Origin: Candidatus Sulfomarinibacteraceae bacterium
GTDB taxonomy: Bacteria > Acidobacteriota > Thermoanaerobaculia > Thermoanaerobaculales > Sulfomarinibacteraceae
Assembly (NCBI GenBank): GCA_963715955.1
Contig: CAVQSQ010000024.1
Coordinates: 7,139-71,138, forward strand
Direction of reading: 5' to 3'
DNA: 64,000 nt
In this document: piece after piece, positions 1 to 64,000 of the stretch
Layout of the letters: each line of letters begins with the position of its first letter
Position numbering within the stretch: the first letter of the stretch is position 1
Made by a program: the position numbers and the translations under genes
The notes under the pieces: generated by a model
What the model was told of the DNA's origin: nothing
Database searches by the model: none
Seen by the model: the letters and a program-made list of their open reading frames with translations, nothing else

Positions 1-758
1 AGCTCGATGCTACAGGTCTGGTGGATCTCGGAACCCTGATCTTCGATCGCGGTCACCCCGACGAGGCCATCGATTTTTATAAGCAGGCCCTCAAGATCGA
101 CTCCGAGATGTACGAGGCGTGGTTCCGGATCGGCCTCGTCGAGCACCAACGGGGCGACCTCGACAACGCCGAGCAGGCCTACAGCCGTTGTTTGAAGAAA
201 CGCCCGGGTCACGCCTGGTGCAACTTCTACTACGGGCTGCTGGAGGAAGAGCTCGGTCACTCGACGAAAGCTCTGGAGCACTACGAAATGGCGTTCCAGA
301 AGGCCCCGCGGCTCGCCGACCCCGCCTTCAACCCCGAGGTCCTGGAGTCGCAGCTGGCGCTGGGCGCATGGTTGCGCTACTACGACCAGGCCAGGTTCGA
401 CCACAATATTCCCATGCGCTACCTCCGGCCGGACGAGGTCAACGAGGTGCGCAAGTCCTTTGAAGTGCCGGCGGAACCGGACCCGGAGCCGACAGCGGAG
501 CTCGAGCCCGAGCCGTCAGCGGTGAGTTCGATCCCCGCGGCGCAACCGACGCCCGTTGTGGTGGTGCCCGCACCACGGCCCGCACCGCCCGCGCGCCGCG
601 TTCCCTCCCGCCCGCCGGCGACGCCGGCGCCCTCGGGGGCCGCGAGCGACGAAACCCCCTACGGTTCGCCCGCAGGGCCGATTGCCGACGCTTCGGACGA
701 GGCGCACCTCCTGCCCGGGTGGACCCGACTCTTCCGGATGAGCGAAGCTCTGATCTGA
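1..758 (+). CDS. TPR-repeat protein, 5' end outside window, Pro/Ala-rich C-terminal tail
   Basis: ORF 21..758 stays open back to base 3. It shows TPR-like helices (AIDFYKQALKID, AEQAYSRCLKK, ALEHYEMAFQKAP). Confidence 0.65.
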   Translation, partial: LDATGLVDLGTLIFDRGHPDEAIDFYKQALKIDSEMYEAWFRIGLVEHQRGDLDNAEQAYSRCLKKRPGHAWCNFYYGLLEEELGHSTKALEHYEMAFQKAPRLADPAFNPEVLESQLALGAWLRYYDQARFDHNIPMRYLRPDEVNEVRKSFEVPAEPDPEPTAELEPEPSAVSSIPAAQPTPVVVVPAPRPAPPARRVPSRPPATPAPSGAASDETPYGSPAGPIADASDEAHLLPGWTRLFRMSEALI

Positions 759-768
759 CCGGCATACC

Positions 769-1845
769 TCAGACGTTGAATCGGAAGTGCACCACCTCGC
801 CGTCCTGGACGAGGTAGGTCTTGCCCTCGAGGCGCAGGGTCCCGCGCTGCCGGCAGGTGGCGAGCGATCCGGCGTCGATCAACTCCTCGTAGGGCACCAC
901 CTCGGCGCGGATGAAGCCGCGCTGGATGTCGGAGTGGATCACACCACCGGCCTCGACCGCCGGTGTGCCGGCGCGGATCGACCAGGCCCGGCACTCGTCG
1001 TCGCCGACGGTGAAGAAGGAGATCAGACCGAGCAGCCGGTAGGAGTCCCGGATCACCCGGTCGAGCGCCCTCTCCTCGAGACCGAGGTCGGCCATGAAGG
1101 CGGCGGCATCCTCACCTTCGAGCTCGCCGAGTTCGCCCTCGAGGGTGGCGCAGACCCAGGTCAGAGCGATGCCGGGCCGGGCCCCCCACTCCTGCCACGC
1201 GGCGTCCGCGAACGGATCGCCGGCGAGATCATCCTCGCCCACGTTGAGCACGACCAGCATCGGTTTGAGCGACAAAAAGGTGAAGCCCCGCAGCACCCGC
1301 TCCTCGTCGGCGGTGAAAGTCTCGACCCGCAACGGCCTTGACGCCTCGAGCACCTCGAGACAGCGGCCGAGGATCTCGCGTTCTCGGAGCAGGTCGGGGA
1401 CCTTGCGTTTCGCGAGATCTCGATCGATGCGTTCGAGGCGGCGCTCGATCACCATCTGGTCCTGGAGGATGAACTCCTCGTCGATGTGGTGGAGATCGCG
1501 CAGCGGGTCCAGGCTGCCCATCGGGTGGGCAACGGAGTCGCTCTCGAACGCCCGGACGACCACCATCACCACGTCGGTTGCGCGCAGCTCGGGAAGGTTG
1601 AAGGCCGCCTCGTGGCGGTGCTCTTCCGGGATTCCGGGCACGTCGACGTAGCGCACCGTGGCGGGGGTGGTCTTGGCCGGGTTGTACATCCCGGTCAGGA
1701 CGTCGAGCCGGGGGTCGGGAACGCGCGCGATGCCGATCTGGGCGCTGTCACGGCGGCCGCCGGCCGCGGCCGGTTCCTGGCCGGTGAGCAGTTTGAAGAG
1801 GGTCGACTTGCCGCTTGCCGCAAGCCCGAGAATGCCGACGTCCAT
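769..1845 (-). CDS. ychF: Ribosome-binding/redox-regulated ATPase YchF
   Basis: MDVGILGLAASGKSTLF P-loop N-terminus and C-terminal TGS-like LRLEGKTYLVQDGEVVHFRFNV. The start was chosen at the internal ATG (1845), which matches the family N-terminus. Confidence 0.9.
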   Translation of the reverse strand: MDVGILGLAASGKSTLFKLLTGQEPAAAGGRRDSAQIGIARVPDPRLDVLTGMYNPAKTTPATVRYVDVPGIPEEHRHEAAFNLPELRATDVVMVVVRAFESDSVAHPMGSLDPLRDLHHIDEEFILQDQMVIERRLERIDRDLAKRKVPDLLREREILGRCLEVLEASRPLRVETFTADEERVLRGFTFLSLKPMLVVLNVGEDDLAGDPFADAAWQEWGARPGIALTWVCATLEGELGELEGEDAAAFMADLGLEERALDRVIRDSYRLLGLISFFTVGDDECRAWSIRAGTPAVEAGGVIHSDIQRGFIRAEVVPYEELIDAGSLATCRQRGTLRLEGKTYLVQDGEVVHFRFNV

Positions 1846-2084
1846 GAGATGCTCCAGTAGGCTGGCGTGCTCCGCCAATGACGAGTCACGATAGCACGAT
1901 GCAGCGACAGCGGCCGTCACCAGGGTCAGCGGCAGCGACCGCGACAGCCACAGCCACCGCCCCAGCGGCTGCGTTCGGCCGCAGCGACCGCAGCACTGCT
2001 CGATGAGGCGGATGGCCGAAAAATTCCGAACGCGCGTCTCCGGCTGAATCAGGCTGACCGGGCAACGCGCGAGATCTGAAGATG

Positions 2085-2180
2085 AGTGGTGGCGGGCCCT
2101 GAAGGACCCGCCTACAGTTGGTGCGAGGCCACGTCAGTATCTGAAAGTCGTAGGCGGGTCGTTTACGGCCCGCCACCACT
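2085..2180. repeat. Composite palindromic REP-like element (outer 14-bp and inner 11-bp perfect inverted repeats)
   Basis: AGTGGTGGCGGGCC (2085-2098) pairs with GGCCCGCCACCACT (2167-2180). GACCCGCCTAC (2105-2115) pairs with GTAGGCGGGTC (2150-2160). The GTAGGCGGG..CCCGCC core resembles the hairpins at 36073 and 62646/62741. Confidence 0.6.
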
Positions 2181-2234
2181 GACGTTTCGGAACCTGGAGA
2201 GTCACGACCTGAGCGAACCGGAGACGCGCAGTCT

Positions 2235-2276
2235 CGAATTCCGAATTCAAAATTCAAAGTTCAAAATTCAAAATTG
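2235..2276. repeat. Heptanucleotide tandem array, 6 units (CGAATTC x2, AAAATTC/AAAGTTC x4)
   Basis: Exact 7-bp period was read directly. The array lies 5 nt past the pmbA stop codon (minus strand) and upstream of ychF. Confidence 0.85.
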
Positions 2277-2281
2277 TGTCT

Positions 2282-3634
2282 CTACCCCACCACCGGTTGG
2301 CTGCGGACGAGGATCGACGGCGCGCCGATGAACCCCTGTTGGGTCTGAAACCAGCGGCGGTCGTTGCCCACGGCCTCGATGCGTCGCAGGAGCCGCCCGA
2401 GGCTGCCCTGAAGCTCGACCACCGGGTGCCAGCCGCGAACCTGCGGACCGTCGAGCCACACCCCGGAGGCGATCATCCGGTAGCGGTCGGCGGCAAAATC
2501 GACCTCGATCTCCGCCAACGGCCGCAGGAGGTAAAGGGCGTGATCGGCCGAACCCAGAAGCTGCGCTGCGGCCACCCCGGCGCGAGAGTCCACCACCAGG
2601 TTGGCGGCGCCGGTGGCCGGGTAGTCGCGGTAGGACACCCTCAACGCACCGCCGCGGGCGGGCTCCGAACAGCGCGTCGCGTCGCGGAACGACGCCAGCC
2701 GGTAGCGCGGGACACCCTCGTCGAGGAGGACCGTCCGACGGGAGGGGAAGCCTTCGCCGTCGCACGGCCCGGTGATCGGGGCCTGCGGATCGCAGCGGTC
2801 GTCGACCAGCGTCAAGGCCGGCCCCGCCAGTCGACCGTGGGAGTCCAGCAGCGCCGACAGGTGGTCCTCTTCTTCGCGAACCGCCGAAAAAAGCGGCGAG
2901 ACGGCGGCCAACAACTGGGCGGCGACCTCGGGGTGGAGGATCAGATCGCGCAGACCGGAATCGGTGGCGACGCGGCGCCGGATGAGCAGCGCGCGGTCGG
3001 TGATCTGCGCCGCCGCCGCTTCGAGGTCGAAGGTCTGGGGATCGTCGATGTGCAACCAGTCGCGCCACACGCCCGCCCGTTCGCCCACCACCTCCACCTC
3101 GGCCATGAGCGAGGTGCCGGCGTCCTGGTGCCGGGCGACCCAGCCGTCGCCGGTGACCAGGACCCACGCGTAGTGGCCCTCCTGCAGGACCGCGCGTCGC
3201 AGCCGCAGGTGGCCCGCGCCGAGGCTCGCCACCGCCCGGTCGAGTTCCTGACCGGCGTGGGTCGCCCATCCCTTGGCCGGCAACTCGCGTGGCGCCCGGG
3301 TCTCGGTGAGACCGAGCAGACGCTCCGGCGGCAGGGGGTCGGCCGCGAGCGGCGTCGCGTTGTCGAGGGCGGCGTTGACGGCGCGCCGGGAGGCGTCCTC
3401 TTCGAGCCCGGAGGCAGCGGCGAAGCCGGCCCGGTTGTCGTCCCAGACCCTGATTGCGACCCCGGTCTCTTCGATTTCGAGGACCCGCAGAGGCTGGCCC
3501 GAGGCGACGGCAACTTCGCGCGACATCGACGCCTTGGCGAAGACCTCCCAGCGGGCGGTGCCGGCGGCGTCGAGCCGGGTGCGGGCAGCGGCGGTGGTGG
3601 CGTGGAGGCGTTCGAGGTGATCGGGCCCGGCCAT
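2282..3634 (-). CDS. pmbA: TldD/PmbA-family protein lacking the HExxxH motif (PmbA/TldE-like)
   Basis: Its ATG overlaps the upstream gene's stop as ATGA at 3632-3636. The translation is family-like (GFAAASGLEE..., C-terminal GFIGAPSILV). Confidence 0.7.
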   Translation of the reverse strand: MAGPDHLERLHATTAAARTRLDAAGTARWEVFAKASMSREVAVASGQPLRVLEIEETGVAIRVWDDNRAGFAAASGLEEDASRRAVNAALDNATPLAADPLPPERLLGLTETRAPRELPAKGWATHAGQELDRAVASLGAGHLRLRRAVLQEGHYAWVLVTGDGWVARHQDAGTSLMAEVEVVGERAGVWRDWLHIDDPQTFDLEAAAAQITDRALLIRRRVATDSGLRDLILHPEVAAQLLAAVSPLFSAVREEEDHLSALLDSHGRLAGPALTLVDDRCDPQAPITGPCDGEGFPSRRTVLLDEGVPRYRLASFRDATRCSEPARGGALRVSYRDYPATGAANLVVDSRAGVAAAQLLGSADHALYLLRPLAEIEVDFAADRYRMIASGVWLDGPQVRGWHPVVELQGSLGRLLRRIEAVGNDRRWFQTQQGFIGAPSILVRSQPVVG

Positions 3635-4935
3635 CACAGAACCTCCAGCCGGTCCACCAGCAGGCTCGGCGCTTCGGACCCGGTCGGCAGCGGCACGCCG
3701 TCCTTGACGCACCATCCCAGCCGCCAGTCGGGGGTCAGGTCGCTGCCGATCCGCGGGTCGATGTTGGCGAGCGTTTCGAGAACGTTGCCGGTGAGCTCGC
3801 ACGGGGCCAGGGGCCGACGGCGGCGGCCGTGTCGCACCTCCCACCCGCGCTCGACCCTGAGCACGATGCGTAAGGACAACGGGTCCACCGTCGCACCACC
3901 GAGGCGCGTCACGACCAGGGCGTGTTCGAGGTCGGCTTCGAGATCCTGGGGGGGCGTCGCCCCGGGCGCGATCACGAGATTCGACAGGCGGGCGACAGGC
4001 GGCAGCGACCACGCGGCGCGCCGCCCCCGCCCGGCGTCGCAGCGCAAACTGGGTCCGCCTTCCCGGTCACACAGAAAACCCTCGAACCGGCCGTTGCGGA
4101 TGAGCGTGACGGGTGCGGCGCGCACTCCTTCGTCATCGTAGTCGAAGCTCCCTGGGAGGTCGGTGCGGGTCGGGTCGTCGACGACCTCGAGACCGGCGCA
4201 CGTCACCGTGGCCCCGAACAACTCCGTGAGCGGCGACCCGCCGCCCCTCGCCAGGTCCGATTCGGCCATGTGGCCGACCGCTTCATGAAGCAAGACGCCG
4301 GCGGTGCCGTCGGTGAAGAGAACCGGCAGCCGCGTGCCGGCCGGCGCGGTCCAGGCCTTGGCGGGATTCTCCTCGAGCAGCTTTTCAATCCAGGTGGTGA
4401 GCTGTGGGTGGCCCCACACCGCCAGAAGGGACGAGGACGCATCCCCCCGGCGCTCGACCCTGACCAGAGCGGGGGTCGAAATCGGTGTCCAACCCTCGGC
4501 GCGGACGACGGCTGCGCGCCGGCTGATGTAGCGCACCACGCCGCGAAACGGGGCCAACCGTTGCGCCAGGCGGCGGGCCCAATCCTTCCACACTCGGGGC
4601 GGGTCCATCTCGGGTGCGGGGATCAACCGCGTCGACGGCATCGGCACCCGGTCGGCGTGGCGGGCGAGCAGCTCGCCGATCGCCGCCGTCGACATTCCGG
4701 TGCGGGCGTGGAGCATGACCCGGGAGGGCGACCTCCACCGCGCGGCCACGCCCTCGAGCCGACACGTCTCGACCTCGAACTCGCCGGCCGTGACGGCCGC
4801 CTTGAGCTCCAGGCGTTGCTCGAGGTACAGATCCTCGAAGCGGGCGCCGCCGCCTCGCAGCTCGCCGCAGTTTTCCGACAAGAGGTCCAGCCATCTCGCA
4901 TCGAGCGGTGGTTCGGGTCGCGGTTGGCTTCGCAC
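3634..4935 (-). CDS. tldD: Metalloprotease TldD
   Basis: HEAVGH zinc motif and the GSFDYDDEG segment are present. A GTG start at 4935 was chosen because the upstream part of the 678-aa ORF overlaps pccB antisense. The start is uncertain. Confidence 0.75.
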
Positions 4936-5016
4936 GTCGACATGGTACCTGTATCTCAGGCCACGGTAGAATGCACGGGGCCCCTGCCCGGCAGGTCGCG
5001 CCCCGAGGGAGGTCCC

Positions 5017-6564
5017 ATGAGCCGCGAGGTCGTTGATCGTCTTTCCAGGCGGCTGGCCGCCAACCGACTCGGTGGCGGTGAGGACAAGATCGAACGCCAG
5101 CACCAACAGGGCAAGCTGACGGCCCGTGAGCGCGTCGAGCAGTTTCTCGACGAGGGCACATTTGCGGAGACCGACGCGATGGTCGAGCACGGGTGCACCG
5201 ACTTCGGTATGGCCGACCGCCGGACCCCCGGCGACGGCGTGGTCGCCGGCCACGGCCGGGTCAACGGCCGGCCGGTCTTCGTCTTCGCCCAGGACTTCAC
5301 GGTGTTCGGCGGGTCGCTCTCCGAGGCCAACGCCGCCAAGATCTGCAAGATCATGGATCTGGCGATGAAGGTCGGGGCGCCGGTGGTCGGGCTCAACGAC
5401 TCCGGCGGCGCCCGCATCCAGGAGGGAGTGGCTTCGCTGGCGGGTTACGCCGACATCTTCCTGCGCAACACTCTGGCCTCGGGGGTGGTGCCGCAGATCT
5501 CGGCGATCATGGGTCCCTGCGCCGGCGGCGCGGTCTACTCGCCGGCGATCACCGACTTCGTGTTCATGGTCGAGGACACCTCCTACATGTTCGTCACCGG
5601 GCCGGAGGTCATCAAGACCGTCACCCACGAGGAGGTCACCAAAGAAAAGCTCGGCGGCGCCATGACGCACAATTCAGTCTCCGGAGTGGCGCACTTCGCA
5701 TCGAGGGGCGATACCGAGTGCCTTGCCCAGATCCGGAAGCTCCTTTCCTACCTGCCCTCCAACAACTCGGAACGGCCGCCGGTCGCAGACAACTCGGACC
5801 CCCTCGACCGCGAGATTTCAGAACTCGACGATTTCGTCCCGGCCGACCCCAACAAGCCCTACGACATCACCAAGCTGATTCGCTGGGCAGCCGACGACGG
5901 CGATTTTCTAGAGGTCCACGAGCATTTCGCGAAGAACCTGGTGGTCGGCTTCATCCGGCTCGGCGGGCACCCGGTCGGGGTCATCGCGAACCAACCGGCC
6001 TTCCTCGCCGGAGTGCTCGACATCAACGCCTCGGTCAAGGGCGCGCGTTTCGTCCGTTTCTGCGATGCCTTCAACATCCCGCTGTGGATCGTCGAGGATG
6101 TGCCCGGCTTTCTGCCGGGGACCGAGCAGGAGTGGGGCGGCATCATCCGCCACGGCGCCAAACTGCTCTTCGCGCTCGCCGAGGCCACCGTCCCCAAGGT
6201 CACCGTCATCACCCGCAAGGCCTACGGCGGCGCCTACTGCGTGATGGGATCCAAGCACATCCGCACCGACCTCAACCTCGCCTTTCCGACCGCCGAGATC
6301 GCGGTCATGGGCCCACAGGGTGCGGTCAACATCCTCTACCGCGAAGAGATCGCCGGGGCCGCGGACCCCGAGGCCGAGCGCGCGCGGCGGGTGGCGGAGT
6401 ACCAGAAGCTCTTCGCCAACCCCTTCGTGGCCGCCGAACGCGGCTATATCGACGATGTCATCATGCCCAGAACCTTGCGGCGCAACCTGGTGACGGCCTT
6501 TGCCATGCTGCAGACCAAACGCGACACCATGCCGGCGAAGAAGCACGGGAATATACCCTTGTAG
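5017..6564 (+). CDS. pccB: Propionyl-/methylmalonyl-CoA carboxyltransferase beta subunit
   Basis: ATG is preceded by GAGGGAGG. Motifs include [37 protein letters not shown] and [13 protein letters not shown]. Confidence 0.9.
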
Positions 6565-6627
6565 GAGTGTTGAGTTTTGAGTTATGAGTTTTGAGTTAGG
6601 AATTAGGAATTTGGAATTAGGAATGGC
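6565..6627. repeat. Heptanucleotide tandem array, 9 units (GAGTKTT/GAGTTAK/GAATTAG/GAATTTG)
   Basis: Starts on the first base after the pccB TAG stop. Strict 7-bp register was read directly. Confidence 0.85.
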
Positions 6628-6644
6628 ATCCACTCACTCAGTTC

Positions 6645-6679
<35 letters not shown>

Positions 6680-6735
6680 CTCACCCGTCCCGGTAGGGTT
6701 CAGAGGAACGTCTGCTGTTGGGCTGGAGTCGACCG

Positions 6736-8253
6736 ATGAAACTGCTGATCGCCAATCGGGGGGAGATCGCGGTGCGGATCATCCGCGGGTGCCGGGAGAT
6801 GGGGATCAACACGGTCGCGGTCTACTCCGAGGTCGACCGGGGCGCGCCCCACGTCCTGATGGCCGATCAGTCGTTTCCGATCGGCCCGGCGGAGGCCTCG
6901 AAGAGCTACCTCAACATCGACCGTCTGCTCGAGGTGGCGGCTGCAAGCGGCGCCGACCTCCTCCACCCGGGCTACGGTTTCCTGGCCGAAAACGCCGACT
7001 TCGCGGAACGGGTCGAGGCCGCGGGCGTGACCTGGGTCGGGCCGCCGCCGGCGGCGATGCGGCTGATGGGCTCGAAGACCGAGTCGCGCAAGCTCGCCGT
7101 CGCCTCGGGGGTGCCGCTGATCCCCGGGTTGATGGAGCCCATCGTGGAGATGTCCCAGCTCGAGGCCTTCGTCGACGAACACGGGCTGCCGGTGCTCTTG
7201 AAGGCCGTGGCAGGCGGTGGTGGCAAAGGCATGCGCGCGGTTTCGGAGCGCGGCGAACTCGCAAACGCCTGGGAGCGCGCGTGCTCCGAGGGCCAGGCGT
7301 ACTTCGGCGACCCCCGCGTCTATGTGGAACGGCTGGTCGATCGCGCGCGCCACGTCGAGATCCAGGTGGCGGCCGACCGCGACGGCAACGCCGTGTACGT
7401 CGGTGAACGGGAGTGCTCGATCCAGCGCCGCCACCAGAAGGTGGTCGAAGAATGCCCGTCGCCGGTGGTCGGGCCCGATCTGCGCCGCCGCATCGGTGAG
7501 GCAGCCCTCGCCCTCGTCAAGGCGTCGGGCTACCACTCGGTTGGTACGGTGGAGTTCCTTCTCGATCCCGACGGCCACTTCTACTTTCTCGAGATGAACA
7601 CTCGTTTGCAGGTGGAGCACCCGGTGACCGAAGAGGTCTACGGCGTCGACCTGGTCGTCGAGCAGATCAACCTCGCACTCGGCAAACCGCTTTCGCTGCG
7701 ACAGGAGGACCTGGTGCCCAGGGGCCACGCCATCGAGTGCCGGATCTACGCCGAGGACCCGCTGAGGAACTTCGCCCCGTCGCCGGGGAAGATCACCCTC
7801 TACGTGCGGCCCGCGGGGCCAGGGGTGCGGGTCGACTCCGGGGTGATCGCGGACAGCGTCGTGCCCCTCGACTACGATCCCATGCTGGCCAAGCTCGTGG
7901 TGTGGGCTCCGGACCGCGAAGCCGCGGTCAGCCGGTTGAAGCGGGCGCTGTCGGAGTACCAGGTGAGCGGGGTCTCCACCACTCTGACCCTGTTCAGGGC
8001 ACTGGTGGAGATGGATGCCTTCCGCGACGCCGATTTTCACACCGGATTCCTCGATCAGTTGCTGGCCTCGGGAGGGCTTGCGGAACTGCACGGACGCCAG
8101 GACCCGGAAGCGGAGATCGCGGCCGCCATCGCCGCGGCCTGCCTGGCCACAACCGAGGCGGGGGGGCTGCCCGATGATCTCTTTGCCCACGGTGAGAACA
8201 GCACGTGGTGGACCGACGGCAATCGGGTGGCGCGGGGGAGGTTTCCACGATGA
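6736..8253 (+). CDS. accC: Biotin carboxylase subunit of acyl-CoA carboxylase
   Basis: MKLLIANRGEIAVRIIR N-terminus, ATP-grasp segments (HPGYGFLAEN, GGGGKGMR) and EMNTRLQVEHPVTE. Confidence 0.9.
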   Translation: MKLLIANRGEIAVRIIRGCREMGINTVAVYSEVDRGAPHVLMADQSFPIGPAEASKSYLNIDRLLEVAAASGADLLHPGYGFLAENADFAERVEAAGVTWVGPPPAAMRLMGSKTESRKLAVASGVPLIPGLMEPIVEMSQLEAFVDEHGLPVLLKAVAGGGGKGMRAVSERGELANAWERACSEGQAYFGDPRVYVERLVDRARHVEIQVAADRDGNAVYVGERECSIQRRHQKVVEECPSPVVGPDLRRRIGEAALALVKASGYHSVGTVEFLLDPDGHFYFLEMNTRLQVEHPVTEEVYGVDLVVEQINLALGKPLSLRQEDLVPRGHAIECRIYAEDPLRNFAPSPGKITLYVRPAGPGVRVDSGVIADSVVPLDYDPMLAKLVVWAPDREAAVSRLKRALSEYQVSGVSTTLTLFRALVEMDAFRDADFHTGFLDQLLASGGLAELHGRQDPEAEIAAAIAAACLATTEAGGLPDDLFAHGENSTWWTDGNRVARGRFPR

Positions 8254-8753
8254 AGTGGGTCATCCGTGGCGGCGAGGCGGAGCGCTCAATCGATGTGCAA
8301 CGGCACGGTGAGGTCTTCGAAATCACGGTTGACGGTGCGCCGCGCCAGGTGGAGTTGGTGCGGCTCGACGGGTCCTTTGCCTCGCTCCGCTACCCCGACA
8401 GCGGGCGCAGTTTTCAGATCACCTACCAGCACCACGCCAACGGCAGCTGGCGGGTGGGCGTGGGGCAACGGGAGTTCGACCTTTCGGTGCTTTCCCCTGC
8501 GGAGGCTGTCGAAGCGGTCAGCGGTGGGCGCGAGAGCGGTCCGAGCCGCCTGACGGCGCCGATACCCGGCAAGGTTGTGGCGGTCAAGGTGGCGCCGGGG
8601 GACGAGGTGGTGTCCGGCCAGTCGCTGGTGGTGCTCGAAGCCATGAAGATGGAGAACGAGCTTGCCGCGGAACAGGCCGGACGGGTGGTGGCTGTCCATG
8701 TGGCCTCCGGCGACACGGTGGAAAGCGGTCAGCTGCTGGTGGAAATCGAATAG
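8250..8753 (+). CDS. Biotin carboxyl carrier protein (biotinyl domain with N-terminal extension)
   Basis: ATGA overlap with the accC stop. EAMKMENE biotinylation motif near the C-terminus. Confidence 0.8.
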   Translation: MKWVIRGGEAERSIDVQRHGEVFEITVDGAPRQVELVRLDGSFASLRYPDSGRSFQITYQHHANGSWRVGVGQREFDLSVLSPAEAVEAVSGGRESGPSRLTAPIPGKVVAVKVAPGDEVVSGQSLVVLEAMKMENELAAEQAGRVVAVHVASGDTVESGQLLVEIE

Positions 8754-8853
8754 GTAACCCTCTGCGGCGGCTCGCCGTATATCAGAGTGTTACCAGCGGC
8801 GTGAAAGAAGACGTCTCCTCGCCGGCTGGTTGTTCGGGCGCCAGCATCGACCT

Positions 8854-10569
8854 ATGAAGAGAATCAGAGCATCCCTGCTGTTGGTGGTGTCGGCGGCCGC
8901 GGCCGGCCGGCTCTCGGCACAGGTGCCGCCCACGCCTCCGGCGGGCACGATCGCGGCGGAGATACAGGATCGCCACGATGAAACGTCGACCCACGGCGGG
9001 GTGGTCGATGTCACCGCCGTCAGCACCACCCTGATCGCGTTCGACGCCAACGGGCATCCCGTGTTCGACCTCCGCCCCGACGAACTGCTGGTGCTCGAAG
9101 ACTACAAGCCGGTCCGCCTGCTCGGTCTCGAACACGGCGTTGGACCGGTGACGGCCTCCGCACCCGGTGCCCCGACTCGAGAAACCTCCAGGCCGCGGCC
9201 CGCGGCCAAGGTGGACGCAACGCCGTGGCGGGTTGTGGTTTATGTCAGCACCGAGCTTGCCGGTCGATTCGTGCTGCGAACCCTGTGCCGGCAGACGGCG
9301 GACAACGCCGCCCGCCTGACCGCCCTCGGACCGGTCGACGTGGTCCTGGCGGACCCGACCCCGACCTTGATGAGCGAAGCGGGCAGCCGTGCGGAAGACG
9401 TCGAGGCGGCGTTGAACCGTCTCGCACACGAAGCCTCCGGGGCGACCACGGTTGATGCGATCCGCAACGCCTTTACGCGCGAGTTCACGCCGGGAGTGGG
9501 CTTCAACGTTTCCTACACCATCACCCAGTCGAGCCCGACGACGGTCGCGGCCAAAGCGCGGTCGTCGATCCACCGCGAGCGCGCGATCATCCGCGGTGAG
9601 CTCGACCGTTTGGTGGCCTGGCTGCAGTCGCAGCCGCCGGCCTCGCGCGGCCTGCTGCTGTGGATGACCGGTGGATTCGACCTCAACCCCTCGGACTTCT
9701 ACATCCCGTTGGTGTCGCAGGTCGATTCGTACATGGCGGCAAAGATGCGCACCGACTATGCGGCCTTGAGTCTGGAAAGCGATGTGCGGCGGGTCGTGGA
9801 AGTGGCGCTCGCCTACGGCTGGACGGTGATGCCCGTCAACGCGATCCACACCACCTTCGCTTACGGTGCCGATGTCCCAGGCACCGGGAAATCCCAACAT
9901 CACTTGGGAGTCGGCGCAGGTTCGGTCGACGCCCAGCAGAGCGACTTTCAGCAGGTGGCCCCCAGCTATCCGCTTCAGATCATGGCCGGCGCGACGGGCG
10001 GCGAGCTGATCGCCAACAACAACCAGTTCGGTCCGGCCCTGGACCTCCTTTCGGGCGCCTACTTCGTCACCTATCAGGCCGATCGGCCCGCGGACGGCAA
10101 GCTGCACCCGTTGGAGATCCGCTGTACCCGCCCCGGGGTGAGATTGCGCGCCCGTCAGTTCGCGGCTTCGGGGAGTCTGCGCGGCGTCTCCACCACCCGC
10201 GCTCGGCGGGTCCTTGGCGGTGAAGACCTCGCCGGCGGTCTCGGGATCTCGGCGGCGGTGGTGAACATCTCGCGACCGACCAAGGGACTGCAGGCCGGCG
10301 ATCTCAGAGTGACCGCCGCTCTCGAGGGGCTCCGCGGCACCTTGCAGCCGCTCGATCTCGGGGAGATGCGGATCACCCTGGTGGTGGATACCGGCAGCGG
10401 TTCGCCGTTCGTCAGCCACCAGGAGTTTCCGATCGAATGGGACGACGTCGGCGAGAGCTGGCAGTACGGTTCCGGATTCCGATGGCCGAAGAAAGCCCAC
10501 CGCGTCGCGGTCGTGGTCGAAGAGCTCGTGACCTCCACCTGGGGCGCCGCCGTCATCGAGCTCGATTGA
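8854..10569 (+). CDS. Secreted VWA-domain protein (acidobacterial VWFA-related type)
   Basis: Signal peptide MKRIRASLLLVVSAAAAG. N-terminal motif VDVTAV..FDANGHPVFDLRPDELLVLEDYKPVRL is typical of this family. Paralog at 17624..19393. Confidence 0.55.
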   Translation: MKRIRASLLLVVSAAAAGRLSAQVPPTPPAGTIAAEIQDRHDETSTHGGVVDVTAVSTTLIAFDANGHPVFDLRPDELLVLEDYKPVRLLGLEHGVGPVTASAPGAPTRETSRPRPAAKVDATPWRVVVYVSTELAGRFVLRTLCRQTADNAARLTALGPVDVVLADPTPTLMSEAGSRAEDVEAALNRLAHEASGATTVDAIRNAFTREFTPGVGFNVSYTITQSSPTTVAAKARSSIHRERAIIRGELDRLVAWLQSQPPASRGLLLWMTGGFDLNPSDFYIPLVSQVDSYMAAKMRTDYAALSLESDVRRVVEVALAYGWTVMPVNAIHTTFAYGADVPGTGKSQHHLGVGAGSVDAQQSDFQQVAPSYPLQIMAGATGGELIANNNQFGPALDLLSGAYFVTYQADRPADGKLHPLEIRCTRPGVRLRARQFAASGSLRGVSTTRARRVLGGEDLAGGLGISAAVVNISRPTKGLQAGDLRVTAALEGLRGTLQPLDLGEMRITLVVDTGSGSPFVSHQEFPIEWDDVGESWQYGSGFRWPKKAHRVAVVVEELVTSTWGAAVIELD

Positions 10570-10661
10570 CCGCCCCCCGGGCTTTTCCGGGCCCGGGTTC
10601 GGGGTGCGGGCCTGTTCGGCTGAGAACGCTCCGACGGGGTCAGTGGTAGACTCTCCGACCA

Positions 10662-11651
10662 GTGATTTCACCCAGGTTGTTCGGATTATTGATTGCCCTC
10701 GGCAGCGCACTCGTGTGCGCGGTGGTGGTCACTGCCGAGGGTTCGGATGGGGCATCCGACTCGGCGGTGACGCCACCATGCGTGCTCGAGCTCGTGTACG
10801 AGCCCTTTGCGGGACTCGTCCTGGTTTCGGTGACCATCAATGGATCGCAGCCGATGGATTTCGTACTCGATTCCGGGGCCACCCAGAGTTCGATTACCGA
10901 TCCGTACCTGGCCGCCGCCCTTGGTCTTGAAGTGGTCGAGGGCGGGTTCGCCCGCGGCATGGGCTCGGGCGCGACACAGGTCCTGATCGCCGATGACACC
11001 TCGGTTCGAGCCGACGGCATCGAGGTGCTCCACGGGCCGCTGGTTGTGCACGACATCGGCGTTCGTCTGTCGGCGACGGCGGGCCGCGACATCGATGGTT
11101 TTCTCGGCGCTGATTTCTTCGAGCGCTGGGTGGTGGAAATCGATCCTTCGAGCCGTCGTCTGCTCCTTCACGATCCGGAGACCCTGGTCGACTTCCGTGG
11201 AGGCGAGGTCCTCGCCCTCGAGGTAATCGACCGGCGACCGGTGGTCGAAGCGGAGGTCGTGACCGAGGTCGGGAAGAAACCGCTGCCCGTGCGGCTGGTC
11301 GTGGATACGGGCTCGAGCCGCTACCTCACCCTGATCAACGGTTCTCGAAGGCGTCTGAGACCGCCACCGGAACGATCGCTCGGGGCTTCGATAGGAGTGG
11401 TGGGTGAAACCCTGGTGACGGTTGCTCCGGTGGCACAGCTGACGGTCGGGACTCAGGTCACCACGAACCTCGAGACCGCTTGGATGGAGTCGTACCAGAT
11501 ACCGGCTGTGCGCAATATCCCGAACCTCAACGGGATCCTCGGCAATGCACTTCTGAGCCGATTTCGGTCGGTGATCGACTGCCCCCACGGGCGGCTGATT
11601 ATCGGTGGGGCGTTCGGATTTTCGGATGCCACGAACGAGATATGGGATTAG
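10662..11651 (+). CDS. Secreted retropepsin-like aspartyl protease, two-lobed
   Basis: N-terminal hydrophobic signal. Two D-S/T-G motifs are present (VLDSGATQS and VVDTGSSR). Confidence 0.5.
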   Translation: MISPRLFGLLIALGSALVCAVVVTAEGSDGASDSAVTPPCVLELVYEPFAGLVLVSVTINGSQPMDFVLDSGATQSSITDPYLAAALGLEVVEGGFARGMGSGATQVLIADDTSVRADGIEVLHGPLVVHDIGVRLSATAGRDIDGFLGADFFERWVVEIDPSSRRLLLHDPETLVDFRGGEVLALEVIDRRPVVEAEVVTEVGKKPLPVRLVVDTGSSRYLTLINGSRRRLRPPPERSLGASIGVVGETLVTVAPVAQLTVGTQVTTNLETAWMESYQIPAVRNIPNLNGILGNALLSRFRSVIDCPHGRLIIGGAFGFSDATNEIWD

Positions 11652-11855
11652 ATGGCGAGAATAGCCTCGCCGGGACTCCTGTGGTCGGCCTGAATACTGG
11701 CATGGAGATTGCGGACGAAGAACCCGGGAATTTGTTTCTAAAAGGTGTATGAGACTTCCAGAACGCAAGGGAAAGGAGGACGAAGGTCACGAAAGGGGTT
11801 GGACGTTGGATTCCTCGCCCCCCAAGAGAAGAGAACGGATTCAAGGAGGAAAGGT

Positions 11856-14834
11856 ATGAAAGTTTCGGGAAAGATTCTTGTCGCGTTTCTGGCGTGCACG
11901 CTGGCTTCCGGCGCCTTGTTGGCCCAGACCACCCGTGGTGACATCCAGGGCCGCGTCGGCGACGAGCAGGGAACGGCCCTGCCCGGCGTGACCGTCAGCA
12001 TCGCTTCGGATGCGTTGATCGGAAACCAGGCCACCGTCACGGATGCACAGGGCACCTACAAGTTCCTCGTGCTCCCCCCCGGCGCCTACAAAGTGACCTT
12101 CAGCCTGTCGGGTTATCAGACCCGCACCCAGGAGAACATTGCGGTCAAAATCGGTTCCACCACCCGCGTGGACTCGGTCATGACCGCGGCCTTCACCGAC
12201 GAAGTCGTGGTGACCTCGGAGTCGCCGCTCGTCGACACGTCGAACACCACCATCGGTATCGACCTGTCGTCCGATTTCTACAATGACCTGCCCACCGGGC
12301 GGAGCTACACCTCGGTCGCGAGGGTGACCCCGGGCGCGCAGGGCGACGATTCCGGTCAGACTTTTTACGGTTCGACCGGCGCCGAGAACGCCTACTACAT
12401 CGACGGCGCCAACACCACCGGCGTCGAGTTCGGTACCCAGGGCACCCAGCTGAACTTCGAGTTCATCGACGAGGTGCAGGTGAAGACCGGCTCCTACAAC
12501 GCCGAGTACGGCCGTGCCACCGGTTCGGTGATCAGCGTGATCACCAAGTCCGGCGGTAACGAGTTCCACGGCGACGTCTTCGGCTACTGGGACGACGCCT
12601 CCCTGCAGTCGAACCTGAAGGGCGCGGCCGAAGCGGGCCCCGTCACGGGGGCCACGTTCAACGTCGTCGACTACAACCGCTCGGACTACGGTTTCGACCT
12701 CGGCGGCTTCGTCGTCAAGGACAGACTGTGGTTCTTTGTCGCCTATGACCGCGTCGACAACACCGACAACAAAGAGGTCCTCGACGACTACGGCGATCTC
12801 GTCGCCGGTGCGCCGAGTCAAGGCGACCAGTTCGCCACCGACACCACCCGCGATCTCTGGGCGGCCAAGCTGACCTGGCGCATCGCGGCCAACCACTCGT
12901 TGGCTCTTTCCGCCTTTGCTGATCCGAGCACGGCGAGCGGTGTGCTTCCCGACCAATCGCTCGCGGCCACCCCGCTGCACTTCGCGGGCGACCGTGACAC
13001 AGGTGGCGAGAACTACTCTCTGAGCTACGACGGCATCTTCGGCCAGAACGTTGTCATCAGCGCCCGCGGCGCGCAGCACAACGAACAGGACAAGACCTTC
13101 GGTGACGGCGCCACGGTGCCGGGTTACATCGATTTCACCACCCCGACCACGGTGTGGGGCTGGAGCGCCGGCGGCGGCAGCAGCGACCGCGAATCGGGCT
13201 TCGGGTTCTACCAGGACCAGGAGTTCAGCCGCGACCAGTACAACGCCGACCTTTCGTGGTTCGTCGGCAACTTCGGCGGCTCGCACGAGTTCAAGGTCGG
13301 GTACGAGTACGAGGACATCGGGATCGTCAACGAGAACTGGAACGGCGGCGCCGGCCAGCGGATCTACCGCTTCTCGTGCGACCCCTCCGCTCGCAACTGC
13401 GGCGACGGCGAATACTACTACCGCCACCGCTTCTTCCTCTCCGACCCCAACCTCGACCCGACCGAGCTGACAGCGAGCGACGTGCTGGCCCCGCTGGCGA
13501 TCGACGCCAAGTCCGACAGCCAGGCGATTTACCTGCAGGACACCTGGCAGGTCACCTCGGGTCTGTCGCTGGCCCTCGGCGTTCGTCTCAGCCAGCAGCG
13601 GTTGTACAATGCCGACGGCGGCATCTCGGCCGACATCGACGACAACGTCGAACCCCGTCTCGGTTTCGTGTGGGATGCCGTGGGTAACGGCAAGTCCAAG
13701 ATCTACGGACACTGGGGCAAATTCTACGAGACCATCCCGGCCGACATCGTGATCCGCTCCTTCGGCGGCGAAATCTCGATCTTCAGCTACAACCTGTCTG
13801 ACAGCCCCAACGACGTCGCCAACGACCCCACGGTCCGCGCTTCGCGGATTCTGGGCGGTGGCTTCTCGCGTGTTGACCCGGGCATCAAGGGCCAGCACCT
13901 CGAGGAAATCGTCCTCGGCGCCGAGTACGAATTCGCCCCCAACTGGGCGGCGGGCGTCAAGTTCATCCAGCGTGACCTCAAGAGGGTCATCGAGGATGCG
14001 CTTTCCCTCGACGGTGACTATTACATCGGCAACCCGGCCTACGGTGAGATGACCGAGACCTACACCCAGGCTGCGGCGTGGCACTACAACTATGCGTGCC
14101 CGGGCGATTCCTGCGGACCGACGCCGATCCCGGTGCCGACCCGCGAGTTCCAGGGCGTCGAATTCACCCTGCAGAAGCGCTTCTCGAACAACTTCCAGTT
14201 CATCACGTCCCTCCTGTTCTCGAGCCTCGAGGGCAACTATGACGGCACCTTCCAGGCATCGACCGGCCAGCTCGACCCGAACCTGAACTCGGCCTTCGAC
14301 TATGCCGACTTCCAGGTCAACAACACCGGCAAGCTGTCCAATGACATTCCCCTGCAGTGGAAGTTCGACGGGATCTATCGCTTCGACTTCGGTCTCTCGA
14401 CCGGACTCTCTGCGTACTATCGCGACGGCACGCCGATCACCGCCATGGGTTACTCCTGGGCCTACAACAACTGGGAGTACTATCTCTCCGAGCGCGGCGA
14501 ATTCGGCCGCACCGATGCCGTGTGGGAGGCCGACCTCCACTTCGGTTACCCGGTCAAACTCGGTGCGAACATGGAGCTCAACCTGCTGCTGGACATCTTC
14601 AACGTGTTCAACCGCCAGGGCGAGCTCCGGCGTGACGACCGCTACACCAGCGCGGACGCCGACTACAACGTGGTCGACTGGGATACGAACGTTCCGTACC
14701 CGCCGATCACCACCGAAAACGACCAGGGCAAACCGCCCACCAACATCAACGCCGACGGCGTGTTGGCCTGGAACACCTCCAATCGCTGGCAGGATCCGAC
14801 CACCATCCGCCTCGGTGTGAGACTTTCCTTCTAA
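11856..14834 (+). CDS. TonB-dependent outer-membrane receptor with N-terminal CarboxypepD_reg domain
   Basis: AAGGAGGA RBS 5 nt before the ATG and a signal peptide. GVTVSI..TDAQGTYKFLVLPPGAYKV carboxypeptidase-regulatory fold. C-terminal aromatic residue (..RLSF). Confidence 0.8.
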   Translation: MKVSGKILVAFLACTLASGALLAQTTRGDIQGRVGDEQGTALPGVTVSIASDALIGNQATVTDAQGTYKFLVLPPGAYKVTFSLSGYQTRTQENIAVKIGSTTRVDSVMTAAFTDEVVVTSESPLVDTSNTTIGIDLSSDFYNDLPTGRSYTSVARVTPGAQGDDSGQTFYGSTGAENAYYIDGANTTGVEFGTQGTQLNFEFIDEVQVKTGSYNAEYGRATGSVISVITKSGGNEFHGDVFGYWDDASLQSNLKGAAEAGPVTGATFNVVDYNRSDYGFDLGGFVVKDRLWFFVAYDRVDNTDNKEVLDDYGDLVAGAPSQGDQFATDTTRDLWAAKLTWRIAANHSLALSAFADPSTASGVLPDQSLAATPLHFAGDRDTGGENYSLSYDGIFGQNVVISARGAQHNEQDKTFGDGATVPGYIDFTTPTTVWGWSAGGGSSDRESGFGFYQDQEFSRDQYNADLSWFVGNFGGSHEFKVGYEYEDIGIVNENWNGGAGQRIYRFSCDPSARNCGDGEYYYRHRFFLSDPNLDPTELTASDVLAPLAIDAKSDSQAIYLQDTWQVTSGLSLALGVRLSQQRLYNADGGISADIDDNVEPRLGFVWDAVGNGKSKIYGHWGKFYETIPADIVIRSFGGEISIFSYNLSDSPNDVANDPTVRASRILGGGFSRVDPGIKGQHLEEIVLGAEYEFAPNWAAGVKFIQRDLKRVIEDALSLDGDYYIGNPAYGEMTETYTQAAAWHYNYACPGDSCGPTPIPVPTREFQGVEFTLQKRFSNNFQFITSLLFSSLEGNYDGTFQASTGQLDPNLNSAFDYADFQVNNTGKLSNDIPLQWKFDGIYRFDFGLSTGLSAYYRDGTPITAMGYSWAYNNWEYYLSERGEFGRTDAVWEADLHFGYPVKLGANMELNLLLDIFNVFNRQGELRRDDRYTSADADYNVVDWDTNVPYPPITTENDQGKPPTNINADGVLAWNTSNRWQDPTTIRLGVRLSF

Positions 14835-14861
14835 TCAGGCAGGTTTTTCCAGCCGTTTCAC

Positions 14862-14886
14862 GGGGGCCTTCGGGCCCCCGTTTTTT
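14862..14886 (+). terminator. Rho-independent terminator of the receptor gene
   Basis: GGGGGCC-TTCG-GGCCCCC stem-loop followed by G + TTTTTT. Confidence 0.75.
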
Positions 14887-14929
14887 GGTCGCGACTCACC
14901 AGGTCGACCGTCCAACTGCATAGGGTAGA

Positions 14930-17377
14930 ATGACCGCCATGTCGCGACGTAATCTCGTTGTTGTTGCAGCCCTGGTGGGGTTGATTCTGGGTCCTTTGTG
15001 GGCCACCGTTCTCTGGGTGCCTGACGACGGGACGGTGTGGATCTGGTCTCCCGATACCGGGGAACTCCGGGTCCCGGATCGCGGTCTCTCCCTCGTGCCA
15101 AGATGGTCTGGGCGACGGATGGCGGGATCCGAGCTCGTGGCCGAGATCCCGGCCGCCACCTCGGACGGGGCCAGGGTCGGGACGGCGATTATCTTGCGTC
15201 CGCCGGTGGGTGTGTGGCGGCTGGCCGCGGCACCTTCCCCAGAGGAGGGTTTTCGCCGCGGGATCGCCGACGTCGTGCGCGCTGATATTGGCCGCCTTCC
15301 TCTCGACTGTCTCACCCAGGGGGATTCGCAGGCTGGCTGTCCCGACGATACGGACCTTGCATTGCGGCGATCTGTTGCCCTGGCGCTCGGTGTGCCCGAG
15401 GGCGCGGTGGAGGCGGCAATAGAGCCGCAGGATGATGCGGTACGGTCGCGGTTATTGGCCGAGATTGCCGAACGGCTCGACCTGCCGCAGAGAAGAGTGT
15501 TGATTCTGGGTCTCGACGGGCTCGACTGGGACCTGGTTCTGCCGTGGGTGGAGGCGGGCCGTATGCCGAATCTCAAACGGTTGATGGATGCCGGAACCTG
15601 GGGCGTGATGGAAACCGTCGTACCGATTCTGTCGCCGCTCATCTGGACCACCATCGCCACCGGGGCGTCCGCTGATATCCACGGCGTGCTCGATTTTGTT
15701 GAAACCGATCCGGAAACCGGCGGTCTGGTGCCGGTGTCCGGCCGCAGTCGCAAGATACCCGCGGTCTGGAACGTGGCATCCGCGCTCGGCCTCGAGGTGG
15801 GCGTTGTCGGCTGGTGGGCGACCTGGCCGGCAGAGCGGGTCAACGGCACGTTCGTCTCCGACCGCCTCTACTACACCCTGCAGCAGGGCGTCCCCGAGGA
15901 GACCTTCCACCAGGACCCGCCGGATCTCATCTTCCCGCCCGAAAGGACTGCCGAGTTCTCCTCGTTGCGCGATCGGGCGGTCGGCGAGACGGACTGGCGG
16001 GCGATTCGTCACTTCATGAACGTCTCCGAGACGGCCTTCGACCGGGCGGTGGCGGCGAATCGCGGCATGGAAGACCCCATCGACGGAATGCGCCGCATCG
16101 TCAGCGCCACCCGAACCTACATGGGGTCGGGCATGGTGCTGGCCGAGGACCGGCCCGATCTGTTGATGGTGTATCTCGAGGGGACCGATACCATCGGCCA
16201 CCTCCTCGCGCCCTACATGCCGCCGCCGACTCTGGATGTCGATCCCGCCGAGGCCTCGCTGTACGCGGCCGCCGTGCCCACCTATTTCGAAGTCACAGAC
16301 CGTTGGATCGGAAGATATCTGGAGAAGTGCCCGTTGGAGGAATACGCGGTGATCGTGGTCTCGGACCACGGTTTCAAGTGGTCGAAAGATCGCCCCCGCG
16401 GAGTTTCGGGGACCTTTGGAGCGACGGCGCCCTTGTGGCATGCCGACGATGCGATCTTCGTCGTGGCCGGGCCCGATGTGGAGGGCCGCGGTCGCGTCGA
16501 GGGCCGGGCCTCCGTCTACGACGTGGCGCCGACCACGGCGGCGCTGCTCGGCATCCCGGGTGATCCGGGTTGGCACGGTTCGGTGCTGCCCGGCGCGCCG
16601 CCGGCCACGGTAGAACCGGTCCAGTGGATGACGCTGGCGCCGCCTGCAACCTACAGCCAGGGCGGCGGCGGCGTGACGGCGGTGGATCCCGAGTTCATCG
16701 CCAAGTTGAAGGCCCTTGGCTACATCGGAGAAGACGGCACCAGCGCGGGCGGCGTAACGCCGGCGTTGCCTGAGCCGACGGAGACCGTTCCGACCTCGAG
16801 TCAGGACAACATGACCAAGGGTCAACTCAACAACCTCGCCGTGATCAAGATCAATGAGAAGAAGTACGACGAGGGCGAGCGCCTGCTGCGGCAGGCGATC
16901 GCGGAAAACCCGAACTATCCCTCGCCGCACTACAATTTGCGCCGCCTCTACATGGAGACCGAGCGGTATGAACGGGCTGATGAGGAGCTCTGGAAAGCCA
17001 TCGACAAGGGATTCAGGGACCCGGAGAGAACGCTCGACCGGGTGGCGGCCGATTACGAGACCATGCGGATGCCGGAGCGCGCCGACGGGTTGCTCACGCG
17101 TGCCATCGCGCGCTTCCCCGAACACGAGCCGTTCTACGTCCATCTGATGGTCATTCGGGTGCGAGAGGGGCGTTTCGAGGAGGCCCTGCCGGTTGGGGCA
17201 ATCGCCACAGAGAAATTCCCCGGCAGCGGACCGGTGCACGCCTTTTACGGTTTGGCTGCGGCCAGCGCCGGTCAGGCGGACCTGGCGCGCCGCGAGATCG
17301 AAAAGTCGCTGGCCATCAATCCCAATCAACCGATGCTGCGCGAAGCACTCGGTCAGCTGCCGCCGGCTGGAAGATAG
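14930..17377 (+). CDS. Membrane-anchored alkaline-phosphatase-superfamily (type I phosphodiesterase/nucleotide pyrophosphatase-like) protein with C-terminal TPR repeats
   Basis: N-terminal TM helix. VLILGLDGLDWDL..MPNLKRL..SPLIWTTIATG core and VVSDHGF segment. C-terminal TPR helices. Confidence 0.7.
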   Translation: MTAMSRRNLVVVAALVGLILGPLWATVLWVPDDGTVWIWSPDTGELRVPDRGLSLVPRWSGRRMAGSELVAEIPAATSDGARVGTAIILRPPVGVWRLAAAPSPEEGFRRGIADVVRADIGRLPLDCLTQGDSQAGCPDDTDLALRRSVALALGVPEGAVEAAIEPQDDAVRSRLLAEIAERLDLPQRRVLILGLDGLDWDLVLPWVEAGRMPNLKRLMDAGTWGVMETVVPILSPLIWTTIATGASADIHGVLDFVETDPETGGLVPVSGRSRKIPAVWNVASALGLEVGVVGWWATWPAERVNGTFVSDRLYYTLQQGVPEETFHQDPPDLIFPPERTAEFSSLRDRAVGETDWRAIRHFMNVSETAFDRAVAANRGMEDPIDGMRRIVSATRTYMGSGMVLAEDRPDLLMVYLEGTDTIGHLLAPYMPPPTLDVDPAEASLYAAAVPTYFEVTDRWIGRYLEKCPLEEYAVIVVSDHGFKWSKDRPRGVSGTFGATAPLWHADDAIFVVAGPDVEGRGRVEGRASVYDVAPTTAALLGIPGDPGWHGSVLPGAPPATVEPVQWMTLAPPATYSQGGGGVTAVDPEFIAKLKALGYIGEDGTSAGGVTPALPEPTETVPTSSQDNMTKGQLNNLAVIKINEKKYDEGERLLRQAIAENPNYPSPHYNLRRLYMETERYERADEELWKAIDKGFRDPERTLDRVAADYETMRMPERADGLLTRAIARFPEHEPFYVHLMVIRVREGRFEEALPVGAIATEKFPGSGPVHAFYGLAAASAGQADLARREIEKSLAINPNQPMLREALGQLPPAGR

Positions 17378-17623
17378 CTGTCAGCCGTTTGCTATTGGCC
17401 ATGAGCTCGGCATCAAAGACCCGCGGCGATCACAGCGGGCGGTATGCATGCCGCCCCTGCCGGAGAAGCGGCTCGGAGTAGAAGGGGTTGGGAAATTCGG
17501 CCCAACTCTTCTCAAAGACGTGGGCGGGTCCTTCAGGATCCGCGCTCGGACGCCGAATTCAGCTGTCGGAGAATTTCTCGCCCGCCTGGTCCTGAATTCT
17601 CCAGGAGCCTGCGCCAACTGCTC

Positions 17624-19393
17624 CTACTCGGGATTCACGGCCACAGCGATGTTCTGATAGGAGTCCTGCCGGGTCAGGGGGTCGAGGACGGCGACCGCGA
17701 TCTTGTAGCGGCCCGCCTCCATCAGCAGGGTGGTGTCGATGCCCCACCGCTGTCTCTGCGCGTCATCGTAGTTCGCGGCGGGAACCCTGATCTCGTGTTC
17801 CTGACGGACGAGATCCGACTGTTTGCCTTTGCTGTCGCGGGCGGCCACGAAGAGCACGATCCGCCCGACGTAGTCTTCGCCTTCAGGGAGCAGAGCGATC
17901 TTGCGGATAGGAAACGAAATGTGGGCCGGCAACAACCACCGCTTTTCGCTGGCAGGTGATGCCGTGCCGGGCTCGACGTCGAGCTGCATCGGGTTGTCTT
18001 CGACCTCGAAGACCAGGCTGGAGACCACGGTGTCCTGGACCTTGGTTTCGAGTGACTTCTCCACCAGCCGCGAGCGGTAGCGCAGTTCGTAGTCCGCGAA
18101 CGCCGGGTCTTCGCGGAGTTTGACTTTGACCTTGTGGACCTTGTCCCTGCCGCTGGCCTGCAGCGGGTAACCGAGGGAATAATAGGTGTACATGTCCTGA
18201 GAGATCAGACTCAGCCCGGGCGCGACGTCGTTGGTGTTGATGATGGCGATACCGCCGGTCTCGTCGGCAAGGAAACGCAGGCTGTCGGTGAGGTTGTGGC
18301 GCCCCACCGAGGCCGAAAGCGGGTCCTGGGCGCTCGCGAACTCGGCGCTGCCCATGCCACCCATGGTCAGACCCGCGGCATCGATCGAGTAAAAGGCCAC
18401 ATCCTGGGCGTTCGCGGTTGCGGCCAGATTGCTGAACGCCCTCGTCTGGTCGAACTCGTACATCCGGGTCAGGATGGTCGAGCTCTGGGTGACCCGGTTG
18501 AGTTCGTAGAAGAGCTCCATCCCGGGAACCATCGGCAGCCCGTTGGAAACGTAGATGATGCCCTTTTTCCCGGGCAGCCCCGACAGGCTGGTGATGATCT
18601 GGCGGATGGAGTCCATGGTGAACTTGAGGTCGTTGACGCCTTCCCTGGCGTAGTTGTCGATCAGTTGATAGGCCTCGTTCCACTGACCCCCGAGGTCAGA
18701 ACCACTGTATGAACCCCCGGAACTGGTCCGACTCTCGTTTTCGATCGATTTGATGCGGTCGATGATGTCCTTGCGGGCGTTGTCTTGTTCGGTGCGCCCG
18801 CCGGTGTAGCGGCGCACGGCGCGCAGGGCGTCCATCACCTTGTTCGGATCCGACGTGAACGGTTGCAGCACCTCGAACGAGCGCTGGTAGGCCACGACCA
18901 TCATCTGCGCCGGGGGGTGAAGACTGTTCCGCACGAACTCTCGGGTCTGGGAGAGAGTCCGGTTGCGGTCGAGCGGATCGAGGTTCTGGTTGTCGATGTA
19001 GAGAACCATGTGGACAGGGATCGGACCGGCCACGTCGTCGGGGGCCGGCGTCGGAGTGGCCAGGGTGAAGTTGTCGTCCGCCCGGGGTGCCATCTGGGTG
19101 CGGATGATCTCATCCGTGTAGAGCTTGAAGTTGGTGATCTGTTTGGCCTCGCCGTCCTGGAAGACCTCGAAGTCGTCCGCTGTGAGATCGGTGACGGCGA
19201 TCCCCTTCTTGTCGGTCACATAGACCACCAGATTGGCGATCGTGAGCTCGAACTCGTCGACAAAGGTGAGACCGCCGATGGGGCGGATCTCGTTTGCTGT
19301 CTGCGGTTCTTCGTCGTCGGCGCCGCCGGCAAAGGGCAGAGCCAGCAACACGATCAACAGCAATGCCAAGGAACGCAACTCTTTCACGCGCAC
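17624..19393 (-). CDS. Secreted VWA-domain protein (acidobacterial VWFA-related type)
   Basis: Signal peptide. FELTIANLVVYVTDKKGIAVTDLTADDFEVFQDGEAKQITNF motif. The true start may be the second GTG (19387), 5 nt after GAGGAGG. Confidence 0.6.
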   Translation of the reverse strand: MRVKELRSLALLLIVLLALPFAGGADDEEPQTANEIRPIGGLTFVDEFELTIANLVVYVTDKKGIAVTDLTADDFEVFQDGEAKQITNFKLYTDEIIRTQMAPRADDNFTLATPTPAPDDVAGPIPVHMVLYIDNQNLDPLDRNRTLSQTREFVRNSLHPPAQMMVVAYQRSFEVLQPFTSDPNKVMDALRAVRRYTGGRTEQDNARKDIIDRIKSIENESRTSSGGSYSGSDLGGQWNEAYQLIDNYAREGVNDLKFTMDSIRQIITSLSGLPGKKGIIYVSNGLPMVPGMELFYELNRVTQSSTILTRMYEFDQTRAFSNLAATANAQDVAFYSIDAAGLTMGGMGSAEFASAQDPLSASVGRHNLTDSLRFLADETGGIAIINTNDVAPGLSLISQDMYTYYSLGYPLQASGRDKVHKVKVKLREDPAFADYELRYRSRLVEKSLETKVQDTVVSSLVFEVEDNPMQLDVEPGTASPASEKRWLLPAHISFPIRKIALLPEGEDYVGRIVLFVAARDSKGKQSDLVRQEHEIRVPAANYDDAQRQRWGIDTTLLMEAGRYKIAVAVLDPLTRQDSYQNIAVAVNPE

Positions 19394-19430
19394 CTCCTCG
19401 GTGAGTCTAGCAAAACCCAGCCTCCGGCCG

Positions 19431-19472
19431 GATACAGGTCTCAGGATTCAGGATGCAGGATCCAGGATCCAA
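19431..19472. repeat. Heptanucleotide tandem array (GATNCAG x6), inverted relative to 19525..19608
   Basis: Read directly: gatacag gtctcag gattcag gatgcag gatccag gatccaa. Confidence 0.8.
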
Positions 19473-19491
19473 GTTTCACCGCAATAGGCCC

Positions 19492-19519
19492 TTGACAAAC
19501 AGGGAGTGGGTTTTACGAT
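19492..19519 (+). promoter_or_regulatory. Sigma70-like promoter candidate for the ECF sigma gene
   Basis: TTGACA (19492-19497), 16-nt spacer, TACGAT (19514-19519). The predicted start falls at the first unit of the CTGCATC array. Confidence 0.4.
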
Positions 19520-19524
19520 CTCAG

Positions 19525-19608
19525 CTGCATCCTGCATCCTGCATCCTGCATCCTGCATCCTGCATCCTGCATCCTGCATCCTGCACCCTGCATCCTGCAT
19601 CCTTCATC
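19525..19608. repeat. Heptanucleotide tandem array (CTGCATC x12; 10 perfect, 2 single-base variants)
   Basis: Counted unit by unit. Lies 66 nt upstream of the ECF sigma ATG. The reverse complement reads (GATGCAG)12. Confidence 0.9.
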
Positions 19609-19674
19609 CAGGCAACCCCCACGCCCCGAATCCGTATCCCATTGGATGGCGCCCTTGTTGCCGCGGTATGATCG

Positions 19675-20259
19675 ATGGCCGTGACCGGAAAGATCGAGAA
19701 GCTGTCGGACGAGAACCTGGTCGAGCTCGCTCTCGATGGCGATGAGGATGCCTACGGCGTGCTCGTACGCCGCTACCAGCGCCGCCTGACGGCGTTTCTC
19801 GGGCAACTGGTCGGCGACATCGAACTCGCGCGCGAGCTTTCGCAGGAGGCCTTCATCCGCGCGTGGTCGGCCCTGGCGAGATTCGATCCCCGCTACCGCT
19901 TTTCGACCTGGCTGTTCAGAATCGCTCACAACCTGGGCATCGACCACCTCCGGCGGCGGCGTCTGAAAACCGTGGGTCTGTACCGGACGGACTCGGACGG
20001 TGATGAGGTCGAGGTGGTGGTTGCCGACCTCGACAAGGACCCCCTCGGTCACCTCGAAAACAGGGTTCTCGCCGAGGAGCTGCATCAGGTCATCGACGAT
20101 TTGCGGCCCGAGTATCGCGAACTGGTTCTGCTGCGTCATTTCGGCGGGCTCAGCTATCAGGAGATCGCCGAGTTCAAAGACATGCCCCTGGGCACGGTGA
20201 AGAACAAACTTTTTCGAGCCCACTCCGTATTACGTACAGCGTTGGCCGCTTTCCTGTAG
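19675..20259 (+). CDS. ECF-family RNA polymerase sigma factor
   Basis: Region 2 (YQRRLTAFL..ELSQEAFIRAW..FSTWLFRIAHNLGIDHLRRR) and region 4 (LRHFGGLSYQEIAEFKDMPLGTVKNKLFRA). Confidence 0.85.
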   Translation: MAVTGKIEKLSDENLVELALDGDEDAYGVLVRRYQRRLTAFLGQLVGDIELARELSQEAFIRAWSALARFDPRYRFSTWLFRIAHNLGIDHLRRRRLKTVGLYRTDSDGDEVEVVVADLDKDPLGHLENRVLAEELHQVIDDLRPEYRELVLLRHFGGLSYQEIAEFKDMPLGTVKNKLFRAHSVLRTALAAFL

Positions 20260-20290
20260 TGGCGGCGGGACGATCGCAGAGGAGGCGCAC

Positions 20291-20830
20291 GTGGCGAGCG
20301 AATGTCAGGCAATTCAGGAGGCCCTCTCCGAACACCGCGGAGAGGTTGATCGTCTCGGTGTCGCCGAGCGGCAGCACGTCGACGCCTGCCCGGGCTGTTC
20401 GGAGGTCGCCGCCGCCGAAATGGCCCTCGGTCTCATCTTTCGCGAGGCGGTTGCGCCTGCCGACCCGTCGGTGGTCGTGGGTGTGATGTCCGCGCTGCGA
20501 CCGGTTCGGATCCGCCGCCGGGTCGTGGCTTTCGTGCCGGTCGCGGCATCGTTGCTGATCGCCGTGGTCGGAGCATTGCTGATCGGCGGCGTCCCCGGCA
20601 GCGGGGTCGTCTCGCTGCTGCCCGGTTGGTCGGCGCAGGGTTGGTCCGCCCTTCTGGGAGGCGTTTCCGATTGGTACAGCGTGACCTCGACCGGTGTCTC
20701 GGCGGCAACCGCAGCAATCGACCCGGCCTTCCTCGCGGCAGCCGGGGTGATCTCCTTGATTGGTCTAGCGGGCGTGGTTGCCACCGCTAGGCGATGGCGT
20801 AAGATCTCGCCATGGCGCAAAAGCCGCTAA
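20291..20830 (+). CDS. Putative zinc-finger (ZAS-type) anti-sigma factor, membrane-spanning
   Basis: Immediately downstream of the ECF sigma. H-x3-C-x2-C (HVDACPGC) motif and a central TM helix. Confidence 0.55.
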   Translation: MASECQAIQEALSEHRGEVDRLGVAERQHVDACPGCSEVAAAEMALGLIFREAVAPADPSVVVGVMSALRPVRIRRRVVAFVPVAASLLIAVVGALLIGGVPGSGVVSLLPGWSAQGWSALLGGVSDWYSVTSTGVSAATAAIDPAFLAAAGVISLIGLAGVVATARRWRKISPWRKSR

Positions 20831-21675
20831 TTCTCCTCACAACGTTCGTTGTCTCCTGGTCATTGTTCAGCGCTCCGGCTGAGGCCGGACCCAGCGAGAC
20901 CGCGGTCCTCGCCGATCTCGTGGTGGACGGCCCTGTCGACGGCGACGTGGTGGTCTTCGCCGCCGATCTGGTTCTCGGCGAGAATGCCCGGGTGAGGGGG
21001 GACGCGGTGGCCGTCGGCGGAAATATCCGGCTCGAACCCGGCGCCGGGGTCGGCCGCCACGTGCTCGCGGTACTCGGAACCACCGAAGTGTCGATTGGCG
21101 CGACGGTAGGTGGTCGGGTGCTCTCCTTCGCATCTTTGGCGAGTTTCGTCGACGTCCCCGGGGGCAGGCCCGCGTCGCCTCGGGTCGGTGTGGCCGTGCG
21201 GCTCCTGGCCTCGGGGGGGTGGCTGCTGGTGGCAACCGGTCTCGCCTTCCTCTTTCCAGTCCGATTGCGTTATGGAGCTTGGGCGCTGTCGCCCCTGGGT
21301 CACAAGGTGCCGGCCCTGGGGGCTCTCGTCGCTCTCACCGTCACCGCATCGTTGGTGGCGGCCCTCGGGCTCGGACCGGCCCTCGGTGTGCCCCTGATCG
21401 CGGGTTTGATGGCCGTGTTCTTCGCCGGCAAGGCCGCCGGCCTCACCGTTTTGAGCTGTGCGGCGGGAACGTTCGTGTTGCGACGCTGGCTGCACCATCC
21501 TCTGCCCATCACCCTCGAGGTCTTTGTCGGGATGCTGGTGTTGCTGGCTCTTCGGTTCCTCCCCTTTGCGGGTGAGACCTTGTGGTCTCTGCTGTCGATC
21601 ATGGCCCTGGGCGCGAGCGTGGCGGTGATCGGGGTCGGGCCCGGCGAAGCCGCGGCCGATCCCGCGCGATCCTGA
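20812..21675 (+). CDS. Membrane protein with N-terminal bactofilin-like beta-helical repeats
   Basis: Signal peptide, repetitive G-x-V/I-x-G stretch (DGDVVVFAADLVLGENARVRGDAVAVGGNIRLE) and C-terminal TM helices. Overlaps the anti-sigma gene by 19 nt. Confidence 0.4.
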   Translation: MAQKPLILLTTFVVSWSLFSAPAEAGPSETAVLADLVVDGPVDGDVVVFAADLVLGENARVRGDAVAVGGNIRLEPGAGVGRHVLAVLGTTEVSIGATVGGRVLSFASLASFVDVPGGRPASPRVGVAVRLLASGGWLLVATGLAFLFPVRLRYGAWALSPLGHKVPALGALVALTVTASLVAALGLGPALGVPLIAGLMAVFFAGKAAGLTVLSCAAGTFVLRRWLHHPLPITLEVFVGMLVLLALRFLPFAGETLWSLLSIMALGASVAVIGVGPGEAAADPARS

Positions 21676-21776
21676 GGCGTCGGCTCATCGCCGCCCGCCC
21701 GGCACTGGACGGGTGAAAAGACGATTCTTGCCTTGAAATGCTATACTTCGCGTTCCCTTCGGGGAGAGGTGCGCGT

Positions 21777-22307
21777 GTGAAGATCGATATCTCATCTCTC
21801 GAGCAGGAACCGCTGCAGTTTGACGAGCGGTTCACGGTGGAGCCCGAGCGGCTCGACGGTGAAGTTGTGACCACGCCGGTGGCGGTCCGACTCGAGGGCG
21901 AGGTGCGGGCTGACGGCGAGGCCGTGACCGTCTCCGGCCTGTTTCGTGCGGAGGGATCGGTCGCCTGTTCGCGATGTCTCGACGACGTGCAGTGGACCGT
22001 GAACGAGCCCTTTTCCGTCGAGTACCGGTGGCCCGACAACGCCGCCGGCGATGGCGAGATCGGTCTCGAAGAAGAGGATCTCGATGTCTCGTTTCTCGAG
22101 GGAAACGAGCTCGACCTTTTGGAGTTGGCGGCAGAGCAGATTCTCTTGACCCTGCCGATGCGAATTCTGTGCGACGAAAACTGTGCCGGGCTGTGTCCGA
22201 CCTGCGGCGCCAACCGCAACCGGGCCAGCGCCTGTGAGTGCCCGCCGGAGGTCGACCCGAGGTGGCAGGCCCTGGCGGATCTGAAGAGCCCGGGTACTGA
22301 AAGCTGA
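21777..22307 (+). CDS. yceD: YceD/DUF177 large-subunit rRNA accumulation protein
   Basis: Conserved position upstream of rpmF. CSRCL ... C-x2-C-x3-C-x2-C (CDENCAGLCPTCG) signature. The GTG start is uncertain. Confidence 0.7.
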   Translation: MKIDISSLEQEPLQFDERFTVEPERLDGEVVTTPVAVRLEGEVRADGEAVTVSGLFRAEGSVACSRCLDDVQWTVNEPFSVEYRWPDNAAGDGEIGLEEEDLDVSFLEGNELDLLELAAEQILLTLPMRILCDENCAGLCPTCGANRNRASACECPPEVDPRWQALADLKSPGTES

Positions 22308-22334
22308 TGAACTGAACTCGATTGGAGTCTGAAG

Positions 22335-22520
22335 ATGGCGAACCCGAAACACAAGATCTCGAGAACGCGCCGCGACAAACGGCGGTCGCACGACGCGCTG
22401 AGCACCCCTGGCAAGAGCCTCTGTACTTCGTGCTTCGAACCCAAGCCGCCTCACCAGGTGTGTCCACATTGCGGAAGCTACAAGGGCCGTGAGGTGATTC
22501 GGGTCGAAGAGCTCGACTGA
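22335..22520 (+). CDS. rpmF: 50S ribosomal protein L32
   Basis: MANPKHKISRTRRDKRRSH and CxxC...CxxC zinc ribbon. Confidence 0.95.
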   Translation: MANPKHKISRTRRDKRRSHDALSTPGKSLCTSCFEPKPPHQVCPHCGSYKGREVIRVEELD

Positions 22521-22650
22521 CGACCGGGGCCTGTGGCTCATCGTTCATCATCCGGGAGAGCGAGGGATGCCGGAAATCCGGGATCTCACACCGGTCTCCC
22601 ATCCGGCTGGCGGCGTGAACCGACGCCCCGGAGCAGATCTTCGGTGAAGT

Positions 22651-23679
22651 ATGCGCCCTAAGGGCCCCATCGCCGTCGATGCCATGGGGGGAGACGGCGC
22701 TCCGCAGGCGATCGTTCGCGGCACCCTCGAGGCGGTCACCGAGCTCGGGATTCCGGTCCTGCTGGCCGGGCCTCTCAAGCGGCTCCGACGCGAGCTGGGG
22801 CGTTTCCGGTCCCTGCCGTCAGGGCTCGAGCTGATCGATGCGCCGGATGTGGTGGCCATGCAGGACCCACCGGTCAGTGTGCTCCGGGGCAAGAAGCGGT
22901 CGTCGCTCAATGTCTGCGCCGAGCTCGTCCAGGATGGTGCGGCGAGAGCCATGGTCACGGCCGGCAACACCGGTGCGGCGTGGGTGGCGGCAAAGGCGGC
23001 GCTGGGTATGATCGAAGGCGTCGACCGCCCGGCACTGGCCGCCGTCGTTCCCAAGAGCGAGGGCCAGACCCTGATTCTCGATGTCGGCGCCAACGTCGAG
23101 TGCAAACCCCATCAACTCGTCCAGTTCGCGGTCATGGGATCGCTCTACGCCACCGGGGTTCTCGGGGTCAAGAACCCCCGGGTGGGTCTGATGTCGGTCG
23201 GCGAGGAGGAGAACAAGGGCGGACCGAGAGCGCGCCAGCGCATCCTTTTCCTCAAGGCGGCCGGAATTCGCTTCGTCGGCAACGTCGAGGGCGGCGACGT
23301 TTTCAACGACAAGGTGGACGTGATCGTCTGCGACGGTTTCACCGGCAATGTGATCCTCAAGGTGTCCGAAGGATTCGGGGAAATGGTCGTCAGCATGTTG
23401 ATGGACGAGGCGAGGCAGTCGCCGATGTACGGAGCCGGCCTCCTGATGGCCAAGGGGGCATTCCGGAATCTCCGCAGCAAGGTCGACTACTCCGAGTACG
23501 GCGGCGCGCCGCTGCTCGGAGTCAACGGTGCCTGCCTGGTCTGTCACGGGAGATCCAGCGCCAAGGCGATTCGCAACGCGATCCGCTTTGCCGAAAGTTA
23601 TGCGGCGAGTGGAGTGATCGAGACCATCGGCGACACGATCTCCAATGTCCTGGCGACCTCCTCCGACGGAAAGGAATGA
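22651..23679 (+). CDS. plsX: Phosphate acyltransferase PlsX
   Basis: IAVDAMGGDGAP N-terminus, VVCDGFTGNVILK, GAPLLGVNG. Confidence 0.9.
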   Translation: MRPKGPIAVDAMGGDGAPQAIVRGTLEAVTELGIPVLLAGPLKRLRRELGRFRSLPSGLELIDAPDVVAMQDPPVSVLRGKKRSSLNVCAELVQDGAARAMVTAGNTGAAWVAAKAALGMIEGVDRPALAAVVPKSEGQTLILDVGANVECKPHQLVQFAVMGSLYATGVLGVKNPRVGLMSVGEEENKGGPRARQRILFLKAAGIRFVGNVEGGDVFNDKVDVIVCDGFTGNVILKVSEGFGEMVVSMLMDEARQSPMYGAGLLMAKGAFRNLRSKVDYSEYGGAPLLGVNGACLVCHGRSSAKAIRNAIRFAESYAASGVIETIGDTISNVLATSSDGKE

Positions 23680-23680
23680 G

Positions 23681-24619
23681 ATGACTTCGATTGCCGCGTT
23701 GTTCCCTGGCCAGGGGAGCCAGACCGTTGGTATGGGCCGCGATCTCGCCGACAAGTGGCCGGCAGCTGCCGCGGTCTTCGAGGCCGTGGACCGCGGGCTT
23801 GAAAGCCCGCTCTCCGATCTCTGTTGGAATGGACCGGAAGAGGACCTCCGGCTGACGGAGAACACCCAACCCGCGCTGCTCGCCCATTCAGCAGCCGCAT
23901 GGTCGGTGCTGTCCGACGCCGGTTTGAAAATCGGCGCGGTGGCCGGCCACAGCCTTGGCGAGTACTCGGCGGTGGTCGCAGCCGGTGGTCTCGGCGTCGA
24001 CGACGCGGCCCGCACGGTCAGGCTTCGCGGCCGGCTGATGCAGGCTGCTGTCCCGGTCGGCGAGGGCGCAATGGCAGCGGTCATCGGGCTTGACGACCAC
24101 CAGGTGGAGGCGGCCTGCCGGGCGCAAGAAGCGGCCGGCGGAGGGATCGTGGCCGCCGTCAATTTCAACTCGCCGGGCCAGGTGGTGATCGCCGGCGGGA
24201 CGGCCGCTGTCGAAGGCGCCGGCGAACGCTGCAAGGAGCTCGGTGCGCGACGGGTGCTCCCGCTGCCGGTGTCGGCGCCGTTTCATTCGCCGCTGATGGC
24301 CCCGGCTCGCGCAGGCCTGGAGCCGACCCTCAACGGGCTCGATTTCCGGCCGCTCGGAATGCCGTTGTACCGCAACGTCGATGCAGCGGCGGTGACGGCC
24401 GCCGACGATGTCCGAGATGGGCTGATACGACAGGTGGATGCGCCGGTGCTGTGGTCCGAGATCGTTCGCCGGATGCTCGCCGACGGGTTTGACACCTTCG
24501 TCGAGGTTGGGACGGGCAACGTCCTGTGCGGTCTGGTTCGTCGCATCGACAAGGACGCGGTGTGCTACCCGGCGGGTACAGTTGAAACGGTTGAAAAGGC
24601 GATCGCGGAACTGACTTGA
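23681..24619 (+). CDS. fabD: Malonyl-CoA:ACP transacylase
   Basis: ALFPGQGSQTVGMG, GHSLGEYSA active-site serine motif. ATG lies 1 nt after the plsX stop. Confidence 0.9.
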   Translation: MTSIAALFPGQGSQTVGMGRDLADKWPAAAAVFEAVDRGLESPLSDLCWNGPEEDLRLTENTQPALLAHSAAAWSVLSDAGLKIGAVAGHSLGEYSAVVAAGGLGVDDAARTVRLRGRLMQAAVPVGEGAMAAVIGLDDHQVEAACRAQEAAGGGIVAAVNFNSPGQVVIAGGTAAVEGAGERCKELGARRVLPLPVSAPFHSPLMAPARAGLEPTLNGLDFRPLGMPLYRNVDAAAVTAADDVRDGLIRQVDAPVLWSEIVRRMLADGFDTFVEVGTGNVLCGLVRRIDKDAVCYPAGTVETVEKAIAELT

Positions 24620-24632
24620 GACGGAGGGCGAC

Positions 24633-25367
24633 ATGGGAGAGTTCGACGGCCAGATTGCGGTGATCACCGGCGGGGCGCGCGGCATCGGTGCCGAGATCGC
24701 CCGTCGTTTAGCGCGCGGCGGCGCGACGGCGGTGTGCGTGGATGTTCTCGACACTCAGGAGATCGTGGCCGAGATCACGGGCGCCGGTGGGGCGGCCGAG
24801 GGCCATCACCTCGATGTCACCGACGCCGAACAGTCGGCCCAGTGCCTCAAGGCGATTCACGACACGCACGGACGGATCGACATTCTCGTCAACAACGCAG
24901 GGATCACCCGCGACCAGCTGCTGGTGCGGATGAAACCGGAGGACTGGGACCTGGTCCTCGGCATCAACCTCGACGGTGTGTTCAAGGTGACACAGCCGGT
25001 GGCCAAGATGATGATGAAGGCGAGGAACGGCCGCATCGTCAACGTGGCCTCGGTGGTGGGTCTCATGGGGAATGCCGGGCAGGCCAACTACGCCGCTTCC
25101 AAGGCGGGCCTGATCGGGTTCACCAAGAGTCTCGCCCGCGAGCTCGGACCGCGCAACATCACGGTCAATGCGGTCGCGCCGGGCTACATCACAACACCGA
25201 TGACCGACAAACTCACGGACGACCAACGTGACGCGTTGCTCAAGAACGTCGCCATCCCGCGCCTCGGCACTCCGGAGGATGTGGCGGAGGCGGTGGCGTT
25301 CCTGGCCGGTCCCGGGGCCTCCTATATCACCGGTGTGGTGCTCAACATCTCGGGTGGGCTCTATATT

Positions 25368-25370
<3 letters not shown>
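24633..25370 (+). CDS. fabG: 3-oxoacyl-ACP reductase
   Basis: VITGGARGIG, NNAGITRD, YAASKAG SDR catalytic motif, NISGGLYI end. Confidence 0.9.
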
Positions 25371-25416
<46 letters not shown>

Positions 25417-25494
25417 TGCCCACCGACTCCCGGATCAGGTCGAGGGTGGGGAGTCTGAAGCGACGGACGGCCTGACGAGGTTTTTTCGGGTGGT

Positions 25495-27897
25495 ATGATC
25501 GGCGCTGTGACGACGTCGCAGAACTCCAACAGCTCCTCAACGGTTGGACGCGTGGTCGGTCGGGCCCTGATTTCCGGTCTGCTCGCGGCGGCTGTTGCTT
25601 GCGCTCCCGGGGTGAAGACCGCTGACAACCCCGGTGATGTGCTGATTGTGACGCTCGACACCGCGCGCGCCGACCGGTTTTCTCATGCCGGACCGTCCCC
25701 GGTGACAACCGCAGCCACCGACCGGGTTGCGGCCGAAGGCGCCGCCTTCCTTGCAGCGGTCGCGCCGTCGCCGATCACTCTGGTCTCTCACGCGTCGCTG
25801 TTCACCGGCCAGAATCCTCCCAACCACGGCGTCCGCAACAACGGCGACTTCGCTCTCGGCCCGGAAGCTCTGACCCTCGCCGAAACCCTCGCGGACCGCG
25901 GCTGGGCCACCGCCGCCTTTGTGGGGGCGTCGGTGCTCGACAGCCGCTACGGTCTCGATCAGGGGTTCGCCGTCTACGACGACGCGATTTCCGGCACCGA
26001 CGCTTCGGGCATGTTCACCTACCCGCGGCGGCGTGGCGATGAAGTGGTTGCGGCAGCGCTGCGATGGCTGAACGCGGCGCCTCCAGGCCCCACGTTCGTG
26101 TGGGTCCACCTCTTTGACCCGCACGCTCCCTACGACCCCCCCGAGCCCGAACGCAGCATGTATCCGGAGAGCCTCTACGACGGCGCCGTCGCCTACGCCG
26201 ACAAGATGGTCGGCAGATTGCTCGACGGCTACCGCAGCCTCGGGCGCTACGAACGCACACTCGTGGTGATCACCTCCGACCACGGCGAGAGCCTCGGCGA
26301 GCACGGCGAGAAGACTCACGGTGTCTTCGTCTACGACGCCACGGTCAGGGTTCCTCTCGTCATACGCGGTCCCGGCGTGCTCGCCGGTGCCAGGGTGACC
26401 AACCCTGCCGGACTGATTGACGTGATGCCGACTGTTCTCGATCTTGCCGGGATCGCTGTTCCTCCAGGGGTGGAGGGTCGGGATCTCGGATCCGAGCTGC
26501 GGGGCAGCGGTTCAGTCGACGCCGAACGGGTCATCTATGTCGAAAGCCTGCTGCCGCTCATGTACTACGGCTGGAGCCCGCTGCACGGTCTCAGGACGGC
26601 GAAGTGGAAGTACATCCAAGGAGCCGGGACGGAGCTCTTCGACCTCGAGGTGGATCCCTCGGAAGACCGAAACCTGGCAGGCGCCAGCCCTGAGGTCACC
26701 GAACGGCTGGCATCCCGACTCGCCGCGATTCTCGACGACGAACAGTCCACGACAGCCGACCGGCTGGATGTCGACGACGAGGAGCGCAGCCGTCTCGCTG
26801 CCCTGGGGTATGTCTCGTTCGTGGGTGATGACGCGGCGGGGGACCCCCGACGCGACCGGCCGGATCCTCGCGAGCGCATCCACGTCATGGAACGGATGTA
26901 CGACGCCATGACGCGTTTCGCCGAGGGCGACATCGGCGGGGCGATGGCGGATCTCGAAGCGATGGTAGAGACGGAACCGGACAACTTCAGCGCCTGGGCG
27001 AGTCTCGCCGAGCTGCGATTCAGGGTCGGCGATTTCACACCGGCGGCTGTCGCCTGGGGCCATGCTGCTCGTCTCGCCCCACACAACTCGCGATACGCGG
27101 AGCTCGAGGCGAATGCACTCGAGAGGAGCGGACGATTCGAGGAGTCGCTCGCTGCATGCGACCGGGCTCTGGCCGTGGATCCGGACCGCGCCGGCGCACG
27201 TGACCTCCGTTGGCGGCTCCTGGCTCGCCTGGACCGTCGCGAAGAACTGGGGGCGGAGCTCGAAAGGGCACTGGCTGCCGACCCGAAAAACGGGATGGCG
27301 CGCCTCCTGTCGATTCAGTCCGCTCACGGGCAGGCGCCGTCACCGGAACTCGTAGAGGCGTTGGAGTCGGCCCTGCAGGACCTGCCCGGCGACCTCGCGC
27401 TGACCGCCGGGTTGGCGGCCGCATCCCTCGGGACCGGTGATGCTGAACGGGCCGCACGTCTCTACCGACAGGTGTTGGCCGAGCGACCGGGCGATCTCAG
27501 CGCGTCGTTGGTGCTTGGCGAACGGGCGCTCGAGGCCGGGGAGATCCAGGAGGCGCGGAAGATCTGTGAAGCCGGAGTGCGCCGGAACCCGGAACGGGCG
27601 CCGATGCAGGTCTTGGCGGCGCGGGCGCGGATGGCCGGCGGGGACGCCGGGGGCGCCCGCGAAGCGCTGGTTCGCGCCTACCAGCTGCAGCCGGGGTGGG
27701 CGGAGACCTGGCTCGCCGCGGGCGAGCTCGGAATTCTCGAAGGACTCCCGGAGCAGGCCGCTGCCAACCTCGACCGCGCCGCGGCAGCGGCCGGAGACGA
27801 TCCCGATCTCTGGCTGCGCCTGGCCGACGCCAACCGGCGTCTGGGCCGCGAGGACAAGGCCCAGGCCGCCGCGGAGCGCGCGCGGCAGGGTGGCTGA
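25495..27897 (+). CDS. Sulfatase-like (AlkP-superfamily) hydrolase/transferase with long C-terminal TPR domain, probable lipoprotein
   Basis: LAAAVAC lipobox-like N-terminus. LIVTLDTARADR, SPITLVSHASLFTG, VITSDHGESLGEHG motifs. About 400 aa of TPR helices. Confidence 0.7.
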   Translation: MIGAVTTSQNSNSSSTVGRVVGRALISGLLAAAVACAPGVKTADNPGDVLIVTLDTARADRFSHAGPSPVTTAATDRVAAEGAAFLAAVAPSPITLVSHASLFTGQNPPNHGVRNNGDFALGPEALTLAETLADRGWATAAFVGASVLDSRYGLDQGFAVYDDAISGTDASGMFTYPRRRGDEVVAAALRWLNAAPPGPTFVWVHLFDPHAPYDPPEPERSMYPESLYDGAVAYADKMVGRLLDGYRSLGRYERTLVVITSDHGESLGEHGEKTHGVFVYDATVRVPLVIRGPGVLAGARVTNPAGLIDVMPTVLDLAGIAVPPGVEGRDLGSELRGSGSVDAERVIYVESLLPLMYYGWSPLHGLRTAKWKYIQGAGTELFDLEVDPSEDRNLAGASPEVTERLASRLAAILDDEQSTTADRLDVDDEERSRLAALGYVSFVGDDAAGDPRRDRPDPRERIHVMERMYDAMTRFAEGDIGGAMADLEAMVETEPDNFSAWASLAELRFRVGDFTPAAVAWGHAARLAPHNSRYAELEANALERSGRFEESLAACDRALAVDPDRAGARDLRWRLLARLDRREELGAELERALAADPKNGMARLLSIQSAHGQAPSPELVEALESALQDLPGDLALTAGLAAASLGTGDAERAARLYRQVLAERPGDLSASLVLGERALEAGEIQEARKICEAGVRRNPERAPMQVLAARARMAGGDAGGAREALVRAYQLQPGWAETWLAAGELGILEGLPEQAAANLDRAAAAAGDDPDLWLRLADANRRLGREDKAQAAAERARQGG

Positions 27898-27998
27898 CGA
27901 GGCCTGGAACCCGATCAGCCGGAATCCGACCGGATTCGAGTCAACGGTCTTCGGCCTTCTTACCGGTATTCGGGTTACACTGTGGCTGGAGACAGCCG

Positions 27999-28421
27999 AT
28001 GCCTGGTCGAATGAACGTTGCCGATCTCATGTCCACCGATCTGGTGACTCTGACCGAGGACGAAACCCTCGCCCACGCCCAACGGTGTATGGCGCGAGGC
28101 CGCATCCGCCACCTGCCGGTGGTGCGCGACGGAAGGTTGACGGGCCTCATCACCCACCGTGATCTTCTGGCGGCGTCCTTCTCCATCTTCGCCGAAGTCG
28201 AACGCAACGAACAGCGCCGGATCTTCGACACCGTCCGGGTGGTTGAAGCCATGCACCGCGATGTGGTCACGGTGTCGCCCGACCTCGGGGTTGCCCAGGC
28301 TGCGAGCATTCTCCTGGAGAACAAGTACGGCTGCCTGCCGGTGGTGGATGGCGAGGGGGTCCTCGTCGGGATCGTGACCGAGGCCGACTTCCTGCGGCTC
28401 ACCGTGCGTCTTCTGAGATGA
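27999..28421 (+). CDS. CBS-pair domain protein
   Basis: VADLMSTDLVTL..IRHLPVV and VEAMHRDVVTV..YGCLPVVDGEGVLVGIVT. An alternative ATG exists at 28011. Confidence 0.75.
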   Translation: MPGRMNVADLMSTDLVTLTEDETLAHAQRCMARGRIRHLPVVRDGRLTGLITHRDLLAASFSIFAEVERNEQRRIFDTVRVVEAMHRDVVTVSPDLGVAQAASILLENKYGCLPVVDGEGVLVGIVTEADFLRLTVRLLR

Positions 28422-28891
28422 GCGTTCTCGACTGGGTGCTGATCATCCTCTGGATCGGCCTCACCCTCGGCGGTTTCTGGAAGGGTGCGGTGCGCCTGAT
28501 CTTCGGCGGCGGCGGGTTGCTGGCCGGGGTGTGGCTGGCGATCATCGCGGGCGCCGATGCCCAGTCCGCTCTCGAAGGGGTCCTGGGCGCCGGCTGGATG
28601 GCCGCCGTTCTCGGCCGGTTGCTTCTCGTAGTGCTGTGCACTGGCCTGAGCCTGCTCGCCGGATGGGGGATCGAGCACACCCTGACCTCGCTCAAGCTCG
28701 GTTGGGTGAACCGGCTCTTCGGCGCCGCCCTCGCGGGTGGGATCGCCGCCGTCTTTCTGGGCATGGTCGTGGTGGTCGCCATCCAGTTCTCACCGCAACT
28801 TGCCGATCTGTGCCGGGAGTCGATGGTGGCGCAGTACCTCTTGTGGGTGTCGGAGAAACTCCTCGGCGCGGTCGAAACACTCAGTACCTGA
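28418..28891 (+). CDS. cvpA: CvpA-family membrane protein
   Basis: ATGA overlap with the CBS gene. LDWVLIILWIGLTLGGFWKG start and four TM helices. Confidence 0.65.
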   Translation: MSVLDWVLIILWIGLTLGGFWKGAVRLIFGGGGLLAGVWLAIIAGADAQSALEGVLGAGWMAAVLGRLLLVVLCTGLSLLAGWGIEHTLTSLKLGWVNRLFGAALAGGIAAVFLGMVVVVAIQFSPQLADLCRESMVAQYLLWVSEKLLGAVETLST

Positions 28892-28996
28892 CCTCACTGC
28901 TGTCCCGGACGAATCTCGATGTGACCCTGCGACACTGAAGACGACTGTCCACGTCTCGTTCGGAGACATCGCGGATCCAGGCCGCAGGATACAGCT

Positions 28997-29074
28997 CTGA
29001 AGGTGGGCCAAGGCCCACCCGAAGCCCGCTTCGACACCGGGTCCGAAGCAGGGTGGGCCTTGGCCCACCTTCAG
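28997..29074. repeat. REP-like element: two perfect 24-nt inverted copies, each internally palindromic
   Basis: CTGAAGGTGGGCCAAGGCCCACCC (28997-29020) is the exact reverse complement of 29051-29074. Lies between the convergent cvpA and radical-SAM genes. Confidence 0.75.
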
Positions 29075-29121
29075 ACCGCAGCGGTTGGGTGGAGCCCGGA
29101 ACTCAACTCGAGCCGTTTCCT

Positions 29122-30246
29122 TCAGGCGACGATCGTCTCGGCCTCGATCGGACGGTAGAGGGTGTCCCGAAGCACCGGCACGCGGCCCGCTTCGGTGATC
29201 AGGGCCTCGAGTCTCTGCCGCGCCATTCCGGTGCCGGCGGTGCCCCCCGCGGCGTGCGTGATGCGTTCGTCGACGATGGTCCCGTCAAGGTCGTTGGCGC
29301 CGAATTCGAGCGCCACCTGGGCGACCTTCTCACCGAGCATGATCCAGTAGGCCTTGAGGTGCGGCACGTTGTCGAGGACCAACCGCGAGACCGCGATGGT
29401 CTGCAGGTCGAGACGACCGCCGGTGGGCGGCAGGTGGTCGAGTCTGGTGTTCTCGGGGTGGAATGCGAGCGGGATCAGACACTGGAAGCCGCCGGTCTCG
29501 TCCTGTAGCTGTCGCAACTGAAGGAGGTGATCGACGCGTTCGGCGGCGGTCTCGACGTGGCCGTAGAGCATGGTGCAGTTCGAGCGGATGCCCGCCCGGT
29601 GGACCGTGCGGGCGATGTCGAGCCAGCGTCCGCCGTCGGTCTTGTGGTCGCAGATCTGTTCGCGGACCCGCGGGGCGAAGATCTCTGCGCCGCCGCCGGG
29701 GCAGGAGTCGAGCCCGGCATCGCGAAGCCTGTTGATCGTGTCCTCGAGGCTGAGACGGGAGGCCTTGGCCAGGAAATCGAACTCGACCATCGTGAGGGCC
29801 TTCAGGTGGACCCAGGGAAAACGCTGTTTCAGGGCCCGAAAGAGGTCCTCGTAGTATTCGACCAGAAGCTTCGGGTGCAGCCCGCCGACGATGTGCAGCT
29901 CCGAAACCGACTCGTCGACATCGCGCGCGGCGATCTCGACGGCCTGCTCGACCGAGTAGGTCCAACCATCCTCCCGCTCCCGCCACGGGACGTAGAAGGC
30001 GCACAACTTGCAGGACGCCACGCACACGTTGGTGGGGTTGAGATGGCGGTTGATGTTGTAGTAGGTGCGGTCGCCGTGCAGGCGCTCTCTGACCAGGTTG
30101 GCCAGACGCCCGACTCCCAGCAGGTCGTCGGTGGTCGCCAGTATCAACGCGTCGTCGCCGTCCAACCGTTCCCCTGCGAGCACTTTTTCCGCGACCGGCG
30201 CGAGGGCGGGATCGACGAGGCGGAAGTCTTCGACGGCACGTATCAC
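29122..30246 (-). CDS. Futalosine-pathway radical SAM enzyme (MqnE/MqnC family; aminofutalosine synthase-like)
   Basis: NPTNVCVASCKLCAF CxxxCxxC cluster, GGLHP, and a family-typical C-terminal half (FGANDLDGT). MqnE and MqnC cannot be separated by eye. Confidence 0.75.
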   Translation of the reverse strand: MIRAVEDFRLVDPALAPVAEKVLAGERLDGDDALILATTDDLLGVGRLANLVRERLHGDRTYYNINRHLNPTNVCVASCKLCAFYVPWREREDGWTYSVEQAVEIAARDVDESVSELHIVGGLHPKLLVEYYEDLFRALKQRFPWVHLKALTMVEFDFLAKASRLSLEDTINRLRDAGLDSCPGGGAEIFAPRVREQICDHKTDGGRWLDIARTVHRAGIRSNCTMLYGHVETAAERVDHLLQLRQLQDETGGFQCLIPLAFHPENTRLDHLPPTGGRLDLQTIAVSRLVLDNVPHLKAYWIMLGEKVAQVALEFGANDLDGTIVDERITHAAGGTAGTGMARQRLEALITEAGRVPVLRDTLYRPIEAETIVA

Positions 30247-30312
30247 AGAGTCATTATCCTTGCGACCGGGTCTCTTTTCAACTCGACCCCGTATTTTTCT
30301 CGAGGCTTCGAT

Positions 30313-31517
30313 CTACTTGAGCTGCAGCGACGACAGGAATTCCTCGTTGGTGGGAAACTCGCGGACCTTCTGCAACAGGAGCTCCATCGAGGCTTCCGGC
30401 GACAGCGTCGACAGCGCCCTCCGCATGAGGTAGAGCTTCTCCACCTGTTCCTTCGGGTAGAGCTTCTCCTCCTTGCGGGTCCCGGACTGCGGGATGTTGA
30501 TGCACGGGAAGATCCGTTTTTCAAAAAGCCTGCGGTCGAGCACCAGTTCCATGTTTCCGGTGCCCTTGAACTCCTGAAAGATCACCTCGTCCATGCGCGA
30601 ACCGGTGTCGATGAGACAGGTGGCGACCACGGTCAGGCTGCCGCCGTGCTCCACCTTGCGCGCCGAACCGAAAAAGCGGCGCGGCTTTTCCATCGTGCGG
30701 GCGTCGATACCACCCGACAGGATCCGTCCCGAGCCCTTCTGGAGATTGTTGAAGGCGCGCGACATGCGGGTCAGCGAATCCATGAAGACCACCACGTCCT
30801 CGCCCATTTCGACCAACCGGCGGGCCCGCTCGAAGACCATCTCGGAGACCTGGATGTGCGACTCGAGCGACTGGTCGGTCGAGGACGCGTAGACGTCTCC
30901 CCGCACCACGTTGCGTTTCCAGTCGGTGACCTCTTCGGGCCGTTCGTCCACCAGCAGGACGAAGATCTTGGTGTTGGGATGGTTGATGGCGATGCCGTGC
31001 GCCATCTGCTGCAGGAGCGTGGTCTTGCCCGCCTTGGGCGGGGAGACGATGAGACAGCGTTGTCCCTTGCCGAGGGGGGCCACCAACTGGGCGACCCGGG
31101 GCTCGACGATCTCGGGCTCGGTCTCGAGCTCGAACCGTTCCATCGGATCGATGCTGACGAGTTCCGAAAAGGGTATGGCCTTACCGCGGTAGTCCTCGGG
31201 TTGGAGACCCTCGATGGTCTCGATCTCGGACATCCGCGGACGATCGCCCGAGACCGCCTGCCCGGTGAGCAGGAGACCGCTGTCCAGGTGGAGGGGATTG
31301 ACGAGCTCTCCCGGCACGGTCGGGTCATTGGGCTCCGGTCGGCGACGAAATTGCGTTGCGACGACACCAGCAAGGGACCTCCGTTGTCCCGCACCCAGAG
31401 GTAACCCTCGACCTGGATCGGCGGCCCCTGCGGCTTCTTGCGGCGGCGCGGCCGCCGCCGCCGCCGGCGGGGTTGGCCGTCGTTGTTGTGCTGGTGCTGC
31501 TGTTCTTTTTCGCTCAT
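30313..31517 (-). CDS. rho: Transcription termination factor Rho; N-terminal RNA-binding part is in a different frame from the ATPase core (apparent 1-nt deletion near 31328-31345)
   Basis: Core in frame A: [46 protein letters not shown]. The OB-fold start (VEGYLWVRDNGG..QRNFVA) and a GAGGGAG-aac-ATG start (31517) lie in frame B. Length is 1205 nt (3n-1). Confidence 0.85.
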
Positions 31518-31827
31518 GTTCTCCCTCATCGTGCAGAATGGTCGGACGATCCACGATCTGACGAAAAGATGGCCCTCGGGCACACTCGAGTCTTCGGTCT
31601 CTTCGGGCGAACCGGATGATCTACACGGTCTTCGAGCGGTGCTCAATCATCCGGAACTGTGCGGTTCGGGCGCCGTCGCCACGATCACGGGCGGGCGTCA
31701 TCCACGAACCACCACATCCAGCCTACCCGGAAAAGCATGGATTGGCAACATTCCTCGCCGTGTCATCGCTACCATTGCCCTGTGTGCGGGCGGAACATCA
31801 CGGCTCCGCATAGTTCACCTTGCATCC

Positions 31828-32088
31828 TCAACCGTCCCACATGCGCTCGTAGGACTGCAGCCGGTGATCGACGAAGACCATGGCTTCCTCGACGGTCGGG
31901 CGCGGGCGCACGAGGATCTGGCGGTCCGGCGTCTCTTCCTGGACGTAGATGGTTCCGTCGAGGTCGAGCACGCGCAGCCAGCCCGCGACACCTGTGTTCT
32001 CCTCACGGATGATCCCGGCCGATTCGAGAACAGCCGCCAACTCCGCGGCTGCCAGCCGCACCGGAGATGGGCCTTCGAGGCGCCCCAT
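31828..32088 (-). CDS. Small hypothetical protein (86 aa)
   Basis: Only the C-terminal part of ORF 31828..32304 is free of overlap with the upstream gene. No recognisable motif. Confidence 0.3.
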   Translation of the reverse strand: MGRLEGPSPVRLAAAELAAVLESAGIIREENTGVAGWLRVLDLDGTIYVQEETPDRQILVRPRPTVEEAMVFVDHRLQSYERMWDG

Positions 32089-32141
32089 CAGGTCCCGGCT
32101 GCTCACGGCTCGCGCCCCGATCCGATGTCCGCCCGTCGGCT

Positions 32142-32588
32142 TCAGTTGGCGGAGATGGTGAGAGACATGCCCGAGAGCTTCTGGTCGGTGATCTCGAGCG
32201 CCATACCCGGCACCTTCTTGTTGGCCTTGTTGATCGCGACGACCTTGTCGCCCTTCTTCTTCACCTTGTAGTTGGCGCCCGCCGCGAGGGAGAGCTCTTT
32301 CCACAGGTCCTCGGTGATCTGTTTGGGCTTCATTTTCGCCACCACGTTGATGGTGAACTTGACCGGTTCCCCATCGAGCGGTTTGAAGACCATGCTGAAG
32401 GTGCCGTTGGCCTGGGGTTTGCCGTTGACGGTGATCTTCCAGCTGTCGCGATAGACGGTGGGAATCACAGCGGTGCCGGGTTCCTCGTCCTCGGCCCAGA
32501 CCGACAGGGCCGGTGCGACGGTGCAGAGAACAAGCGCGAGTCCTAGGATTGTGACGACGGTCTTACCTGAAACAACTGAATCACGCAT
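32142..32588 (-). CDS. Small secreted Lys-rich hypothetical protein (148 aa)
   Basis: GGGAGG-cacc-ATG start and signal peptide VVTILGLALVLCTVAPALSVWA. Confidence 0.55.
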   Translation of the reverse strand: MRDSVVSGKTVVTILGLALVLCTVAPALSVWAEDEEPGTAVIPTVYRDSWKITVNGKPQANGTFSMVFKPLDGEPVKFTINVVAKMKPKQITEDLWKELSLAAGANYKVKKKGDKVVAINKANKKVPGMALEITDQKLSGMSLTISAN

Positions 32589-32798
32589 GGTGCCTCCCGA
32601 AACGACATTCGTGGCGTGAGTATACATCGCTCCCGCTGAAGATCGCCGCGAGCCGCGGAAAACGGGCCTTTGGGGGCGGTCGCGACGACCACGGAATGTC
32701 AGGAAGAATGCCTGTAAAAGAGCCTCGTTCTCATTTGCATAATGGATGATATGATCAACCGGCGAATTATGAGACATGGCTCTGGGAGGAGGCAGTTC

Positions 32799-33351
32799 GT
32801 GAATCACCGACCGCTGCATTTTCACTCGATGATGGTGCATGGGGTGGTGGCTTTCGCGCCCCTGGCGGCGCTCGCCCTGGTGCTCGCATCCACACGGGTC
32901 GACCATCGGTCCGGCCGGGCCCGAGGTGTGGGGCCTGCTGCTTCGCGGATCGTTGCTGGCGATGCTGGTGCTCGCGGTGCCGTCGACGATATCAGGCATC
33001 ACCGAACGCAATCACATGTACGCCGGGTGGCCGCCGAGCCATCGGGCGAAGCTGGTGCTGTCGATGGTGTTGGTGGTGTTGGTGGTGGGCGAGCTGATGG
33101 TCTTGAATGGAGCGGTCGAACTGCCGTCGTACCTTTCGTTGTTCGGCCTTGCGGTCATCGTCGGCAACTGCCTGGTCGTGTTCGGGCTCTCGTTCTTCGG
33201 TCTCAAGATCACCCTCGGCCGCCAGGGTTTCGGGAAGACGTCATACCTCCCCGACATGGACTGGGAGCCAGCGATCGACATTCTCGCCTGTGTGGCCGAT
33301 TACTCGGGAGACCCGCCCAAGCTGATCGACGTCCAGGAGGAGCACAACTGA
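32799..33351 (+). pseudogene. DUF2231-like four-TM membrane protein, frame-disrupted (+1) near 32895-32925
   Basis: GGGAGGAGG-6nt-GTG start. The first TM and H-x-x-VH motif (HRPLHFHSMMVHGVVAFAPL) are in frame 1 and TM2-4 in frame 2. Length is 553 nt (3n+1). Confidence 0.5.
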
Positions 33352-34491
33352 TGATGGACTTCAGCCTCAGTCACGAACAGCAGGAGCAGGTGGAAAAGGC
33401 GCGCGCCTTCACCAAGGAGTGGATCTCGCCGAAGGCCGTCGAGTACGACCGCACCGGGGAGTTTCCGCTCGAGATCTGCCGCGAGGCGTTCAAACAGGGT
33501 TTGATGAACCCCCACGTGCCGGCCGAGTACGGGGGCACGCCGCACACGGTTCTCGACCACTGTCTGGTTCTCGAGGAACTGGCGACCGGGTGCTCGGGCA
33601 TCGCCACCGCCATCGACGCCAACGGTCTGTCGCAGTACCCGGTGATCCTCGCCGGGACCGACGATCAGAAACGGCGTTTCCTGGCGCCGATGACCGAGAC
33701 GCTGAAGTTCTCGGCCTATGCGGTGACCGAACCCGAGGCCGGTTCGGATGTCTCGCGGGTCAAGACCACCGCCACCAAGGTCGGCAACGATTACGCGCTC
33801 AACGGGATCAAGTGGTGGATCACCAACGGGTCGGTGGCGGACTGGTACTTCGTCCTCGACTCGCGCCGACGAAAAACCGACCGCCTTCATCGTCCCCGCC
33901 GACACCCCGGGCATCATCCGCGGACCGAAGGAGATCAACCTCGGACAGCACGCCTCCAACACCGTGAGAGTCACCTTCGAGGACGTCAAGGTGTCGGCGA
34001 AGAACCGGCTCGGGGAGGAGGGCGACGGGTTCCAGATCGCCATGAAGACCTTTGACCACACCCGGCCCGGGGTCGCCAGCGGCGCCAACGGGATCGCCAA
34101 GGCGGCGCTCAACATCGCCCTTTCCTACGCCAAACGCCGGCGGACCTTCGACAAGAAACTGATCTCGAACCAGGGGATCTCCTTCAAGCTCGCGGAGATG
34201 ATGACCCGCCTCGATGCCGCCAGATATCTGACCTACAAGGCGGCGTGGCTGTTCGACCGCGGTGAGGACAACGCCCGTGAGGCGGCCGAGGCCAAGTGGT
34301 TTGCCGCCGACGTCGCCATGCAGGCCGCCATCGAGTGCGCCCAGGTGCTGGGCGGCTACGGTTTCACCAGCGAGATGCCGGCGGAAAAGCTGATCCGCGA
34401 CGCCAAGATCTACCAGATCTACGAGGGCGCCACCGAGATCCAGAAGATGATCATCGTCGGCAAGCTGATGCGGATCAAGGAGGTCCACTGA
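33351..34491 (+). pseudogene. Acyl-CoA dehydrogenase, frame-disrupted (+1) near 33851-33866
   Basis: The N-terminal half (..YAVTEPEAGSDV..NGIKWWITNGSVADWYFVL) and C-terminal half (ADEKPTAFIVPADTPGI..IYEGATEIQK) lie in adjacent frames. Length is 1141 nt (3n+1). Confidence 0.85.
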
Positions 34492-34524
34492 TGATCGCGC
34501 GACATCCGCACCCTGGTCCGGAAG

Positions 34525-35205
34525 GTGGCGGAGCGGTTCAAGGGCAGGTTCACCGGCCGCACCTTTCGCTGCCCGGTCTGTCATCTCGAACTCGCCATGG
34601 TCGATGCCGACGGCAATCGCTTGATGGTCTGCCCCCTGTGCGGGGTGGTGCTCGACGTCGAGGAGGTCTACGGCCACGCCGTGCCGGTCGTCCTCGAGGT
34701 GGAGCTCTATCGCCCGCAGCCCAAGATGAGGCTGCATCCACTGGCCACCCACGCGCCGATCGGGCTCTATCCCTTTGCGGTCCTCGGGGTGGGACTCCTG
34801 CTGCTGGCGTCGGTGCTGGCGCCGGTGGTGCCGGCTTTGGCTCCGCTGCTCGTGAGGGCCCCGGTTGTAGCGACTGCGACCCTGGTGCTGTTGGTCCTGT
34901 CGGTCGGGTTGTCGGCCCTCACTCTCGCGTCCGGTCTGTGGGACTGGAACCGCCGCTACCGGCGCCGACCCTACTGGCAGATCAGGCTCAAGATCGCGTT
35001 CTCGGTGCTCTTCCTGGTCCTCGGCGGGGCGGCGATCGCTCTCCACGCATCGGGCGCCGTGTTCTCCGCATCCACCGGACTCGTCGATCTGGCGTCACCA
35101 CTCGCGGTGGTCCTCGCTGCGGCAGAGCTCGCGGCCCTCGCCGCAGGCATGGTGGTCATCGCGACCCTCGGCCACGTCGGCGGCACCCTGGTGTTCGGGA
35201 GGTAG
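34525..35205 (+). CDS. Zinc-ribbon + DUF2231-type membrane protein
   Basis: CPVC...CPLC N-terminal ribbon, HPLATHAPIGLYPF motif, four TM helices. Confidence 0.55.
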   Translation: MAERFKGRFTGRTFRCPVCHLELAMVDADGNRLMVCPLCGVVLDVEEVYGHAVPVVLEVELYRPQPKMRLHPLATHAPIGLYPFAVLGVGLLLLASVLAPVVPALAPLLVRAPVVATATLVLLVLSVGLSALTLASGLWDWNRRYRRRPYWQIRLKIAFSVLFLVLGGAAIALHASGAVFSASTGLVDLASPLAVVLAAAELAALAAGMVVIATLGHVGGTLVFGR

Positions 35206-35251
35206 AGTCGGGTCTTCCGGCTCGCTCCCGAACCGCCCAGTCGGTGGTGGG

Positions 35252-35872
35252 TCAGAGGCCCGCGGACCCGAAGAGGGCCTCCACGTCGATGGAGTCGTCC
35301 CGGACTCTCTCGGGCGCCCGCACCAGGTAATTGTGTCGCTTCCCGTAGATCATGAGTGCCTTTTCCACCTTGGTGCGGCCGCGGTAGAGCCGTGACATGA
35401 CGGTCCCCACGGGCACGGCGAGCATGTCCGCCACCTCCTGATAGGTGTGGCCCTGGATGTCGACGAGGAGCAGCGCCATTTTGTAGTCGTGGGGGAGGGC
35501 GTTGATGGCGCGGGCGACATCGTCGTCCATCTCCTCGGAGAGCGCCGCTGCCTCGGGACTGAGCTCGACCAGACCGTCGAGGTCGCCGCTGTCGCGCAGC
35601 TCGTCGAGCTCGACCTGCTGCGGCTGGATCTTGCGTTTGCGGTAGCCGTTGATGAAGTTGTTCTTCATGATCCGGAAGAGCCACGCCTTGAGGTTGGTGC
35701 CCTCCTCGAATCCCGAGTAGTAGCGGAAGGCCTTGAGGTAGGTTTCCTGCAACAGGTCTTCGGACTCGGGAACCGAGCGAGTCATGCGCAGCGCGGTCTT
35801 GTAGAGCTGGTCGTAGTAGGGCAGTTTGCCGGATTCGAAGTCCCATGAAGTTGTTTCGTTGCTGGTCGTCAT
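35252..35872 (-). CDS. ECF-family RNA polymerase sigma factor (no adjacent anti-sigma gene)
   Basis: AGGAGG-cggac-ATG start. Region 2 (LLQETYLKAF..LKAWLFRIMKNNFINGYRKRK) and region 4 (LVDIQGHTYQEVADMLAVPVGTVMSRLYRGR). Confidence 0.85.
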   Translation of the reverse strand: MTTSNETTSWDFESGKLPYYDQLYKTALRMTRSVPESEDLLQETYLKAFRYYSGFEEGTNLKAWLFRIMKNNFINGYRKRKIQPQQVELDELRDSGDLDGLVELSPEAAALSEEMDDDVARAINALPHDYKMALLLVDIQGHTYQEVADMLAVPVGTVMSRLYRGRTKVEKALMIYGKRHNYLVRAPERVRDDSIDVEALFGSAGL

Positions 35873-35890
35873 GTCCGCCTCCTGGACATC

Positions 35891-35948
35891 AATATGGTGC
35901 CAACGATAGTTTTTGTCAAGCTTTTTTCTTATTTTTTCTAGATTTTTT
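35891..35948 (-). promoter_or_regulatory. Sigma70-like promoter with three helically phased A6 tracts (UP-element-like)
   Basis: On the minus strand: TTGACA (35919-35914), 17-nt spacer, CATATT (35896-35891). A6 tracts at 35922-27, 35932-37 and 35943-48 are spaced 10 and 11 bp apart. Confidence 0.5.
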
Positions 35949-36039
35949 CTTGAAATATCGGCAAACATTGAACTTGAAGAGATGGAAGGTGGGGGCGTCT
36001 TCGCAGTGGATGATTCAGGGAACACGAAGATGAGAGTTC

Positions 36040-36120
36040 AGCCTCTTGCAAAAACCGATTCTGAACACCGTAGGGGCGGGGTTTATCCCCGCCCGCTCAT
36101 GTCGAATTTTGCAAGAGGCT
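36040..36120. repeat. MITE/REP-like element: perfect 14-bp terminal inverted repeats around a GC hairpin
   Basis: AGCCTCTTGCAAAA (36040-53) pairs with TTTTGCAAGAGGCT (36107-20). The central GTAGGGGCGGGGTTTATCCCCGCCC hairpin spans 36070-36094. Confidence 0.65.
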
Positions 36121-36185
36121 CAGTTGTGTGCGGAGGGGGTTCCTCCGCGAGAAAGGGAGTCGGTTGCCGGTCGGTGTGCGTGCAG

Positions 36186-37032
36186 TCACCTCGACCGAAG
36201 TCGGCGCGGCAGCGGTACGAAGGCCGGAGTCGAGGCGATGTAGTCCGCGTAGTCCGGTCGACGCTCGACCATCGCGGAGTCGAGCAGAGCGACGCCGGAG
36301 ACCTTGAGCAGGAGGTAGGTGGTCATGATCGGCCCGATCAGTGACAGCCACCCGCCAACCGGCAGGGTGACCAGCGCAATGCCCCACCACAGAACCGCCT
36401 CGCCGAAGTAGTTGGGGTGGCGGGACAACGACCACAGACCGGAACGCATCACCCGGCCCGCGTTCGCCGGGTCCCTCTTGAACCGCTGCAGCTGCCAGTC
36501 CGCCACCGTCTCGTAGACGAAACCGCAGCACCACAGGACCAGCCCCAGCCCACCGATGATCCCGATCGGTCGAGATCCGCCGAGGTGGGCGAGACAGCAA
36601 CGGCGAGGAAACGATCCACAGCACCACCGCCTGGAGGAGAAACACCTTGAAAAATGAGACCCACCAGAAGTTTCCGCCGGACTCCTCGCGCCATTTCCGG
36701 TACCGGAAATCCTCCCCGGCGCCGGCGTTTCGCAAGCCGATGTAGAGCGCGAGCCGGAGGGCCCACACGGTGACCAGCGCAAGGACCACCAATCCCCTGA
36801 AAGTCGGTGCACCGGGGGCGGTAACGGCGTAGAAAACGCCCACCAGGACAAAGCCCGGGCCCCAGAAGATGTCGACGATACCGGCGTTTTTCAAGAGCAG
36901 GCTGACTCCCCAGAGGACCGCGAAGGCGACGATCACCACCACCAGACCGTCCAGGAAATCGTGATCGCTGAGAAGAAGCACCGCGCTGCTCAGCAAAGTG
37001 CCGATCGAAAAGATCATGGCGTTGCGGTCCAT
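36186..37032 (-). pseudogene. DUF1295 / steroid-5-alpha-reductase-like membrane protein, frame-disrupted (+1) near 36588-36600
   Basis: The N-terminal part (DIFWGPGF..EDFRYRKWREESGGNFWWVSFFKVFLLQ) and C-terminal part (ETVADWQLQRFKRDPANAGRVMRSGLWSLSRHPNYFGE) are in adjacent frames. Length is 847 nt (3n+1). Confidence 0.75.
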
Positions 37033-37306
37033 TGGAAGCCTCCCAGGCTATCATTGTCCGTCAATCCGAGTGTGATCGGAACATGGTACGTGGGAAGTGG
37101 CGCGTCGAGCAAATCATTCCGAAGGTCGTCTTGTTCGACGACGGCTCGGGTTGGGAGTCGAGTTGGACGGAGAAGGAAAACAGGTGGTCTGGAATTCCCG
37201 GTTCCCGGCAGAAGGTTCACCGGTCGTTCCAATCGGATGCGCGGTCTCGCTGCGGTCAGATTCAGCGTGGCGCGCTCGAAACCGAGTCGAGAAGAAAGGG
37301 CGCTCA

Positions 37307-38561
37307 ATGAGGATTGCGGTCGTGGGAAGTGGAATCTCGGGTCTGGCGGCGGCGTGGTTGCTGGATCGCCGGCACGAGGTGCATCTGTTCGAGCGCCGGC
37401 CGCGTCTCGGCGGCCACACCCACACGGTTGTCCACGACGTGGAGGGCCGTGAGCTGTCTCCTCGACACCGGCTTCATCGTCTACAACGAAGCCACCTATC
37501 CGAACCTGACCCGCGTTTTCGCCGAGCTCGAGGTGGCGACCCGCGCCAGCGACATGTCGTTTTCGGTGAGCTGTGCGGATCCCGACATCGAGTACGCATC
37601 CCACGGGTTGCGCGGTCTGTTTGCACAGAAATCACTTATTTTCTCCGCGACCTATCTTCGTTTGCTGGTCGATGTCGTTCGTTTCGGCCGCCGCGGCCGC
37701 CGGGTGCTCGCTTCGTCCGCGGACCCCGATGCGACCATCACCGAGTTCCTCGAGGAAGGGCGCTTCAGCGAGGCCTTTGCCCGGTACTACCTGATGCCGA
37801 TGATCGCTGCGATCTGGTCGACCGGGGCCGAGCAGGCTTCGGCCTACCCTCGCGATCCTCTGCTTCGCTTTCTCCGAAACCACGGTCTGCTCCAGGTCAC
37901 CGGGCAGCCGGAGTGGCGGACGGTGGTGGGCGGAAGCTGGAGTTACATCGACCCGATGGTGCGCGGGTTCAGCGACAGGATCCATCTCGGAAGCGGTGTG
38001 AGCGCCATCGCTCGCGGGGGCGATGGGGTCGAGATCCGTCTCGAAAACGGGTCGACCCACCGCTTCGACCACGTGGTGATCGCAGCCCACGCGGATCAGG
38101 CCTTGGCGATGCTCACGGAGCCGACGCCGCTCGAGCGTGATCTGTTGGGCCGTTGGCACTACCCCGCCAACGACACCTGGCTCCATACGGACGCTTCGCT
38201 CATGCCCCGTCGCCGCAATGCGTGGGCGTCGTGGAACTACCTCCTCCCGGGCGGCGACGATCCCGCAAAAGGGGTCTCGATGAGTTACCACCTCAACCGG
38301 CTCCAGGGACTGGCCGAGGACCGCGACTACATGGTGACCCTCAACCCCGAACGCGAGCCCGAACCGGATTCGGTGATCCGCCGAATGACCTACTCCCACC
38401 CGGTCTACACCCGCGCCAGCGTGGCGACCCAGTCCGAGCTGCCGAATCTCAACGGCCGCAACCGTACCCATTTCTGCGGCGCCTATTTCGGCAACGGCTT
38501 TCACGAAGATGGACTCAACTCGGCGATCGCTGTGGCCGACGACCTCGGGGTGACGTTCTGA
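37307..38561 (+). pseudogene. FAD-dependent oxidoreductase (amine-oxidase/desaturase-like), frame-disrupted (+1) near 37451-37466
   Basis: The MRIAVVGSGISGLAAAWLL..GGHTHTV dinucleotide fold is in frame 1 and LDTGFIVYNEATYPNL onward in frame 2. Length is 1255 nt (3n+1). Confidence 0.8.
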
Positions 38562-39322
38562 TGGACCGGTCGGCCCTCTACGTCGGAACCGTCCGCCACC
38601 GCAGGCTGGGCAAACCAGCGCACGGATTCACCTACCGTGTCTGGCACGCGCTGATCGACCTCGAGGATCTCCCCAGTCTGGCGGCCGGCGTCCGCGGGTT
38701 TTCTCACAACGGTTTCAACCTCGCGTCGTTCGACGATCGCGACCACATGGGTCCCGCAAGAGAACCGGTTCGGGAAAAGCTCGAAACCTGGCTTCGCGAC
38801 CGTGGTCTCGCCAGCGGTCTGGCGAAGATCTCGTTGTTGACCCACCTCCGCGTGCTCGGCCACGGCTTCAACCCGGTGTCCTTCTATTTCTGTCGAGACG
38901 AGGACGATGCCCTGCGCCACGTCGTGGCCGAGGTCAACAACACCTTCGGCGAGACCTATTGCTACCTCCTCGCCGCCGATGGCGGTGTCGTCCGCCAGGA
39001 AGAGGACAAGGTCTTCCACGTGTCGCCCTTTCAACCGGTCGACGGGCGTTACCGCTTCCGGGTTTCGGCGCCGGGGCCGAAAATGGCGGCACACATCGAG
39101 GTCATTCGCGGCGGCGAAAGCGTCTTCGACACGACCCTGACGGCCGAGCGCCGGCCCTTCACCGGGCCTTCGTTGTTCAAGACCGTGGGGCGCCATCCCC
39201 ACACCGGTCTGCGGACCCTGGCGCTGATCCACTATCAGGCGCTGCGGCTGTGGCTCAAACGCGCACCCTTCTACTCGAAACCGGAGCCCCCGCCGGGGGC
39301 GTGGAGGACCCGCCATGGCTGA
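38561..39322 (+). CDS. DUF1365-family protein
   Basis: SALYVGTVRHRR..F.Y ... LGHGFNPVSFYFC ... VFHVSPF signature. TGATG overlap with the upstream gene. Confidence 0.8.
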   Translation: MDRSALYVGTVRHRRLGKPAHGFTYRVWHALIDLEDLPSLAAGVRGFSHNGFNLASFDDRDHMGPAREPVREKLETWLRDRGLASGLAKISLLTHLRVLGHGFNPVSFYFCRDEDDALRHVVAEVNNTFGETYCYLLAADGGVVRQEEDKVFHVSPFQPVDGRYRFRVSAPGPKMAAHIEVIRGGESVFDTTLTAERRPFTGPSLFKTVGRHPHTGLRTLALIHYQALRLWLKRAPFYSKPEPPPGAWRTRHG

Positions 39323-40643
39323 TCCCGAATTTTCAGTCGTGAACTTCAAGGAACACGGCGCCGGAAGGGCGCCTGAGGCGGCAGATTCGCCGCAACCAGG
39401 AGCCGGGAAGACCGCTGTCCGCAAGGGGCTCCCTCTGGCGGCGAAGATCGTGTTTGCCGGGTTCAGCGGATTGCGCGAAGGCGGGCTGACGGTCCATCTC
39501 CCCGACGGCTCGTCCCGGTCGTTCGGCGTCACCGATTCCGCGCAGTCTGAAATGACTGTTCACCGTTGGCGGTTCTTCCGGCGTCTCGTGCGAGGAGCCG
39601 ATGTCGGCGCCGGCGAATCCTATGTCGACGGCGACTGGAGCACTCCCGACCTGGTGGCTCTGAGCAGTTTCTTTCTCGCCAACGAAGACGCGCTCGCGCC
39701 GCCGCGTCTGGTCGGTTTTCTGAGCAGGTTTCGGGACCGGCTTCTGCACCTCGCGCGGGACAACCGCCGCGTGCAGTCGCGCCGCAACATTCGCGCCCAC
39801 TACGACCTGTCGAATGATTTCTATCGTCTCTTCCTCGATCCTTCGATGACATACTCGGCGGCCCTCTTCGACCGTCCAGGCATCGGCCTCGAGGAGGCGC
39901 AGCAGGCGAAATACGAGCGCCTCGCTCGATGGGCCGGAATTCGCGAGGGCGACCGCGTCCTGGAGATCGGGTGCGGATGGGGCGGGTTTGCCGAGTACGC
40001 CGCCGGCGAGCTCGGGTGCAGCATCACCGGTGTCACCCTGTCCGACGAGCAGGCGGCGTTTGCCCGAGACCGCATGCAGGCGCGCGGTCTGACCGACCGC
40101 GTGGAGATCCGTTTGACGGACTACCGGGATGTGCAGGGGTCCTTCGACGCCATCGTCTCCATCGAGATGCTGGAAGCCGTCGGTCACCGACACCTCGATG
40201 CCTTTTTCGCCGTCTGCGACAGAGTGCTGCGGCCGGGCGGCAGGGTGGCGCTGCAGACCATCACGATCCCGGACCAGGTGTACGACCGTTACCGCCGGGG
40301 CACCGACTGGATTCGAAAGTACATCTTCCCCGGCGGTCACCTGCCGTCTCTGGGAGCGGTTCAGGCTTCGATGGCTCGGAGCTCGGCCCTCGTGGTCGAC
40401 CGCCTGGAGAACATCGGCGACCACTACGCCACGACCTTGCGCCACTGGCGCCGGCGTTTCTGGATCAAGATCGATGCGGTCCGGGACCTCGGGTTCGACG
40501 AGGAGTTCGTGCGGATGTGGGATTTCTACCTCGCGACCTGCGAGGCGGCGTTTCGCCGACGCCATATCGGGAACATCCAGCTGCAACTCAGCCGTGCCGG
40601 GGAGGCGGGCCGGGAACCGTCGCCGGGGAGGGTGGGCTCGTGA
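39315..40643 (+). CDS. Cyclopropane-fatty-acyl-phospholipid synthase family SAM methyltransferase
   Basis: HYDLSNDFYRLFLDPSMTYS, VLEIGCGWGG, SIEMLEAVG, FPGGHLPS. Overlaps DUF1365 by 8 nt. Confidence 0.85.
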   Translation: MADPEFSVVNFKEHGAGRAPEAADSPQPGAGKTAVRKGLPLAAKIVFAGFSGLREGGLTVHLPDGSSRSFGVTDSAQSEMTVHRWRFFRRLVRGADVGAGESYVDGDWSTPDLVALSSFFLANEDALAPPRLVGFLSRFRDRLLHLARDNRRVQSRRNIRAHYDLSNDFYRLFLDPSMTYSAALFDRPGIGLEEAQQAKYERLARWAGIREGDRVLEIGCGWGGFAEYAAGELGCSITGVTLSDEQAAFARDRMQARGLTDRVEIRLTDYRDVQGSFDAIVSIEMLEAVGHRHLDAFFAVCDRVLRPGGRVALQTITIPDQVYDRYRRGTDWIRKYIFPGGHLPSLGAVQASMARSSALVVDRLENIGDHYATTLRHWRRRFWIKIDAVRDLGFDEEFVRMWDFYLATCEAAFRRRHIGNIQLQLSRAGEAGREPSPGRVGS

Positions 40644-41689
40644 ACTGGGCGATCGGTCTCGCCGAGCGGCGGGTGCTGCCCGATCCGGTGGTGCGGGCCG
40701 GAATGCGGCTGATTCTCGGGCAACGGCTGCGCTCCGAGAGTCGTGCCGAGAGCGCCGATGAGGGGCCCCGATCGCGGGCCTTCGCGGACGAGATGCGCCG
40801 GCAGCCCATCGCGGTGGCGACCGATTCCGCCAACCGCCAGCACTACGAGCTCCCGGCCGAATTCTTCGAGACCGTCCTCGGTCCCGCTCTCAAATACTCG
40901 TCGTGTCTGTGGCCGGACGGCGTGGAGGACCTTGCCGCGGCGGAGGAAGAGATGCTGGCCGTGACCTGCGAGCGCGCCGGCATCGTCGACGGCATGGAGA
41001 TCCTCGATCTCGGGTGCGGATGGGGCTCGCTGTCGCTGTGGATCGCCCACCGGTATCCGGAGTGCCGGGTGTTGGCCGTTTCCAACTCGCGCATCCAGGC
41101 AGACTTCATCCGCCGGCGCTGTGCCGAGCGCGGCCTCGACCGGGTGGAGGTGGAGACGGCCGACATGAATGGTTTCTCGACCGGTCGACGGTTCGATCGG
41201 GTGGTCTCGGTGGAAATGTTCGAGCACATGCTGAATTGGGAACGCCTTTTCGCGAGCGTCGCGTCGTGGCTGCGGCCCGACGGCGCATTTTTCCTGCACG
41301 TCTTCTGTCACCACAGCCTGGCCTATCGCTACACCGACGCCGGGGCATCCGACTGGATGGCGCGGCATTTCTTCACCGGAGGCATCATGCCTTCCGAGGA
41401 CCTGCCGCGTTTGTACGACAGCCATCTCGAGGTCGTCGAGCAGTGGAAGGTCAACGGCCTCCACTACAGCCGCACCCTGGAAGCCTGGCTCGAGGCGATG
41501 GACGCTCACCGCAAACAGCTGATGCCGCTGTTCGAGGTGACGTACAACGGGGACGCGGGGCGCTGGTTCGCGCGCTGGCGGATGTTCTTCATGGCGTGCT
41601 CCGAGCTCTTCTCATACGGCGGGGGCAACGAGTGGTATGTGGCCCACACCCTGCTGCGACCGCGGCCGGGCTTGAATGGTGATTCGTGA
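40640..41689 (+). CDS. Second CFA-synthase/mycolic-acid-cyclopropane-synthase-like SAM methyltransferase
   Basis: GTGA overlap start. HYELPAEFFETVLGPALKYSSCLW, ILDLGCGWGS, SVEMFEHM. Confidence 0.8.
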   Translation: MNWAIGLAERRVLPDPVVRAGMRLILGQRLRSESRAESADEGPRSRAFADEMRRQPIAVATDSANRQHYELPAEFFETVLGPALKYSSCLWPDGVEDLAAAEEEMLAVTCERAGIVDGMEILDLGCGWGSLSLWIAHRYPECRVLAVSNSRIQADFIRRRCAERGLDRVEVETADMNGFSTGRRFDRVVSVEMFEHMLNWERLFASVASWLRPDGAFFLHVFCHHSLAYRYTDAGASDWMARHFFTGGIMPSEDLPRLYDSHLEVVEQWKVNGLHYSRTLEAWLEAMDAHRKQLMPLFEVTYNGDAGRWFARWRMFFMACSELFSYGGGNEWYVAHTLLRPRPGLNGDS

Positions 41690-42276
41690 CGGTGAGGCGG
41701 TTGATCGTCGCGGTGGTGATGTGCTGGATCGCAGCTTCGGCGGGGACCGCCGAAAGGAACGAGATCATGATGGTTGTCGACTTCGCTTCCGGATCCGAGG
41801 GCTGGCCGAACATCGACGACGCCGTCATGGGTGGTGTGTCGTCGAGCGAGATGGTGGTCGAAGGAGGCCACGCGAGTTTTCGAGGGCGCGTGTCCTTCGA
41901 GAACAACGGCGGCTTTGCCTCGGTGCGCTCCCGCCCGCGGGTTCGAGACCTCTCGGCCTTCGACGGGCTCATCCTCCGCGTGCGATCTGACGGCAAGGAC
42001 TACGGCTTTCGAATCCGTACCAGCGCTTCCTTTGACGGCGTCAGCTACCAGGTGCGGCTGTCGCCGCCGCCGGGTGAGTGGACGGATGTCACGATTCCTT
42101 TTGCCGATTTCGTGCCGGTGTGGCGGGGGCGTCCGGTGGCCGACCACCCGCCCCTCGACCCCGCAGTCGTGACGACGTTCGGTCTCATCGTGAGCCGTCA
42201 GGAGGGGCCATTCCGGATCGATATCGCCAGCATCCGGGCCTTTGCGGCGGCTGACGGCGGCGACGGGGCCTCGTGA
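41686..42276 (+). CDS. CIA30-domain protein with signal peptide
   Basis: GTGA overlap start. W..IDDAVMGGVSSS..F.G.VS.ENNGGFASVRS pattern. Confidence 0.65.
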   Translation: MTVRRLIVAVVMCWIAASAGTAERNEIMMVVDFASGSEGWPNIDDAVMGGVSSSEMVVEGGHASFRGRVSFENNGGFASVRSRPRVRDLSAFDGLILRVRSDGKDYGFRIRTSASFDGVSYQVRLSPPPGEWTDVTIPFADFVPVWRGRPVADHPPLDPAVVTTFGLIVSRQEGPFRIDIASIRAFAAADGGDGAS

Positions 42277-42506
42277 CCGTGTCCGGGCGCAACCCGGTCA
42301 ACCGGAAGAAGCTCGCGAACTCGAAGTGGACCGCCAACTGTCCGGTCGATCGTGAAAAGCACTTCCTCGTCCTCGACTGGGTGCGTGACGATGACGGCAA
42401 CCCGACCGACGAAATCGAGATCGAGGCCGTGCTCACCAATGCCATCCGGCGGATCCACTGGCGGGAGCTCGAGGACGGCAGGAAGTGGCGCATCGGCTGG
42501 CGCTGA
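42273..42506 (+). CDS. Small hypothetical protein (77 aa), last gene of the operon
   Basis: GTGA overlap with the CIA30 gene. No motif recognised. Confidence 0.4.
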   Translation: MTVSGRNPVNRKKLANSKWTANCPVDREKHFLVLDWVRDDDGNPTDEIEIEAVLTNAIRRIHWRELEDGRKWRIGWR

Positions 42507-42538
42507 ACCGGCCAGTTGTTCGCGGCCGAAGGAGATGC

Positions 42539-42574
42539 ACCCCGCTCCACCGGACGTCCGGTTCGGAGCGGGGT
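42539..42574. terminator. Bidirectional terminator-like hairpin between convergent genes
   Basis: ACCCCGCTCC-ACCGGA-CG-TCCGGT-TC-GGAGCGGGGT. There is no clear U tract. Confidence 0.4.
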
Positions 42575-42590
42575 CCGATCGGTGTCGGGG

Positions 42591-43067
42591 CTACCGCATC
42601 GTCCAGGCGCCGCTCCAGGCGACGACCGAGCTGCCGTCGGCCTTCTGCACGATCGGGGTCGACGTGCCCTCACCCTTGACACCCATGAACTTGCCGGTGC
42701 CGCCCATGAATCCCCAGACATTCTTGTCGGGGCTGTTGTGCCACCAGATCCACCAGAGGTCGCCGTCTGCGTCAATGGCATCGCAATAGCCGTTGGCGGT
42801 GGCAGAACCGTCGGCCGCGACGACGGTGGTCCCGAAGCAATCCTGGCTCGAAAGATGGATCGAGCTCGATGCGTCGTTTACGAGAATGATGCCCCTGATG
42901 TGCGACCGCTGCATCATGCTGCCGTCGGCCATCTCCATCGTCTCCATCGTTATCGGCACGTACGTCACGGTGCCGCTGGCGGTCTCCTCGCCGGCCGTCG
43001 CGGGTGCCGCGACCGCCCCCGCTATCAGCGCGCACAGCGCCACCATTGCCAGGGTTTTCATCTTCAT
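42591..43067 (-). CDS. Small secreted hypothetical protein (158 aa), Trp-rich C-terminal half
   Basis: Signal peptide MKMKTLAMVALCALIAGAVAAPATA. GGAGGAAC lies upstream of the ATG. Confidence 0.5.
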   Translation of the reverse strand: MKMKTLAMVALCALIAGAVAAPATAGEETASGTVTYVPITMETMEMADGSMMQRSHIRGIILVNDASSSIHLSSQDCFGTTVVAADGSATANGYCDAIDADGDLWWIWWHNSPDKNVWGFMGGTGKFMGVKGEGTSTPIVQKADGSSVVAWSGAWTMR

Positions 43068-43112
43068 AGGTTCCTCCTTGATTCCAGTTTGCGGTTGATT
43101 AATAAGAGCGAC

Positions 43113-43131
43113 CTCCGGGCCGGTCCCGGAG
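43113..43131 (-). terminator. Hairpin downstream of the cysteine synthase fusion gene
   Basis: CTCCGGG-ACCGG-CCCGGAG on the minus strand, followed by a T-containing tail (GTCGCTCTTATTAAT). Confidence 0.35.
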
Positions 43132-43180
43132 CGCTCGCGGAGTATCGAATCGTGGTCACTGCAGCACCGGATGGGCTCGA

Positions 43181-44669
43181 TTACCGGGGATGGAGCCAGC
43201 TCGGCAGAAGCGAGTAGGGGTCGACCTGAATCGACTGGTTGTACGCGACACCGTTTTGCCCCAGGAGTTTCTGCAGCTCGCCCTCGTTGAAGGCGTCAAA
43301 GGTCTCTGTGGCTCCACCGATATGCTTGCCGCCGACGAAGATCTGAGGGATGGTCTTGACGTCGAACCGCGCGTTGAGAGCCGCCCGGATCCGTCCGCCC
43401 CAATCGTTCTCCTGATACTCCACCGAGTCGAGGTCGATCGAGCGGTAGGGGATGCCGACCTCGCCGAAGAGCTTGCGCACCGACCAGCAGAATTCACACC
43501 ACTCGAAGGCGAATAGAACGACCGGCTGTTCGGGGTCGTTGATGGCCTGGTCGAAAAATGCCGCGGCCTCGGGGGTCACCTGCGGTGGTTCGGCTACGGT
43601 TTCGACGGGCTTCGCCGGCGGCGGGGCGTCGAAGCGGAAGCTCGGGGTGGACCTGGAAATCTCCATTTCTTCCGCGGTCATGGTCTCTGCGATGTCGTAG
43701 AACAACGGCGTCGAGAGATAGCGTTCGCCCGTGTCGGGCAGCATTGCGAGAATCGTGCTGCCCGGCGGTGCGGCCGCCGCCACCTGCAATGCACCCGCGA
43801 GGGTGGCCCCAGCGGAGATGCCGACGAAGATGCCCTCCTTCTGGGCCAGCTCCTGCGAGCAGCGGAGGGCGTCGTTGCCCTTGATCGGCATGAAGACGTC
43901 GAGCAGCTCAGCCGACTGGGCGTCCTCGGCCAGCTGCGGAATGAAGTCCGGCGTCCAGCCCTGCATGAGGTGGGCGCGAAAGGACGGGTGGCTCTCGGCG
44001 ATCGAGCCGTCGGCATTGCGGGACTGAGCGATACCCGAACCCAGCAACGGCGAGTTGTCGGGCTCGCAGACGACGATCTCTGGTGTCCGGCCGCTCCTTC
44101 TTGAGCACACGCGCGACCCCCTTGAGGGTGCCGCCGGTGCCGAAGCCGGTCATCCAGTAGTCCAGCCGTTCGCCTTTGAAGTCCTCGAGGATCTCCCGCG
44201 CCGTGGTCCGTGAGTGGACGTCTGCATTGGCCTCGTTTTCGAACTGGCGGCACAGGAACCAGCCGTGGGTTCGGGCGAGCTCTTCGGCCTTGCGGAGCAT
44301 TCCGGTGCCCTTTTCCGACGCCGGTGTCAGCACCACCCTCGCGCCGAGGAAGCGCATCATCTTGCGGCGCTCGATCGAAAAATTCTCGGCCATGGTCACC
44401 ACCAGCGGGTAGCCCTTCTGGGCGCACACCATCGCCAGCCCGATACCGGTGTTGCCGCTGGTGGCTTCGATCACCGTCTGACCGGGTTCGAGCGAGCCGG
44501 AGCGCTCGGCGTCCTCAATGATGCCCAGAGCCAAACGGTCCTTGACCGACCCCATGGGGTTGAAGGACTCGACCTTGACATGGAGGTTGATCCCTTCGGG
44601 ACCCATTTTGTTGACGCGCACGACCGGCGTGTTGCCGACCGCACCCAGGATGCTGTCGAATCTGGCCAT
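43181..44669 (-). pseudogene. Cysteine synthase (PLP, CysK/CysM-like) fused to a C-terminal glutaredoxin-like domain, frame-disrupted (+1) near 44075-44087
   Basis: N-terminal NPMGSVKDR, TSGNTGIGLA, GTGGTL in frame 1. IVVCEPDNSPLL..GISAGA.. and the Grx part (WCEFCW, TIPQIFVGGKHIGG) in frame 2. Length is 1489 nt (3n+1). Confidence 0.8.
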
Positions 44670-44836
44670 TGATTTTCTCCCTTGGGGCTGGCTCGCATCG
44701 TAACATAGATGAAATCCCGTCTCATTCCTCGTTGCTGCCGAAGAAATCGCCGCCGACGATTGGTTCCTTGCCGAGTTTGTCCAAGCGAAGTACGGTGGGG
44801 CGAACGGAGATCGAGCATTTCAGCGAGGAGGACACA

Positions 44837-45667
44837 ATGGACCTGGAGACCTTGGCAATGCTCGCGCCCTGGGAGTGGCCGGAGGAGACCGGACAGACGC
44901 TGCTCAACGCTCTTCGTGACGACGGCCTCGCGCAGTCGGATCGAATGATCGCTGTGGAGCTCGCCGGGAACTACGTTGTGGTCAACGACGAGCTCGTTGC
45001 TGAGCTGGTGTCGATCGTCGTCCGCGCCGGAGAATCAGAGGATCTGCGTGCTCGTGCGGCGATCGCTCTCGGCCCTGCCCTCGAGGCCGCCGATGAGGAC
45101 GGTTTCGACGATTATTACGGTGGTCCGATCTCGGAGGGCTGCTATCTCGAAACTCGGGTGGCTCTTCATGAGGTTTTCCGAGACATCGAGGTCCCGAAGG
45201 AGGTACGTCGCCGGATCCTCGAGGCGTCGGTGCGTGCGCCGCAGGACTGGCATCGGGAGGCGATTCGAGATGCATACGCCTCGGCGGACAGGGACTGGAA
45301 GTTGACTGCGGTCTTCGCCATGGGATTTGTGCGGGGGTTCGACGACGAGATTCTCGAGGCCCTTGAAAGTGAGGACGACGAGATCGAGTACGAGGCGGTT
45401 TGCGCGGCGGGGGACTGGGGGCTTGACGCGGCCTGGTCGCACGTTTCGGGGATCGTCGCCTCAGGTTGTGCCGACAAGGAGCTGCTGCTCGCGGCCATCG
45501 AAGCCGTCGCCTCGATACGTCCGCAAGAATCCGGCGAGGTCCTTGTCGACCTGATCGACCACAACGATGAAGACGTCGTCGAGAGCGTCCACGAGGCCAT
45601 GGCGATGGCCGACGGATTGGCGTGGCTTGACGAAGACGAAGAGGCTGACGACGACTTTCCTTTCTGA
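44837..45667 (+). CDS. Acidic hypothetical protein, HEAT/ARM-like helical repeats
   Basis: GAGGAGGACACA-ATG start. Repeated helical segments with conserved R/A/I/L spacing. The call is weak. Confidence 0.4.
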   Translation: MDLETLAMLAPWEWPEETGQTLLNALRDDGLAQSDRMIAVELAGNYVVVNDELVAELVSIVVRAGESEDLRARAAIALGPALEAADEDGFDDYYGGPISEGCYLETRVALHEVFRDIEVPKEVRRRILEASVRAPQDWHREAIRDAYASADRDWKLTAVFAMGFVRGFDDEILEALESEDDEIEYEAVCAAGDWGLDAAWSHVSGIVASGCADKELLLAAIEAVASIRPQESGEVLVDLIDHNDEDVVESVHEAMAMADGLAWLDEDEEADDDFPF

Positions 45668-45782
45668 CCGGCGCTGAAAGGTTCCCGGCACTGCTTTGCA
45701 GAACAATGGTGTTCAGTCGACTACCGTGGAAACGGGGTGGGCGGCGAAAGCACTCTCTCGCCCGATGGGCTACGCTATGACA

Positions 45783-45822
45783 GCAATTCGCCTCGGCTGC
45801 GAACGCAGCCGAGGCGAATTGC
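45783..45822 (-). terminator. Perfect 18-bp stem hairpin immediately 3' of tRNA-Ala
   Basis: GCAATTCGCCTCGGCTGC-GAAC-GCAGCCGAGGCGAATTGC abuts the tRNA CCA end. Confidence 0.5.
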
Positions 45823-45898
<76 letters not shown>

Positions 45899-45910
45899 AC
45901 GGGGAGGATT

Positions 45911-45939
45911 GTTGTAACAAATGGTGCGGTGTGTGTCAA
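45911..45939 (-). promoter_or_regulatory. Promoter candidate for tRNA-Ala
   Basis: On the minus strand: TTGACA (45939-34), 17-nt spacer, TACAAC (45916-11), about 12 nt before the tRNA 5' end. Confidence 0.45.
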
Positions 45940-45994
45940 TTGCGGCGATCGTTCGCCGCGACCGTTCGATGATGTCTACGGGCGTTTTCGCCGG

Positions 45995-46003
45995 TGGTAG
46001 AAT
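45995..46003 (+). promoter_or_regulatory. Extended -10 promoter candidate for selC
   Basis: TGgTAGAAT ends 11 nt before the tRNA-Sec 5' end. Confidence 0.4.
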
Positions 46004-46014
46004 GACCTCTGCGA

Positions 46015-46113
46015 GGAAGCGCATGGGGCCTGGTGGCTTCCGCGGACTTCAAATCCGTTGGGCCGGCCTCAGTAGGGTCGGTCGGAGGGTTCGATTCCCT
46101 TGCGCTTCCGCCA
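46015..46113 (+). tRNA. selC: tRNA-Sec (selenocysteine, anticodon TCA)
   Basis: 8-bp acceptor GGAAGCGC/GCGCTTCC + G + CCA. 6-bp D stem with 4-nt loop. Anticodon loop CTTCAAA. Long variable arm. 5-bp T stem GAGGG/CCCTT (8+5 geometry). Close parallel to the E. coli selC layout. Confidence 0.9.
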
Positions 46114-46173
46114 CCTCGTCGTGACGTGGCGGAGGCGAATCGAGGGCATTATCTTGAGCAAAGGCAACCGTTG

Positions 46174-46932
46174 ATGGCGGGCGAAGAATTCGTTTTTCGA
46201 AGCGAGCTTGAAAAGACTCCCCTGCCCGAGATTCTCGCGACCATCAATCGCTATGGTGTTCCGGGTGTCCTCGAGGTCAGTCGCGGTGACGTGACCAAGG
46301 AGGTCTTCTTTCTCGACGGTGACGTGATCTTCGCGACGTCAACCGACCGCCGCGAATCGTTGGGCGAGTATCTCGTTCGCAGTGGTGAGATCACCCGGGA
46401 ACAGCTCGCGCGATCCTCCGAAGAGCTGGCCGGGGCACCCGGAGCGCGTCACGGAGAGGTCCTGGTCCGGATGGGATTCCTGGGCCAGGGCGTGCTCGGA
46501 AAGTCGGTGCGGAGGCAGGTTCAGAGCATCATGTGGAGCCTGTTCAACTGGAACGAGGGAAAAGTGTGTTTCAAGGTCGGCACGTCGAGAGAAGACGAGA
46601 CCTTCAAGATCAAGATCCCTACCGCGCGCGCGGTACTCGCCGGGTGTCGGCGCATCGAGGACCCGAAGATCATCACCGCAAGGCTCGGTGGGCGCGGCGC
46701 CGTTTTCAAGCGCCTTCCGCGACCGCCACACCTCGAAAAATTCCGTTTCGAGGCCGATGAGATGGAGCTCCTCGAACTGGTCGACGGGAAGAAGAACCTT
46801 TACGAGCTCTGTGAGAGCGGGCCCCTCAGCCCCGGCGCCAACGCGCGTATTCTCTACGCCCTGGTCGAGCTCAAGATGGTGACGATGGATCCGTCGTCGA
46901 GCGGGAAGATCCTGATTCAGGTGCGGGGATAG
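46174..46932 (+). CDS. DUF4388-domain protein
   Basis: LEKTPLPEILATINRYGVPGVLEVSRGDVTKEVFFLDGDVIFATS N-terminal signature. The ORF part upstream of 46174 overlaps selC and was discarded. Confidence 0.55.
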   Translation: MAGEEFVFRSELEKTPLPEILATINRYGVPGVLEVSRGDVTKEVFFLDGDVIFATSTDRRESLGEYLVRSGEITREQLARSSEELAGAPGARHGEVLVRMGFLGQGVLGKSVRRQVQSIMWSLFNWNEGKVCFKVGTSREDETFKIKIPTARAVLAGCRRIEDPKIITARLGGRGAVFKRLPRPPHLEKFRFEADEMELLELVDGKKNLYELCESGPLSPGANARILYALVELKMVTMDPSSSGKILIQVRG

Positions 46933-46939
46933 GTGTTGC

Positions 46940-47224
46940 ATGCCTCTGTACGAGTACGAGTGTTTTCTGTGCGGTCATCATTTTGAACGCATCCGCCGGG
47001 TCGCCGATGCGTCGTCGGTGAGCTGCCCGGAGTGCCGGGGCAAGGTTCGGCGCCTGCTGGGGACGCCCGCGTTGCAGTTCAAGGGCAGCGGTTGGTATGT
47101 GACCGACTACGGCAAGGGAAACGGTGGGCGCTCGACGGCGCTCGCCAAGACCGAGGACTCCGTTTCCCCGAGCCGCGATACCACCGCGAAACCGGCGAAG
47201 AAATCGACAGCCGACACCTCGTGA
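46940..47224 (+). CDS. FmdB-family zinc-ribbon protein
   Basis: MPLYEYECFLCGHHFE ... CPECRG signature. Confidence 0.7.
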   Translation: MPLYEYECFLCGHHFERIRRVADASSVSCPECRGKVRRLLGTPALQFKGSGWYVTDYGKGNGGRSTALAKTEDSVSPSRDTTAKPAKKSTADTS

Positions 47225-47272
47225 CCCGCGAATGCCATCGTGAGCGCGGCAGGGCGCCAGGCACCCGGTCGA

Positions 47273-47848
47273 TCAGGATTCGGTCGTCGCTCCGTCGGCA
47301 CCGGCCGATTCGACGGGATAGCCGGGTGTCCGTTCGAACGTGATGGCAACGCCGGTCGCCACCCCGTGGGCCGCCGCTACGCCGGCGCCGACCTCGAGCA
47401 CCGCACGGGCGGGGCTTTTCGGAGAATAGGTCGGACACGGGTCGGCCGCGCACGGCGGGACATCCGCCACCACGTCCACGACAATTCCTGCGCTGTCGAG
47501 GAAGATCAGATCCAGGGGGATCAGGGTGTTCTTCATCCAGAACGCCGGGTAGCGATCGACGGCGAAGATGAAGAGCATTCCCCGCTTCTCAGGCAGCGAG
47601 GGCCGGAACATGAGGCCGTCGGTCACCTCTTGCGGCGTGAGGGCGAGCTCGAGTTCAACGGTGAAATCGTCGGGCAGCACGGCGTGCGGCAGTTCGACCT
47701 TCGCCGCAACCGGAGTGGGGTCAACTCTCGCTGCGGTCGGCGGCGCCGGCTGCGAACAGGCGGCGGCCGCCAGGCACGCCAGGAAGAGTGCGCACGAAAA
47801 TCTCGCCCGGTTCGAAAGTGTGTTCAGATGTGTGCCCTCGAGATGCAT
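47273..47848 (-). CDS. DUF192-family lipoprotein
   Basis: LAAAACS lipobox. GLMFR..GMLFIF..FWMKNTLIPLDLIFLD..AVLEV signature. Confidence 0.65.
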   Translation of the reverse strand: MHLEGTHLNTLSNRARFSCALFLACLAAAACSQPAPPTAARVDPTPVAAKVELPHAVLPDDFTVELELALTPQEVTDGLMFRPSLPEKRGMLFIFAVDRYPAFWMKNTLIPLDLIFLDSAGIVVDVVADVPPCAADPCPTYSPKSPARAVLEVGAGVAAAHGVATGVAITFERTPGYPVESAGADGATTES

Positions 47849-47876
47849 CGCCGCTCCAGCCGTGGATTGCGCCCGA

Positions 47877-49225
<1,349 letters not shown>

Positions 49226-49229
<4 letters not shown>

Positions 49230-50914
49230 CCGGTCTCCCTGTTCGCGGGCAACTCCACGGTCACCACGGTGCCGCGCCCCGGGGCGCTGTCGATGGCTAT
49301 CGTGCCGGCGTGCTCGGCCACGGCAGCGTACACCACCGCCAGACCGAGGCCGGTGCCCCCGGGCCTGGTGGTCACAAATGGCTCGAAGGCCTGGCGGCGG
49401 ACGTTCTCTGTCATGCCGACCCCGCTGTCGCGCCACCGCAGGACGACGTCGCCGTCCACGAGCTCACCGGAGATCTCGAGATCACCACCGTCGGGCATCG
49501 CCTGGAGCGCGTTGCGGGCCAGATTCCAGAAGATCTGACGCAACAGCTGTTCCTCGCCGCGCAGAGGGAGGCTGTCGGGAACGGACAGGTGGACCTTGTG
49601 GTTCTCCCGGTGCTCGTCGGAGCGGCCGAGCAGGTCGACACAGTCGCGCAGCATGGCCGAGACATCGCAGTGGCAGAAGTCGTTTCTCTGCGGGCGGGTG
49701 TAGGCCAGAAAGCCATCGAGGATGCCGGAGAGACGGCGGGACTCGTCGACCAGGATGTGGAGCAGACGCTGGCCTCTGTCGTCCAGTGATTCCGCCGAGG
49801 CGAGCACCTGGGCCGAGCCCGAGATCGAGGCGAGCGGGTTCTTGATCTCGTGGGCCATCCGCGCGGCGAGCTCGCCGACTGCCGCCATCCTCTCCTGCAT
49901 GCGAAGGCGTTCCGCCTCGACCTTGATCTCGGAGAGGTCTTGAAAGGTGACGATGAAACCGACGACGTTTTCTTCTTCATCGGCGAGCGGGCCGACGGTG
50001 AGACCGAACCGCGCTCCGGAGGCCACCACAGTTCCTTCGAGGCGCATCACCTTGCGGTCGAGCGCGCGGGTCTTCAGGAGCCCCCAGTTCTGGTCGACCA
50101 GGGCCATTGTCTCGTCGAGCGTCTTCCCGGTGACCGCGTCGCTGTCGGCGATTTCGAGCATGCGGGCGCCGGCCGGGTTCAGGTGCAACACCCGGCCCTC
50201 GAGGTCCGTGGCAATGATGCCGGCGCCGACCGATCGGACGACGTGATCGGTGAGAGCCACGAACTGGCGGGTTCGCTCTTCTTCTTCCCTGAGCCGGTAG
50301 TGGGCGCTGCGCAGGGATTCGCCGAGATAGGACACCAGCACCGCAACCAGCACGAAACCGACAACGTTGGTCAGAAGTTGAATCAGGATTCTCGACGTGG
50401 GCACCGCGATCTGGATCCCGGTCAGGTTCTCGGGCACCGGCAACACCTCGAAGACCATGAGGTCGATGAGCAGTCCATAGGCCACCGCGGAGAGCCCGGC
50501 AAAAATCAGACCGCCGCCGCGCATGAGCATGGCGGCGACGGCGATCACCGTCAGGTACAAAAAAGAAAATGGGGAGTAGAGGCCGCCCGTGAAATAGACA
50601 AAACCGGTGACCACCGCAATGTCGCCGAGAAGCTGGACCCACGACTGCAGACGCGGCGGTGCCTCTCGCGAATAGAGGATGAGGTAGAGCAGGGAAAGAC
50701 CGAAGCTGAACAGAATGAGGCCGTAGAAGTTCCTGAGGGGGAGGATCTTCTCGCTGTTGATCTGGATCAGGAGGATGCCGAGGAACAGCGTCGAGATCAC
50801 GACCAGCCGCAGCCCGATCGCCCACCGCAGGGCGTTTCGCGACGGATAGGGAACCGCCGACGCCGCGGTCTGGACACGCGGTGAATCGGTCATCGGCGAC
50901 CGCTCGGCCATCAA
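49226..50914 (-). CDS. pilS: Sensor histidine kinase (PilS-like, six N-terminal TM helices, PAS, HisKA, HATPase)
   Basis: H-box MAHEIKNPL, N/G boxes (FWNLARNALQA, DSGVGM, GGTGLGLAVV). ATGA overlap with the pilC stop. Confidence 0.75.
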
Positions 50915-52113
50915 CCGATCTGGCTGATCAGCGAGAACATGGGCAGGTACATCGCGACCACGATGGTGCCGATGACGACACCGAGAAAGGCGATGATCAC
51001 GGGCTCGATGAGGGCCATCATGCCTTCAACGGCCGCATCGACCTCGTCCTCGTAGAAGTCCGCGATCTTCGACAGCATGGTGTCCATGGCGCCGGTCTGC
51101 TCACCGACGGCGATCATCTGGCAGACCATCGGCGGGAACTGCTCGGAACGGGTCAGCGGTTCCGCGATGGTCTTGCCCTCTTCGACCTCTTTGCGGACGC
51201 GGAGGATGGCCTCTTCGATGACCGCGTTGCCCGCCGTGCGGGCGGTGATGTCGAGAGACTCGAGGATGGCCACGCCCGAGCTGAGCAGCGTCCCGAGTGT
51301 GCGGCAGAAACGGGCCACCGCGATCTTGCGCAGCAACATGCCGAGAACCGGCATCTTGAGCATGATCTTGTCGATCTGGTAACGGCCGGCGTCCGTCTGG
51401 TAGTACTGCCTGATAGCGAAAATGCCGCCAACTACGACGATCATGATCAGCCACCAGAAGTTGCCGATGAAACGCGACAGGTTGACGACCACCTGGGTCA
51501 GGAAGGGGAGTTGGCCGCCAAGACCTTCGAAAAGGGTCGCGAAGACCGGGATGACTTTCCACAGGATGACGTAGACGACGACCACGGCGATGGTCACGAC
51601 CGATGCCGGGTAGACCAGTGCCGACTTCACCTGCGATTTCAGTTTGACCGTCTTTTCGATGTAGGTCGCCAGGCGCTGGAGGATGGTGTCGAGAATACCG
51701 CCCGCCTCGCCGGCGGCGACCATGTTGACATACAGATCGTCGAACGCCTGAGGGTGTTTGCGCATCGCTTCGGCGAGCGACGAGCCGCCTTCCACGTCCT
51801 GCCGGATCTGGAGGATGACCTTCTGGAAGGCCTTGTTCTCCTGCTGTTGGCCGAGGATGTCGAGGCACTGGACCAGTGGCAGACCGGCGTCGATCATCAC
51901 CGAGAACTGGCGGGTGAAGACGGCGATGTCTTTGGACTTGATGCCTCCGCCGAACTTCGGCAGGGCGATCTCCTTGCCCTTTTCCTTGACCGTCGTGACG
52001 ACGATCTGTTGGCGGCGAAGGGCGGCGATGACCGCGTCCTTGCTGTCGCCGATGAGGACGCCCGTCTGGGTGGCGCCGTTCCTGTCACGACCCTTCCATT
52101 CGTAACTGGGCAT
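50911..52113 (-). CDS. pilC: Type IV pilus assembly platform protein PilC (GspF family)
   Basis: GGAAGGAG RBS. MPSYEWKGRDRNG start. Duplicated GspF repeats and three TM segments. Confidence 0.9.
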   Translation of the reverse strand: MPSYEWKGRDRNGATQTGVLIGDSKDAVIAALRRQQIVVTTVKEKGKEIALPKFGGGIKSKDIAVFTRQFSVMIDAGLPLVQCLDILGQQQENKAFQKVILQIRQDVEGGSSLAEAMRKHPQAFDDLYVNMVAAGEAGGILDTILQRLATYIEKTVKLKSQVKSALVYPASVVTIAVVVVYVILWKVIPVFATLFEGLGGQLPFLTQVVVNLSRFIGNFWWLIMIVVVGGIFAIRQYYQTDAGRYQIDKIMLKMPVLGMLLRKIAVARFCRTLGTLLSSGVAILESLDITARTAGNAVIEEAILRVRKEVEEGKTIAEPLTRSEQFPPMVCQMIAVGEQTGAMDTMLSKIADFYEDEVDAAVEGMMALIEPVIIAFLGVVIGTIVVAMYLPMFSLISQIG

Positions 52114-52114
52114 C

Positions 52115-53227
52115 TCAGCTCCTTCCTGCTCGGCGTGCCTCAGGGCTGGTGTTGGCACCCACGCCCCGATTGATCATGTCCTGCAACTCATCCGGATAGG
52201 AACTGTAGGCCAGGGCCGTTTGCAGAGAGATCATGCGTCGGTGGTAGAGAGTGGCGAGACCCTGGTTGAAGGTCTGCATGCCGTGTTTGACCTGGCCGGC
52301 TTGCATCATCGAGTAGACCTGGTGGATCTTGTCCTCGCGGATCAGGTTGCGGATGGCTGCGCTCGGTATCAGGATCTCGCAGCACAGTGCACGGCCCTTG
52401 CCGGACGCCCGTCGCAACAGCGACTGGCAGATGATGCCCTCGAGCACGAAGCTCAGCTGGGCGCGGATCTGCGCCTGCTGGTGTTCGGGGAAGACATCGA
52501 CGATGCGGTTGATGGTCTGCGGCGCCGAATTGGTGTGGAGGGTCGCAAACGTGAGGTGGCCGGTCTCCGCGATGCGCAGCGCCGACTCGATGGTCTCGAG
52601 GTCCCGCATCTCGCCGATCAGCACCACGTCGGGGTCTTCCCGCAGAACCGACCGCAGTGCGGCCGGGAAACTGTGGGTGTCCGCGTGCAGCTCTCGTTGG
52701 TTGACCATGCACTTCTTGTGCGAGTGCAGGTACTCCACCGGGTCTTCGATGGTGAGGATGTGAAGTGACTTTTCGCGGTTGACCTTGTCGATCATCGCCG
52801 CCAGCGTGGTCGACTTGCCGGACCCGGTCGGCCCGGTGACGAGCACCAGACCGCGCGGCTTGTTGCACAGCGATTCCACCGACGGCGGCAGGCCCAACTC
52901 ACTGAAACCGAGGATCTCGTAGGGGATGCGCCGAAAGGCGCCGGCCACGGCGCCGCGCTGCATATAGATGTTGGCGCGGAACCTGGCGAGCCCCTTGACG
53001 CCGAAGGAAATGTCGAGTTCGAGGCTCTCCTCGAAGCGGTGCTTCTGGGCGTCGGTGAGCACCGAATAGGCGAGCTTTTTGGTGTCCACGGCCGTCATCG
53101 GCGGGTGGGAGAGGGTGACCAGCATCCCGTCCACCCGGATCAGGGGCGGCGAGTTGGTGGTGATGTGAAGGTCGGTCCCGCCCTTCTCGACCATGGTCTT
53201 GAGCAGCTGATGCAGACTGACGGTCAT
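52115..53227 (-). CDS. pilT: Twitching-motility retraction ATPase PilT
   Basis: LLKTMVEKGGTDLHI, GPTGSGKSTT, TIEDPVEY, GHLTFATLHTNSA. Confidence 0.9.
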   Translation of the reverse strand: MTVSLHQLLKTMVEKGGTDLHITTNSPPLIRVDGMLVTLSHPPMTAVDTKKLAYSVLTDAQKHRFEESLELDISFGVKGLARFRANIYMQRGAVAGAFRRIPYEILGFSELGLPPSVESLCNKPRGLVLVTGPTGSGKSTTLAAMIDKVNREKSLHILTIEDPVEYLHSHKKCMVNQRELHADTHSFPAALRSVLREDPDVVLIGEMRDLETIESALRIAETGHLTFATLHTNSAPQTINRIVDVFPEHQQAQIRAQLSFVLEGIICQSLLRRASGKGRALCCEILIPSAAIRNLIREDKIHQVYSMMQAGQVKHGMQTFNQGLATLYHRRMISLQTALAYSSYPDELQDMINRGVGANTSPEARRAGRS

Positions 53228-53243
53228 GAACCCTTCCCCTCGA

Positions 53244-54959
53244 CTACAGGACCGATTCGCGGACCACCTCTTCGATTGTGGTGATGCCGTCACGGATCTT
53301 CTGAAGTCCTGATTGCCTCAAACTGATCATACCTTCCTCGATGGACTTGCGACGCAGTTCCACGGCCGAGGCGCCGGAGAGGATGAGTTCGCGGATGTCC
53401 TCGCCGACCACCATCACCTCGTAAATACCGACGCGCCCCCGGTAGCCGCGCTGGTTGCATTCATCGCACCCGCGCCCGCGGTAGATCTCGATGTTGGGCG
53501 CCTCGGCCTCGGAGAAGCCGACGTTGAGAAGCGCCTGAACCGGGACGTCTTCAGGTTGTTTGCACTTTTCGCAGATCCGCCGCACCAGCCGTTGCGCGAC
53601 CACCAGATTGACCGACGTGGCGACGAGAAACGGCTCGATGCCCATGTTCATCAGCCGGTTGATAGAGGAAGGCGCGTCGTTGGTGTGCAGGGTCGAGAGG
53701 ACAAGGTGGCCGGTGAGGGCCGCTTTGATCGCGATCTCGGCGGTTTCGAAGTCCCGGATCTCGCCGACGAGGACGATGTTCGGGTCCTGGCGCAGGAAGG
53801 ACCGCAGGGCGGCGGCGAAGTTGAGCCCGATGGACTCCTTCATCTGAACCTGGTTGACGCCCACCATCTGGAACTCGACCGGGTCCTCGGCGGTCATGAT
53901 GTTGACCTCGGAGGTATTGATCCGGGAAATGGCCGAGTACAGGGTATTGGTCTTTCCGGAGCCGGTGGGCCCGGTCACCAGGACCATGCCGTAAGGCTGG
54001 AAAATCGCCTCCTCGAAGTTCTTGAGGCTGGATTTTTCAAACCCGAGCTTGGTCATGTCGAGCATCAGCTGGTCTTTGTCGAGCAGCCGCATGACGATCT
54101 TCTCGCCGTGCAGGGTGGGCAACGTGGAGACCCGGAAGTCGAGCTCTTTGACCTTTCCCTGGAACTTCATTTTGAGCTTGATGCGGCCGTCCTGGGGAAG
54201 CCGTTTTTCGGCGATGTCGAGCTTTGCGAGAATTTTGATGCGCGAGGAAATGGCGTCCTTGAGCTTGAGGGGCGGGTTCATGATCTCGTACAGCACGCCG
54301 TCGATACGGAAGCGAACCCGAAAGGTCTTCTCGTAGGGCTCGATGTGGATATCCGATGCGGCTCGTTTGAGGGCATCGGTCAGGATCAGATTCACCAGGC
54401 GGACCACCGGGGCCTCGTCCGCGCTCGCCTCGAGGTCCTGGACGTCGAGGTCTTCCTCCTCTTCGAGAAGCTCGAGCGAGGCCTCGTCCACCGTCGACAA
54501 ATCGTCCATCACCTTTTTCAGCTCGATGGAGTGGCTGGTGCCGTAGTACTTGTCGATCGCCTCGCGAAGCGCCTCCTCGGAGGCAACCACGGGCTCGACC
54601 CGATAGCCGGTGATGAACGTGATGTCATCCATCGCGAACACGTTCGAGGGGTCGGTCATGGCGACGGTCAATGTGGCGCCGGTCTTGGACACCGGAATGA
54701 ACTGGTACTTGCGCGCAACGTCGGCCGGAATCAGGCGAATGATCGACTCGTCGATATCGAAATGTTTGAGGTTGATAGACGGAACGCCGAACTGTTGCGA
54801 AAGGCAATCGAGGATGTCCTCCTCGGTCACGTACCCGAGGGTCACCAAGTGCTCACCAAGACGCCCACCGCTGGCCCTCTGCTCTTCGAGGGCCTTCGCG
54901 AGCTGATGCTCGTTGATCAGCTTCGCCTTGATGAGAAGTTCACCGATTTTCAGAGCCAT
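53244..54959 (-). CDS. pilB: Type IV pilus assembly ATPase PilB (GspE family)
   Basis: N-terminal GSPII domain, GPTGSGKTNT, tetracysteine C-x2-C...C-x2-C, GHLVLSTLHTNDA. Confidence 0.9.
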   Translation of the reverse strand: MALKIGELLIKAKLINEHQLAKALEEQRASGGRLGEHLVTLGYVTEEDILDCLSQQFGVPSINLKHFDIDESIIRLIPADVARKYQFIPVSKTGATLTVAMTDPSNVFAMDDITFITGYRVEPVVASEEALREAIDKYYGTSHSIELKKVMDDLSTVDEASLELLEEEEDLDVQDLEASADEAPVVRLVNLILTDALKRAASDIHIEPYEKTFRVRFRIDGVLYEIMNPPLKLKDAISSRIKILAKLDIAEKRLPQDGRIKLKMKFQGKVKELDFRVSTLPTLHGEKIVMRLLDKDQLMLDMTKLGFEKSSLKNFEEAIFQPYGMVLVTGPTGSGKTNTLYSAISRINTSEVNIMTAEDPVEFQMVGVNQVQMKESIGLNFAAALRSFLRQDPNIVLVGEIRDFETAEIAIKAALTGHLVLSTLHTNDAPSSINRLMNMGIEPFLVATSVNLVVAQRLVRRICEKCKQPEDVPVQALLNVGFSEAEAPNIEIYRGRGCDECNQRGYRGRVGIYEVMVVGEDIRELILSGASAVELRRKSIEEGMISLRQSGLQKIRDGITTIEEVVRESVL

Positions 54960-55092
54960 ACAAGCCGTCCAATTCCACAGACGTTTTCAAATAAAATTGT
55001 AGCACCAGGGGCAGCGCGAAATACGACGAGATCTCCGGCCTCAAATACACACCCTATCTATCGTAACAAAAGGACTGCGAATTCGTTGTGGA

Positions 55093-56649
<1,557 letters not shown>

Positions 56650-56653
<4 letters not shown>

Positions 56654-57654
56654 TCGCCCCTCCCCGTGGTCGCGACGGCGGCCCGCAGCTCGGCGACCGG
56701 GACCGTGGCGGTCCCGAGTTTCATGACCACCAGTCCGGCGGCAATGTTGGCAAGCCTGGCCGCGTCGAACGGTGCGGCGCCCGCGGCGAGGGCGACGGTG
56801 AGGACGGCGAGGACCGTGTCGCCGGCGCCGGTGACGTCGGCGACCTGATCGGTTCCGAAGACCGGGATGTGGCGGGCTTCCTGGCCGGCTTCGACCAGGG
56901 TCATGCCCTGATTGCCCCGGGTGGCCAGGACACAGCGGGCGCCGAGCTTCTCGCGAAGATCCTCGGCCCCGACGGCGACGTCGTCGTCACCCGACAACCG
57001 CCGCCCACAGAAGACCTCGAGCTCTTCGAGGTTCGGGGTTGCCGCCGCCACCCCTGCAAAGGAGCCGATCCGGTGCCTCGAATCGAGGCAGGTCCAGGTC
57101 GCAGCGCTGGGTGCGCTGATCTCATGCAGGGTCTCGGGGATGACGCACCCGTAGCCGTAGTCCGAAACCGCCACTGCATCCGCGAGATCGAACTCCCGGG
57201 CGAGATGGCGCGCGATCTCCGTGCGCCAGTCCGCGTCGGGGTCGAGGCGGTCCTCGATGTCGTAGCGAGCCACCTGGTGTTTCAGCGACGACGGTCCACC
57301 GCCGAGTATGCGGACCTTGGTCGGTGTGCGATAGCCGGGGATCGTGACGATGCCCTCGGTCGCGATCCCGAGGCGATCCAGCGCCGCTCTCAGGGCCGCG
57401 CCCGGTTCGTCGTCGCCGACCGCAGCCACGACCGAGACCCGGGCGCCGAGGGCGGCGATGTTGGCGAGGGCGTTGGCGCCGCCGCCCGGAACATCGCGCT
57501 GATCCTCATACCGCAGGATGATGACCGGCGCCTCGCGGGAGATCCGTTTGGGCGTTCCGAGGACGAACCGGTCGAGCACGAGATCGCCGTACATCGCGAC
57601 CCTGGCGGCGGCAAATCGATCGATGATTCCTAAAAGGTGTGCGGTGTCACTCAT
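56650..57654 (-). CDS. hldA: D-glycero-beta-D-manno-heptose-7-phosphate kinase (RfaE domain I, stand-alone)
   Basis: PfkB-family ribokinase-like fold with GGGANALANIAALG and DVTGAGDT motifs. ATGA overlap with hldC. Confidence 0.8.
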
Positions 57655-57923
57655 TGTGGAGCGAAGTTTATCCCATTCCTCCCCTGCCACGTCCGCCGTC
57701 TGTGGTCGGCCTCCCATCGTTCCTCCGGGGTCGGTATCCCGATTCTCTCGGCGTTGGTGCCCGTGAGTGCCCCCCTCGAGGATGTTTGCGACCGCAGTGT
57801 CTACGTGTGTCGAGGTCTCGTGATCGCAAAATCCTCGAGGACGGCACGTCCGGTGGATGCGAGCGGTCTCCCTTTCCCCCTTGCTCCCTTGCTCCTCTGC
57901 CCCTCTGCCCTATACTGACTCCC

Positions 57924-58445
57924 GTGACCGATCCACTCCCGTCGTCGCCCCTTGCCCGTTGGGACGGGCTCCACCTGGTGGTGGACCTGGAGCGTGCCGA
58001 GCACCACGTCGGTCGGGCGCTGGCCGGCAACGACCGGATGCGGGACCTCCGGCTGCGTGGTGCAGGCGACGCGCTCGAAGCGGAGGTCACGGTGCTCTGG
58101 AAGGGCGTGGCCGCCCGGGTCGGGCTCGAACTCGCGGAAATCAGGCTGCACCACCGCCACATCGGTTTCAGAATGCGGCGGCTGCGCGCGCTGGGTGGGG
58201 TTCCGGTGCCGAGGGCCGCGGTCGAGGTGGCCTTGCAGTCGCTCGACAGCCCGATCCTGAGGGTTTTTCGGGGCGACGGGATCGTCGTGATCGACCTCCG
58301 CCGCTGGCTGCCGACCCAGCTCGAGGTGAACGTCGTGACGGTCCAGGCCACTCTCCGCTCGCTGCACGTGTGGTTCGGCCCGGGCCGGCTCGACGACCTG
58401 CCGGGACGAGGCCCGGCTCGACTGCCCTCCGGGCGCGGTGGGTGA
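57924..58445 (+). CDS. Hypothetical protein (174 aa), possibly leaderless
   Basis: GTG start lies 8 nt after a TATACT box. No motif recognised. Coding status is uncertain in this GC-rich context. Confidence 0.3.
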   Translation: MTDPLPSSPLARWDGLHLVVDLERAEHHVGRALAGNDRMRDLRLRGAGDALEAEVTVLWKGVAARVGLELAEIRLHHRHIGFRMRRLRALGGVPVPRAAVEVALQSLDSPILRVFRGDGIVVIDLRRWLPTQLEVNVVTVQATLRSLHVWFGPGRLDDLPGRGPARLPSGRGG

Positions 58446-58471
58446 CCCGCCGAAATCCGGCCTGAAACGCC

Positions 58472-58500
58472 TTGACAGCCGGAGTTTGCTTGGGTAGAGT
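58472..58500 (+). promoter_or_regulatory. Sigma70-like promoter of the ribosomal-protein operon
   Basis: TTGACA (58472-77), 17-nt spacer, TAGAGT (58495-500). The 54-nt leader carries a CCCTGTG-CCC-ACAGGG hairpin. Confidence 0.55.
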
Positions 58501-58554
58501 CTTGTTCCCCTGTGCCCACAGGGATGGCGAACTGGTACGCGAGGATTGGAAATC

Positions 58555-58983
58555 ATGCGAAGTTATATGCCGAAAGAGGATGAGATTACGCGCGACTGGG
58601 TTGTCCTGGACGCGTCGGACCAGGTGCTGGGGCGGTTGGCCACCGAAGCCGCGCGTCTGCTCCGTGGCAAACACAAGCCTACCTTCACACCCCACTTCGA
58701 CACCGGTGACTTCGTGGTGGTCGTCAACGCCGAGCGTGTCAGGATGACCGGAAACAAGCTCGACGACAAGGTGTACTACCGCCATTCCGGAAAGCCGGGC
58801 TCGTTGAAGTCAGAGACCGCCCGCGAACGGATGTCGAAGTACCCGGAACGGGTGATTCAAGCTGCCGTGTGGGGCATGCTGCCCAAGAACCGGCTCGGCC
58901 GCAAGCTTCTGAAAAAGCTCAAGGTCTACAGCGGTCCCGAGCATCCGCACGAGGCGCAGCAACCGAAAATTCATGCCCTGTGA
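58555..58983 (+). CDS. rplM: 50S ribosomal protein L13
   Basis: [36 protein letters not shown]. Confidence 0.93.
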
Positions 58984-59000
58984 TCTGAGAGGGGGAGTTC

Positions 59001-59393
59001 GTGGCTGAGATCCAATATTACGGCACCGGGCGGCGCAAGACGTCGATAGCCCGTGTGTACCTGCGGCCGGGAAGCGGCAAGATCGTCGTCAACAAGCGCG
59101 ATTTCGACGACTACTTTCCGAACCGGGTGCTCAAGATGATCATCCGGCAGCCGCTCTTGCTGACCGAGACCGATGACACGTTCGACATCCTGATCAACGT
59201 CGAGGGCGGCGGTCCCTCCGGTCAGGCGGGCGCGATTCGTCACGGTATTTCCCGCGCGTTGCTCGAGTACAACGCCGAGTTGCGTCCGCGGTTGAAGTCC
59301 GTCGGCTTCCTGACCCGCGACGCGCGTGAGGTCGAGCGCAAGAAGTACGGGCAGCCCAAGGCCCGCAAGCGCTTCCAGTTCTCGAAACGGTAA
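59001..59393 (+). CDS. rpsI: 30S ribosomal protein S9
   Basis: [13 protein letters not shown] ... C-terminal [17 protein letters not shown]. Confidence 0.95.
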
Positions 59394-59404
59394 GGGAGAG
59401 ATTC

Positions 59405-60364
59405 GTGGCAAACATCCAGATGAAGGAATTGCTCGAAGCCGGAGTTCACTTCGGGCATCAGACCCGGCGGTGGAACCCGAAAATGAAGCCGTACATCTTC
59501 GGCAAACGCAACGGGATCCACATTGTCGACCTGCAGAAGACCCTGCACCATTTCGAGGACGCGGCGGACTTCATCCGCGATCTCGCGACCAATGGGCGCA
59601 ACGTGCTCTTCGTGGGCACCAAGCGGCAGGCCCAGGACGCGATCCGCGAAGAGGCCGAGCGCTGCGGGATGTTCTTCATGAACCACCGCTGGCTCGGCGG
59701 CACGATGACCAACTTCAAGACCATCCGCAAGTCGATCCAGAAATTCAAAGAAATCGAAAAGACCCTCGGCAACGAGGAGTCCCACCTCACCAAGAAAGAG
59801 GTCATCCGTCTCGAGCGCCAACGCCGCAAGATGGATCGCGCCTTCGGCGGCATCAAGGACATGGAGAATCTTCCGGACGCCCTCTTTGTGGTCGACACGG
59901 TGCACGAGCACATCGCGATCAAAGAGGCCAACCGCCTCGGCATCCCGGTGGTGGCCGTGGTCGACACCAACAGCGATCCCGAAGAGGTGGATTTCCCGAT
60001 CCCCGGCAACGACGACGCGATCCGTGCGATTCGTCTGTTCACATCGAGGATTGCCGACAACGTTCTCGAGGGCCTCAACCTTGCCGACGAGCGATTTGTC
60101 GGTGATGAGGGTGAGGCAGCCGCAGCGGAAGACGGCCCGGAGGGTGGTGTCGAGGCGGCGGCGGTCGAGGTTCTCGCGGACGAATTGATGGCTGAAGAGG
60201 CCTCGGAAGAAGACAAGGTCATCGCCGAGGAGGTTGCGGCCGCGGACGCCGAGGTGGCCAAGGAGGAGCGGGAGGCTGCCGAGACTGCAATCGAAGAAGT
60301 TGCCGACACCGCCGCCGAACCTGAAAGCAAACCCGAGGACGAGGTGGCCCCGACCACGAGCTGA
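59405..60364 (+). CDS. rpsB: 30S ribosomal protein S2 with about 90-aa acidic Ala/Glu-rich C-terminal extension
   Basis: [33 protein letters not shown]. Confidence 0.95.
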
Positions 60365-60389
60365 GTCGATCAAACGACACTGTTTGGAC

Positions 60390-60418
60390 GGGGCCAGGAG
60401 CACAGCGCGCCTGGCCCC
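60390..60418 (+). terminator. Hairpin between rpsB and tsf (possible attenuator)
   Basis: GGGGCCAGG-11 nt-CCTGGCCCC followed by GTGTTGT. The U tract is weak. Confidence 0.35.
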
Positions 60419-60451
60419 GTGTTGTAACGAGATCATTCAAGAGAGGTCAAC

Positions 60452-61303
60452 ATGGCAATCACAGCACAGGCAGTCAAAGCGCTCAGGGACCGCACCGGGG
60501 CCGGCATGATGGACTGCAAGAAGGCACTGACTGAAACCAACGGCGATATGGATGAAGCCGTCAAGTTCCTGCGGACCAAGGGCCTCGCGGCGGCGGCCAA
60601 GAAGGCCGGGCGTGCGGCGAACGACGGCATGATCGCGATCGTCGGCGACGACAAGAAAATGGCCATCCTCGAGCTCAACTGCGAGACCGAGCCGGTTTCG
60701 AAACTGGATGATTTCCGTGGCTTCGGCGACGCTCTTGTCCAGCAGGTCCTCGATTCAGGGGCGCGGTCGGCCGCTGAGCTGAAGGCGCAGCCCTTCGCCG
60801 GCGACCCGGAACACACCGTCGAAGAGACGGTTTCGCTCAAGATCGCGGTGATCGGCGAGAACATCGTTCTCAACCAGTGCACCCTGATCGAGGCGGCCCC
60901 GGGCAACAGCCTCGCCTCGTACGTCCACATGGGCGGGAAGATCGGCGTGGTCGTCGAGGGATCGGGCGGGGCCTCCGCCGAAGCGCTGCACGATGTGGCG
61001 CTGCACGTGGCGGCGTCCGAGCCGCGATTCGTGACCCGCGACGAGGTCACCGACGACCTGTTGGCGACCGAGCGCGAAATCGCACTCAAGCAGTCGATCG
61101 AGCAGGGCAAGCCCGAGGAGATCGCAAAGAAGATCGTCGAGGGCAAGATGGAGAAGTTCTTCGTGTCCGAGGTGTTGCTCGAGCAGCCTTTTGCCAAGGA
61201 CTCCAGCATGTCCGTCGGCGCCTACCTCAAGGCAAGCTCCGGCAAGGATGCGACGGTCGTCCGCTTTGTGCGTTACAAACTCGGTGAGGGTAGCGGCGAG
61301 TAA
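60452..61303 (+). CDS. tsf: Elongation factor Ts
   Basis: VKALRDRTGAGMMDCKKAL UBA-like N-terminus. Confidence 0.95.
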   Translation: MAITAQAVKALRDRTGAGMMDCKKALTETNGDMDEAVKFLRTKGLAAAAKKAGRAANDGMIAIVGDDKKMAILELNCETEPVSKLDDFRGFGDALVQQVLDSGARSAAELKAQPFAGDPEHTVEETVSLKIAVIGENIVLNQCTLIEAAPGNSLASYVHMGGKIGVVVEGSGGASAEALHDVALHVAASEPRFVTRDEVTDDLLATEREIALKQSIEQGKPEEIAKKIVEGKMEKFFVSEVLLEQPFAKDSSMSVGAYLKASSGKDATVVRFVRYKLGEGSGE

Positions 61304-61306
61304 CCC

Positions 61307-62041
61307 ATGGGCGATGCTCAACCGCGTTACCACCGGGTGATGGTCAAGCTTTCGGGCGAGGCTCTGATGGGCTCTCAGTCCTTTGGTATCGAGCCCGCGG
61401 TAGTGCGGAAGATCGCCGGAGAGATCGCCGACGTGGCGGCCCTCGACGTGCAGATGGCGGTCGTGGTCGGAGGCGGCAACATCATCCGTGGCGTGTCCGC
61501 CCACGAACAGGGCATCGACCGCATCACCGGTGATTCGATGGGGATGTTGGCGACGGTGATCAATGCTCTCGCCCTGTCCTCGGCCATCGAACAGATGGGA
61601 GTTCCGACCCGCGTCCAGACCGCCATCGAGATGAACGAGGTGGCCGAGCCATTCATCCGCAGGCGGGCCATCCGTCACCTCGAGAAGGGGCGGATCGTGC
61701 TCTTCGCGGGTGGGACCGGCAATCCCTTCTTCACCACGGACTCCGCGGCGGCCCTGCGGGCCAACGAGATCGATGCCGAAATCCTGATGAAGGCGACCAA
61801 GGTCGACGGTGTCTACACGTCGGATCCGGTCACCAACTCCGATGCCCGGTTGATTCCTCGTCTCGGGTATGGCGAGGTCCTGCAGCGGGGTCTGCGGGTG
61901 ATGGACGCAGCGGCGATCTCGTTGTGTATGGAAAGCCAGATCCCGATCCAGATTTTCAATATCCGGAAACCCGGTATCATGAAGCAGGTTGTTCTCGGTG
62001 ACGATGTGGGGTCCTGGGTCGGCCCCGGGGAGGATGCATGA
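61307..62041 (+). CDS. pyrH: UMP kinase
   Basis: YHRVMVKLSGEAL, VVGGGNIIRG, FAGGTGNPFFTTD. Confidence 0.95.
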   Translation: MGDAQPRYHRVMVKLSGEALMGSQSFGIEPAVVRKIAGEIADVAALDVQMAVVVGGGNIIRGVSAHEQGIDRITGDSMGMLATVINALALSSAIEQMGVPTRVQTAIEMNEVAEPFIRRRAIRHLEKGRIVLFAGGTGNPFFTTDSAAALRANEIDAEILMKATKVDGVYTSDPVTNSDARLIPRLGYGEVLQRGLRVMDAAAISLCMESQIPIQIFNIRKPGIMKQVVLGDDVGSWVGPGEDA

Positions 62042-62592
62042 AGGACGTCCTGACCGATGTTGAAAAACGGATGGCTTCCGCGGTCGAGGCCTATCAGCAC
62101 GAGTTGGCGAAGCTGCGAACCGGCCGCGCCTCGCTGGCGGTGGTGGACGGAATCCAGGTCGACTATTACGGCGTCCAGACCCCGCTCAACCAGGTTGCGA
62201 CGCTGTCGGTTCCTGATCCGTCGACCATCACCATTGCGCCCTGGGAACCGAAAGTGCTGGCAGAGGTCGAAAAGGCGATTCTGCGCTCCAACCTCGGCCT
62301 CACACCCAACAACGACGGGCGGGTCATTCGCCTCAATATCCCGGCGCTCACCGAGGACCGCCGCAAAAGCCTCGTCAAGGTTGCCCACGAGGTCGCCGAG
62401 GGCTCCCGCAATTCGATCCGCCAGGTCCGGCGCGATGGCAACGACCGCTTCAAGCAGATGGAGAAGGACAAAGAGATCTCCGAGGACCAGATGCACGACG
62501 GTCAGGAGCAGGTTCAGAAGCTGACCGACACCTACATCGAGAAGATCAACACGATCCTCAAGAAGAAAGAGACCGAGATCCTCGAGGTCTGA
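62038..62592 (+). CDS. frr: Ribosome recycling factor
   Basis: ATGA overlap with pyrH. LRTGRAS..L..I.VDYYG, IPALTEDRR. Confidence 0.95.
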   Translation: MKDVLTDVEKRMASAVEAYQHELAKLRTGRASLAVVDGIQVDYYGVQTPLNQVATLSVPDPSTITIAPWEPKVLAEVEKAILRSNLGLTPNNDGRVIRLNIPALTEDRRKSLVKVAHEVAEGSRNSIRQVRRDGNDRFKQMEKDKEISEDQMHDGQEQVQKLTDTYIEKINTILKKKETEILEV

Positions 62593-62624
62593 CACCCGGG
62601 GCTGTGGGCTGTGGGCTATGAGTT

Positions 62625-62823
62625 GAGCTTCTTGCAATATTCAATGCGGGCGGGGATAAACCCCGCCCCTACGGTTTTCAGACACGCGGACGGGGTTGAG
62701 ACAAACCTAGCCCTTGCAGGCACATGCCGTCCTCAAAGTCGTAGGGGAGGGGTTTATCCCCTCCCATTCGGGTCTTTCTGTGCCGCGATTCTTCTGACCT
62801 GCGGATGTTTTTGCAAGAGGTTT
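62625..62823. repeat. MITE/REP-like composite element: same TIR family as 36040..36120, with two inverted copies of the GC hairpin
   Basis: GAGCTTCTTGCAA (62625-37) pairs with TTGCAAGAGGTTT (62811-23). GCGGGCGGGGATAAACCCCGCCCCTAC (62646-72) is the reverse complement of the 36070 core. The variant GTAGGGGAGGGGTTTATCCCCTCCC spans 62741-65. Confidence 0.65.
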
Positions 62824-62890
62824 AGCTGTGAGCTGTGACCCAACCTCCGCGTCTGATCAGGATGGCTTTCCCCAAGGCTCGGTATCAGAC

Positions 62891-62925
62891 AATTCAAAAT
62901 TCAAAATTCAAAATTCAAAATTGTG
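62891..62925. repeat. Heptanucleotide tandem array (AATTCAA x4 + AATTGTG)
   Basis: Read directly. The last unit contains the in-frame TTG (62921) proposed as the ispD start. Confidence 0.85.
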
Positions 62926-63589
62926 CTTCGTCTGCGTCGGCGCCGGTCGAGGATCCCGATTCGGCGGCGACAAGCTGGCGCAGGCGCTCGGAGATCGAAC
63001 GGTTCTCGAGGCGGCCCTCGGCGCTCTGGTGACGGCGTTTCCGGCGGCCCCGCTCGTAGTGGTGGTCGCACCGGAACGACTGCAGGATTGGCGCACTCGA
63101 CTTCGCCCGGATTTCCCCGAAGCGTTGCTGGTGGGCGGCGGCGAGAGGAGACAGGATTCGGTCCGCGCCGGCGTGGACGCTGCAATTGCTCTCGGCGCCG
63201 AGGTGGTGGCGATCCACGACGCCGCCAGACCACTCGTGGATCCCCGGGATGTCGTGAGCGTGGTCAACGGACTCGGCGGGGCGGACGGCGCCATTTTGAC
63301 CGCGCGGGTTTCCGATACGGTCAAGGAGGTCGGCGAAGACGATCTCGTGGTCGGGACCCTGGATCGAGAAGGCCTCCGCCTGGCGCTCACGCCCCAGGTC
63401 TTCCGGGTGGCCTCCTTACAGAAGGCCTGGGAGACGACCGGCGGCGAAAGCGAGCGGACGGACGAGTCGAGCCTGCTTGAAATCGCGGGAATGCGTGTTT
63501 CGAGCGTGATCGCGCGCCATCCGAATCCGAAGGTCACGACACTGTCAGACCTCCACGAGATCCGGGCCCTTGCGGAGGTCGCCGGGTGA
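62921..63589 (+). CDS. ispD: 2-C-methyl-D-erythritol 4-phosphate cytidylyltransferase
   Basis: VGAGRGSRFGGDK N-terminal motif, VAIHDAARP, LTPQVF. The TTG start is inferred; the ORF is open back to a GTG at 62828. Confidence 0.8.
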   Translation: MCFVCVGAGRGSRFGGDKLAQALGDRTVLEAALGALVTAFPAAPLVVVVAPERLQDWRTRLRPDFPEALLVGGGERRQDSVRAGVDAAIALGAEVVAIHDAARPLVDPRDVVSVVNGLGGADGAILTARVSDTVKEVGEDDLVVGTLDREGLRLALTPQVFRVASLQKAWETTGGESERTDESSLLEIAGMRVSSVIARHPNPKVTTLSDLHEIRALAEVAG

Positions 63590-64000
63590 CCCGGTTGAGG
63601 ATCGGCCAGGGCATCGATGTCCATCGATTCGCAGAAGGGCGCCCGCTGGTTCTGTGTGGTCACCGTATCGCAGGCGAGGCAGGCCTCGAGGGGCACTCGG
63701 ATGCCGATGTCGCGCTGCACGCCGTGGCTGATGCCATCCTCGGAGCGGTCGCGGGTGGGGACATCGGAGAACACTTCCCCGACGGTGATGCGGCGTGGTA
63801 CGGGGCCGATTCATCGGCGTTCGTATCCGGGGCGCTCGAACGGGCCGCGGCGGCCGGGTTCGCGGTGGTCAACTGCGACCTGACCATCGTCGGCGAACGG
63901 CCGCGGATCGCACCCCACCGGTCAGAGCTTCGGTCATCACTCGCCGCCATCCTCGGGCTCGCGGTGGACGTTGTCTCGGTGAAGGCGACGACCACCGACA
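63586..64000 (+). CDS. ispF: 2-C-methyl-D-erythritol 2,4-cyclodiphosphate synthase, 3' end outside window
   Basis: Own translation from the GTG at 63586 (GTGA overlap with ispD): RIGQGIDVHRF..GHSDADVALHAV.DAILGA...GDIGEHFP...VKATTTD. Not listed in the ORF track because no stop lies in the window. Confidence 0.85.
   Translation, partial: MTRLRIGQGIDVHRFAEGRPLVLCGHRIAGEAGLEGHSDADVALHAVADAILGAVAGGDIGEHFPDGDAAWYGADSSAFVSGALERAAAAGFAVVNCDLTIVGERPRIAPHRSELRSSLAAILGLAVDVVSVKATTTD

Follow-up and report, generated by a model that had tools for sequence, protein, structure and literature searches.

The window, by which we mean the whole 64,000-nucleotide stretch analysed here, belongs to an uncultured Thermoanaerobaculia acidobacterium with affinity to Ca. 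Sulfomarinibacteraceae. It contains a real family of tandem arrays with a seven-nucleotide unit, which lie between genes and whose placement right after stop codons is non-random. Repeats of this kind are already known in other bacteria and the lineage alone is new, our literature search having found no published description of heptanucleotide arrays for the Acidobacteriota. Every array listed by the sequence-only reading is present, as judged by Tandem Repeats Finder and by direct reading of the letters, and its view that they form a family holds. Period 7 is in excess both in the window and across 467 kb of the lineage. Among perfect runs of at least three units at periods 4 to 12 the window has essentially period 7 alone (five runs, 31-61 nt), against no perfect period-7 run in 200 local shuffles and about 1e-5 expected from base composition. 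The 467 kb hold 47 period-7 arrays, about one per 10 kb, and a tally by period gives 41 arrays at period 7, seven at period 6 and at most two at any other. They are the most AT-rich DNA of a 65% GC genome. As had been claimed, none of the window arrays is within a coding sequence (codon-usage gene calls and Pfam), and 44-46 of the 47 lineage arrays are intergenic in DNA that is 85% coding.

Arrays at gene junctions

The arrays and associated elements of the window are given below; the degenerate heptads at 17375-17409, the period-8 array at 57868-57910 and the decayed heptads at 62599-62624 and 62824-62838 were absent from the sequence-only reading.

2235-2276, minus strand: heptad array after pmbA, upstream of ychF (Tandem Repeats Finder 2244-2275, AATTCAA x4.6)
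6565-6627, plus strand: array after pccB, GAGTTTT grading into GGAATTA (Tandem Repeats Finder 6565-6624)
6645-6693, plus strand: AATTCGG array, a 3' arm, with C-box (repeat 6645-6675, x4.4, 100% matches)
17375-17409, plus strand: degenerate heptads, whose first three letters are the TAG that ends the 15119-17377 gene
19431-19472, no strand assigned: array A, imperfect CAGGATN heptads (Tandem Repeats Finder 19430-19471, GGATCCA x6, 78% matches)
19492-19519, plus strand: promoter-like TTGACA-16-TACGAT between A and B, a consensus match alone (10/12)
19525-19609, no strand assigned: array B, (CTGCATC)x12 (Tandem Repeats Finder)
25368-25455, plus strand: fabG array and boxes, TAGTTTT CAGTTTT, then GAATTCG x4.7 (25382-25414)
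56125-56159, minus strand: (GAATTCG)x4.6 array (Tandem Repeats Finder 56126-56157)
57868-57910, no strand assigned: C-rich array of period 8, abutting a TATACT box (57911-57916) that is followed by a GTG start (57924)
62599-62838, plus strand: decayed 5' arm of the frr-ispD hairpin, in two remnants
62891-62923, plus strand: (AATTCAA)4AATT array, 3' arm (Tandem Repeats Finder 62891-62922, AATTCAA x4.6)

Four arrays had been placed 0-6 nt after a stop codon in one shared sense orientation, GA(R)TTNN, and both points hold for pccB, fabG, the hldC-like gene and pmbA. The pccB array opens on the base next to the stop (TAG 6562-6564; array from 6565) and the fabG stop (TAG 25368-25370) is itself the opening triplet of its array; on the minus strand the hldC-like stop (TGA 56156-56158) overlaps the first unit, and the 2235-2276 array begins 5 nt beyond the pmbA stop (TAG 2282-2284), reading in sense CAATTTT GAATTTT GAACTTT GAATTTT GAATTCG GAATTCG. 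Within the lineage set 11 arrays lie at most 6 nt from a stop codon where 1.95 would be expected (p about 6.5e-6), a count inflated by orthologous loci and equivalent to about 5-7 independent stop-adjacent loci; random placement relative to genes is rejected. Part of this adjacency could reflect loss of non-functional spacer DNA, not a stop-linked function. Array orientation tracks gene direction, not the replication strand: the plus strand of the window is mostly richer in G than in C, with a cumulative skew that rises throughout, while the arrays flip with the genes.

Arrays are found in all gap types; instead of flanking promoters, most lie between genes of one direction that are probably transcribed together, as in the pccB-accC and hldC-waaF-like junctions. 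In the first of these accC starts at 6736 with its own GGAG Shine-Dalgarno sequence, and in the second the heptosyltransferase GTG start (56109-56107), preceded by an AGGGG Shine-Dalgarno sequence, lies ~17-20 nt beyond the array. The ispD TTG start (62921-62923) overlaps the end of its array and has no Shine-Dalgarno sequence. In divergent gaps (19431-19609 and the 57868 site) some arrays precede promoter-like boxes, which fits a DNA-level role or no role. Arrays A and B are inverted partners in the gap between a VWA gene and an ECF sigma gene (52-nt arms, 79% complementary, folding z=-3.4/-5.2), and the TTGACA-16-TACGAT candidate faces the ECF sigma gene; the number of such matches is at chance level (2 found, 1.8 expected). 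The 57868 site has heptad arrays in three relatives (L259, L260, L261), the conserved TATACT box having arrays just upstream in four genomes.

Paired blocks of about five heptads

The sequence-only reading was right about the family, its intergenic and stop-adjacent position, its single sense orientation and a comparison with the STRRs (heptameric short tandem repeats) of cyanobacteria, and missed the block size, the pairing, the polar C-rich flank and the retention of array sites in relatives despite turnover of units. Block size has its mode at 31-35 nt, about five AT-rich heptad cores that are mostly of the GANTTNN family; perfect period-7 runs peak at 32-33 nt whereas other periods decay monotonically. 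An inverted partner lies within 400 nt of 16 of the 47 arrays and a direct partner of 4, 11 units in this set are self-complementary, and many gaps fold with z-scores of -3.4 to -8.0. Many blocks are thus arms of one layout, 5'-[G/T-rich heptads]-[CCCNCCC box]-loop-[G-rich box in some]-[A/C-rich heptads]-3', which takes up the gap between two genes, beginning at the stop codon of the first and extending toward the start of the second. In 14/46 arrays the G/T-rich arm is succeeded by a CCC-N1-2-CCC box, against a background of 2.7% (p about 9e-12), and outside the lineage such a flank is seen in 2/134 arrays. Stems often have one regular mismatch per heptad (e.g. GAGUUAU against AACUCAA), and at several stop-proximal arrays of relatives (L003, L005, L006) the partner arm is missing.

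In the pccB gap the array at 6565-6627 (GAGTKTT x5, then GGAATTW x4) pairs imperfectly with 6645-6679 as the 5' arm of a hairpin, the MFE fold joining both (z=-2.0), and the C-rich box GCCGCTCACCCGTCCCGG at 6676-6693 directly follows the AATTCGG array. After fabG the C-box CTGCCCACCGACTCCCGG (25416-25433) pairs with the G-box GAGGGTGGGGAGTC (25442-25455). The frr-ispD 5' arm is reduced to GGCTGTG GGCTGTG GGCTATG AGTT (62599-62624) and AGCTGTG AGCTGTG (62824-62838), separated by a ~190 nt REP-like hairpin insertion that is specific to the window and absent from 8 orthologs, and the MFE fold of the window leaves the ispD array unpaired. G.U wobbles number 20 in sense and 7 in antisense, counts that are non-independent and accompanied by 40 mismatches of other kinds. 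As a complete pair reads alike on both strands, the inverted-pair architecture cannot separate an RNA from a DNA role. The earlier remarks that GGA recurs every 7 nt and that 21 bp make two helical turns are true and carry no explanatory leverage here.

Turnover among relatives and known heptad repeats

Arms are complementary within each genome, each of which has one dominant unit, and the unit sequence changes between genomes. In the pccB gap, where L001, L003, L004, L005 and L006 also have an array, the arms are GGAATTA/AATTCGG in the window, GATTTCG/AAATCCG in L001 (33/33 paired) and CAATTCT/AGAATTG in L004, while about 30 orthologs of the frr gap have GAGTTNT/AACTCAA, CAGTRAT/ACTGATY and other pairs. 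The degenerate heptads at 17375-17409 (TAGCTGT CAGCCGT TTGCTAT TGGCCAT GAGCTCG) are orthologous to clear TAGCTNT arrays of L201 and L202, and the site of array B holds GCATCCA arrays in L202 and L206. Copy number changes in whole heptads, as seen in a 21-nt indel and in differences between orthologs, and an imperfect array, GAGTGTTGAGTTTTGAGTTATGAGTT, is near-identical at three non-orthologous loci in three genomes. At some loci arrays are dispensable: the ECF gap of the closest relative, L201, has no array, and none follows fabG in L001 or L204. At ispD (AATTCAA)4AATT is identical in five lineages with diverged flanks, with 0/32 of its columns variable, whereas 22/32 vary in the stretch just upstream (p=1.6e-9) and 12/33 in the ispD coding sequence next to it (p=1.4e-4), and in four of the five the partner arm has decayed.

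The REP/BIME/REPIN elements of proteobacteria have hairpin arms of ~35 nt, often as inverted doublets, and are intergenic, with genome-specific sequence; REP elements often lie just after stop codons inside operons, and there they make upstream mRNA more stable and can influence how translation terminates. The heptad pairs resemble them in arm length, doublet form, genome-specific sequence and intergenic, frequently post-stop position, and differ in that REP arms have no internal periodicity, bear a GTAG motif and require a RAYT transposase. GTAG...CTAC hairpin repeats, distinct from the heptad arrays, are also present in the window (2085-2180 and 62648-62765).

The comparison with STRRs is apt, although heptads are not peculiar to heterocystous cyanobacteria. 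Heptanucleotide arrays are cited as the most abundant class of long simple-sequence repeat in many bacteria (Mrazek 2007, via PMC4679880, PMC4692102), the survey taxa as cited being Burkholderia, cyanobacteria, actinobacteria and Xanthomonas (Mrazek, Guo & Shah 2007, via PMC4679880, PMC4692102), and are also described in Xanthomonas, Beggiatoaceae, Bacteroidetes, Chloroflexus and Geobacter. As the class is conveyed by these citing papers, ours share its tandem 7-nt units beyond chance length, the dominance of period 7 over neighbouring periods, presumed slippage and many intergenic loci per genome, scattered across phyla, and differ in their AT-rich units in a GC-rich genome, five-heptad mode, inverted pairing and polar C-rich flank. 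The Nostoc/Anabaena heptamers (GGGGAYT, TTTTGAA, TAACTGA) likewise occupy non-coding DNA near starts and stops, and Nostoc-type loci have identical units, GAATTTT (= TTTTGAA), GAGTTAT and GAATTNN (bioRxiv 10.1101/2022.06.06.494920), whereas here, in another phylum, the classic STRR consensus units are absent and the C-box flank is lineage-specific.

The Xanthomonas GGGAATC repeat (Rehm et al. 2015, PMC4692102) has a preferred block of about four units, adjoins ORF ends downstream on the coding strand, includes some inverted pairs, is transcribed, and keeps the same intergenic sites in related species while length and sequence vary. Its units are G-rich and form quadruplexes (PMC4692102), an account of block size that is inapplicable here because AT-rich units cannot do so. 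Class 3 sites of Geobacter metallireducens, which also has 49 elements of four GGACCGG heptads, are five tandem MTYCTGA heptads in pairs on opposite strands with variable spacing, found also within one operon (proB-proA) and with a genome-specific unit; they differ in unit and phylum, in the IHF/HU or global-regulator binding proposed for them, and in that no stop/start bridging or flank box is described (PMC2700814). The Beggiatoaceae TAACTGA repeat (MacGregor 2015, PMC4679880), in sets of 2-6 copies, resembles the ispD array in lying directly upstream of starts without canonical ribosome binding sites, and a post-transcriptional role with S1, Csp or CsrA as binder is proposed; there a single unit dominates and sets are almost all direct, whereas here there are several unit families, sited most often just after a stop codon.

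Possible origin and role

Our tentative reading is that the arrays are STRR-type heptanucleotide long simple-sequence repeats, slippage-born and acting on the transcript at gene junctions. They would arise and be altered by slippage in whole heptads, their arms being kept complementary either through selection or through template switches inside the palindrome, and would act on the polycistronic transcript. When paired, an AU/GU-rich stem with a GC clamp would draw stop and start codons together and hide the leader of the downstream gene, and a ribosome terminating 0-6 nt from the stem base would open it, so that translation would be coupled or insulated; the stem may also stabilise the mRNA or be processed in it, in the manner of REP elements. 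When unpaired, the A/C-rich arm would be an unstructured leader without a Shine-Dalgarno sequence, as may be so at ispD, where the last unit of the array supplies the TTG start.

It is possible, if on balance doubtful, that the arrays are functionless mutational by-products of polymerase slippage in easily melted AT-rich DNA beside stable GC-rich hairpins or G-rich blocks, template switching in quasi-palindromes yielding complementary arms and the arrays being tolerated between genes. Perfect units, copy number shifting by whole units, presence that differs among close relatives, many different units and occurrence in every gap type all agree with this, the polar C-box or G-box could be a stalling site, and a published hypothesis, as cited, matches 7 nt to the stretch of DNA that the polymerase grips (Mrazek 2007, via PMC4692102, PMC4679880). 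It accounts poorly for a 32-nt ispD array that is invariant while flanks and adjoining coding sequence vary, for the retention of arrays by the same gaps across deep divergence, for stop adjacency six-fold over expectation, for a peak at about five heptads where simple slippage should give decay, and for the dominant unit of each genome and the recurrence of GAGTGTTGAGTTTTGAGTTATGAGTT at non-orthologous loci.

We think it unlikely that the arrays are DNA-level binding platforms for a nucleoid-associated protein, global regulator or heptad reader (e.g. a ribbon-helix-helix repressor), promoter-flanking arrays thereby modulating transcription. The omega repressor of plasmid pSM19035 does bind consecutive 7-bp heptads, direct and inverted, and the extreme AT-richness of the arrays, the flanking of TTGACA-16-TACGAT by A and B and the arrays upstream of the TATACT box would suit such a role. 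There are precedents in the Geobacter five-heptad pairs, whose annotation makes them putative sites for IHF/HU or a global regulator (PMC2700814), and in the TTTTGAT heptads of the Vibrio cholerae ctx promoter, which recruit regulators (bioRxiv 10.1101/2021.05.14.444153). However, many unrelated units per genome argue against a single sequence-specific binder, most arrays are at probably co-transcribed junctions, a period of 7 bp does not keep phase with the DNA helix, and the promoter-like match is within chance.

That the paired arrays are miniature REPIN/MITE-like elements copied by a transposase is quite improbable. Inverted arms around a spacer in intergenic DNA, a dominant unit per genome, the near-identical imperfect array at three loci and the attraction of other hairpin repeats to the same gaps recall such elements, but similarity between copies stops at the arrays, loops vary from locus to locus, target-site duplications were not observed, the subset of window ORFs scanned against Pfam yielded no transposase, and the arrays stay at orthologous sites; the sequence-only reading's worry that they are fragments of a known mobile element found no support. 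Still harder to credit are contingency loci, in which copy-number slippage would toggle adjacent genes in the style of phase variation: perfect repeats of a unit that is not a multiple of 3 are typical of these, and some arrays abut promoter or start elements (the 57868 site, 62891), but the neighbours are housekeeping genes (pccB/accC, fabG, frr/ispD, LPS core genes), the arrays are outside coding sequences, copy number at ispD is fixed in five lineages, and surveys of similar heptads were equally negative (PMC4692102). Assembly artefacts, raised earlier as a caution, have a negligible claim: assemblers can collapse or create tandem repeats and a size class as narrow as 32-34 nt initially resembles a k-mer effect, but orthologous arrays recur at the same junctions in independent long-read MFD contigs, MEGAHIT k141, SPAdes and JGI contigs and isolate genomes, and the arrays are far shorter than final k-mers or reads.

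To return to our tentative reading, the comparison with relatives points to selection as what keeps some blocks in place, and their role is probably that of RNA elements at gene junctions.

Heptad arrays in the window and across the lineage

Every array of 7-bp units (heptads) that had been listed from the sequence alone is present in the window, both by Tandem Repeats Finder and by direct reading.

Heptad arrays of the window (Tandem Repeats Finder and direct reading)
2244-2275, AATTCAA x4.6
6565-6624, GAGTTTT grading into GGAATTA
6645-6675, AATTCGG x4.4
19430-19471, GGATCCA x6, imperfect (array A)
19525-19609, CTGCATC x12 (array B)
25382-25414, GAATTCG x4.7, following TAGTTTT CAGTTTT from 25368
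56126-56157, array of 4.6 units
62891-62922, AATTCAA x4.6

The G+C content is about 65% for the window and 12% to 58% for the arrays, with six of the eight at 12-41%. Period 7 is essentially the only period from 4 to 12 to show perfect runs of at least three units, and its five runs extend over 31-61 nt; base composition predicts about 1e-5 perfect runs of at least 21 nt, and 200 local shuffles yielded none. Pfam matches and a gene caller trained on codon usage in the window gave the gene layout.

Genes around the arrays (Pfam and gene caller)
ychF, pmbA, tldD; minus strand
pccB, accC
VWA-domain gene, minus strand, with an ECF sigma factor gene divergent from it
plsX, fabD, fabG, then a sulfatase-TPR gene
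heptosyltransferase, cytidylyltransferase (hldC-like), pfkB kinase; minus strand
rpsB, tsf, pyrH, frr, ispD

The sequence-only reading had placed four arrays at or just past a stop codon, in a shared sense orientation, and this is what the layout shows: the pccB array begins directly after TAG 6562-6564, the first triplet of the fabG array is itself the stop (TAG, 25368-25370), the stop of the hldC-like gene (TGA 56156-58, minus strand) overlaps the first unit of its array, and the pmbA array lies 5 nt beyond TAG 2282-84 (minus strand), with GA(R)TTNN read in the sense direction in all four. Starts can also be assigned at two of the arrays. The heptosyltransferase begins with GTG (codon 56109-56107), some 17-20 nt past its array and preceded by an AGGGG Shine-Dalgarno sequence, and its orthologs have the N-terminus M-R-V/I; ispD begins with a TTG (62921-62923) formed from the last unit of the 62891 array, and the frame from this codon yields LCFVCVGAGRGSRFGG, the IspD N-terminus.

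The nearest genomes are Ca. Sulfomarinibacteraceae/Thermoanaerobaculia (Acidobacteriota) MAGs, with proteins 88-96% and DNA 86-92% identical, and nucleotide alignments of the window with these relatives break exactly at the array-bearing gaps. Since heptad arrays also occupy the orthologous gaps of independent assemblies (long-read MAGs, MEGAHIT, SPAdes and JGI contigs), an assembly artefact, which the sequence-only reading had allowed for, is very unlikely, and we consider its probability negligible. Separately, a stretch of about 9 kb (8868-17624), which encodes a large CarboxypepD_reg/outer-membrane beta-barrel protein among others, finds no equivalent in the related locus L001 between the syntenic blocks on either side. 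An Rfam scan of the window at gathering score left the arrays unmatched, which rules out a described RNA family; the threshold was reached only by tRNA-Ala(GGC) on the minus strand and tRNA-Sec on the plus strand (45781-45898 and 46015-46113). The former adjoins a 44-nt perfect-like palindrome (45781-45824), and the latter implies selenoprotein synthesis in the organism.

The census covered the window and 23 related loci (467 kb, 85% coding). With Tandem Repeats Finder at 3.5 copies or more, period 7 accounts for 41 arrays, period 6 for seven and any other period for at most two. A lower threshold brings the number of period-7 arrays to 47, and 44-46 of these are intergenic although most of the pooled DNA is coding. 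This amounts to about one array per 10 kb, and about 14% of the gaps measuring 60 nt or more contain an array; in other bacteria, sampled over 3.2 Mb, there is about one long array per 190 kb, so that the lineage is heptad-rich, like Nostoc or Xanthomonas. A dominant unit is present in each genome: the window, for instance, has GAATTCG at three loci, and the MFD relatives have GATTTCG at no fewer than eight sites. Three genomes share the imperfect array GAGTGTTGAGTTTTGAGTTATGAGTT at loci that are not orthologous.

Block size, inverted pairing and conservation

The arrays have an anatomy missed by the sequence-only reading, consisting of size blocks, inverted pairing and a polar C-rich box. The mode of copies per array is 4.4-4.7, and the lengths of perfect period-7 runs form two peaks, the second of them at 32-33 nt, i.e. 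four units and a partial fifth, or five AT-rich cores; runs of periods 5, 6, 8, 9 and 10 only decay. Among the 120 matches listed for GAATTNN x4, from many phyla, there is a shoulder at 32-34 nt and a cliff at 35 nt. A size peak at about five heptads has moderate statistical support, because some of the loci are orthologous and the second set was selected by pattern. It is also seen in long-read, k141, SPAdes and isolate assemblies, which rules out k-mer collapse.

Of the 47 arrays, 16 lie within 400 nt of an inverted partner, four have a direct one and some are unpaired; 11 units are self-complementary, of the GAATTCG type. At several gaps the predicted folds are far more stable than those of shuffled sequence, with z-scores of -3.4 and -5.2 for window 19394-19674 and, in relatives, of -4.6 (L001, pccB gap), -4.4 (L004), -4.0 (L260, frr gap), -8.0 (L354) and -7.0 (L358); the window pccB gap reaches only -2.0. 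In L259 and L260, inverted arrays with 2 kb between them are probably a coincidence of the dominant unit and were excluded as a structure. When arrays are oriented with the G/T-rich strand forward, CCC-N1-2-CCC (e.g. CCCACCCACCC) lies within 25 nt of the 3' side in 14 of 46 (background 2.7%, p ~9e-12), with no such excess in the 5' flank. In many cases the partner of this C-box is a GGGTGGG box, which lies on the loop side of the opposite arm or, as at fabG, just downstream, and the pair would act as a GC clamp. The C-box flank is specific to the lineage, accompanying two of 134 arrays elsewhere. The typical order is stop codon, G/T-rich heptads (5' arm), C-box, loop, sometimes G-box, A/C-rich heptads (3' arm) and downstream gene.

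At orthologous sites the arrays persist while their units differ. In the pccB-accC gap of the window, L001, L003, L004, L005 and L006, an array starts no more than 4 nt from the stop; about two units are present in L002, and L007 and L009 lack an array. The arms of this gap are complementary within a genome and different between genomes.

Arms of the pccB-accC gap
Window, GGAATTA/AATTCGG
L001, GATTTCG/AAATCCG, 33/33 paired
L004, CAATTCT/AGAATTG, 30/35 paired

The degenerate arrays of L003, L004 and L005 retain the period and the AATT core. In the ECF sigma gap, where the closest relative, L201, lacks an array, the window has CTGCATC x12, L202 GCATCCA x4 and L206 about 12 units. The frr-ispD gap was compared across about 30 orthologs, in many of which the frr stop is followed by GAGTTNT heptads, a CCCACCC box, a loop, AACTCAA/AATTCAA heptads and the ispD start; other clades have CAGTRAT/ACTGATY or ACGGCTNT/AGCTAAY as arms, and in distant orthologs the gaps are short and arrays absent. 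Indels here are whole heptads, including a 21-nt insertion in the 3' arm of L259 and L343. Arrays are also seen in more remote genomes: a MAG labelled Myxococcales (L316, ~11300-11345; PyrH 59% identical) has a GAGTTNT array 6 nt past the frr stop, and convergence, transfer or mis-binning could account for its presence in a genome assigned to another phylum. A Pyrinomonadaceae MAG (L062, 9940-9979) has an AACTGAT array directly upstream of accC, and its unit, equivalent to TAACTGA, is, in an acidobacterium, the heptad described for Beggiatoaceae, cyanobacteria and Bacteroidetes.

Evidence of constraint comes from the array before ispD. (AATTCAA)4AATT is identical in the window and in L339, L340, L342 and L344, whose Frr proteins are 88-97% identical to that of the window. 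None of its 32 columns varies, against 22 of 32 just upstream (Fisher p=1.6e-9) and 12 of the first 33 of the ispD coding sequence (p=1.4e-4), and its copy number is fixed in the five lineages. The 5' arm is decayed in four of these five, and in the window a REP-like hairpin insertion of about 190 nt, absent from eight orthologs, also interrupts it; the invariant block is thus not kept for pairing. It forms an A-rich leader that runs into the TTG start without a Shine-Dalgarno sequence and is unpaired in the predicted fold.

Position relative to stops, starts and promoters

Placement at random with respect to genes, an outcome that the sequence-only reading had considered, is contradicted by the data: 11 arrays lie within 6 nt of a stop against 1.95 expected from uniform placement within their own gaps (Poisson p ~6.5e-6), and collapsing orthologs leaves about 5-7 independent loci against about 1 expected. 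Start adjacency (3 against 2.3 expected) is not significant. In the window and the 23 loci, TAG makes up 9 of the 13 stops within 12 nt of an array, a count inflated by orthologs, compared with 20% of all stops (TGA, 68%), a bias that fits the stop being part of a TAG-bearing unit. The L201 ortholog of fabG (~11725-11760) has lost its stop, and as its frame continues for five codons to a TGA inside the array, the array itself supplies the stop. Three-frame stops as a purpose hold for TAG- and TGA-bearing units and fail for GAATTCG and GATTTCG, so they are not a general purpose.

Arrays are densest in co-directional gaps (0.72 per kb), followed by divergent (0.56) and convergent ones (0.20), and this minimum in convergent gaps argues that the arrays are not primarily terminators. 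A scan of window 1-20000 found no terminator-like site on the arrays at 2235-2276, 6565-6679 and 19431-19609, which together with the densities argues against intrinsic terminators. The sequence-only reading is upheld in its observation and supported in part in its interpretation. For the greater part of the window the plus strand has more G than C, and its cumulative skew rises from end to end, suggesting a single replication direction, yet array orientation flips with the genes. Unpaired stop-proximal arrays, by our own reading of the listed skews and gene distances, are G/T-rich in the sense direction in about 11 of 13 cases; this corresponds to about six against two independent loci and is not significant.

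A C-rich array of period 8 (CTCCCTTG-like, window 57868-57916) abuts a TATACT box ahead of a GTG start at 57924, and the same site has heptad arrays in L259, L260 and L261 (GAAATCC; AATTCCG/AACTCCG), showing that repeat arrays also persist just upstream of a likely promoter. The start context GGTATGATCG is common to the ECF sigma gene (19668-19680) and the sulfatase-TPR gene (25488-25500) and may comprise a TATGAT box overlapping the ATG; if so, it would suggest leaderless or near-leaderless transcripts.

Known heptad repeats and candidate functions

Bacterial heptanucleotide arrays have reportedly been known since the cyanobacterial work on heptameric short tandem repeats (STRR) and a 2007 survey of simple repeats. 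We assign the arrays with high confidence to the heptanucleotide long simple-sequence repeats (LSSR) of STRR type. Like these, they are head-to-tail repeats of one 7-nt unit with lengths beyond statistical expectation, in a lineage that over-represents period 7 against other unit sizes at many loci and shows a non-coding bias for units that are not a multiple of 3. The STRR consensus units CCCCAGT, TTGGTCA and CAACAGT are absent from the window, which has GAATTCG, GAATTAG, GAGTTTT, AATTCAA and CTGCATC, and the host is not a (heterocystous) cyanobacterium. The 2007 LSSR survey, as far as it is relayed in later papers, suggested polymerase slippage as cause (PMC4679880, PMC4692102).

In Geobacter metallireducens, tandem heptads in sets of five form eight pairs on opposite strands, including a pair between proB and proA, and there are 49 further elements of four heptads; these were interpreted as regulator sites or RNA elements (PMC2700814). 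Here too there are about five heptads per site and inverted pairs at variable distance, but only part of the arrays are paired, and the unit families differ from the consensus MTYCTGA. The GGGAATC arrays of Xanthomonas and GGGGAYT arrays of Nostoc prefer a four-unit block, adjoin ORF ends downstream on the coding strand, are conserved in position and variable in length, and are transcribed, some as inverted pairs, with no function found (PMC4692102). In Beggiatoaceae, TAACTGA sets lie just 5' of start codons without canonical ribosome binding sites, S1, Csp or CsrA being the proposed binders (PMC4679880); Nostoc TTTTGAA heptads, the same unit as GAATTTT in the window lineage, lie near promoters and start codons (bioRxiv 10.1101/2022.06.06.494920), and Chloroflexus carries (GATAGRA)n (PMC6749651). 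Searched for GAATTNN x4, 185,579 species genomes gave at least 120 loci, the matches listed including Cyanobacteria, Bacteroidota, Ignavibacteria, Acidobacteriota, Chloroflexota, Planctomycetota and others. Our literature search found no paper describing such heptad arrays in Acidobacteriota, and the finding is a new instance of an already known kind of repeat.

We tentatively propose, at somewhat short of even confidence, that the arrays are transcript-level elements at junctions between genes. They would originate by slippage in whole heptads, the likeness of the arms being due to selection or to template switching within the palindrome. In the paired state the stem would join stop and start and hide the downstream leader, and a ribosome halting at its base could open it; alternatively, the stem might stabilise the mRNA or be processed, as with REP elements. 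In the unpaired state the A/C-rich arm would serve as an unstructured leader. A complete inverted pair is identical on both strands, so architecture alone does not separate RNA from DNA; G.U wobbles number 20 on the sense against 7 on the antisense strand, in counts that are non-independent. An extension that we regard as speculative and rather unlikely is that five-heptad inverted arms with a GC clamp form a general, sequence-independent RNA 'zipper', evolving by slippage and bridging a stop and the next start. Translation on either side of a long spacer would be coupled or gated by such a zipper, whose stem could re-pair with its register shifted by 7 nt; the zipper may also underlie the heptad arrays of cyanobacteria, Xanthomonas, Geobacter and Beggiatoaceae, in which case a physical ruler (protein or ribosome), not chance, would set the common block of about 33 nt.

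It is possible, if on balance doubtful, that the arrays are non-functional products of slippage and template switching near GC-rich hairpins, which fits their presence/absence pattern and the polar box but leaves the invariant ispD array and the stop adjacency unexplained. DNA-level protein platforms seem improbable: arrays A and B flank a TTGACA-16-TACGAT match and arrays lie 5' of a conserved TATACT box in four genomes, yet the unit sequences are many and different and arrays are located within operons. We think it very unlikely that the arrays are mobile REPIN-like elements. REP, BIME and REPIN elements are marked by imperfect palindromic arms in inverted doublets, a GTAG end motif and a cognate RAYT transposase. 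Inverted arms are present among the heptad arrays in intergenic DNA, but they are internally periodic and their loops are unconserved between loci. The heptad arrays lack GTAG, and the part of the window ORFs scanned gave no Pfam match to a transposase. Self-BLAST similarity in the window ends at the arrays, which gives no support to fragments of a larger mobile element or to the degenerate remnants that the sequence-only reading had considered. Contingency (phase-variation) loci are less probable still. On strain-level copy-number variation, exact-protein look-ups for Frr and FabG matched no record, and a metagenome pattern scan found no fabG-gap alleles with a variable gap.

Other repeats are present in the same DNA. 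Separate GC-rich, REP/REPIN-like hairpin repeats with GTAGGCGGG...CCCGCCTAC ends occur at window 2085-2180, 62648-62765 and 36060-36096, in L259 (4430-4870) and in L260 (4520-5010); the copy in the window frr-ispD gap belongs to the window-specific insertion, and in L259 and L260 related copies bring the length of the hldC gap to about 400 nt. The minus-strand gene 35252-35968 has at its 5' end an AT-rich tract (35907-35951) that repeats with period 11/21 (TAGATTTTTTC) and is distinct from the heptads. The convergent gap between the genes 28418-28891 (plus strand) and 29122-30246 (minus strand) contains a perfect 25-nt inverted repeat (28996-29020/29051-29075), which could be a bidirectional terminator hairpin.

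The value of these arrays is comparative. The same junctions retain them over deep divergence while unit sequence turns over; arms remain complementary, the lineage-specific C-box keeps to the 3' side of the G/T-rich arm, arrays adjoin stops, one array is more conserved than the adjoining coding sequence and a block of about five heptads is seen in other phyla too. In combination this evidence leads to specific, testable models of array function. For annotation, arrays mark gene ends and in places are themselves the stop or start codon. Models of slippage and palindrome homogenisation are constrained by the data even if the transcript-level reading is wrong; if that reading is true, the arrays would be a simple, evolvable means of tuning expression at intra-operon junctions.

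Follow-up and report, generated by a model that had tools for sequence, protein, structure and literature searches.

The window analysed here, i.e. the whole stretch of 64,000 nucleotides of DNA, contains a pair of heptanucleotide arrays located between two divergent genes. On the minus strand, positions 17624–19393 encode a VWA-domain protein of the acidobacterial VWFA family (TIGR03436 acidobact_VWFA, E = 1e-53, 183 bits versus a cut-off of 81). The longest open reading frame of this gene begins with GTG at 19393, but the likely start is the GTG at 19387, downstream of a Shine-Dalgarno sequence (GGAGG, 19393–19397). On the plus strand, an ECF sigma factor gene (19675–20259, with candidate starts at 19675 and 19681) matches PF04542, PF08281, and PF07638 in Pfam and scores above the cut-off for TIGR02937 in NCBIfam, where its best matches are SigW/RpoE-like. 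The other neighbors at the locus are two unknown ORFs and yceD, and profile searches of the neighboring genes found no recombinase domain among the immediate neighbors of the arrays.

Both genes have conserved promoter-like motifs, and these lie outside the arrays. For the VWA gene, this is an extended -10-like motif, TGCTAGACT (TGnTAnnnT; 19404–19412, minus strand), found left of the left array and of the whole insertion described below. The motif, a predicted promoter, reads TGnTA(G/A/C)ACT in the orthologs L001, L002, L003, L023, L081, L083, and L161–L169, and is present without the TG in L004 and L084. The sigma gene has two such motifs on the plus strand, both downstream of the right array. 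The first is a putative ECF/SigW-type promoter, GCAAC-N16-CGTATC (19612–19638), with a -35-like box that overlaps GCAACCCCCA (19612–19621) and CGTATC at 19633–19638; it resembles the Bacillus subtilis SigW consensus, TGAAAC-N16-CGTA. In an alignment of the sigma upstream region from 10 relatives, AAC and AAT.CGTATC are invariant, while the 16-nt spacer is constant in length and variable in sequence. The second (19667–19683) consists of a -10-like TATGAT (19667–19672) followed after 8 nt by a conserved GTG (19681), and every sigma ortholog read has a TAnnnT hexamer 6–9 nt 5' of its GTG or ATG start. TATGAT-N8-GTG is thus predicted to be a leaderless sigma-70-type promoter, with GTG 19681 as the probable true start of the sigma gene. 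The promoter-like motifs of both genes are kept in relatives that have no arrays, including those with an empty site.

The arrays themselves were delimited by TRF. The left one (19430–19471, plus strand) has 6.0 copies of period 7 with 78% matches and the consensus GGATCCA; its units are degenerate (GGATACA, GGTCTCA, GGATTCA, GGATGCA, GGATCCA, and GGATCCA), i.e. (GGATNCA)x6. The right one (19525–19609, plus strand) has 12.1 copies of CTGCATC, also of period 7, with 96% matches. A repeat finder pairs the two as inverted arms of 39–52 nt with 79–82% complementarity, the best registers being 47–59 nt apart, which bears out the preliminary description of two inverted heptad arrays. The heptad unit contains the palindromes GGATCC and TGCA, so the inverted relation is partly inherent to the unit itself: GGATCCA differs from GCATCCA at a single position when read directly, and from TGCATCC at a single position when reverse-complemented. 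The right tract is also C-rich and G-poor, as had been claimed, with 3 C and 1 G in each 7-nt unit (43% C and 14% G over 84 nt).

Between the arrays lies a core of 53 bp (19472–19524, plus strand), and a promoter scan confirms that it holds the reported TTGACA-N16-TACGAT (19492–19519), a 10/12 match to a sigma-70-like promoter facing the sigma gene. Only four sites reach 10/12 in the whole window on both strands, and the other three are directly upstream of gene starts. Given this rarity and the position of the other matches, a transcription start near 19526, with (CUGCAUC)12 as the 5' leader, is plausible, and the promoter in the core is probably genuine. The core was found nowhere else in the window (allowing 3 mismatches), nor in 204 related loci totaling 1.49 Mb searched with BLAST or in viral contigs. 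An apparent similarity between the core and a TTGGACA-containing sequence of L202 and L204 was rejected, as it does not exceed that of shuffled sequences (local score of 11 versus a shuffle mean of 12). Open reading frames that span the arrays (19453–19671 and others) were likewise rejected as genes, because their sequence is absent from relatives.

The same site was compared in about 20 orthologous sigma/VWA loci, the close relatives having been found by protein search and contig look-ups. Five of these (L001, L002, L168, L169, and L203), with 92–95% sigma identity, have the same divergent gene pair and an empty site, i.e. neither array nor core, and in one more distant ortholog the intergenic region is only ~55 bp long. 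Because of these empty sites and this short region, the array pair is not a conserved control element of the two genes. Seven other relatives (L161–L167) have a ~190-bp hairpin element followed by 1–4 GCATCCN units: 1 in L165, 1–2 in L166 and L167, 2 in L161 and L162, 3 in L164, and 4 in L163, compared with 12 in the window. The suggestion that copy number changes in 7-bp steps is therefore upheld by the relatives. The last 3–4 units of the right array are orthologous to these 1–4 units, as judged from the alignment with L163, to which the array end and its flank are 87% identical over 91 bp. Two further relatives, L202 and L204, have 3–4 units in a different context. For the left array and the core, by contrast, no counterpart was found in any relative compared. 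We infer hypervariability of the arrays within a population from these differences between relatives, and the comparison indicates that the array pair is lineage-specific, recent, and length-variable rather than a conserved regulatory device. NCATCCA-type units are present in all three structural contexts at the sigma-upstream site, and selection could be keeping a tract there.

The edges of the insertion are also partly shared. Specifically, the first ~10 nt of the insert are common to the window and the hairpin-element alleles, and GCCTCCGGCC (19420–19429; compare GCCTCCTCCGACC in L161–L164) appears to be what is left of the ancestral insertion at its left end. At empty sites, the sequence is TAGCAAACCCACG (L001, L002, L168, and L169) or TAGCAAACCCCCAC (L203), and in the window this motif flanks the insert on either side, with the left copy, GCAAAACCCA, at 19410–19419. 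The two copies, GCAAAACCCA and GCAACCCCCA, agree at 8 of 10 positions, which does no more than suggest a target-site duplication of ~10 bp. This possible duplication is common to the hairpin-element allele, and as such it would predate the array-core-array unit.

The window allele is represented by one sequence: an exact look-up of its sigma and VWA proteins found no match on record, and a metagenome scan with the sigma protein returned nothing above 84% identity. Simple and inverted repeats are error-prone in short-read assemblies, and the contigs of L202 and L204 end 50–75 nt upstream of their own arrays, so we considered whether the feature could be a collapse, an expansion, or a chimeric join of repeats in a metagenome assembly. 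Such an artefact is very improbable. At least seven independent assemblies have orthologous arrays of this unit at the corresponding position, a typical read is longer than the 84-bp tract, and both flanks are collinear with those of relatives.

Heptad arrays recur beyond this locus. Scanning the window for uninterrupted exact tandem runs (at least 3.5 copies, periods 4–12) identifies five arrays, all five of period 7, and 50 block shuffles of the window contain no period-7 array. In 258 kb from the clade, there are 32 arrays (periods 6–9, at least 3.5 copies), and 29 of these have period 7. For example, an array located after the fabG stop codon differs in unit sequence and copy number in each relative, and the copy number of a (TAGCTNT)n array varies between 5 and 10.9. 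Five GAATTNN arrays begin 0–6 nt past a stop codon; this adjacency was verified separately, and the GC3-based gene map is rough, with several regions mis-called. Inverted heptad pairs are found at two other loci, the L001/L163 type (L001, L163, L164, L168, and L169) and L008. In the former, the enclosed ~500 bp, which include a four-helix-bundle gene cassette bounded by inverted heptad arrays, are inverted in L001 relative to L163: the segment aligns to the opposite strand at 87% identity, and the flanks are collinear. A second small, mobile-looking element is present at 62618–62830, inside heptad arrays. In Rfam, neither the arrays nor the core nor the hairpin element has a match, and the only hits in the window are a tRNA and tRNA-Sec. 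A phage link of the hairpin element was rejected: none of the 32 viral-contig matches to its 16-mer has the 5' motif of the element, so these are chance matches.

These observations bear on whether the pair took the place of the hairpin element by arriving whole as a mobile cassette (MITE-like, or a "mobile promoter") whose terminal inverted repeats are the arrays. The inverted-terminal architecture and the possible 10-bp duplication around the insert fit such an arrival, the same intergenic regions host both the hairpin element and the 62618–62830 element, and the four-helix-bundle cassette is likewise bounded by inverted heptad arrays. However, the core is single-copy in everything searched (the window, the 1.49 Mb of related loci, and the viral contigs), and the right array and both ends of the insert are common to the hairpin-element allele, meaning that the duplication belongs to the older insertion. 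We consider it improbable that the pair arrived in this way.

In another scenario, recombination between the arms flips the 53-bp core, and its promoter would serve the sigma operon in one orientation and the VWA gene in the other, the leader being (CUGNAUC)n in both. Invertons of the fimS type have dedicated recombinases, defined short inverted repeats, and both orientations within populations. As in invertons, the inverted repeats here flank a promoter, a good one that lies between divergent genes, and a ~500-bp segment has been flipped by an inverted heptad pair elsewhere in the clade. Unlike in invertons, the arms are imperfect tandem repeats, only 79–82% complementary, and the spacer is 53 bp, versus ~430 bp where inversion is shown, which makes it sterically unfavorable for synapsis. 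Moreover, one orientation is seen, in the one sequence of the allele, and no recombinase gene was identified adjoining the locus (the neighbors being the VWA gene, the sigma gene, the two ORFs, and yceD). That the inverted heptad pairs of the clade are self-renewing recombination arms that flip the enclosed DNA, in this case an invertible 53-bp promoter, is accordingly a speculative and quite improbable reading. If true, the locus would be a switch that can vary in orientation and, as the arms themselves would be length-variable, in repeat number as well; the four-helix-bundle cassette, inverted between L001 and L163, would then exemplify this process on a larger scale.

The preliminary description also proposed a minus-strand transcript that carries (GAUGCAG)12, and hence twelve CAGGAUG motifs resembling targets of CsrA/RsmA-type proteins. 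In a device built on this idea, the transcript would bind or titrate such a protein. The minus strand does carry twelve GGA-containing units, and CsrA has been named among the proteins that might bind other heptamer repeats (PMC4679880). The transcript itself finds no support, since no promoter-like site was found for it on the minus strand right of the array, and the conserved promoter-like motif of the VWA gene lies left of both arrays. The protein fares no better: tblastn with the Escherichia coli and B. subtilis CsrA sequences found no homologue in the window or in 25 related loci, a search that covers part of the genome. Known CsrA sites present GGA in loops. In the predicted fold of a transcript with both arms, however, the GGA motifs are base-paired in the stem, and the arrays have no match in the window to CsrB, RsmY, or RsmZ-type RNAs or to any other Rfam family, so the reading of CAGGAUG as a CsrA/RsmA target is not supported. 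Last, the tract is missing or has 1–4 units in close relatives. As such, we regard an RNA-protein device of this kind as highly unlikely.

A different question is whether the right array acts as a leader of the sigma operon. The earlier claim that (CUGCAUC)12 forms the start of the sigma 5' UTR is plausible on the basis of the rare 10/12 match. The conserved sigma motifs lie downstream of the tract. The tract is outside the conserved promoter-like motifs of both genes and would be within a 5' UTR only for transcripts predicted from the core promoter. The left arm (19430–19471) is upstream of that promoter (19492–19519), and the two arms would not be on the same transcript. The leader alone has weak structure that is not unusual (z = -1.6). 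A rut site is C-rich, G-poor, and weakly structured over about 70 nt or more of untranslated RNA; as a candidate, the tract fits in composition (C-rich, G-poor, 84 nt), and its predicted structure is weak.

If such a leader is made, the locus could be a contingency locus of the hmw1 type, where the length of (CUGCAUC)n sets the output of the sigma operon by way of RNA folding, processing by an RNase, or the loading of Rho onto the C-rich, G-poor tract, and slippage creates heritable, reversible states. The rarity of 10/12 matches in the window and the base composition of the tract are consistent with this. So is the state of the arms: the transcribed one is pure and expanded (96%, 12 units), whereas the untranscribed one is decayed (78%, 6 units), and relatives that do not have the promoter have just 1–4 units. 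On the other hand, the arrangement is found in a single lineage, and the two conserved promoter-like elements downstream would bypass the leader. In addition, the complementary arm is upstream of the promoter and thus off the transcript, while hmw1 has both arms in its 5' UTR, and the leader alone is not unusually structured. We regard a contingency locus, including its effect through any of these RNA-level routes, as unlikely.

The explanation we favor, with a confidence somewhat better than even, is a VNTR locus: two heptanucleotide arrays, young and hypermutable, that lie in an insertion hotspot amid a compact divergent promoter region and exemplify a tendency, seen across the clade, for 7-bp tandem arrays to grow in intergenic DNA. 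The ancestral intergenic region would have been ~85 bp long, with GCAAAC-N16-CGTATC and TATGAT-GTG facing the sigma gene and TGCTAGACT facing the VWA gene. A ~190-bp hairpin-forming repeat element would then have inserted, apparently duplicating ~10 bp (GCAAACCCA), followed by expansion of a GCATCCN unit at its 3' edge to 1–4 copies, presumably by replication slippage. In the window lineage, the interior of the element would subsequently have been replaced by 95 bp, consisting of the degenerate array in opposite orientation and the promoter-bearing core, and the right array would have grown to 12 nearly perfect units. We infer the order of these insertion and expansion steps from the alleles compared.

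Under this VNTR-locus explanation, unit number would continue to drift in 7-bp steps, again presumably by slippage, and because the arms can pair, hairpins, deletion, or inversion may be favored. The arrays would be dispensable for both genes, whose own promoter-like motifs are located outside them, and the present-day effect of the arrays is likely incidental. The core sigma-70-type promoter probably adds a second transcript of the sigma operon, with a ~155-nt leader that opens with (CUGCAUC)12, and the output of this transcript could depend on the length of the tract.

The pair reveals no new regulatory principle. Its value is as a datable example of the birth of a heptamer repeat, from an empty site to the insertion of an element, a seed of 1–4 units, and finally a tract of 12 units opposite an inverted array. 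On mechanism, it adds that DNA enclosed by inverted heptad pairs can be flipped, and it carries a warning for annotation, i.e. relatives should be checked before such arrays are called gene-specific control elements.

Several known systems resemble the locus in part. In Haemophilus influenzae, hmw1A and hmw2A are preceded by an (ATCTTTC)n phase-variation locus where transcription starts at the first repeat unit; a complementary G-rich arm lies downstream in the same 5' UTR, and RNase III cleaves the resulting hairpin, which is required both for expression and for changes in repeat number (PMC12721329). Our locus is similar in having a variable heptamer repeat of at least 10 units just downstream of a promoter (the start being predicted here) and a complementary sequence. 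It differs in that the complementary arm is upstream of the promoter and the sigma gene has its own conserved promoter-like motifs downstream. Only the tract that transcription from the core promoter would cover is both expanded and pure, an observation that would also fit a functional hmw-like arrangement, and one that echoes the hmw1 result of transcription driving heptamer-number change. In Vibrio cholerae, TTTTGAT heptads are located upstream of the -35 element of ctxAB in strain-dependent copy number, and provide AT-rich sites for ToxT, ToxR, and H-NS with measured promoter effects (bioRxiv 10.1101/2021.05.14.444153). Similarly, the right array abuts the -35-like GCAAC box, but here there is no predicted binding protein and the tract is absent in close relatives.

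The remaining systems are intergenic repeats of heptamers, a unit length that is over-represented among prokaryotic SSRs (Mrazek 2007, as cited in PMC4692102). The TAACTGA repeats of Beggiatoaceae, cyanobacteria, and Bacteroidetes are also abundant intergenic tandem arrays at ORF boundaries, for which CsrA is among the RNA-binding proteins proposed as candidate binders (PMC4679880). They have one dominant unit, are mostly found just upstream of start codons, and are almost never inverted, whereas in our clade there are many units, arrays are mostly found after stop codons, and inverted pairs recur.

The closest likeness is to the intergenic heptameric SSRs of Xanthomonas (GGGAATC, or (GGGANTN)n) and Nostoc (GGGGA(C/T)T), which have no established function (Rehm et al. 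2015, PMC4692102). Xanthomonas has 70–75 close inverted heptamer pairs per genome, and arrays differ extensively in length and sequence between sister species at matching intergenic positions (PMC4692102). The window arrays are similarly tandem, 7 nt in period, intergenic, one set of many, and degenerate at set unit positions; inverted pairs are found close by, and length and unit differ between close relatives at orthologous sites. Most of the previously described arrays are much nearer the end of the upstream ORF than the following ORF, and the five GAATTNN arrays here begin just past a stop codon. By contrast, the units here are diverse (TGCATCC, GAATTCG, GAATTTT, TAGCTGT, and others) and do not have G-tracts, so G-quadruplex formation, which was proposed for Xanthomonas, is not expected and that reading was rejected. 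The window pair is also between divergent genes, a placement that is the rarest in Xanthomonas (7–8%), it encloses a promoter-like core, and the history of its site can be read stepwise from relatives. Judged by these likenesses, the pair is a repeat of the kind that forms the intergenic heptamer arrays in Xanthomonas and cyanobacteria, and it extends the heptamer-SSR phenomenon known from Xanthomonas, cyanobacteria, and Beggiatoaceae to a different phylum, the Acidobacteriota (Thermoanaerobaculales, Candidatus Sulfomarinibacteraceae).

Two period-7 arrays lie between the VWA and sigma genes of the window, as the preliminary description had proposed: a left array, (GGATNCA)x6, at 19430-19471 (6.0 copies and 78% matches in TRF) and a right array at 19525-19609 with the unit CTGCATC (12.1 copies, 96% matches). 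Their inverted relation is also borne out (39-52-nt arms, 79-82% complementary), and the promoter-like core is found as TTGACA-N16-TACGAT at 19492-19519, inside the 53-bp spacer. The gene to the left (17624-19393, minus strand) encodes an acidobacterial VWA-domain protein (TIGR03436, E = 1e-53), the start of which is probably GTG 19387 (Shine-Dalgarno GGAGG, 19393-19397), not the longest-ORF start at 19393. The gene to the right encodes a SigW/RpoE-type ECF sigma factor, and its orthologs put the window in Acidobacteriota, among Candidatus Sulfomarinibacteraceae / Thermoanaerobaculales MAGs. Because two palindromes, GGATCC and TGCA, occur in the heptad unit, a single mismatch separates the left-arm unit from the unit seen in relatives when both are read directly, and likewise from the right-arm unit of the window when one of the two is inverted. 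The window's 5 uninterrupted tandem arrays (periods 4-12, 3.5 or more copies) are all of period 7, and the same scan of 50 shuffles of the window returned zero period-7 arrays; such arrays are not a product of chance.

Comparison with related loci reveals how variable this site is. In five of them (L001, L002, L168, L169, and L203; 92-95% sigma identity), the divergent VWA-sigma pair is separated by ~85 bp with neither array nor core, and the intergenic region of a more distant ortholog (L083) is ~55 bp. Seven others (L161-L167; 95-96% identity) carry, at exactly the window's insert site, a ~190-bp insert made of a hairpin-forming element and then GCATCCN units, i.e. about 1 unit in L165, 1-2 in L166/L167, 2 in L161/L162, 3 in L164, and 4 in L163. 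The window and these relatives have the initial ~10 nt of the insert (GCCTCC...) in common, and the last 3-4 units of the right array with the flank beyond are 87% identical to L163 over 91 bp; the left array and core have no match in the relatives' loci. Loci L202 and L204 have (ACATCCA)3 or (GCATCCA)3-4 in a further, different context, and the sequence upstream of these units has no significant similarity to the core. The insert is flanked by two versions of the ancestral motif GCAAACCCA, namely GCAAAACCCA on the left (19410-19419) and GCAACCCCCA on the right (19612-19621), which suggests a ~10-bp target duplication from insertion of the hairpin element. Given the empty and hairpin-element sites of the relatives, the window allele thus appears to be the derived state. 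Specifically, the hairpin element would have inserted and duplicated its ~10-bp target; in the window's allele, the right array would then have expanded from a few units to 12, and 95 bp (19430-19524) would have replaced the element's interior. On balance, we favor the view that the two arrays form a heptanucleotide VNTR pair that is specific to this lineage, evolves rapidly, and occupies an insertion hotspot. The earlier suggestion that copy number changes in 7-bp steps is supported by the relatives (0 to 4 units vs 12). Simple repeats are drawn to the sigma-upstream region across the family, with hexamers, (GGGAAC)n and (GGAATC)n (L005:218-321), and a 9-mer array (L084:2476-2502) upstream of distant sigma orthologs.

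Both genes have promoter-like motifs of their own. For the sigma gene, GCAAC-N16-CGTATC at 19612-19638, which we take to resemble SigW promoters, has invariant boxes in the close clade and a spacer of constant length (16 nt) but changing sequence. A second motif, TAnnnT, is located 6-9 nt upstream of the conserved GTG/ATG in all orthologs read (TATGAT at 19667-19672 and GTG at 19681 in the window), an arrangement that fits a predicted leaderless promoter. For the VWA gene, TGCTAGACT (19404-19412, minus strand), followed by GGAGG and GTG, is widely conserved. We infer that these motifs are the genes' own promoters. None of them falls within the arrays, and array-less relatives have them too; the arrays therefore do not seem to be conserved regulatory architecture; on these predictions, they are not in the native 5' UTR of either gene. 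Leaderless-type starts, i.e. a -10-like hexamer (often GGTATGATC) 6-9 nt before GTG/ATG and no Shine-Dalgarno sequence, seem common (window 19667-19683, 25494-25510, and 30246-30281; orthologs in L001-L009 and L081-L086).

Across 258 kb of window and related loci, period 7 accounts for 29 of the 32 arrays with periods 6-9 and 3.5 or more copies. The window holds many period-7 arrays besides the pair, among them AATTCAA (2244 and 62891), GAGTTTT, TTAGGAA, and AATTCGG (6565-6675), GAATTCG (25382), and its reverse complement (56126). Immediately downstream of fabG's stop codon, a heptad array is found in every relative, with different units and numbers: GAATTCG x4.7 in the window (25340-25420), GAATTTT x3 (L161:15693-15729), AAGTTTT x4 (L163:15705-15731), and GAATTAG x4 (L164:15696-15741) or x8.4 (L169:15711-15769), all finishing with a common GAATTCGGAAT. 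Unit turnover here is complete between relatives with 94-96% sigma protein identity, an outcome that would be expected from slippage on mutated units. Five window arrays of the GAATTNN family (units GAATTCG, GAATTTT, GAATTAG, and GAGTTTT) start 0-6 nt after, or overlap, the upstream gene's stop codon, always in the same sense orientation (2244-2275, 6565-6675, 25382-25414, 56126-56157, and 62891-62922). The array at 56126-56157 occupies the entire gap from a TGA stop to the next ATG, and three copies of a TGA- or TAG-containing heptad unit are enough to place a stop in each of the three frames.

Inverted heptad pairs recur with unrelated units elsewhere in the clade. For example, a (TAGCTNT)n/(AGCTAAC)n pair encloses a four-helix-bundle gene (TIGR02436, bAvd / 23S-IVS-protein-like) between convergent phosphodiesterase and VWA genes (L001:2630-3149, L163:7432-7932, L164:7445-7938, L168:151-684, and L169:7608-8147). 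Its left array has 5 to 10.9 units, its right array ~4.4-5 throughout, and the first unit includes the upstream gene's stop codon; the window retains only a decayed array without the gene (17375-17402; TAGCTGT CAGCCGT TTGCTAT TGGCCAT). The ~500 bp enclosed are inverted in L163 vs L001 between collinear flanks, which argues that inverted heptad pairs are recombinogenic. That the arms in the window serve to invert the core as a switchable promoter, a reading for which this event is a precedent in the clade, nevertheless seems to us very improbable. Locus L008 has an inverted (CGTGGTC)n/(GACCACG)n pair; at L008:3150-3483, (CGTGGTC)4 arrays sit within a 53-bp higher-order repeat (x3), after which come a strong GC hairpin and then (GACCACG)4 in inverted orientation.

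The low-copy hairpin element (~125-190 nt; conserved flanks …TCCCGATTCTCT…TGCCCGTGAGTGCCCCC … GACGGCACGTCCGGTGRAYGCG) is found at window 57737-57861, L161:9737-9925, L163:9723-9911, L164:9729-9918, L166:2280-2465, and L165:97-174, and has no Rfam match. Its long stem is variable, with compensatory changes keeping 9 base pairs among only 4 copies. In both genomic contexts it sits in a divergent intergenic region with a short-period array directly after it, GCATCCN in relatives and CTCCCTTG at window 57868-57910. Neither a convincing ORF nor a match to any family was found in the ~600 bp that separate the 8-mer array from rplM (57918-58545; the ORF at 57923-58445 has no NCBIfam match). A second, MITE-like element (window 62618-62830, fragment 36053-36122; L161:7531-7735; L162:7534-7738) carries terminal inverted repeats of the type CCTCGTGCAAAA … TTTTGCACGAGG and, internally, a GCGGGCGGGGATAAACCCCGCCCC hairpin; both full copies lie inside heptad arrays of the (NAGCTGT) type, which in the window are GGGCTGT x2.7 (62599) and AGCTGTG x2.1 (62824). 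A selenocysteine tRNA (76 bits) has as its neighbor an ordinary tRNA encoded on the other strand (window 46015-46109 and 45826-45898).

Sigma-70-like matches of 10/12 number only 4 on both strands of the 64-kb window, the core included. The other three are each immediately upstream of a gene start, i.e. at 58472 before rplM (TTGACA-17-TAGAGT, a good match), at 30281 in front of the gene that begins at 30246, and at 35919 before an SD-ATG; it is therefore likely that the core promoter is active. Transcription from it would start near 19526, at the right array's first unit, and give a ~155-nt leader beginning with (CUGCAUC)12. The promoter proposed earlier is thus plausible for the window's lineage, although not as part of a conserved architecture. 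The leader is C-rich and G-poor, and its predicted fold is not unusually structured (z = -1.6). The suggested long hairpin requires both arms on one strand, where RNA folds are indeed structured (z = -3.8 plus strand, z = -5.5 minus strand; DNA, z = -3.3). The promoter scan found no predicted promoter placing both arms on a single transcript, which leaves the proposed minus-strand transcript unsupported, as is a role for CsrA.

Functional heptad tracts at promoters are described for V. cholerae ctxAB (bioRxiv 10.1101/2021.05.14.444153) and H. influenzae hmw1, where transcription starts at the first repeat, the 5' UTR hairpin is cut by RNase III, and repeat-number change needs transcription (PMC12721329). 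A dedicated tuning role of the hmw type is unlikely for our array pair: the locus resembles hmw1 only in its predicted start position at the first unit, whereas the same-transcript hairpin is absent, the arrays fall outside the predicted native 5' UTRs, and array-less relatives keep the promoter-like motifs. Intergenic heptamer SSRs are also described for Xanthomonas and Nostoc, and Xanthomonas has ~186 arrays per genome (89-93% intergenic, nearer to the preceding ORF) and 70-75 inverted pairs; array length differs between sister species, arrays between divergent genes are rare, and no function was found, with polymerase slippage favoring 7-nt units relayed as a hypothesis (PMC4692102). TAACTGA arrays are also known from Beggiatoaceae and others (PMC4679880). 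The best explanation is that our array pair joins this known, mechanistically unexplained class of heptamer repeats; it agrees with the Xanthomonas-type arrays in every structural feature that defines them.
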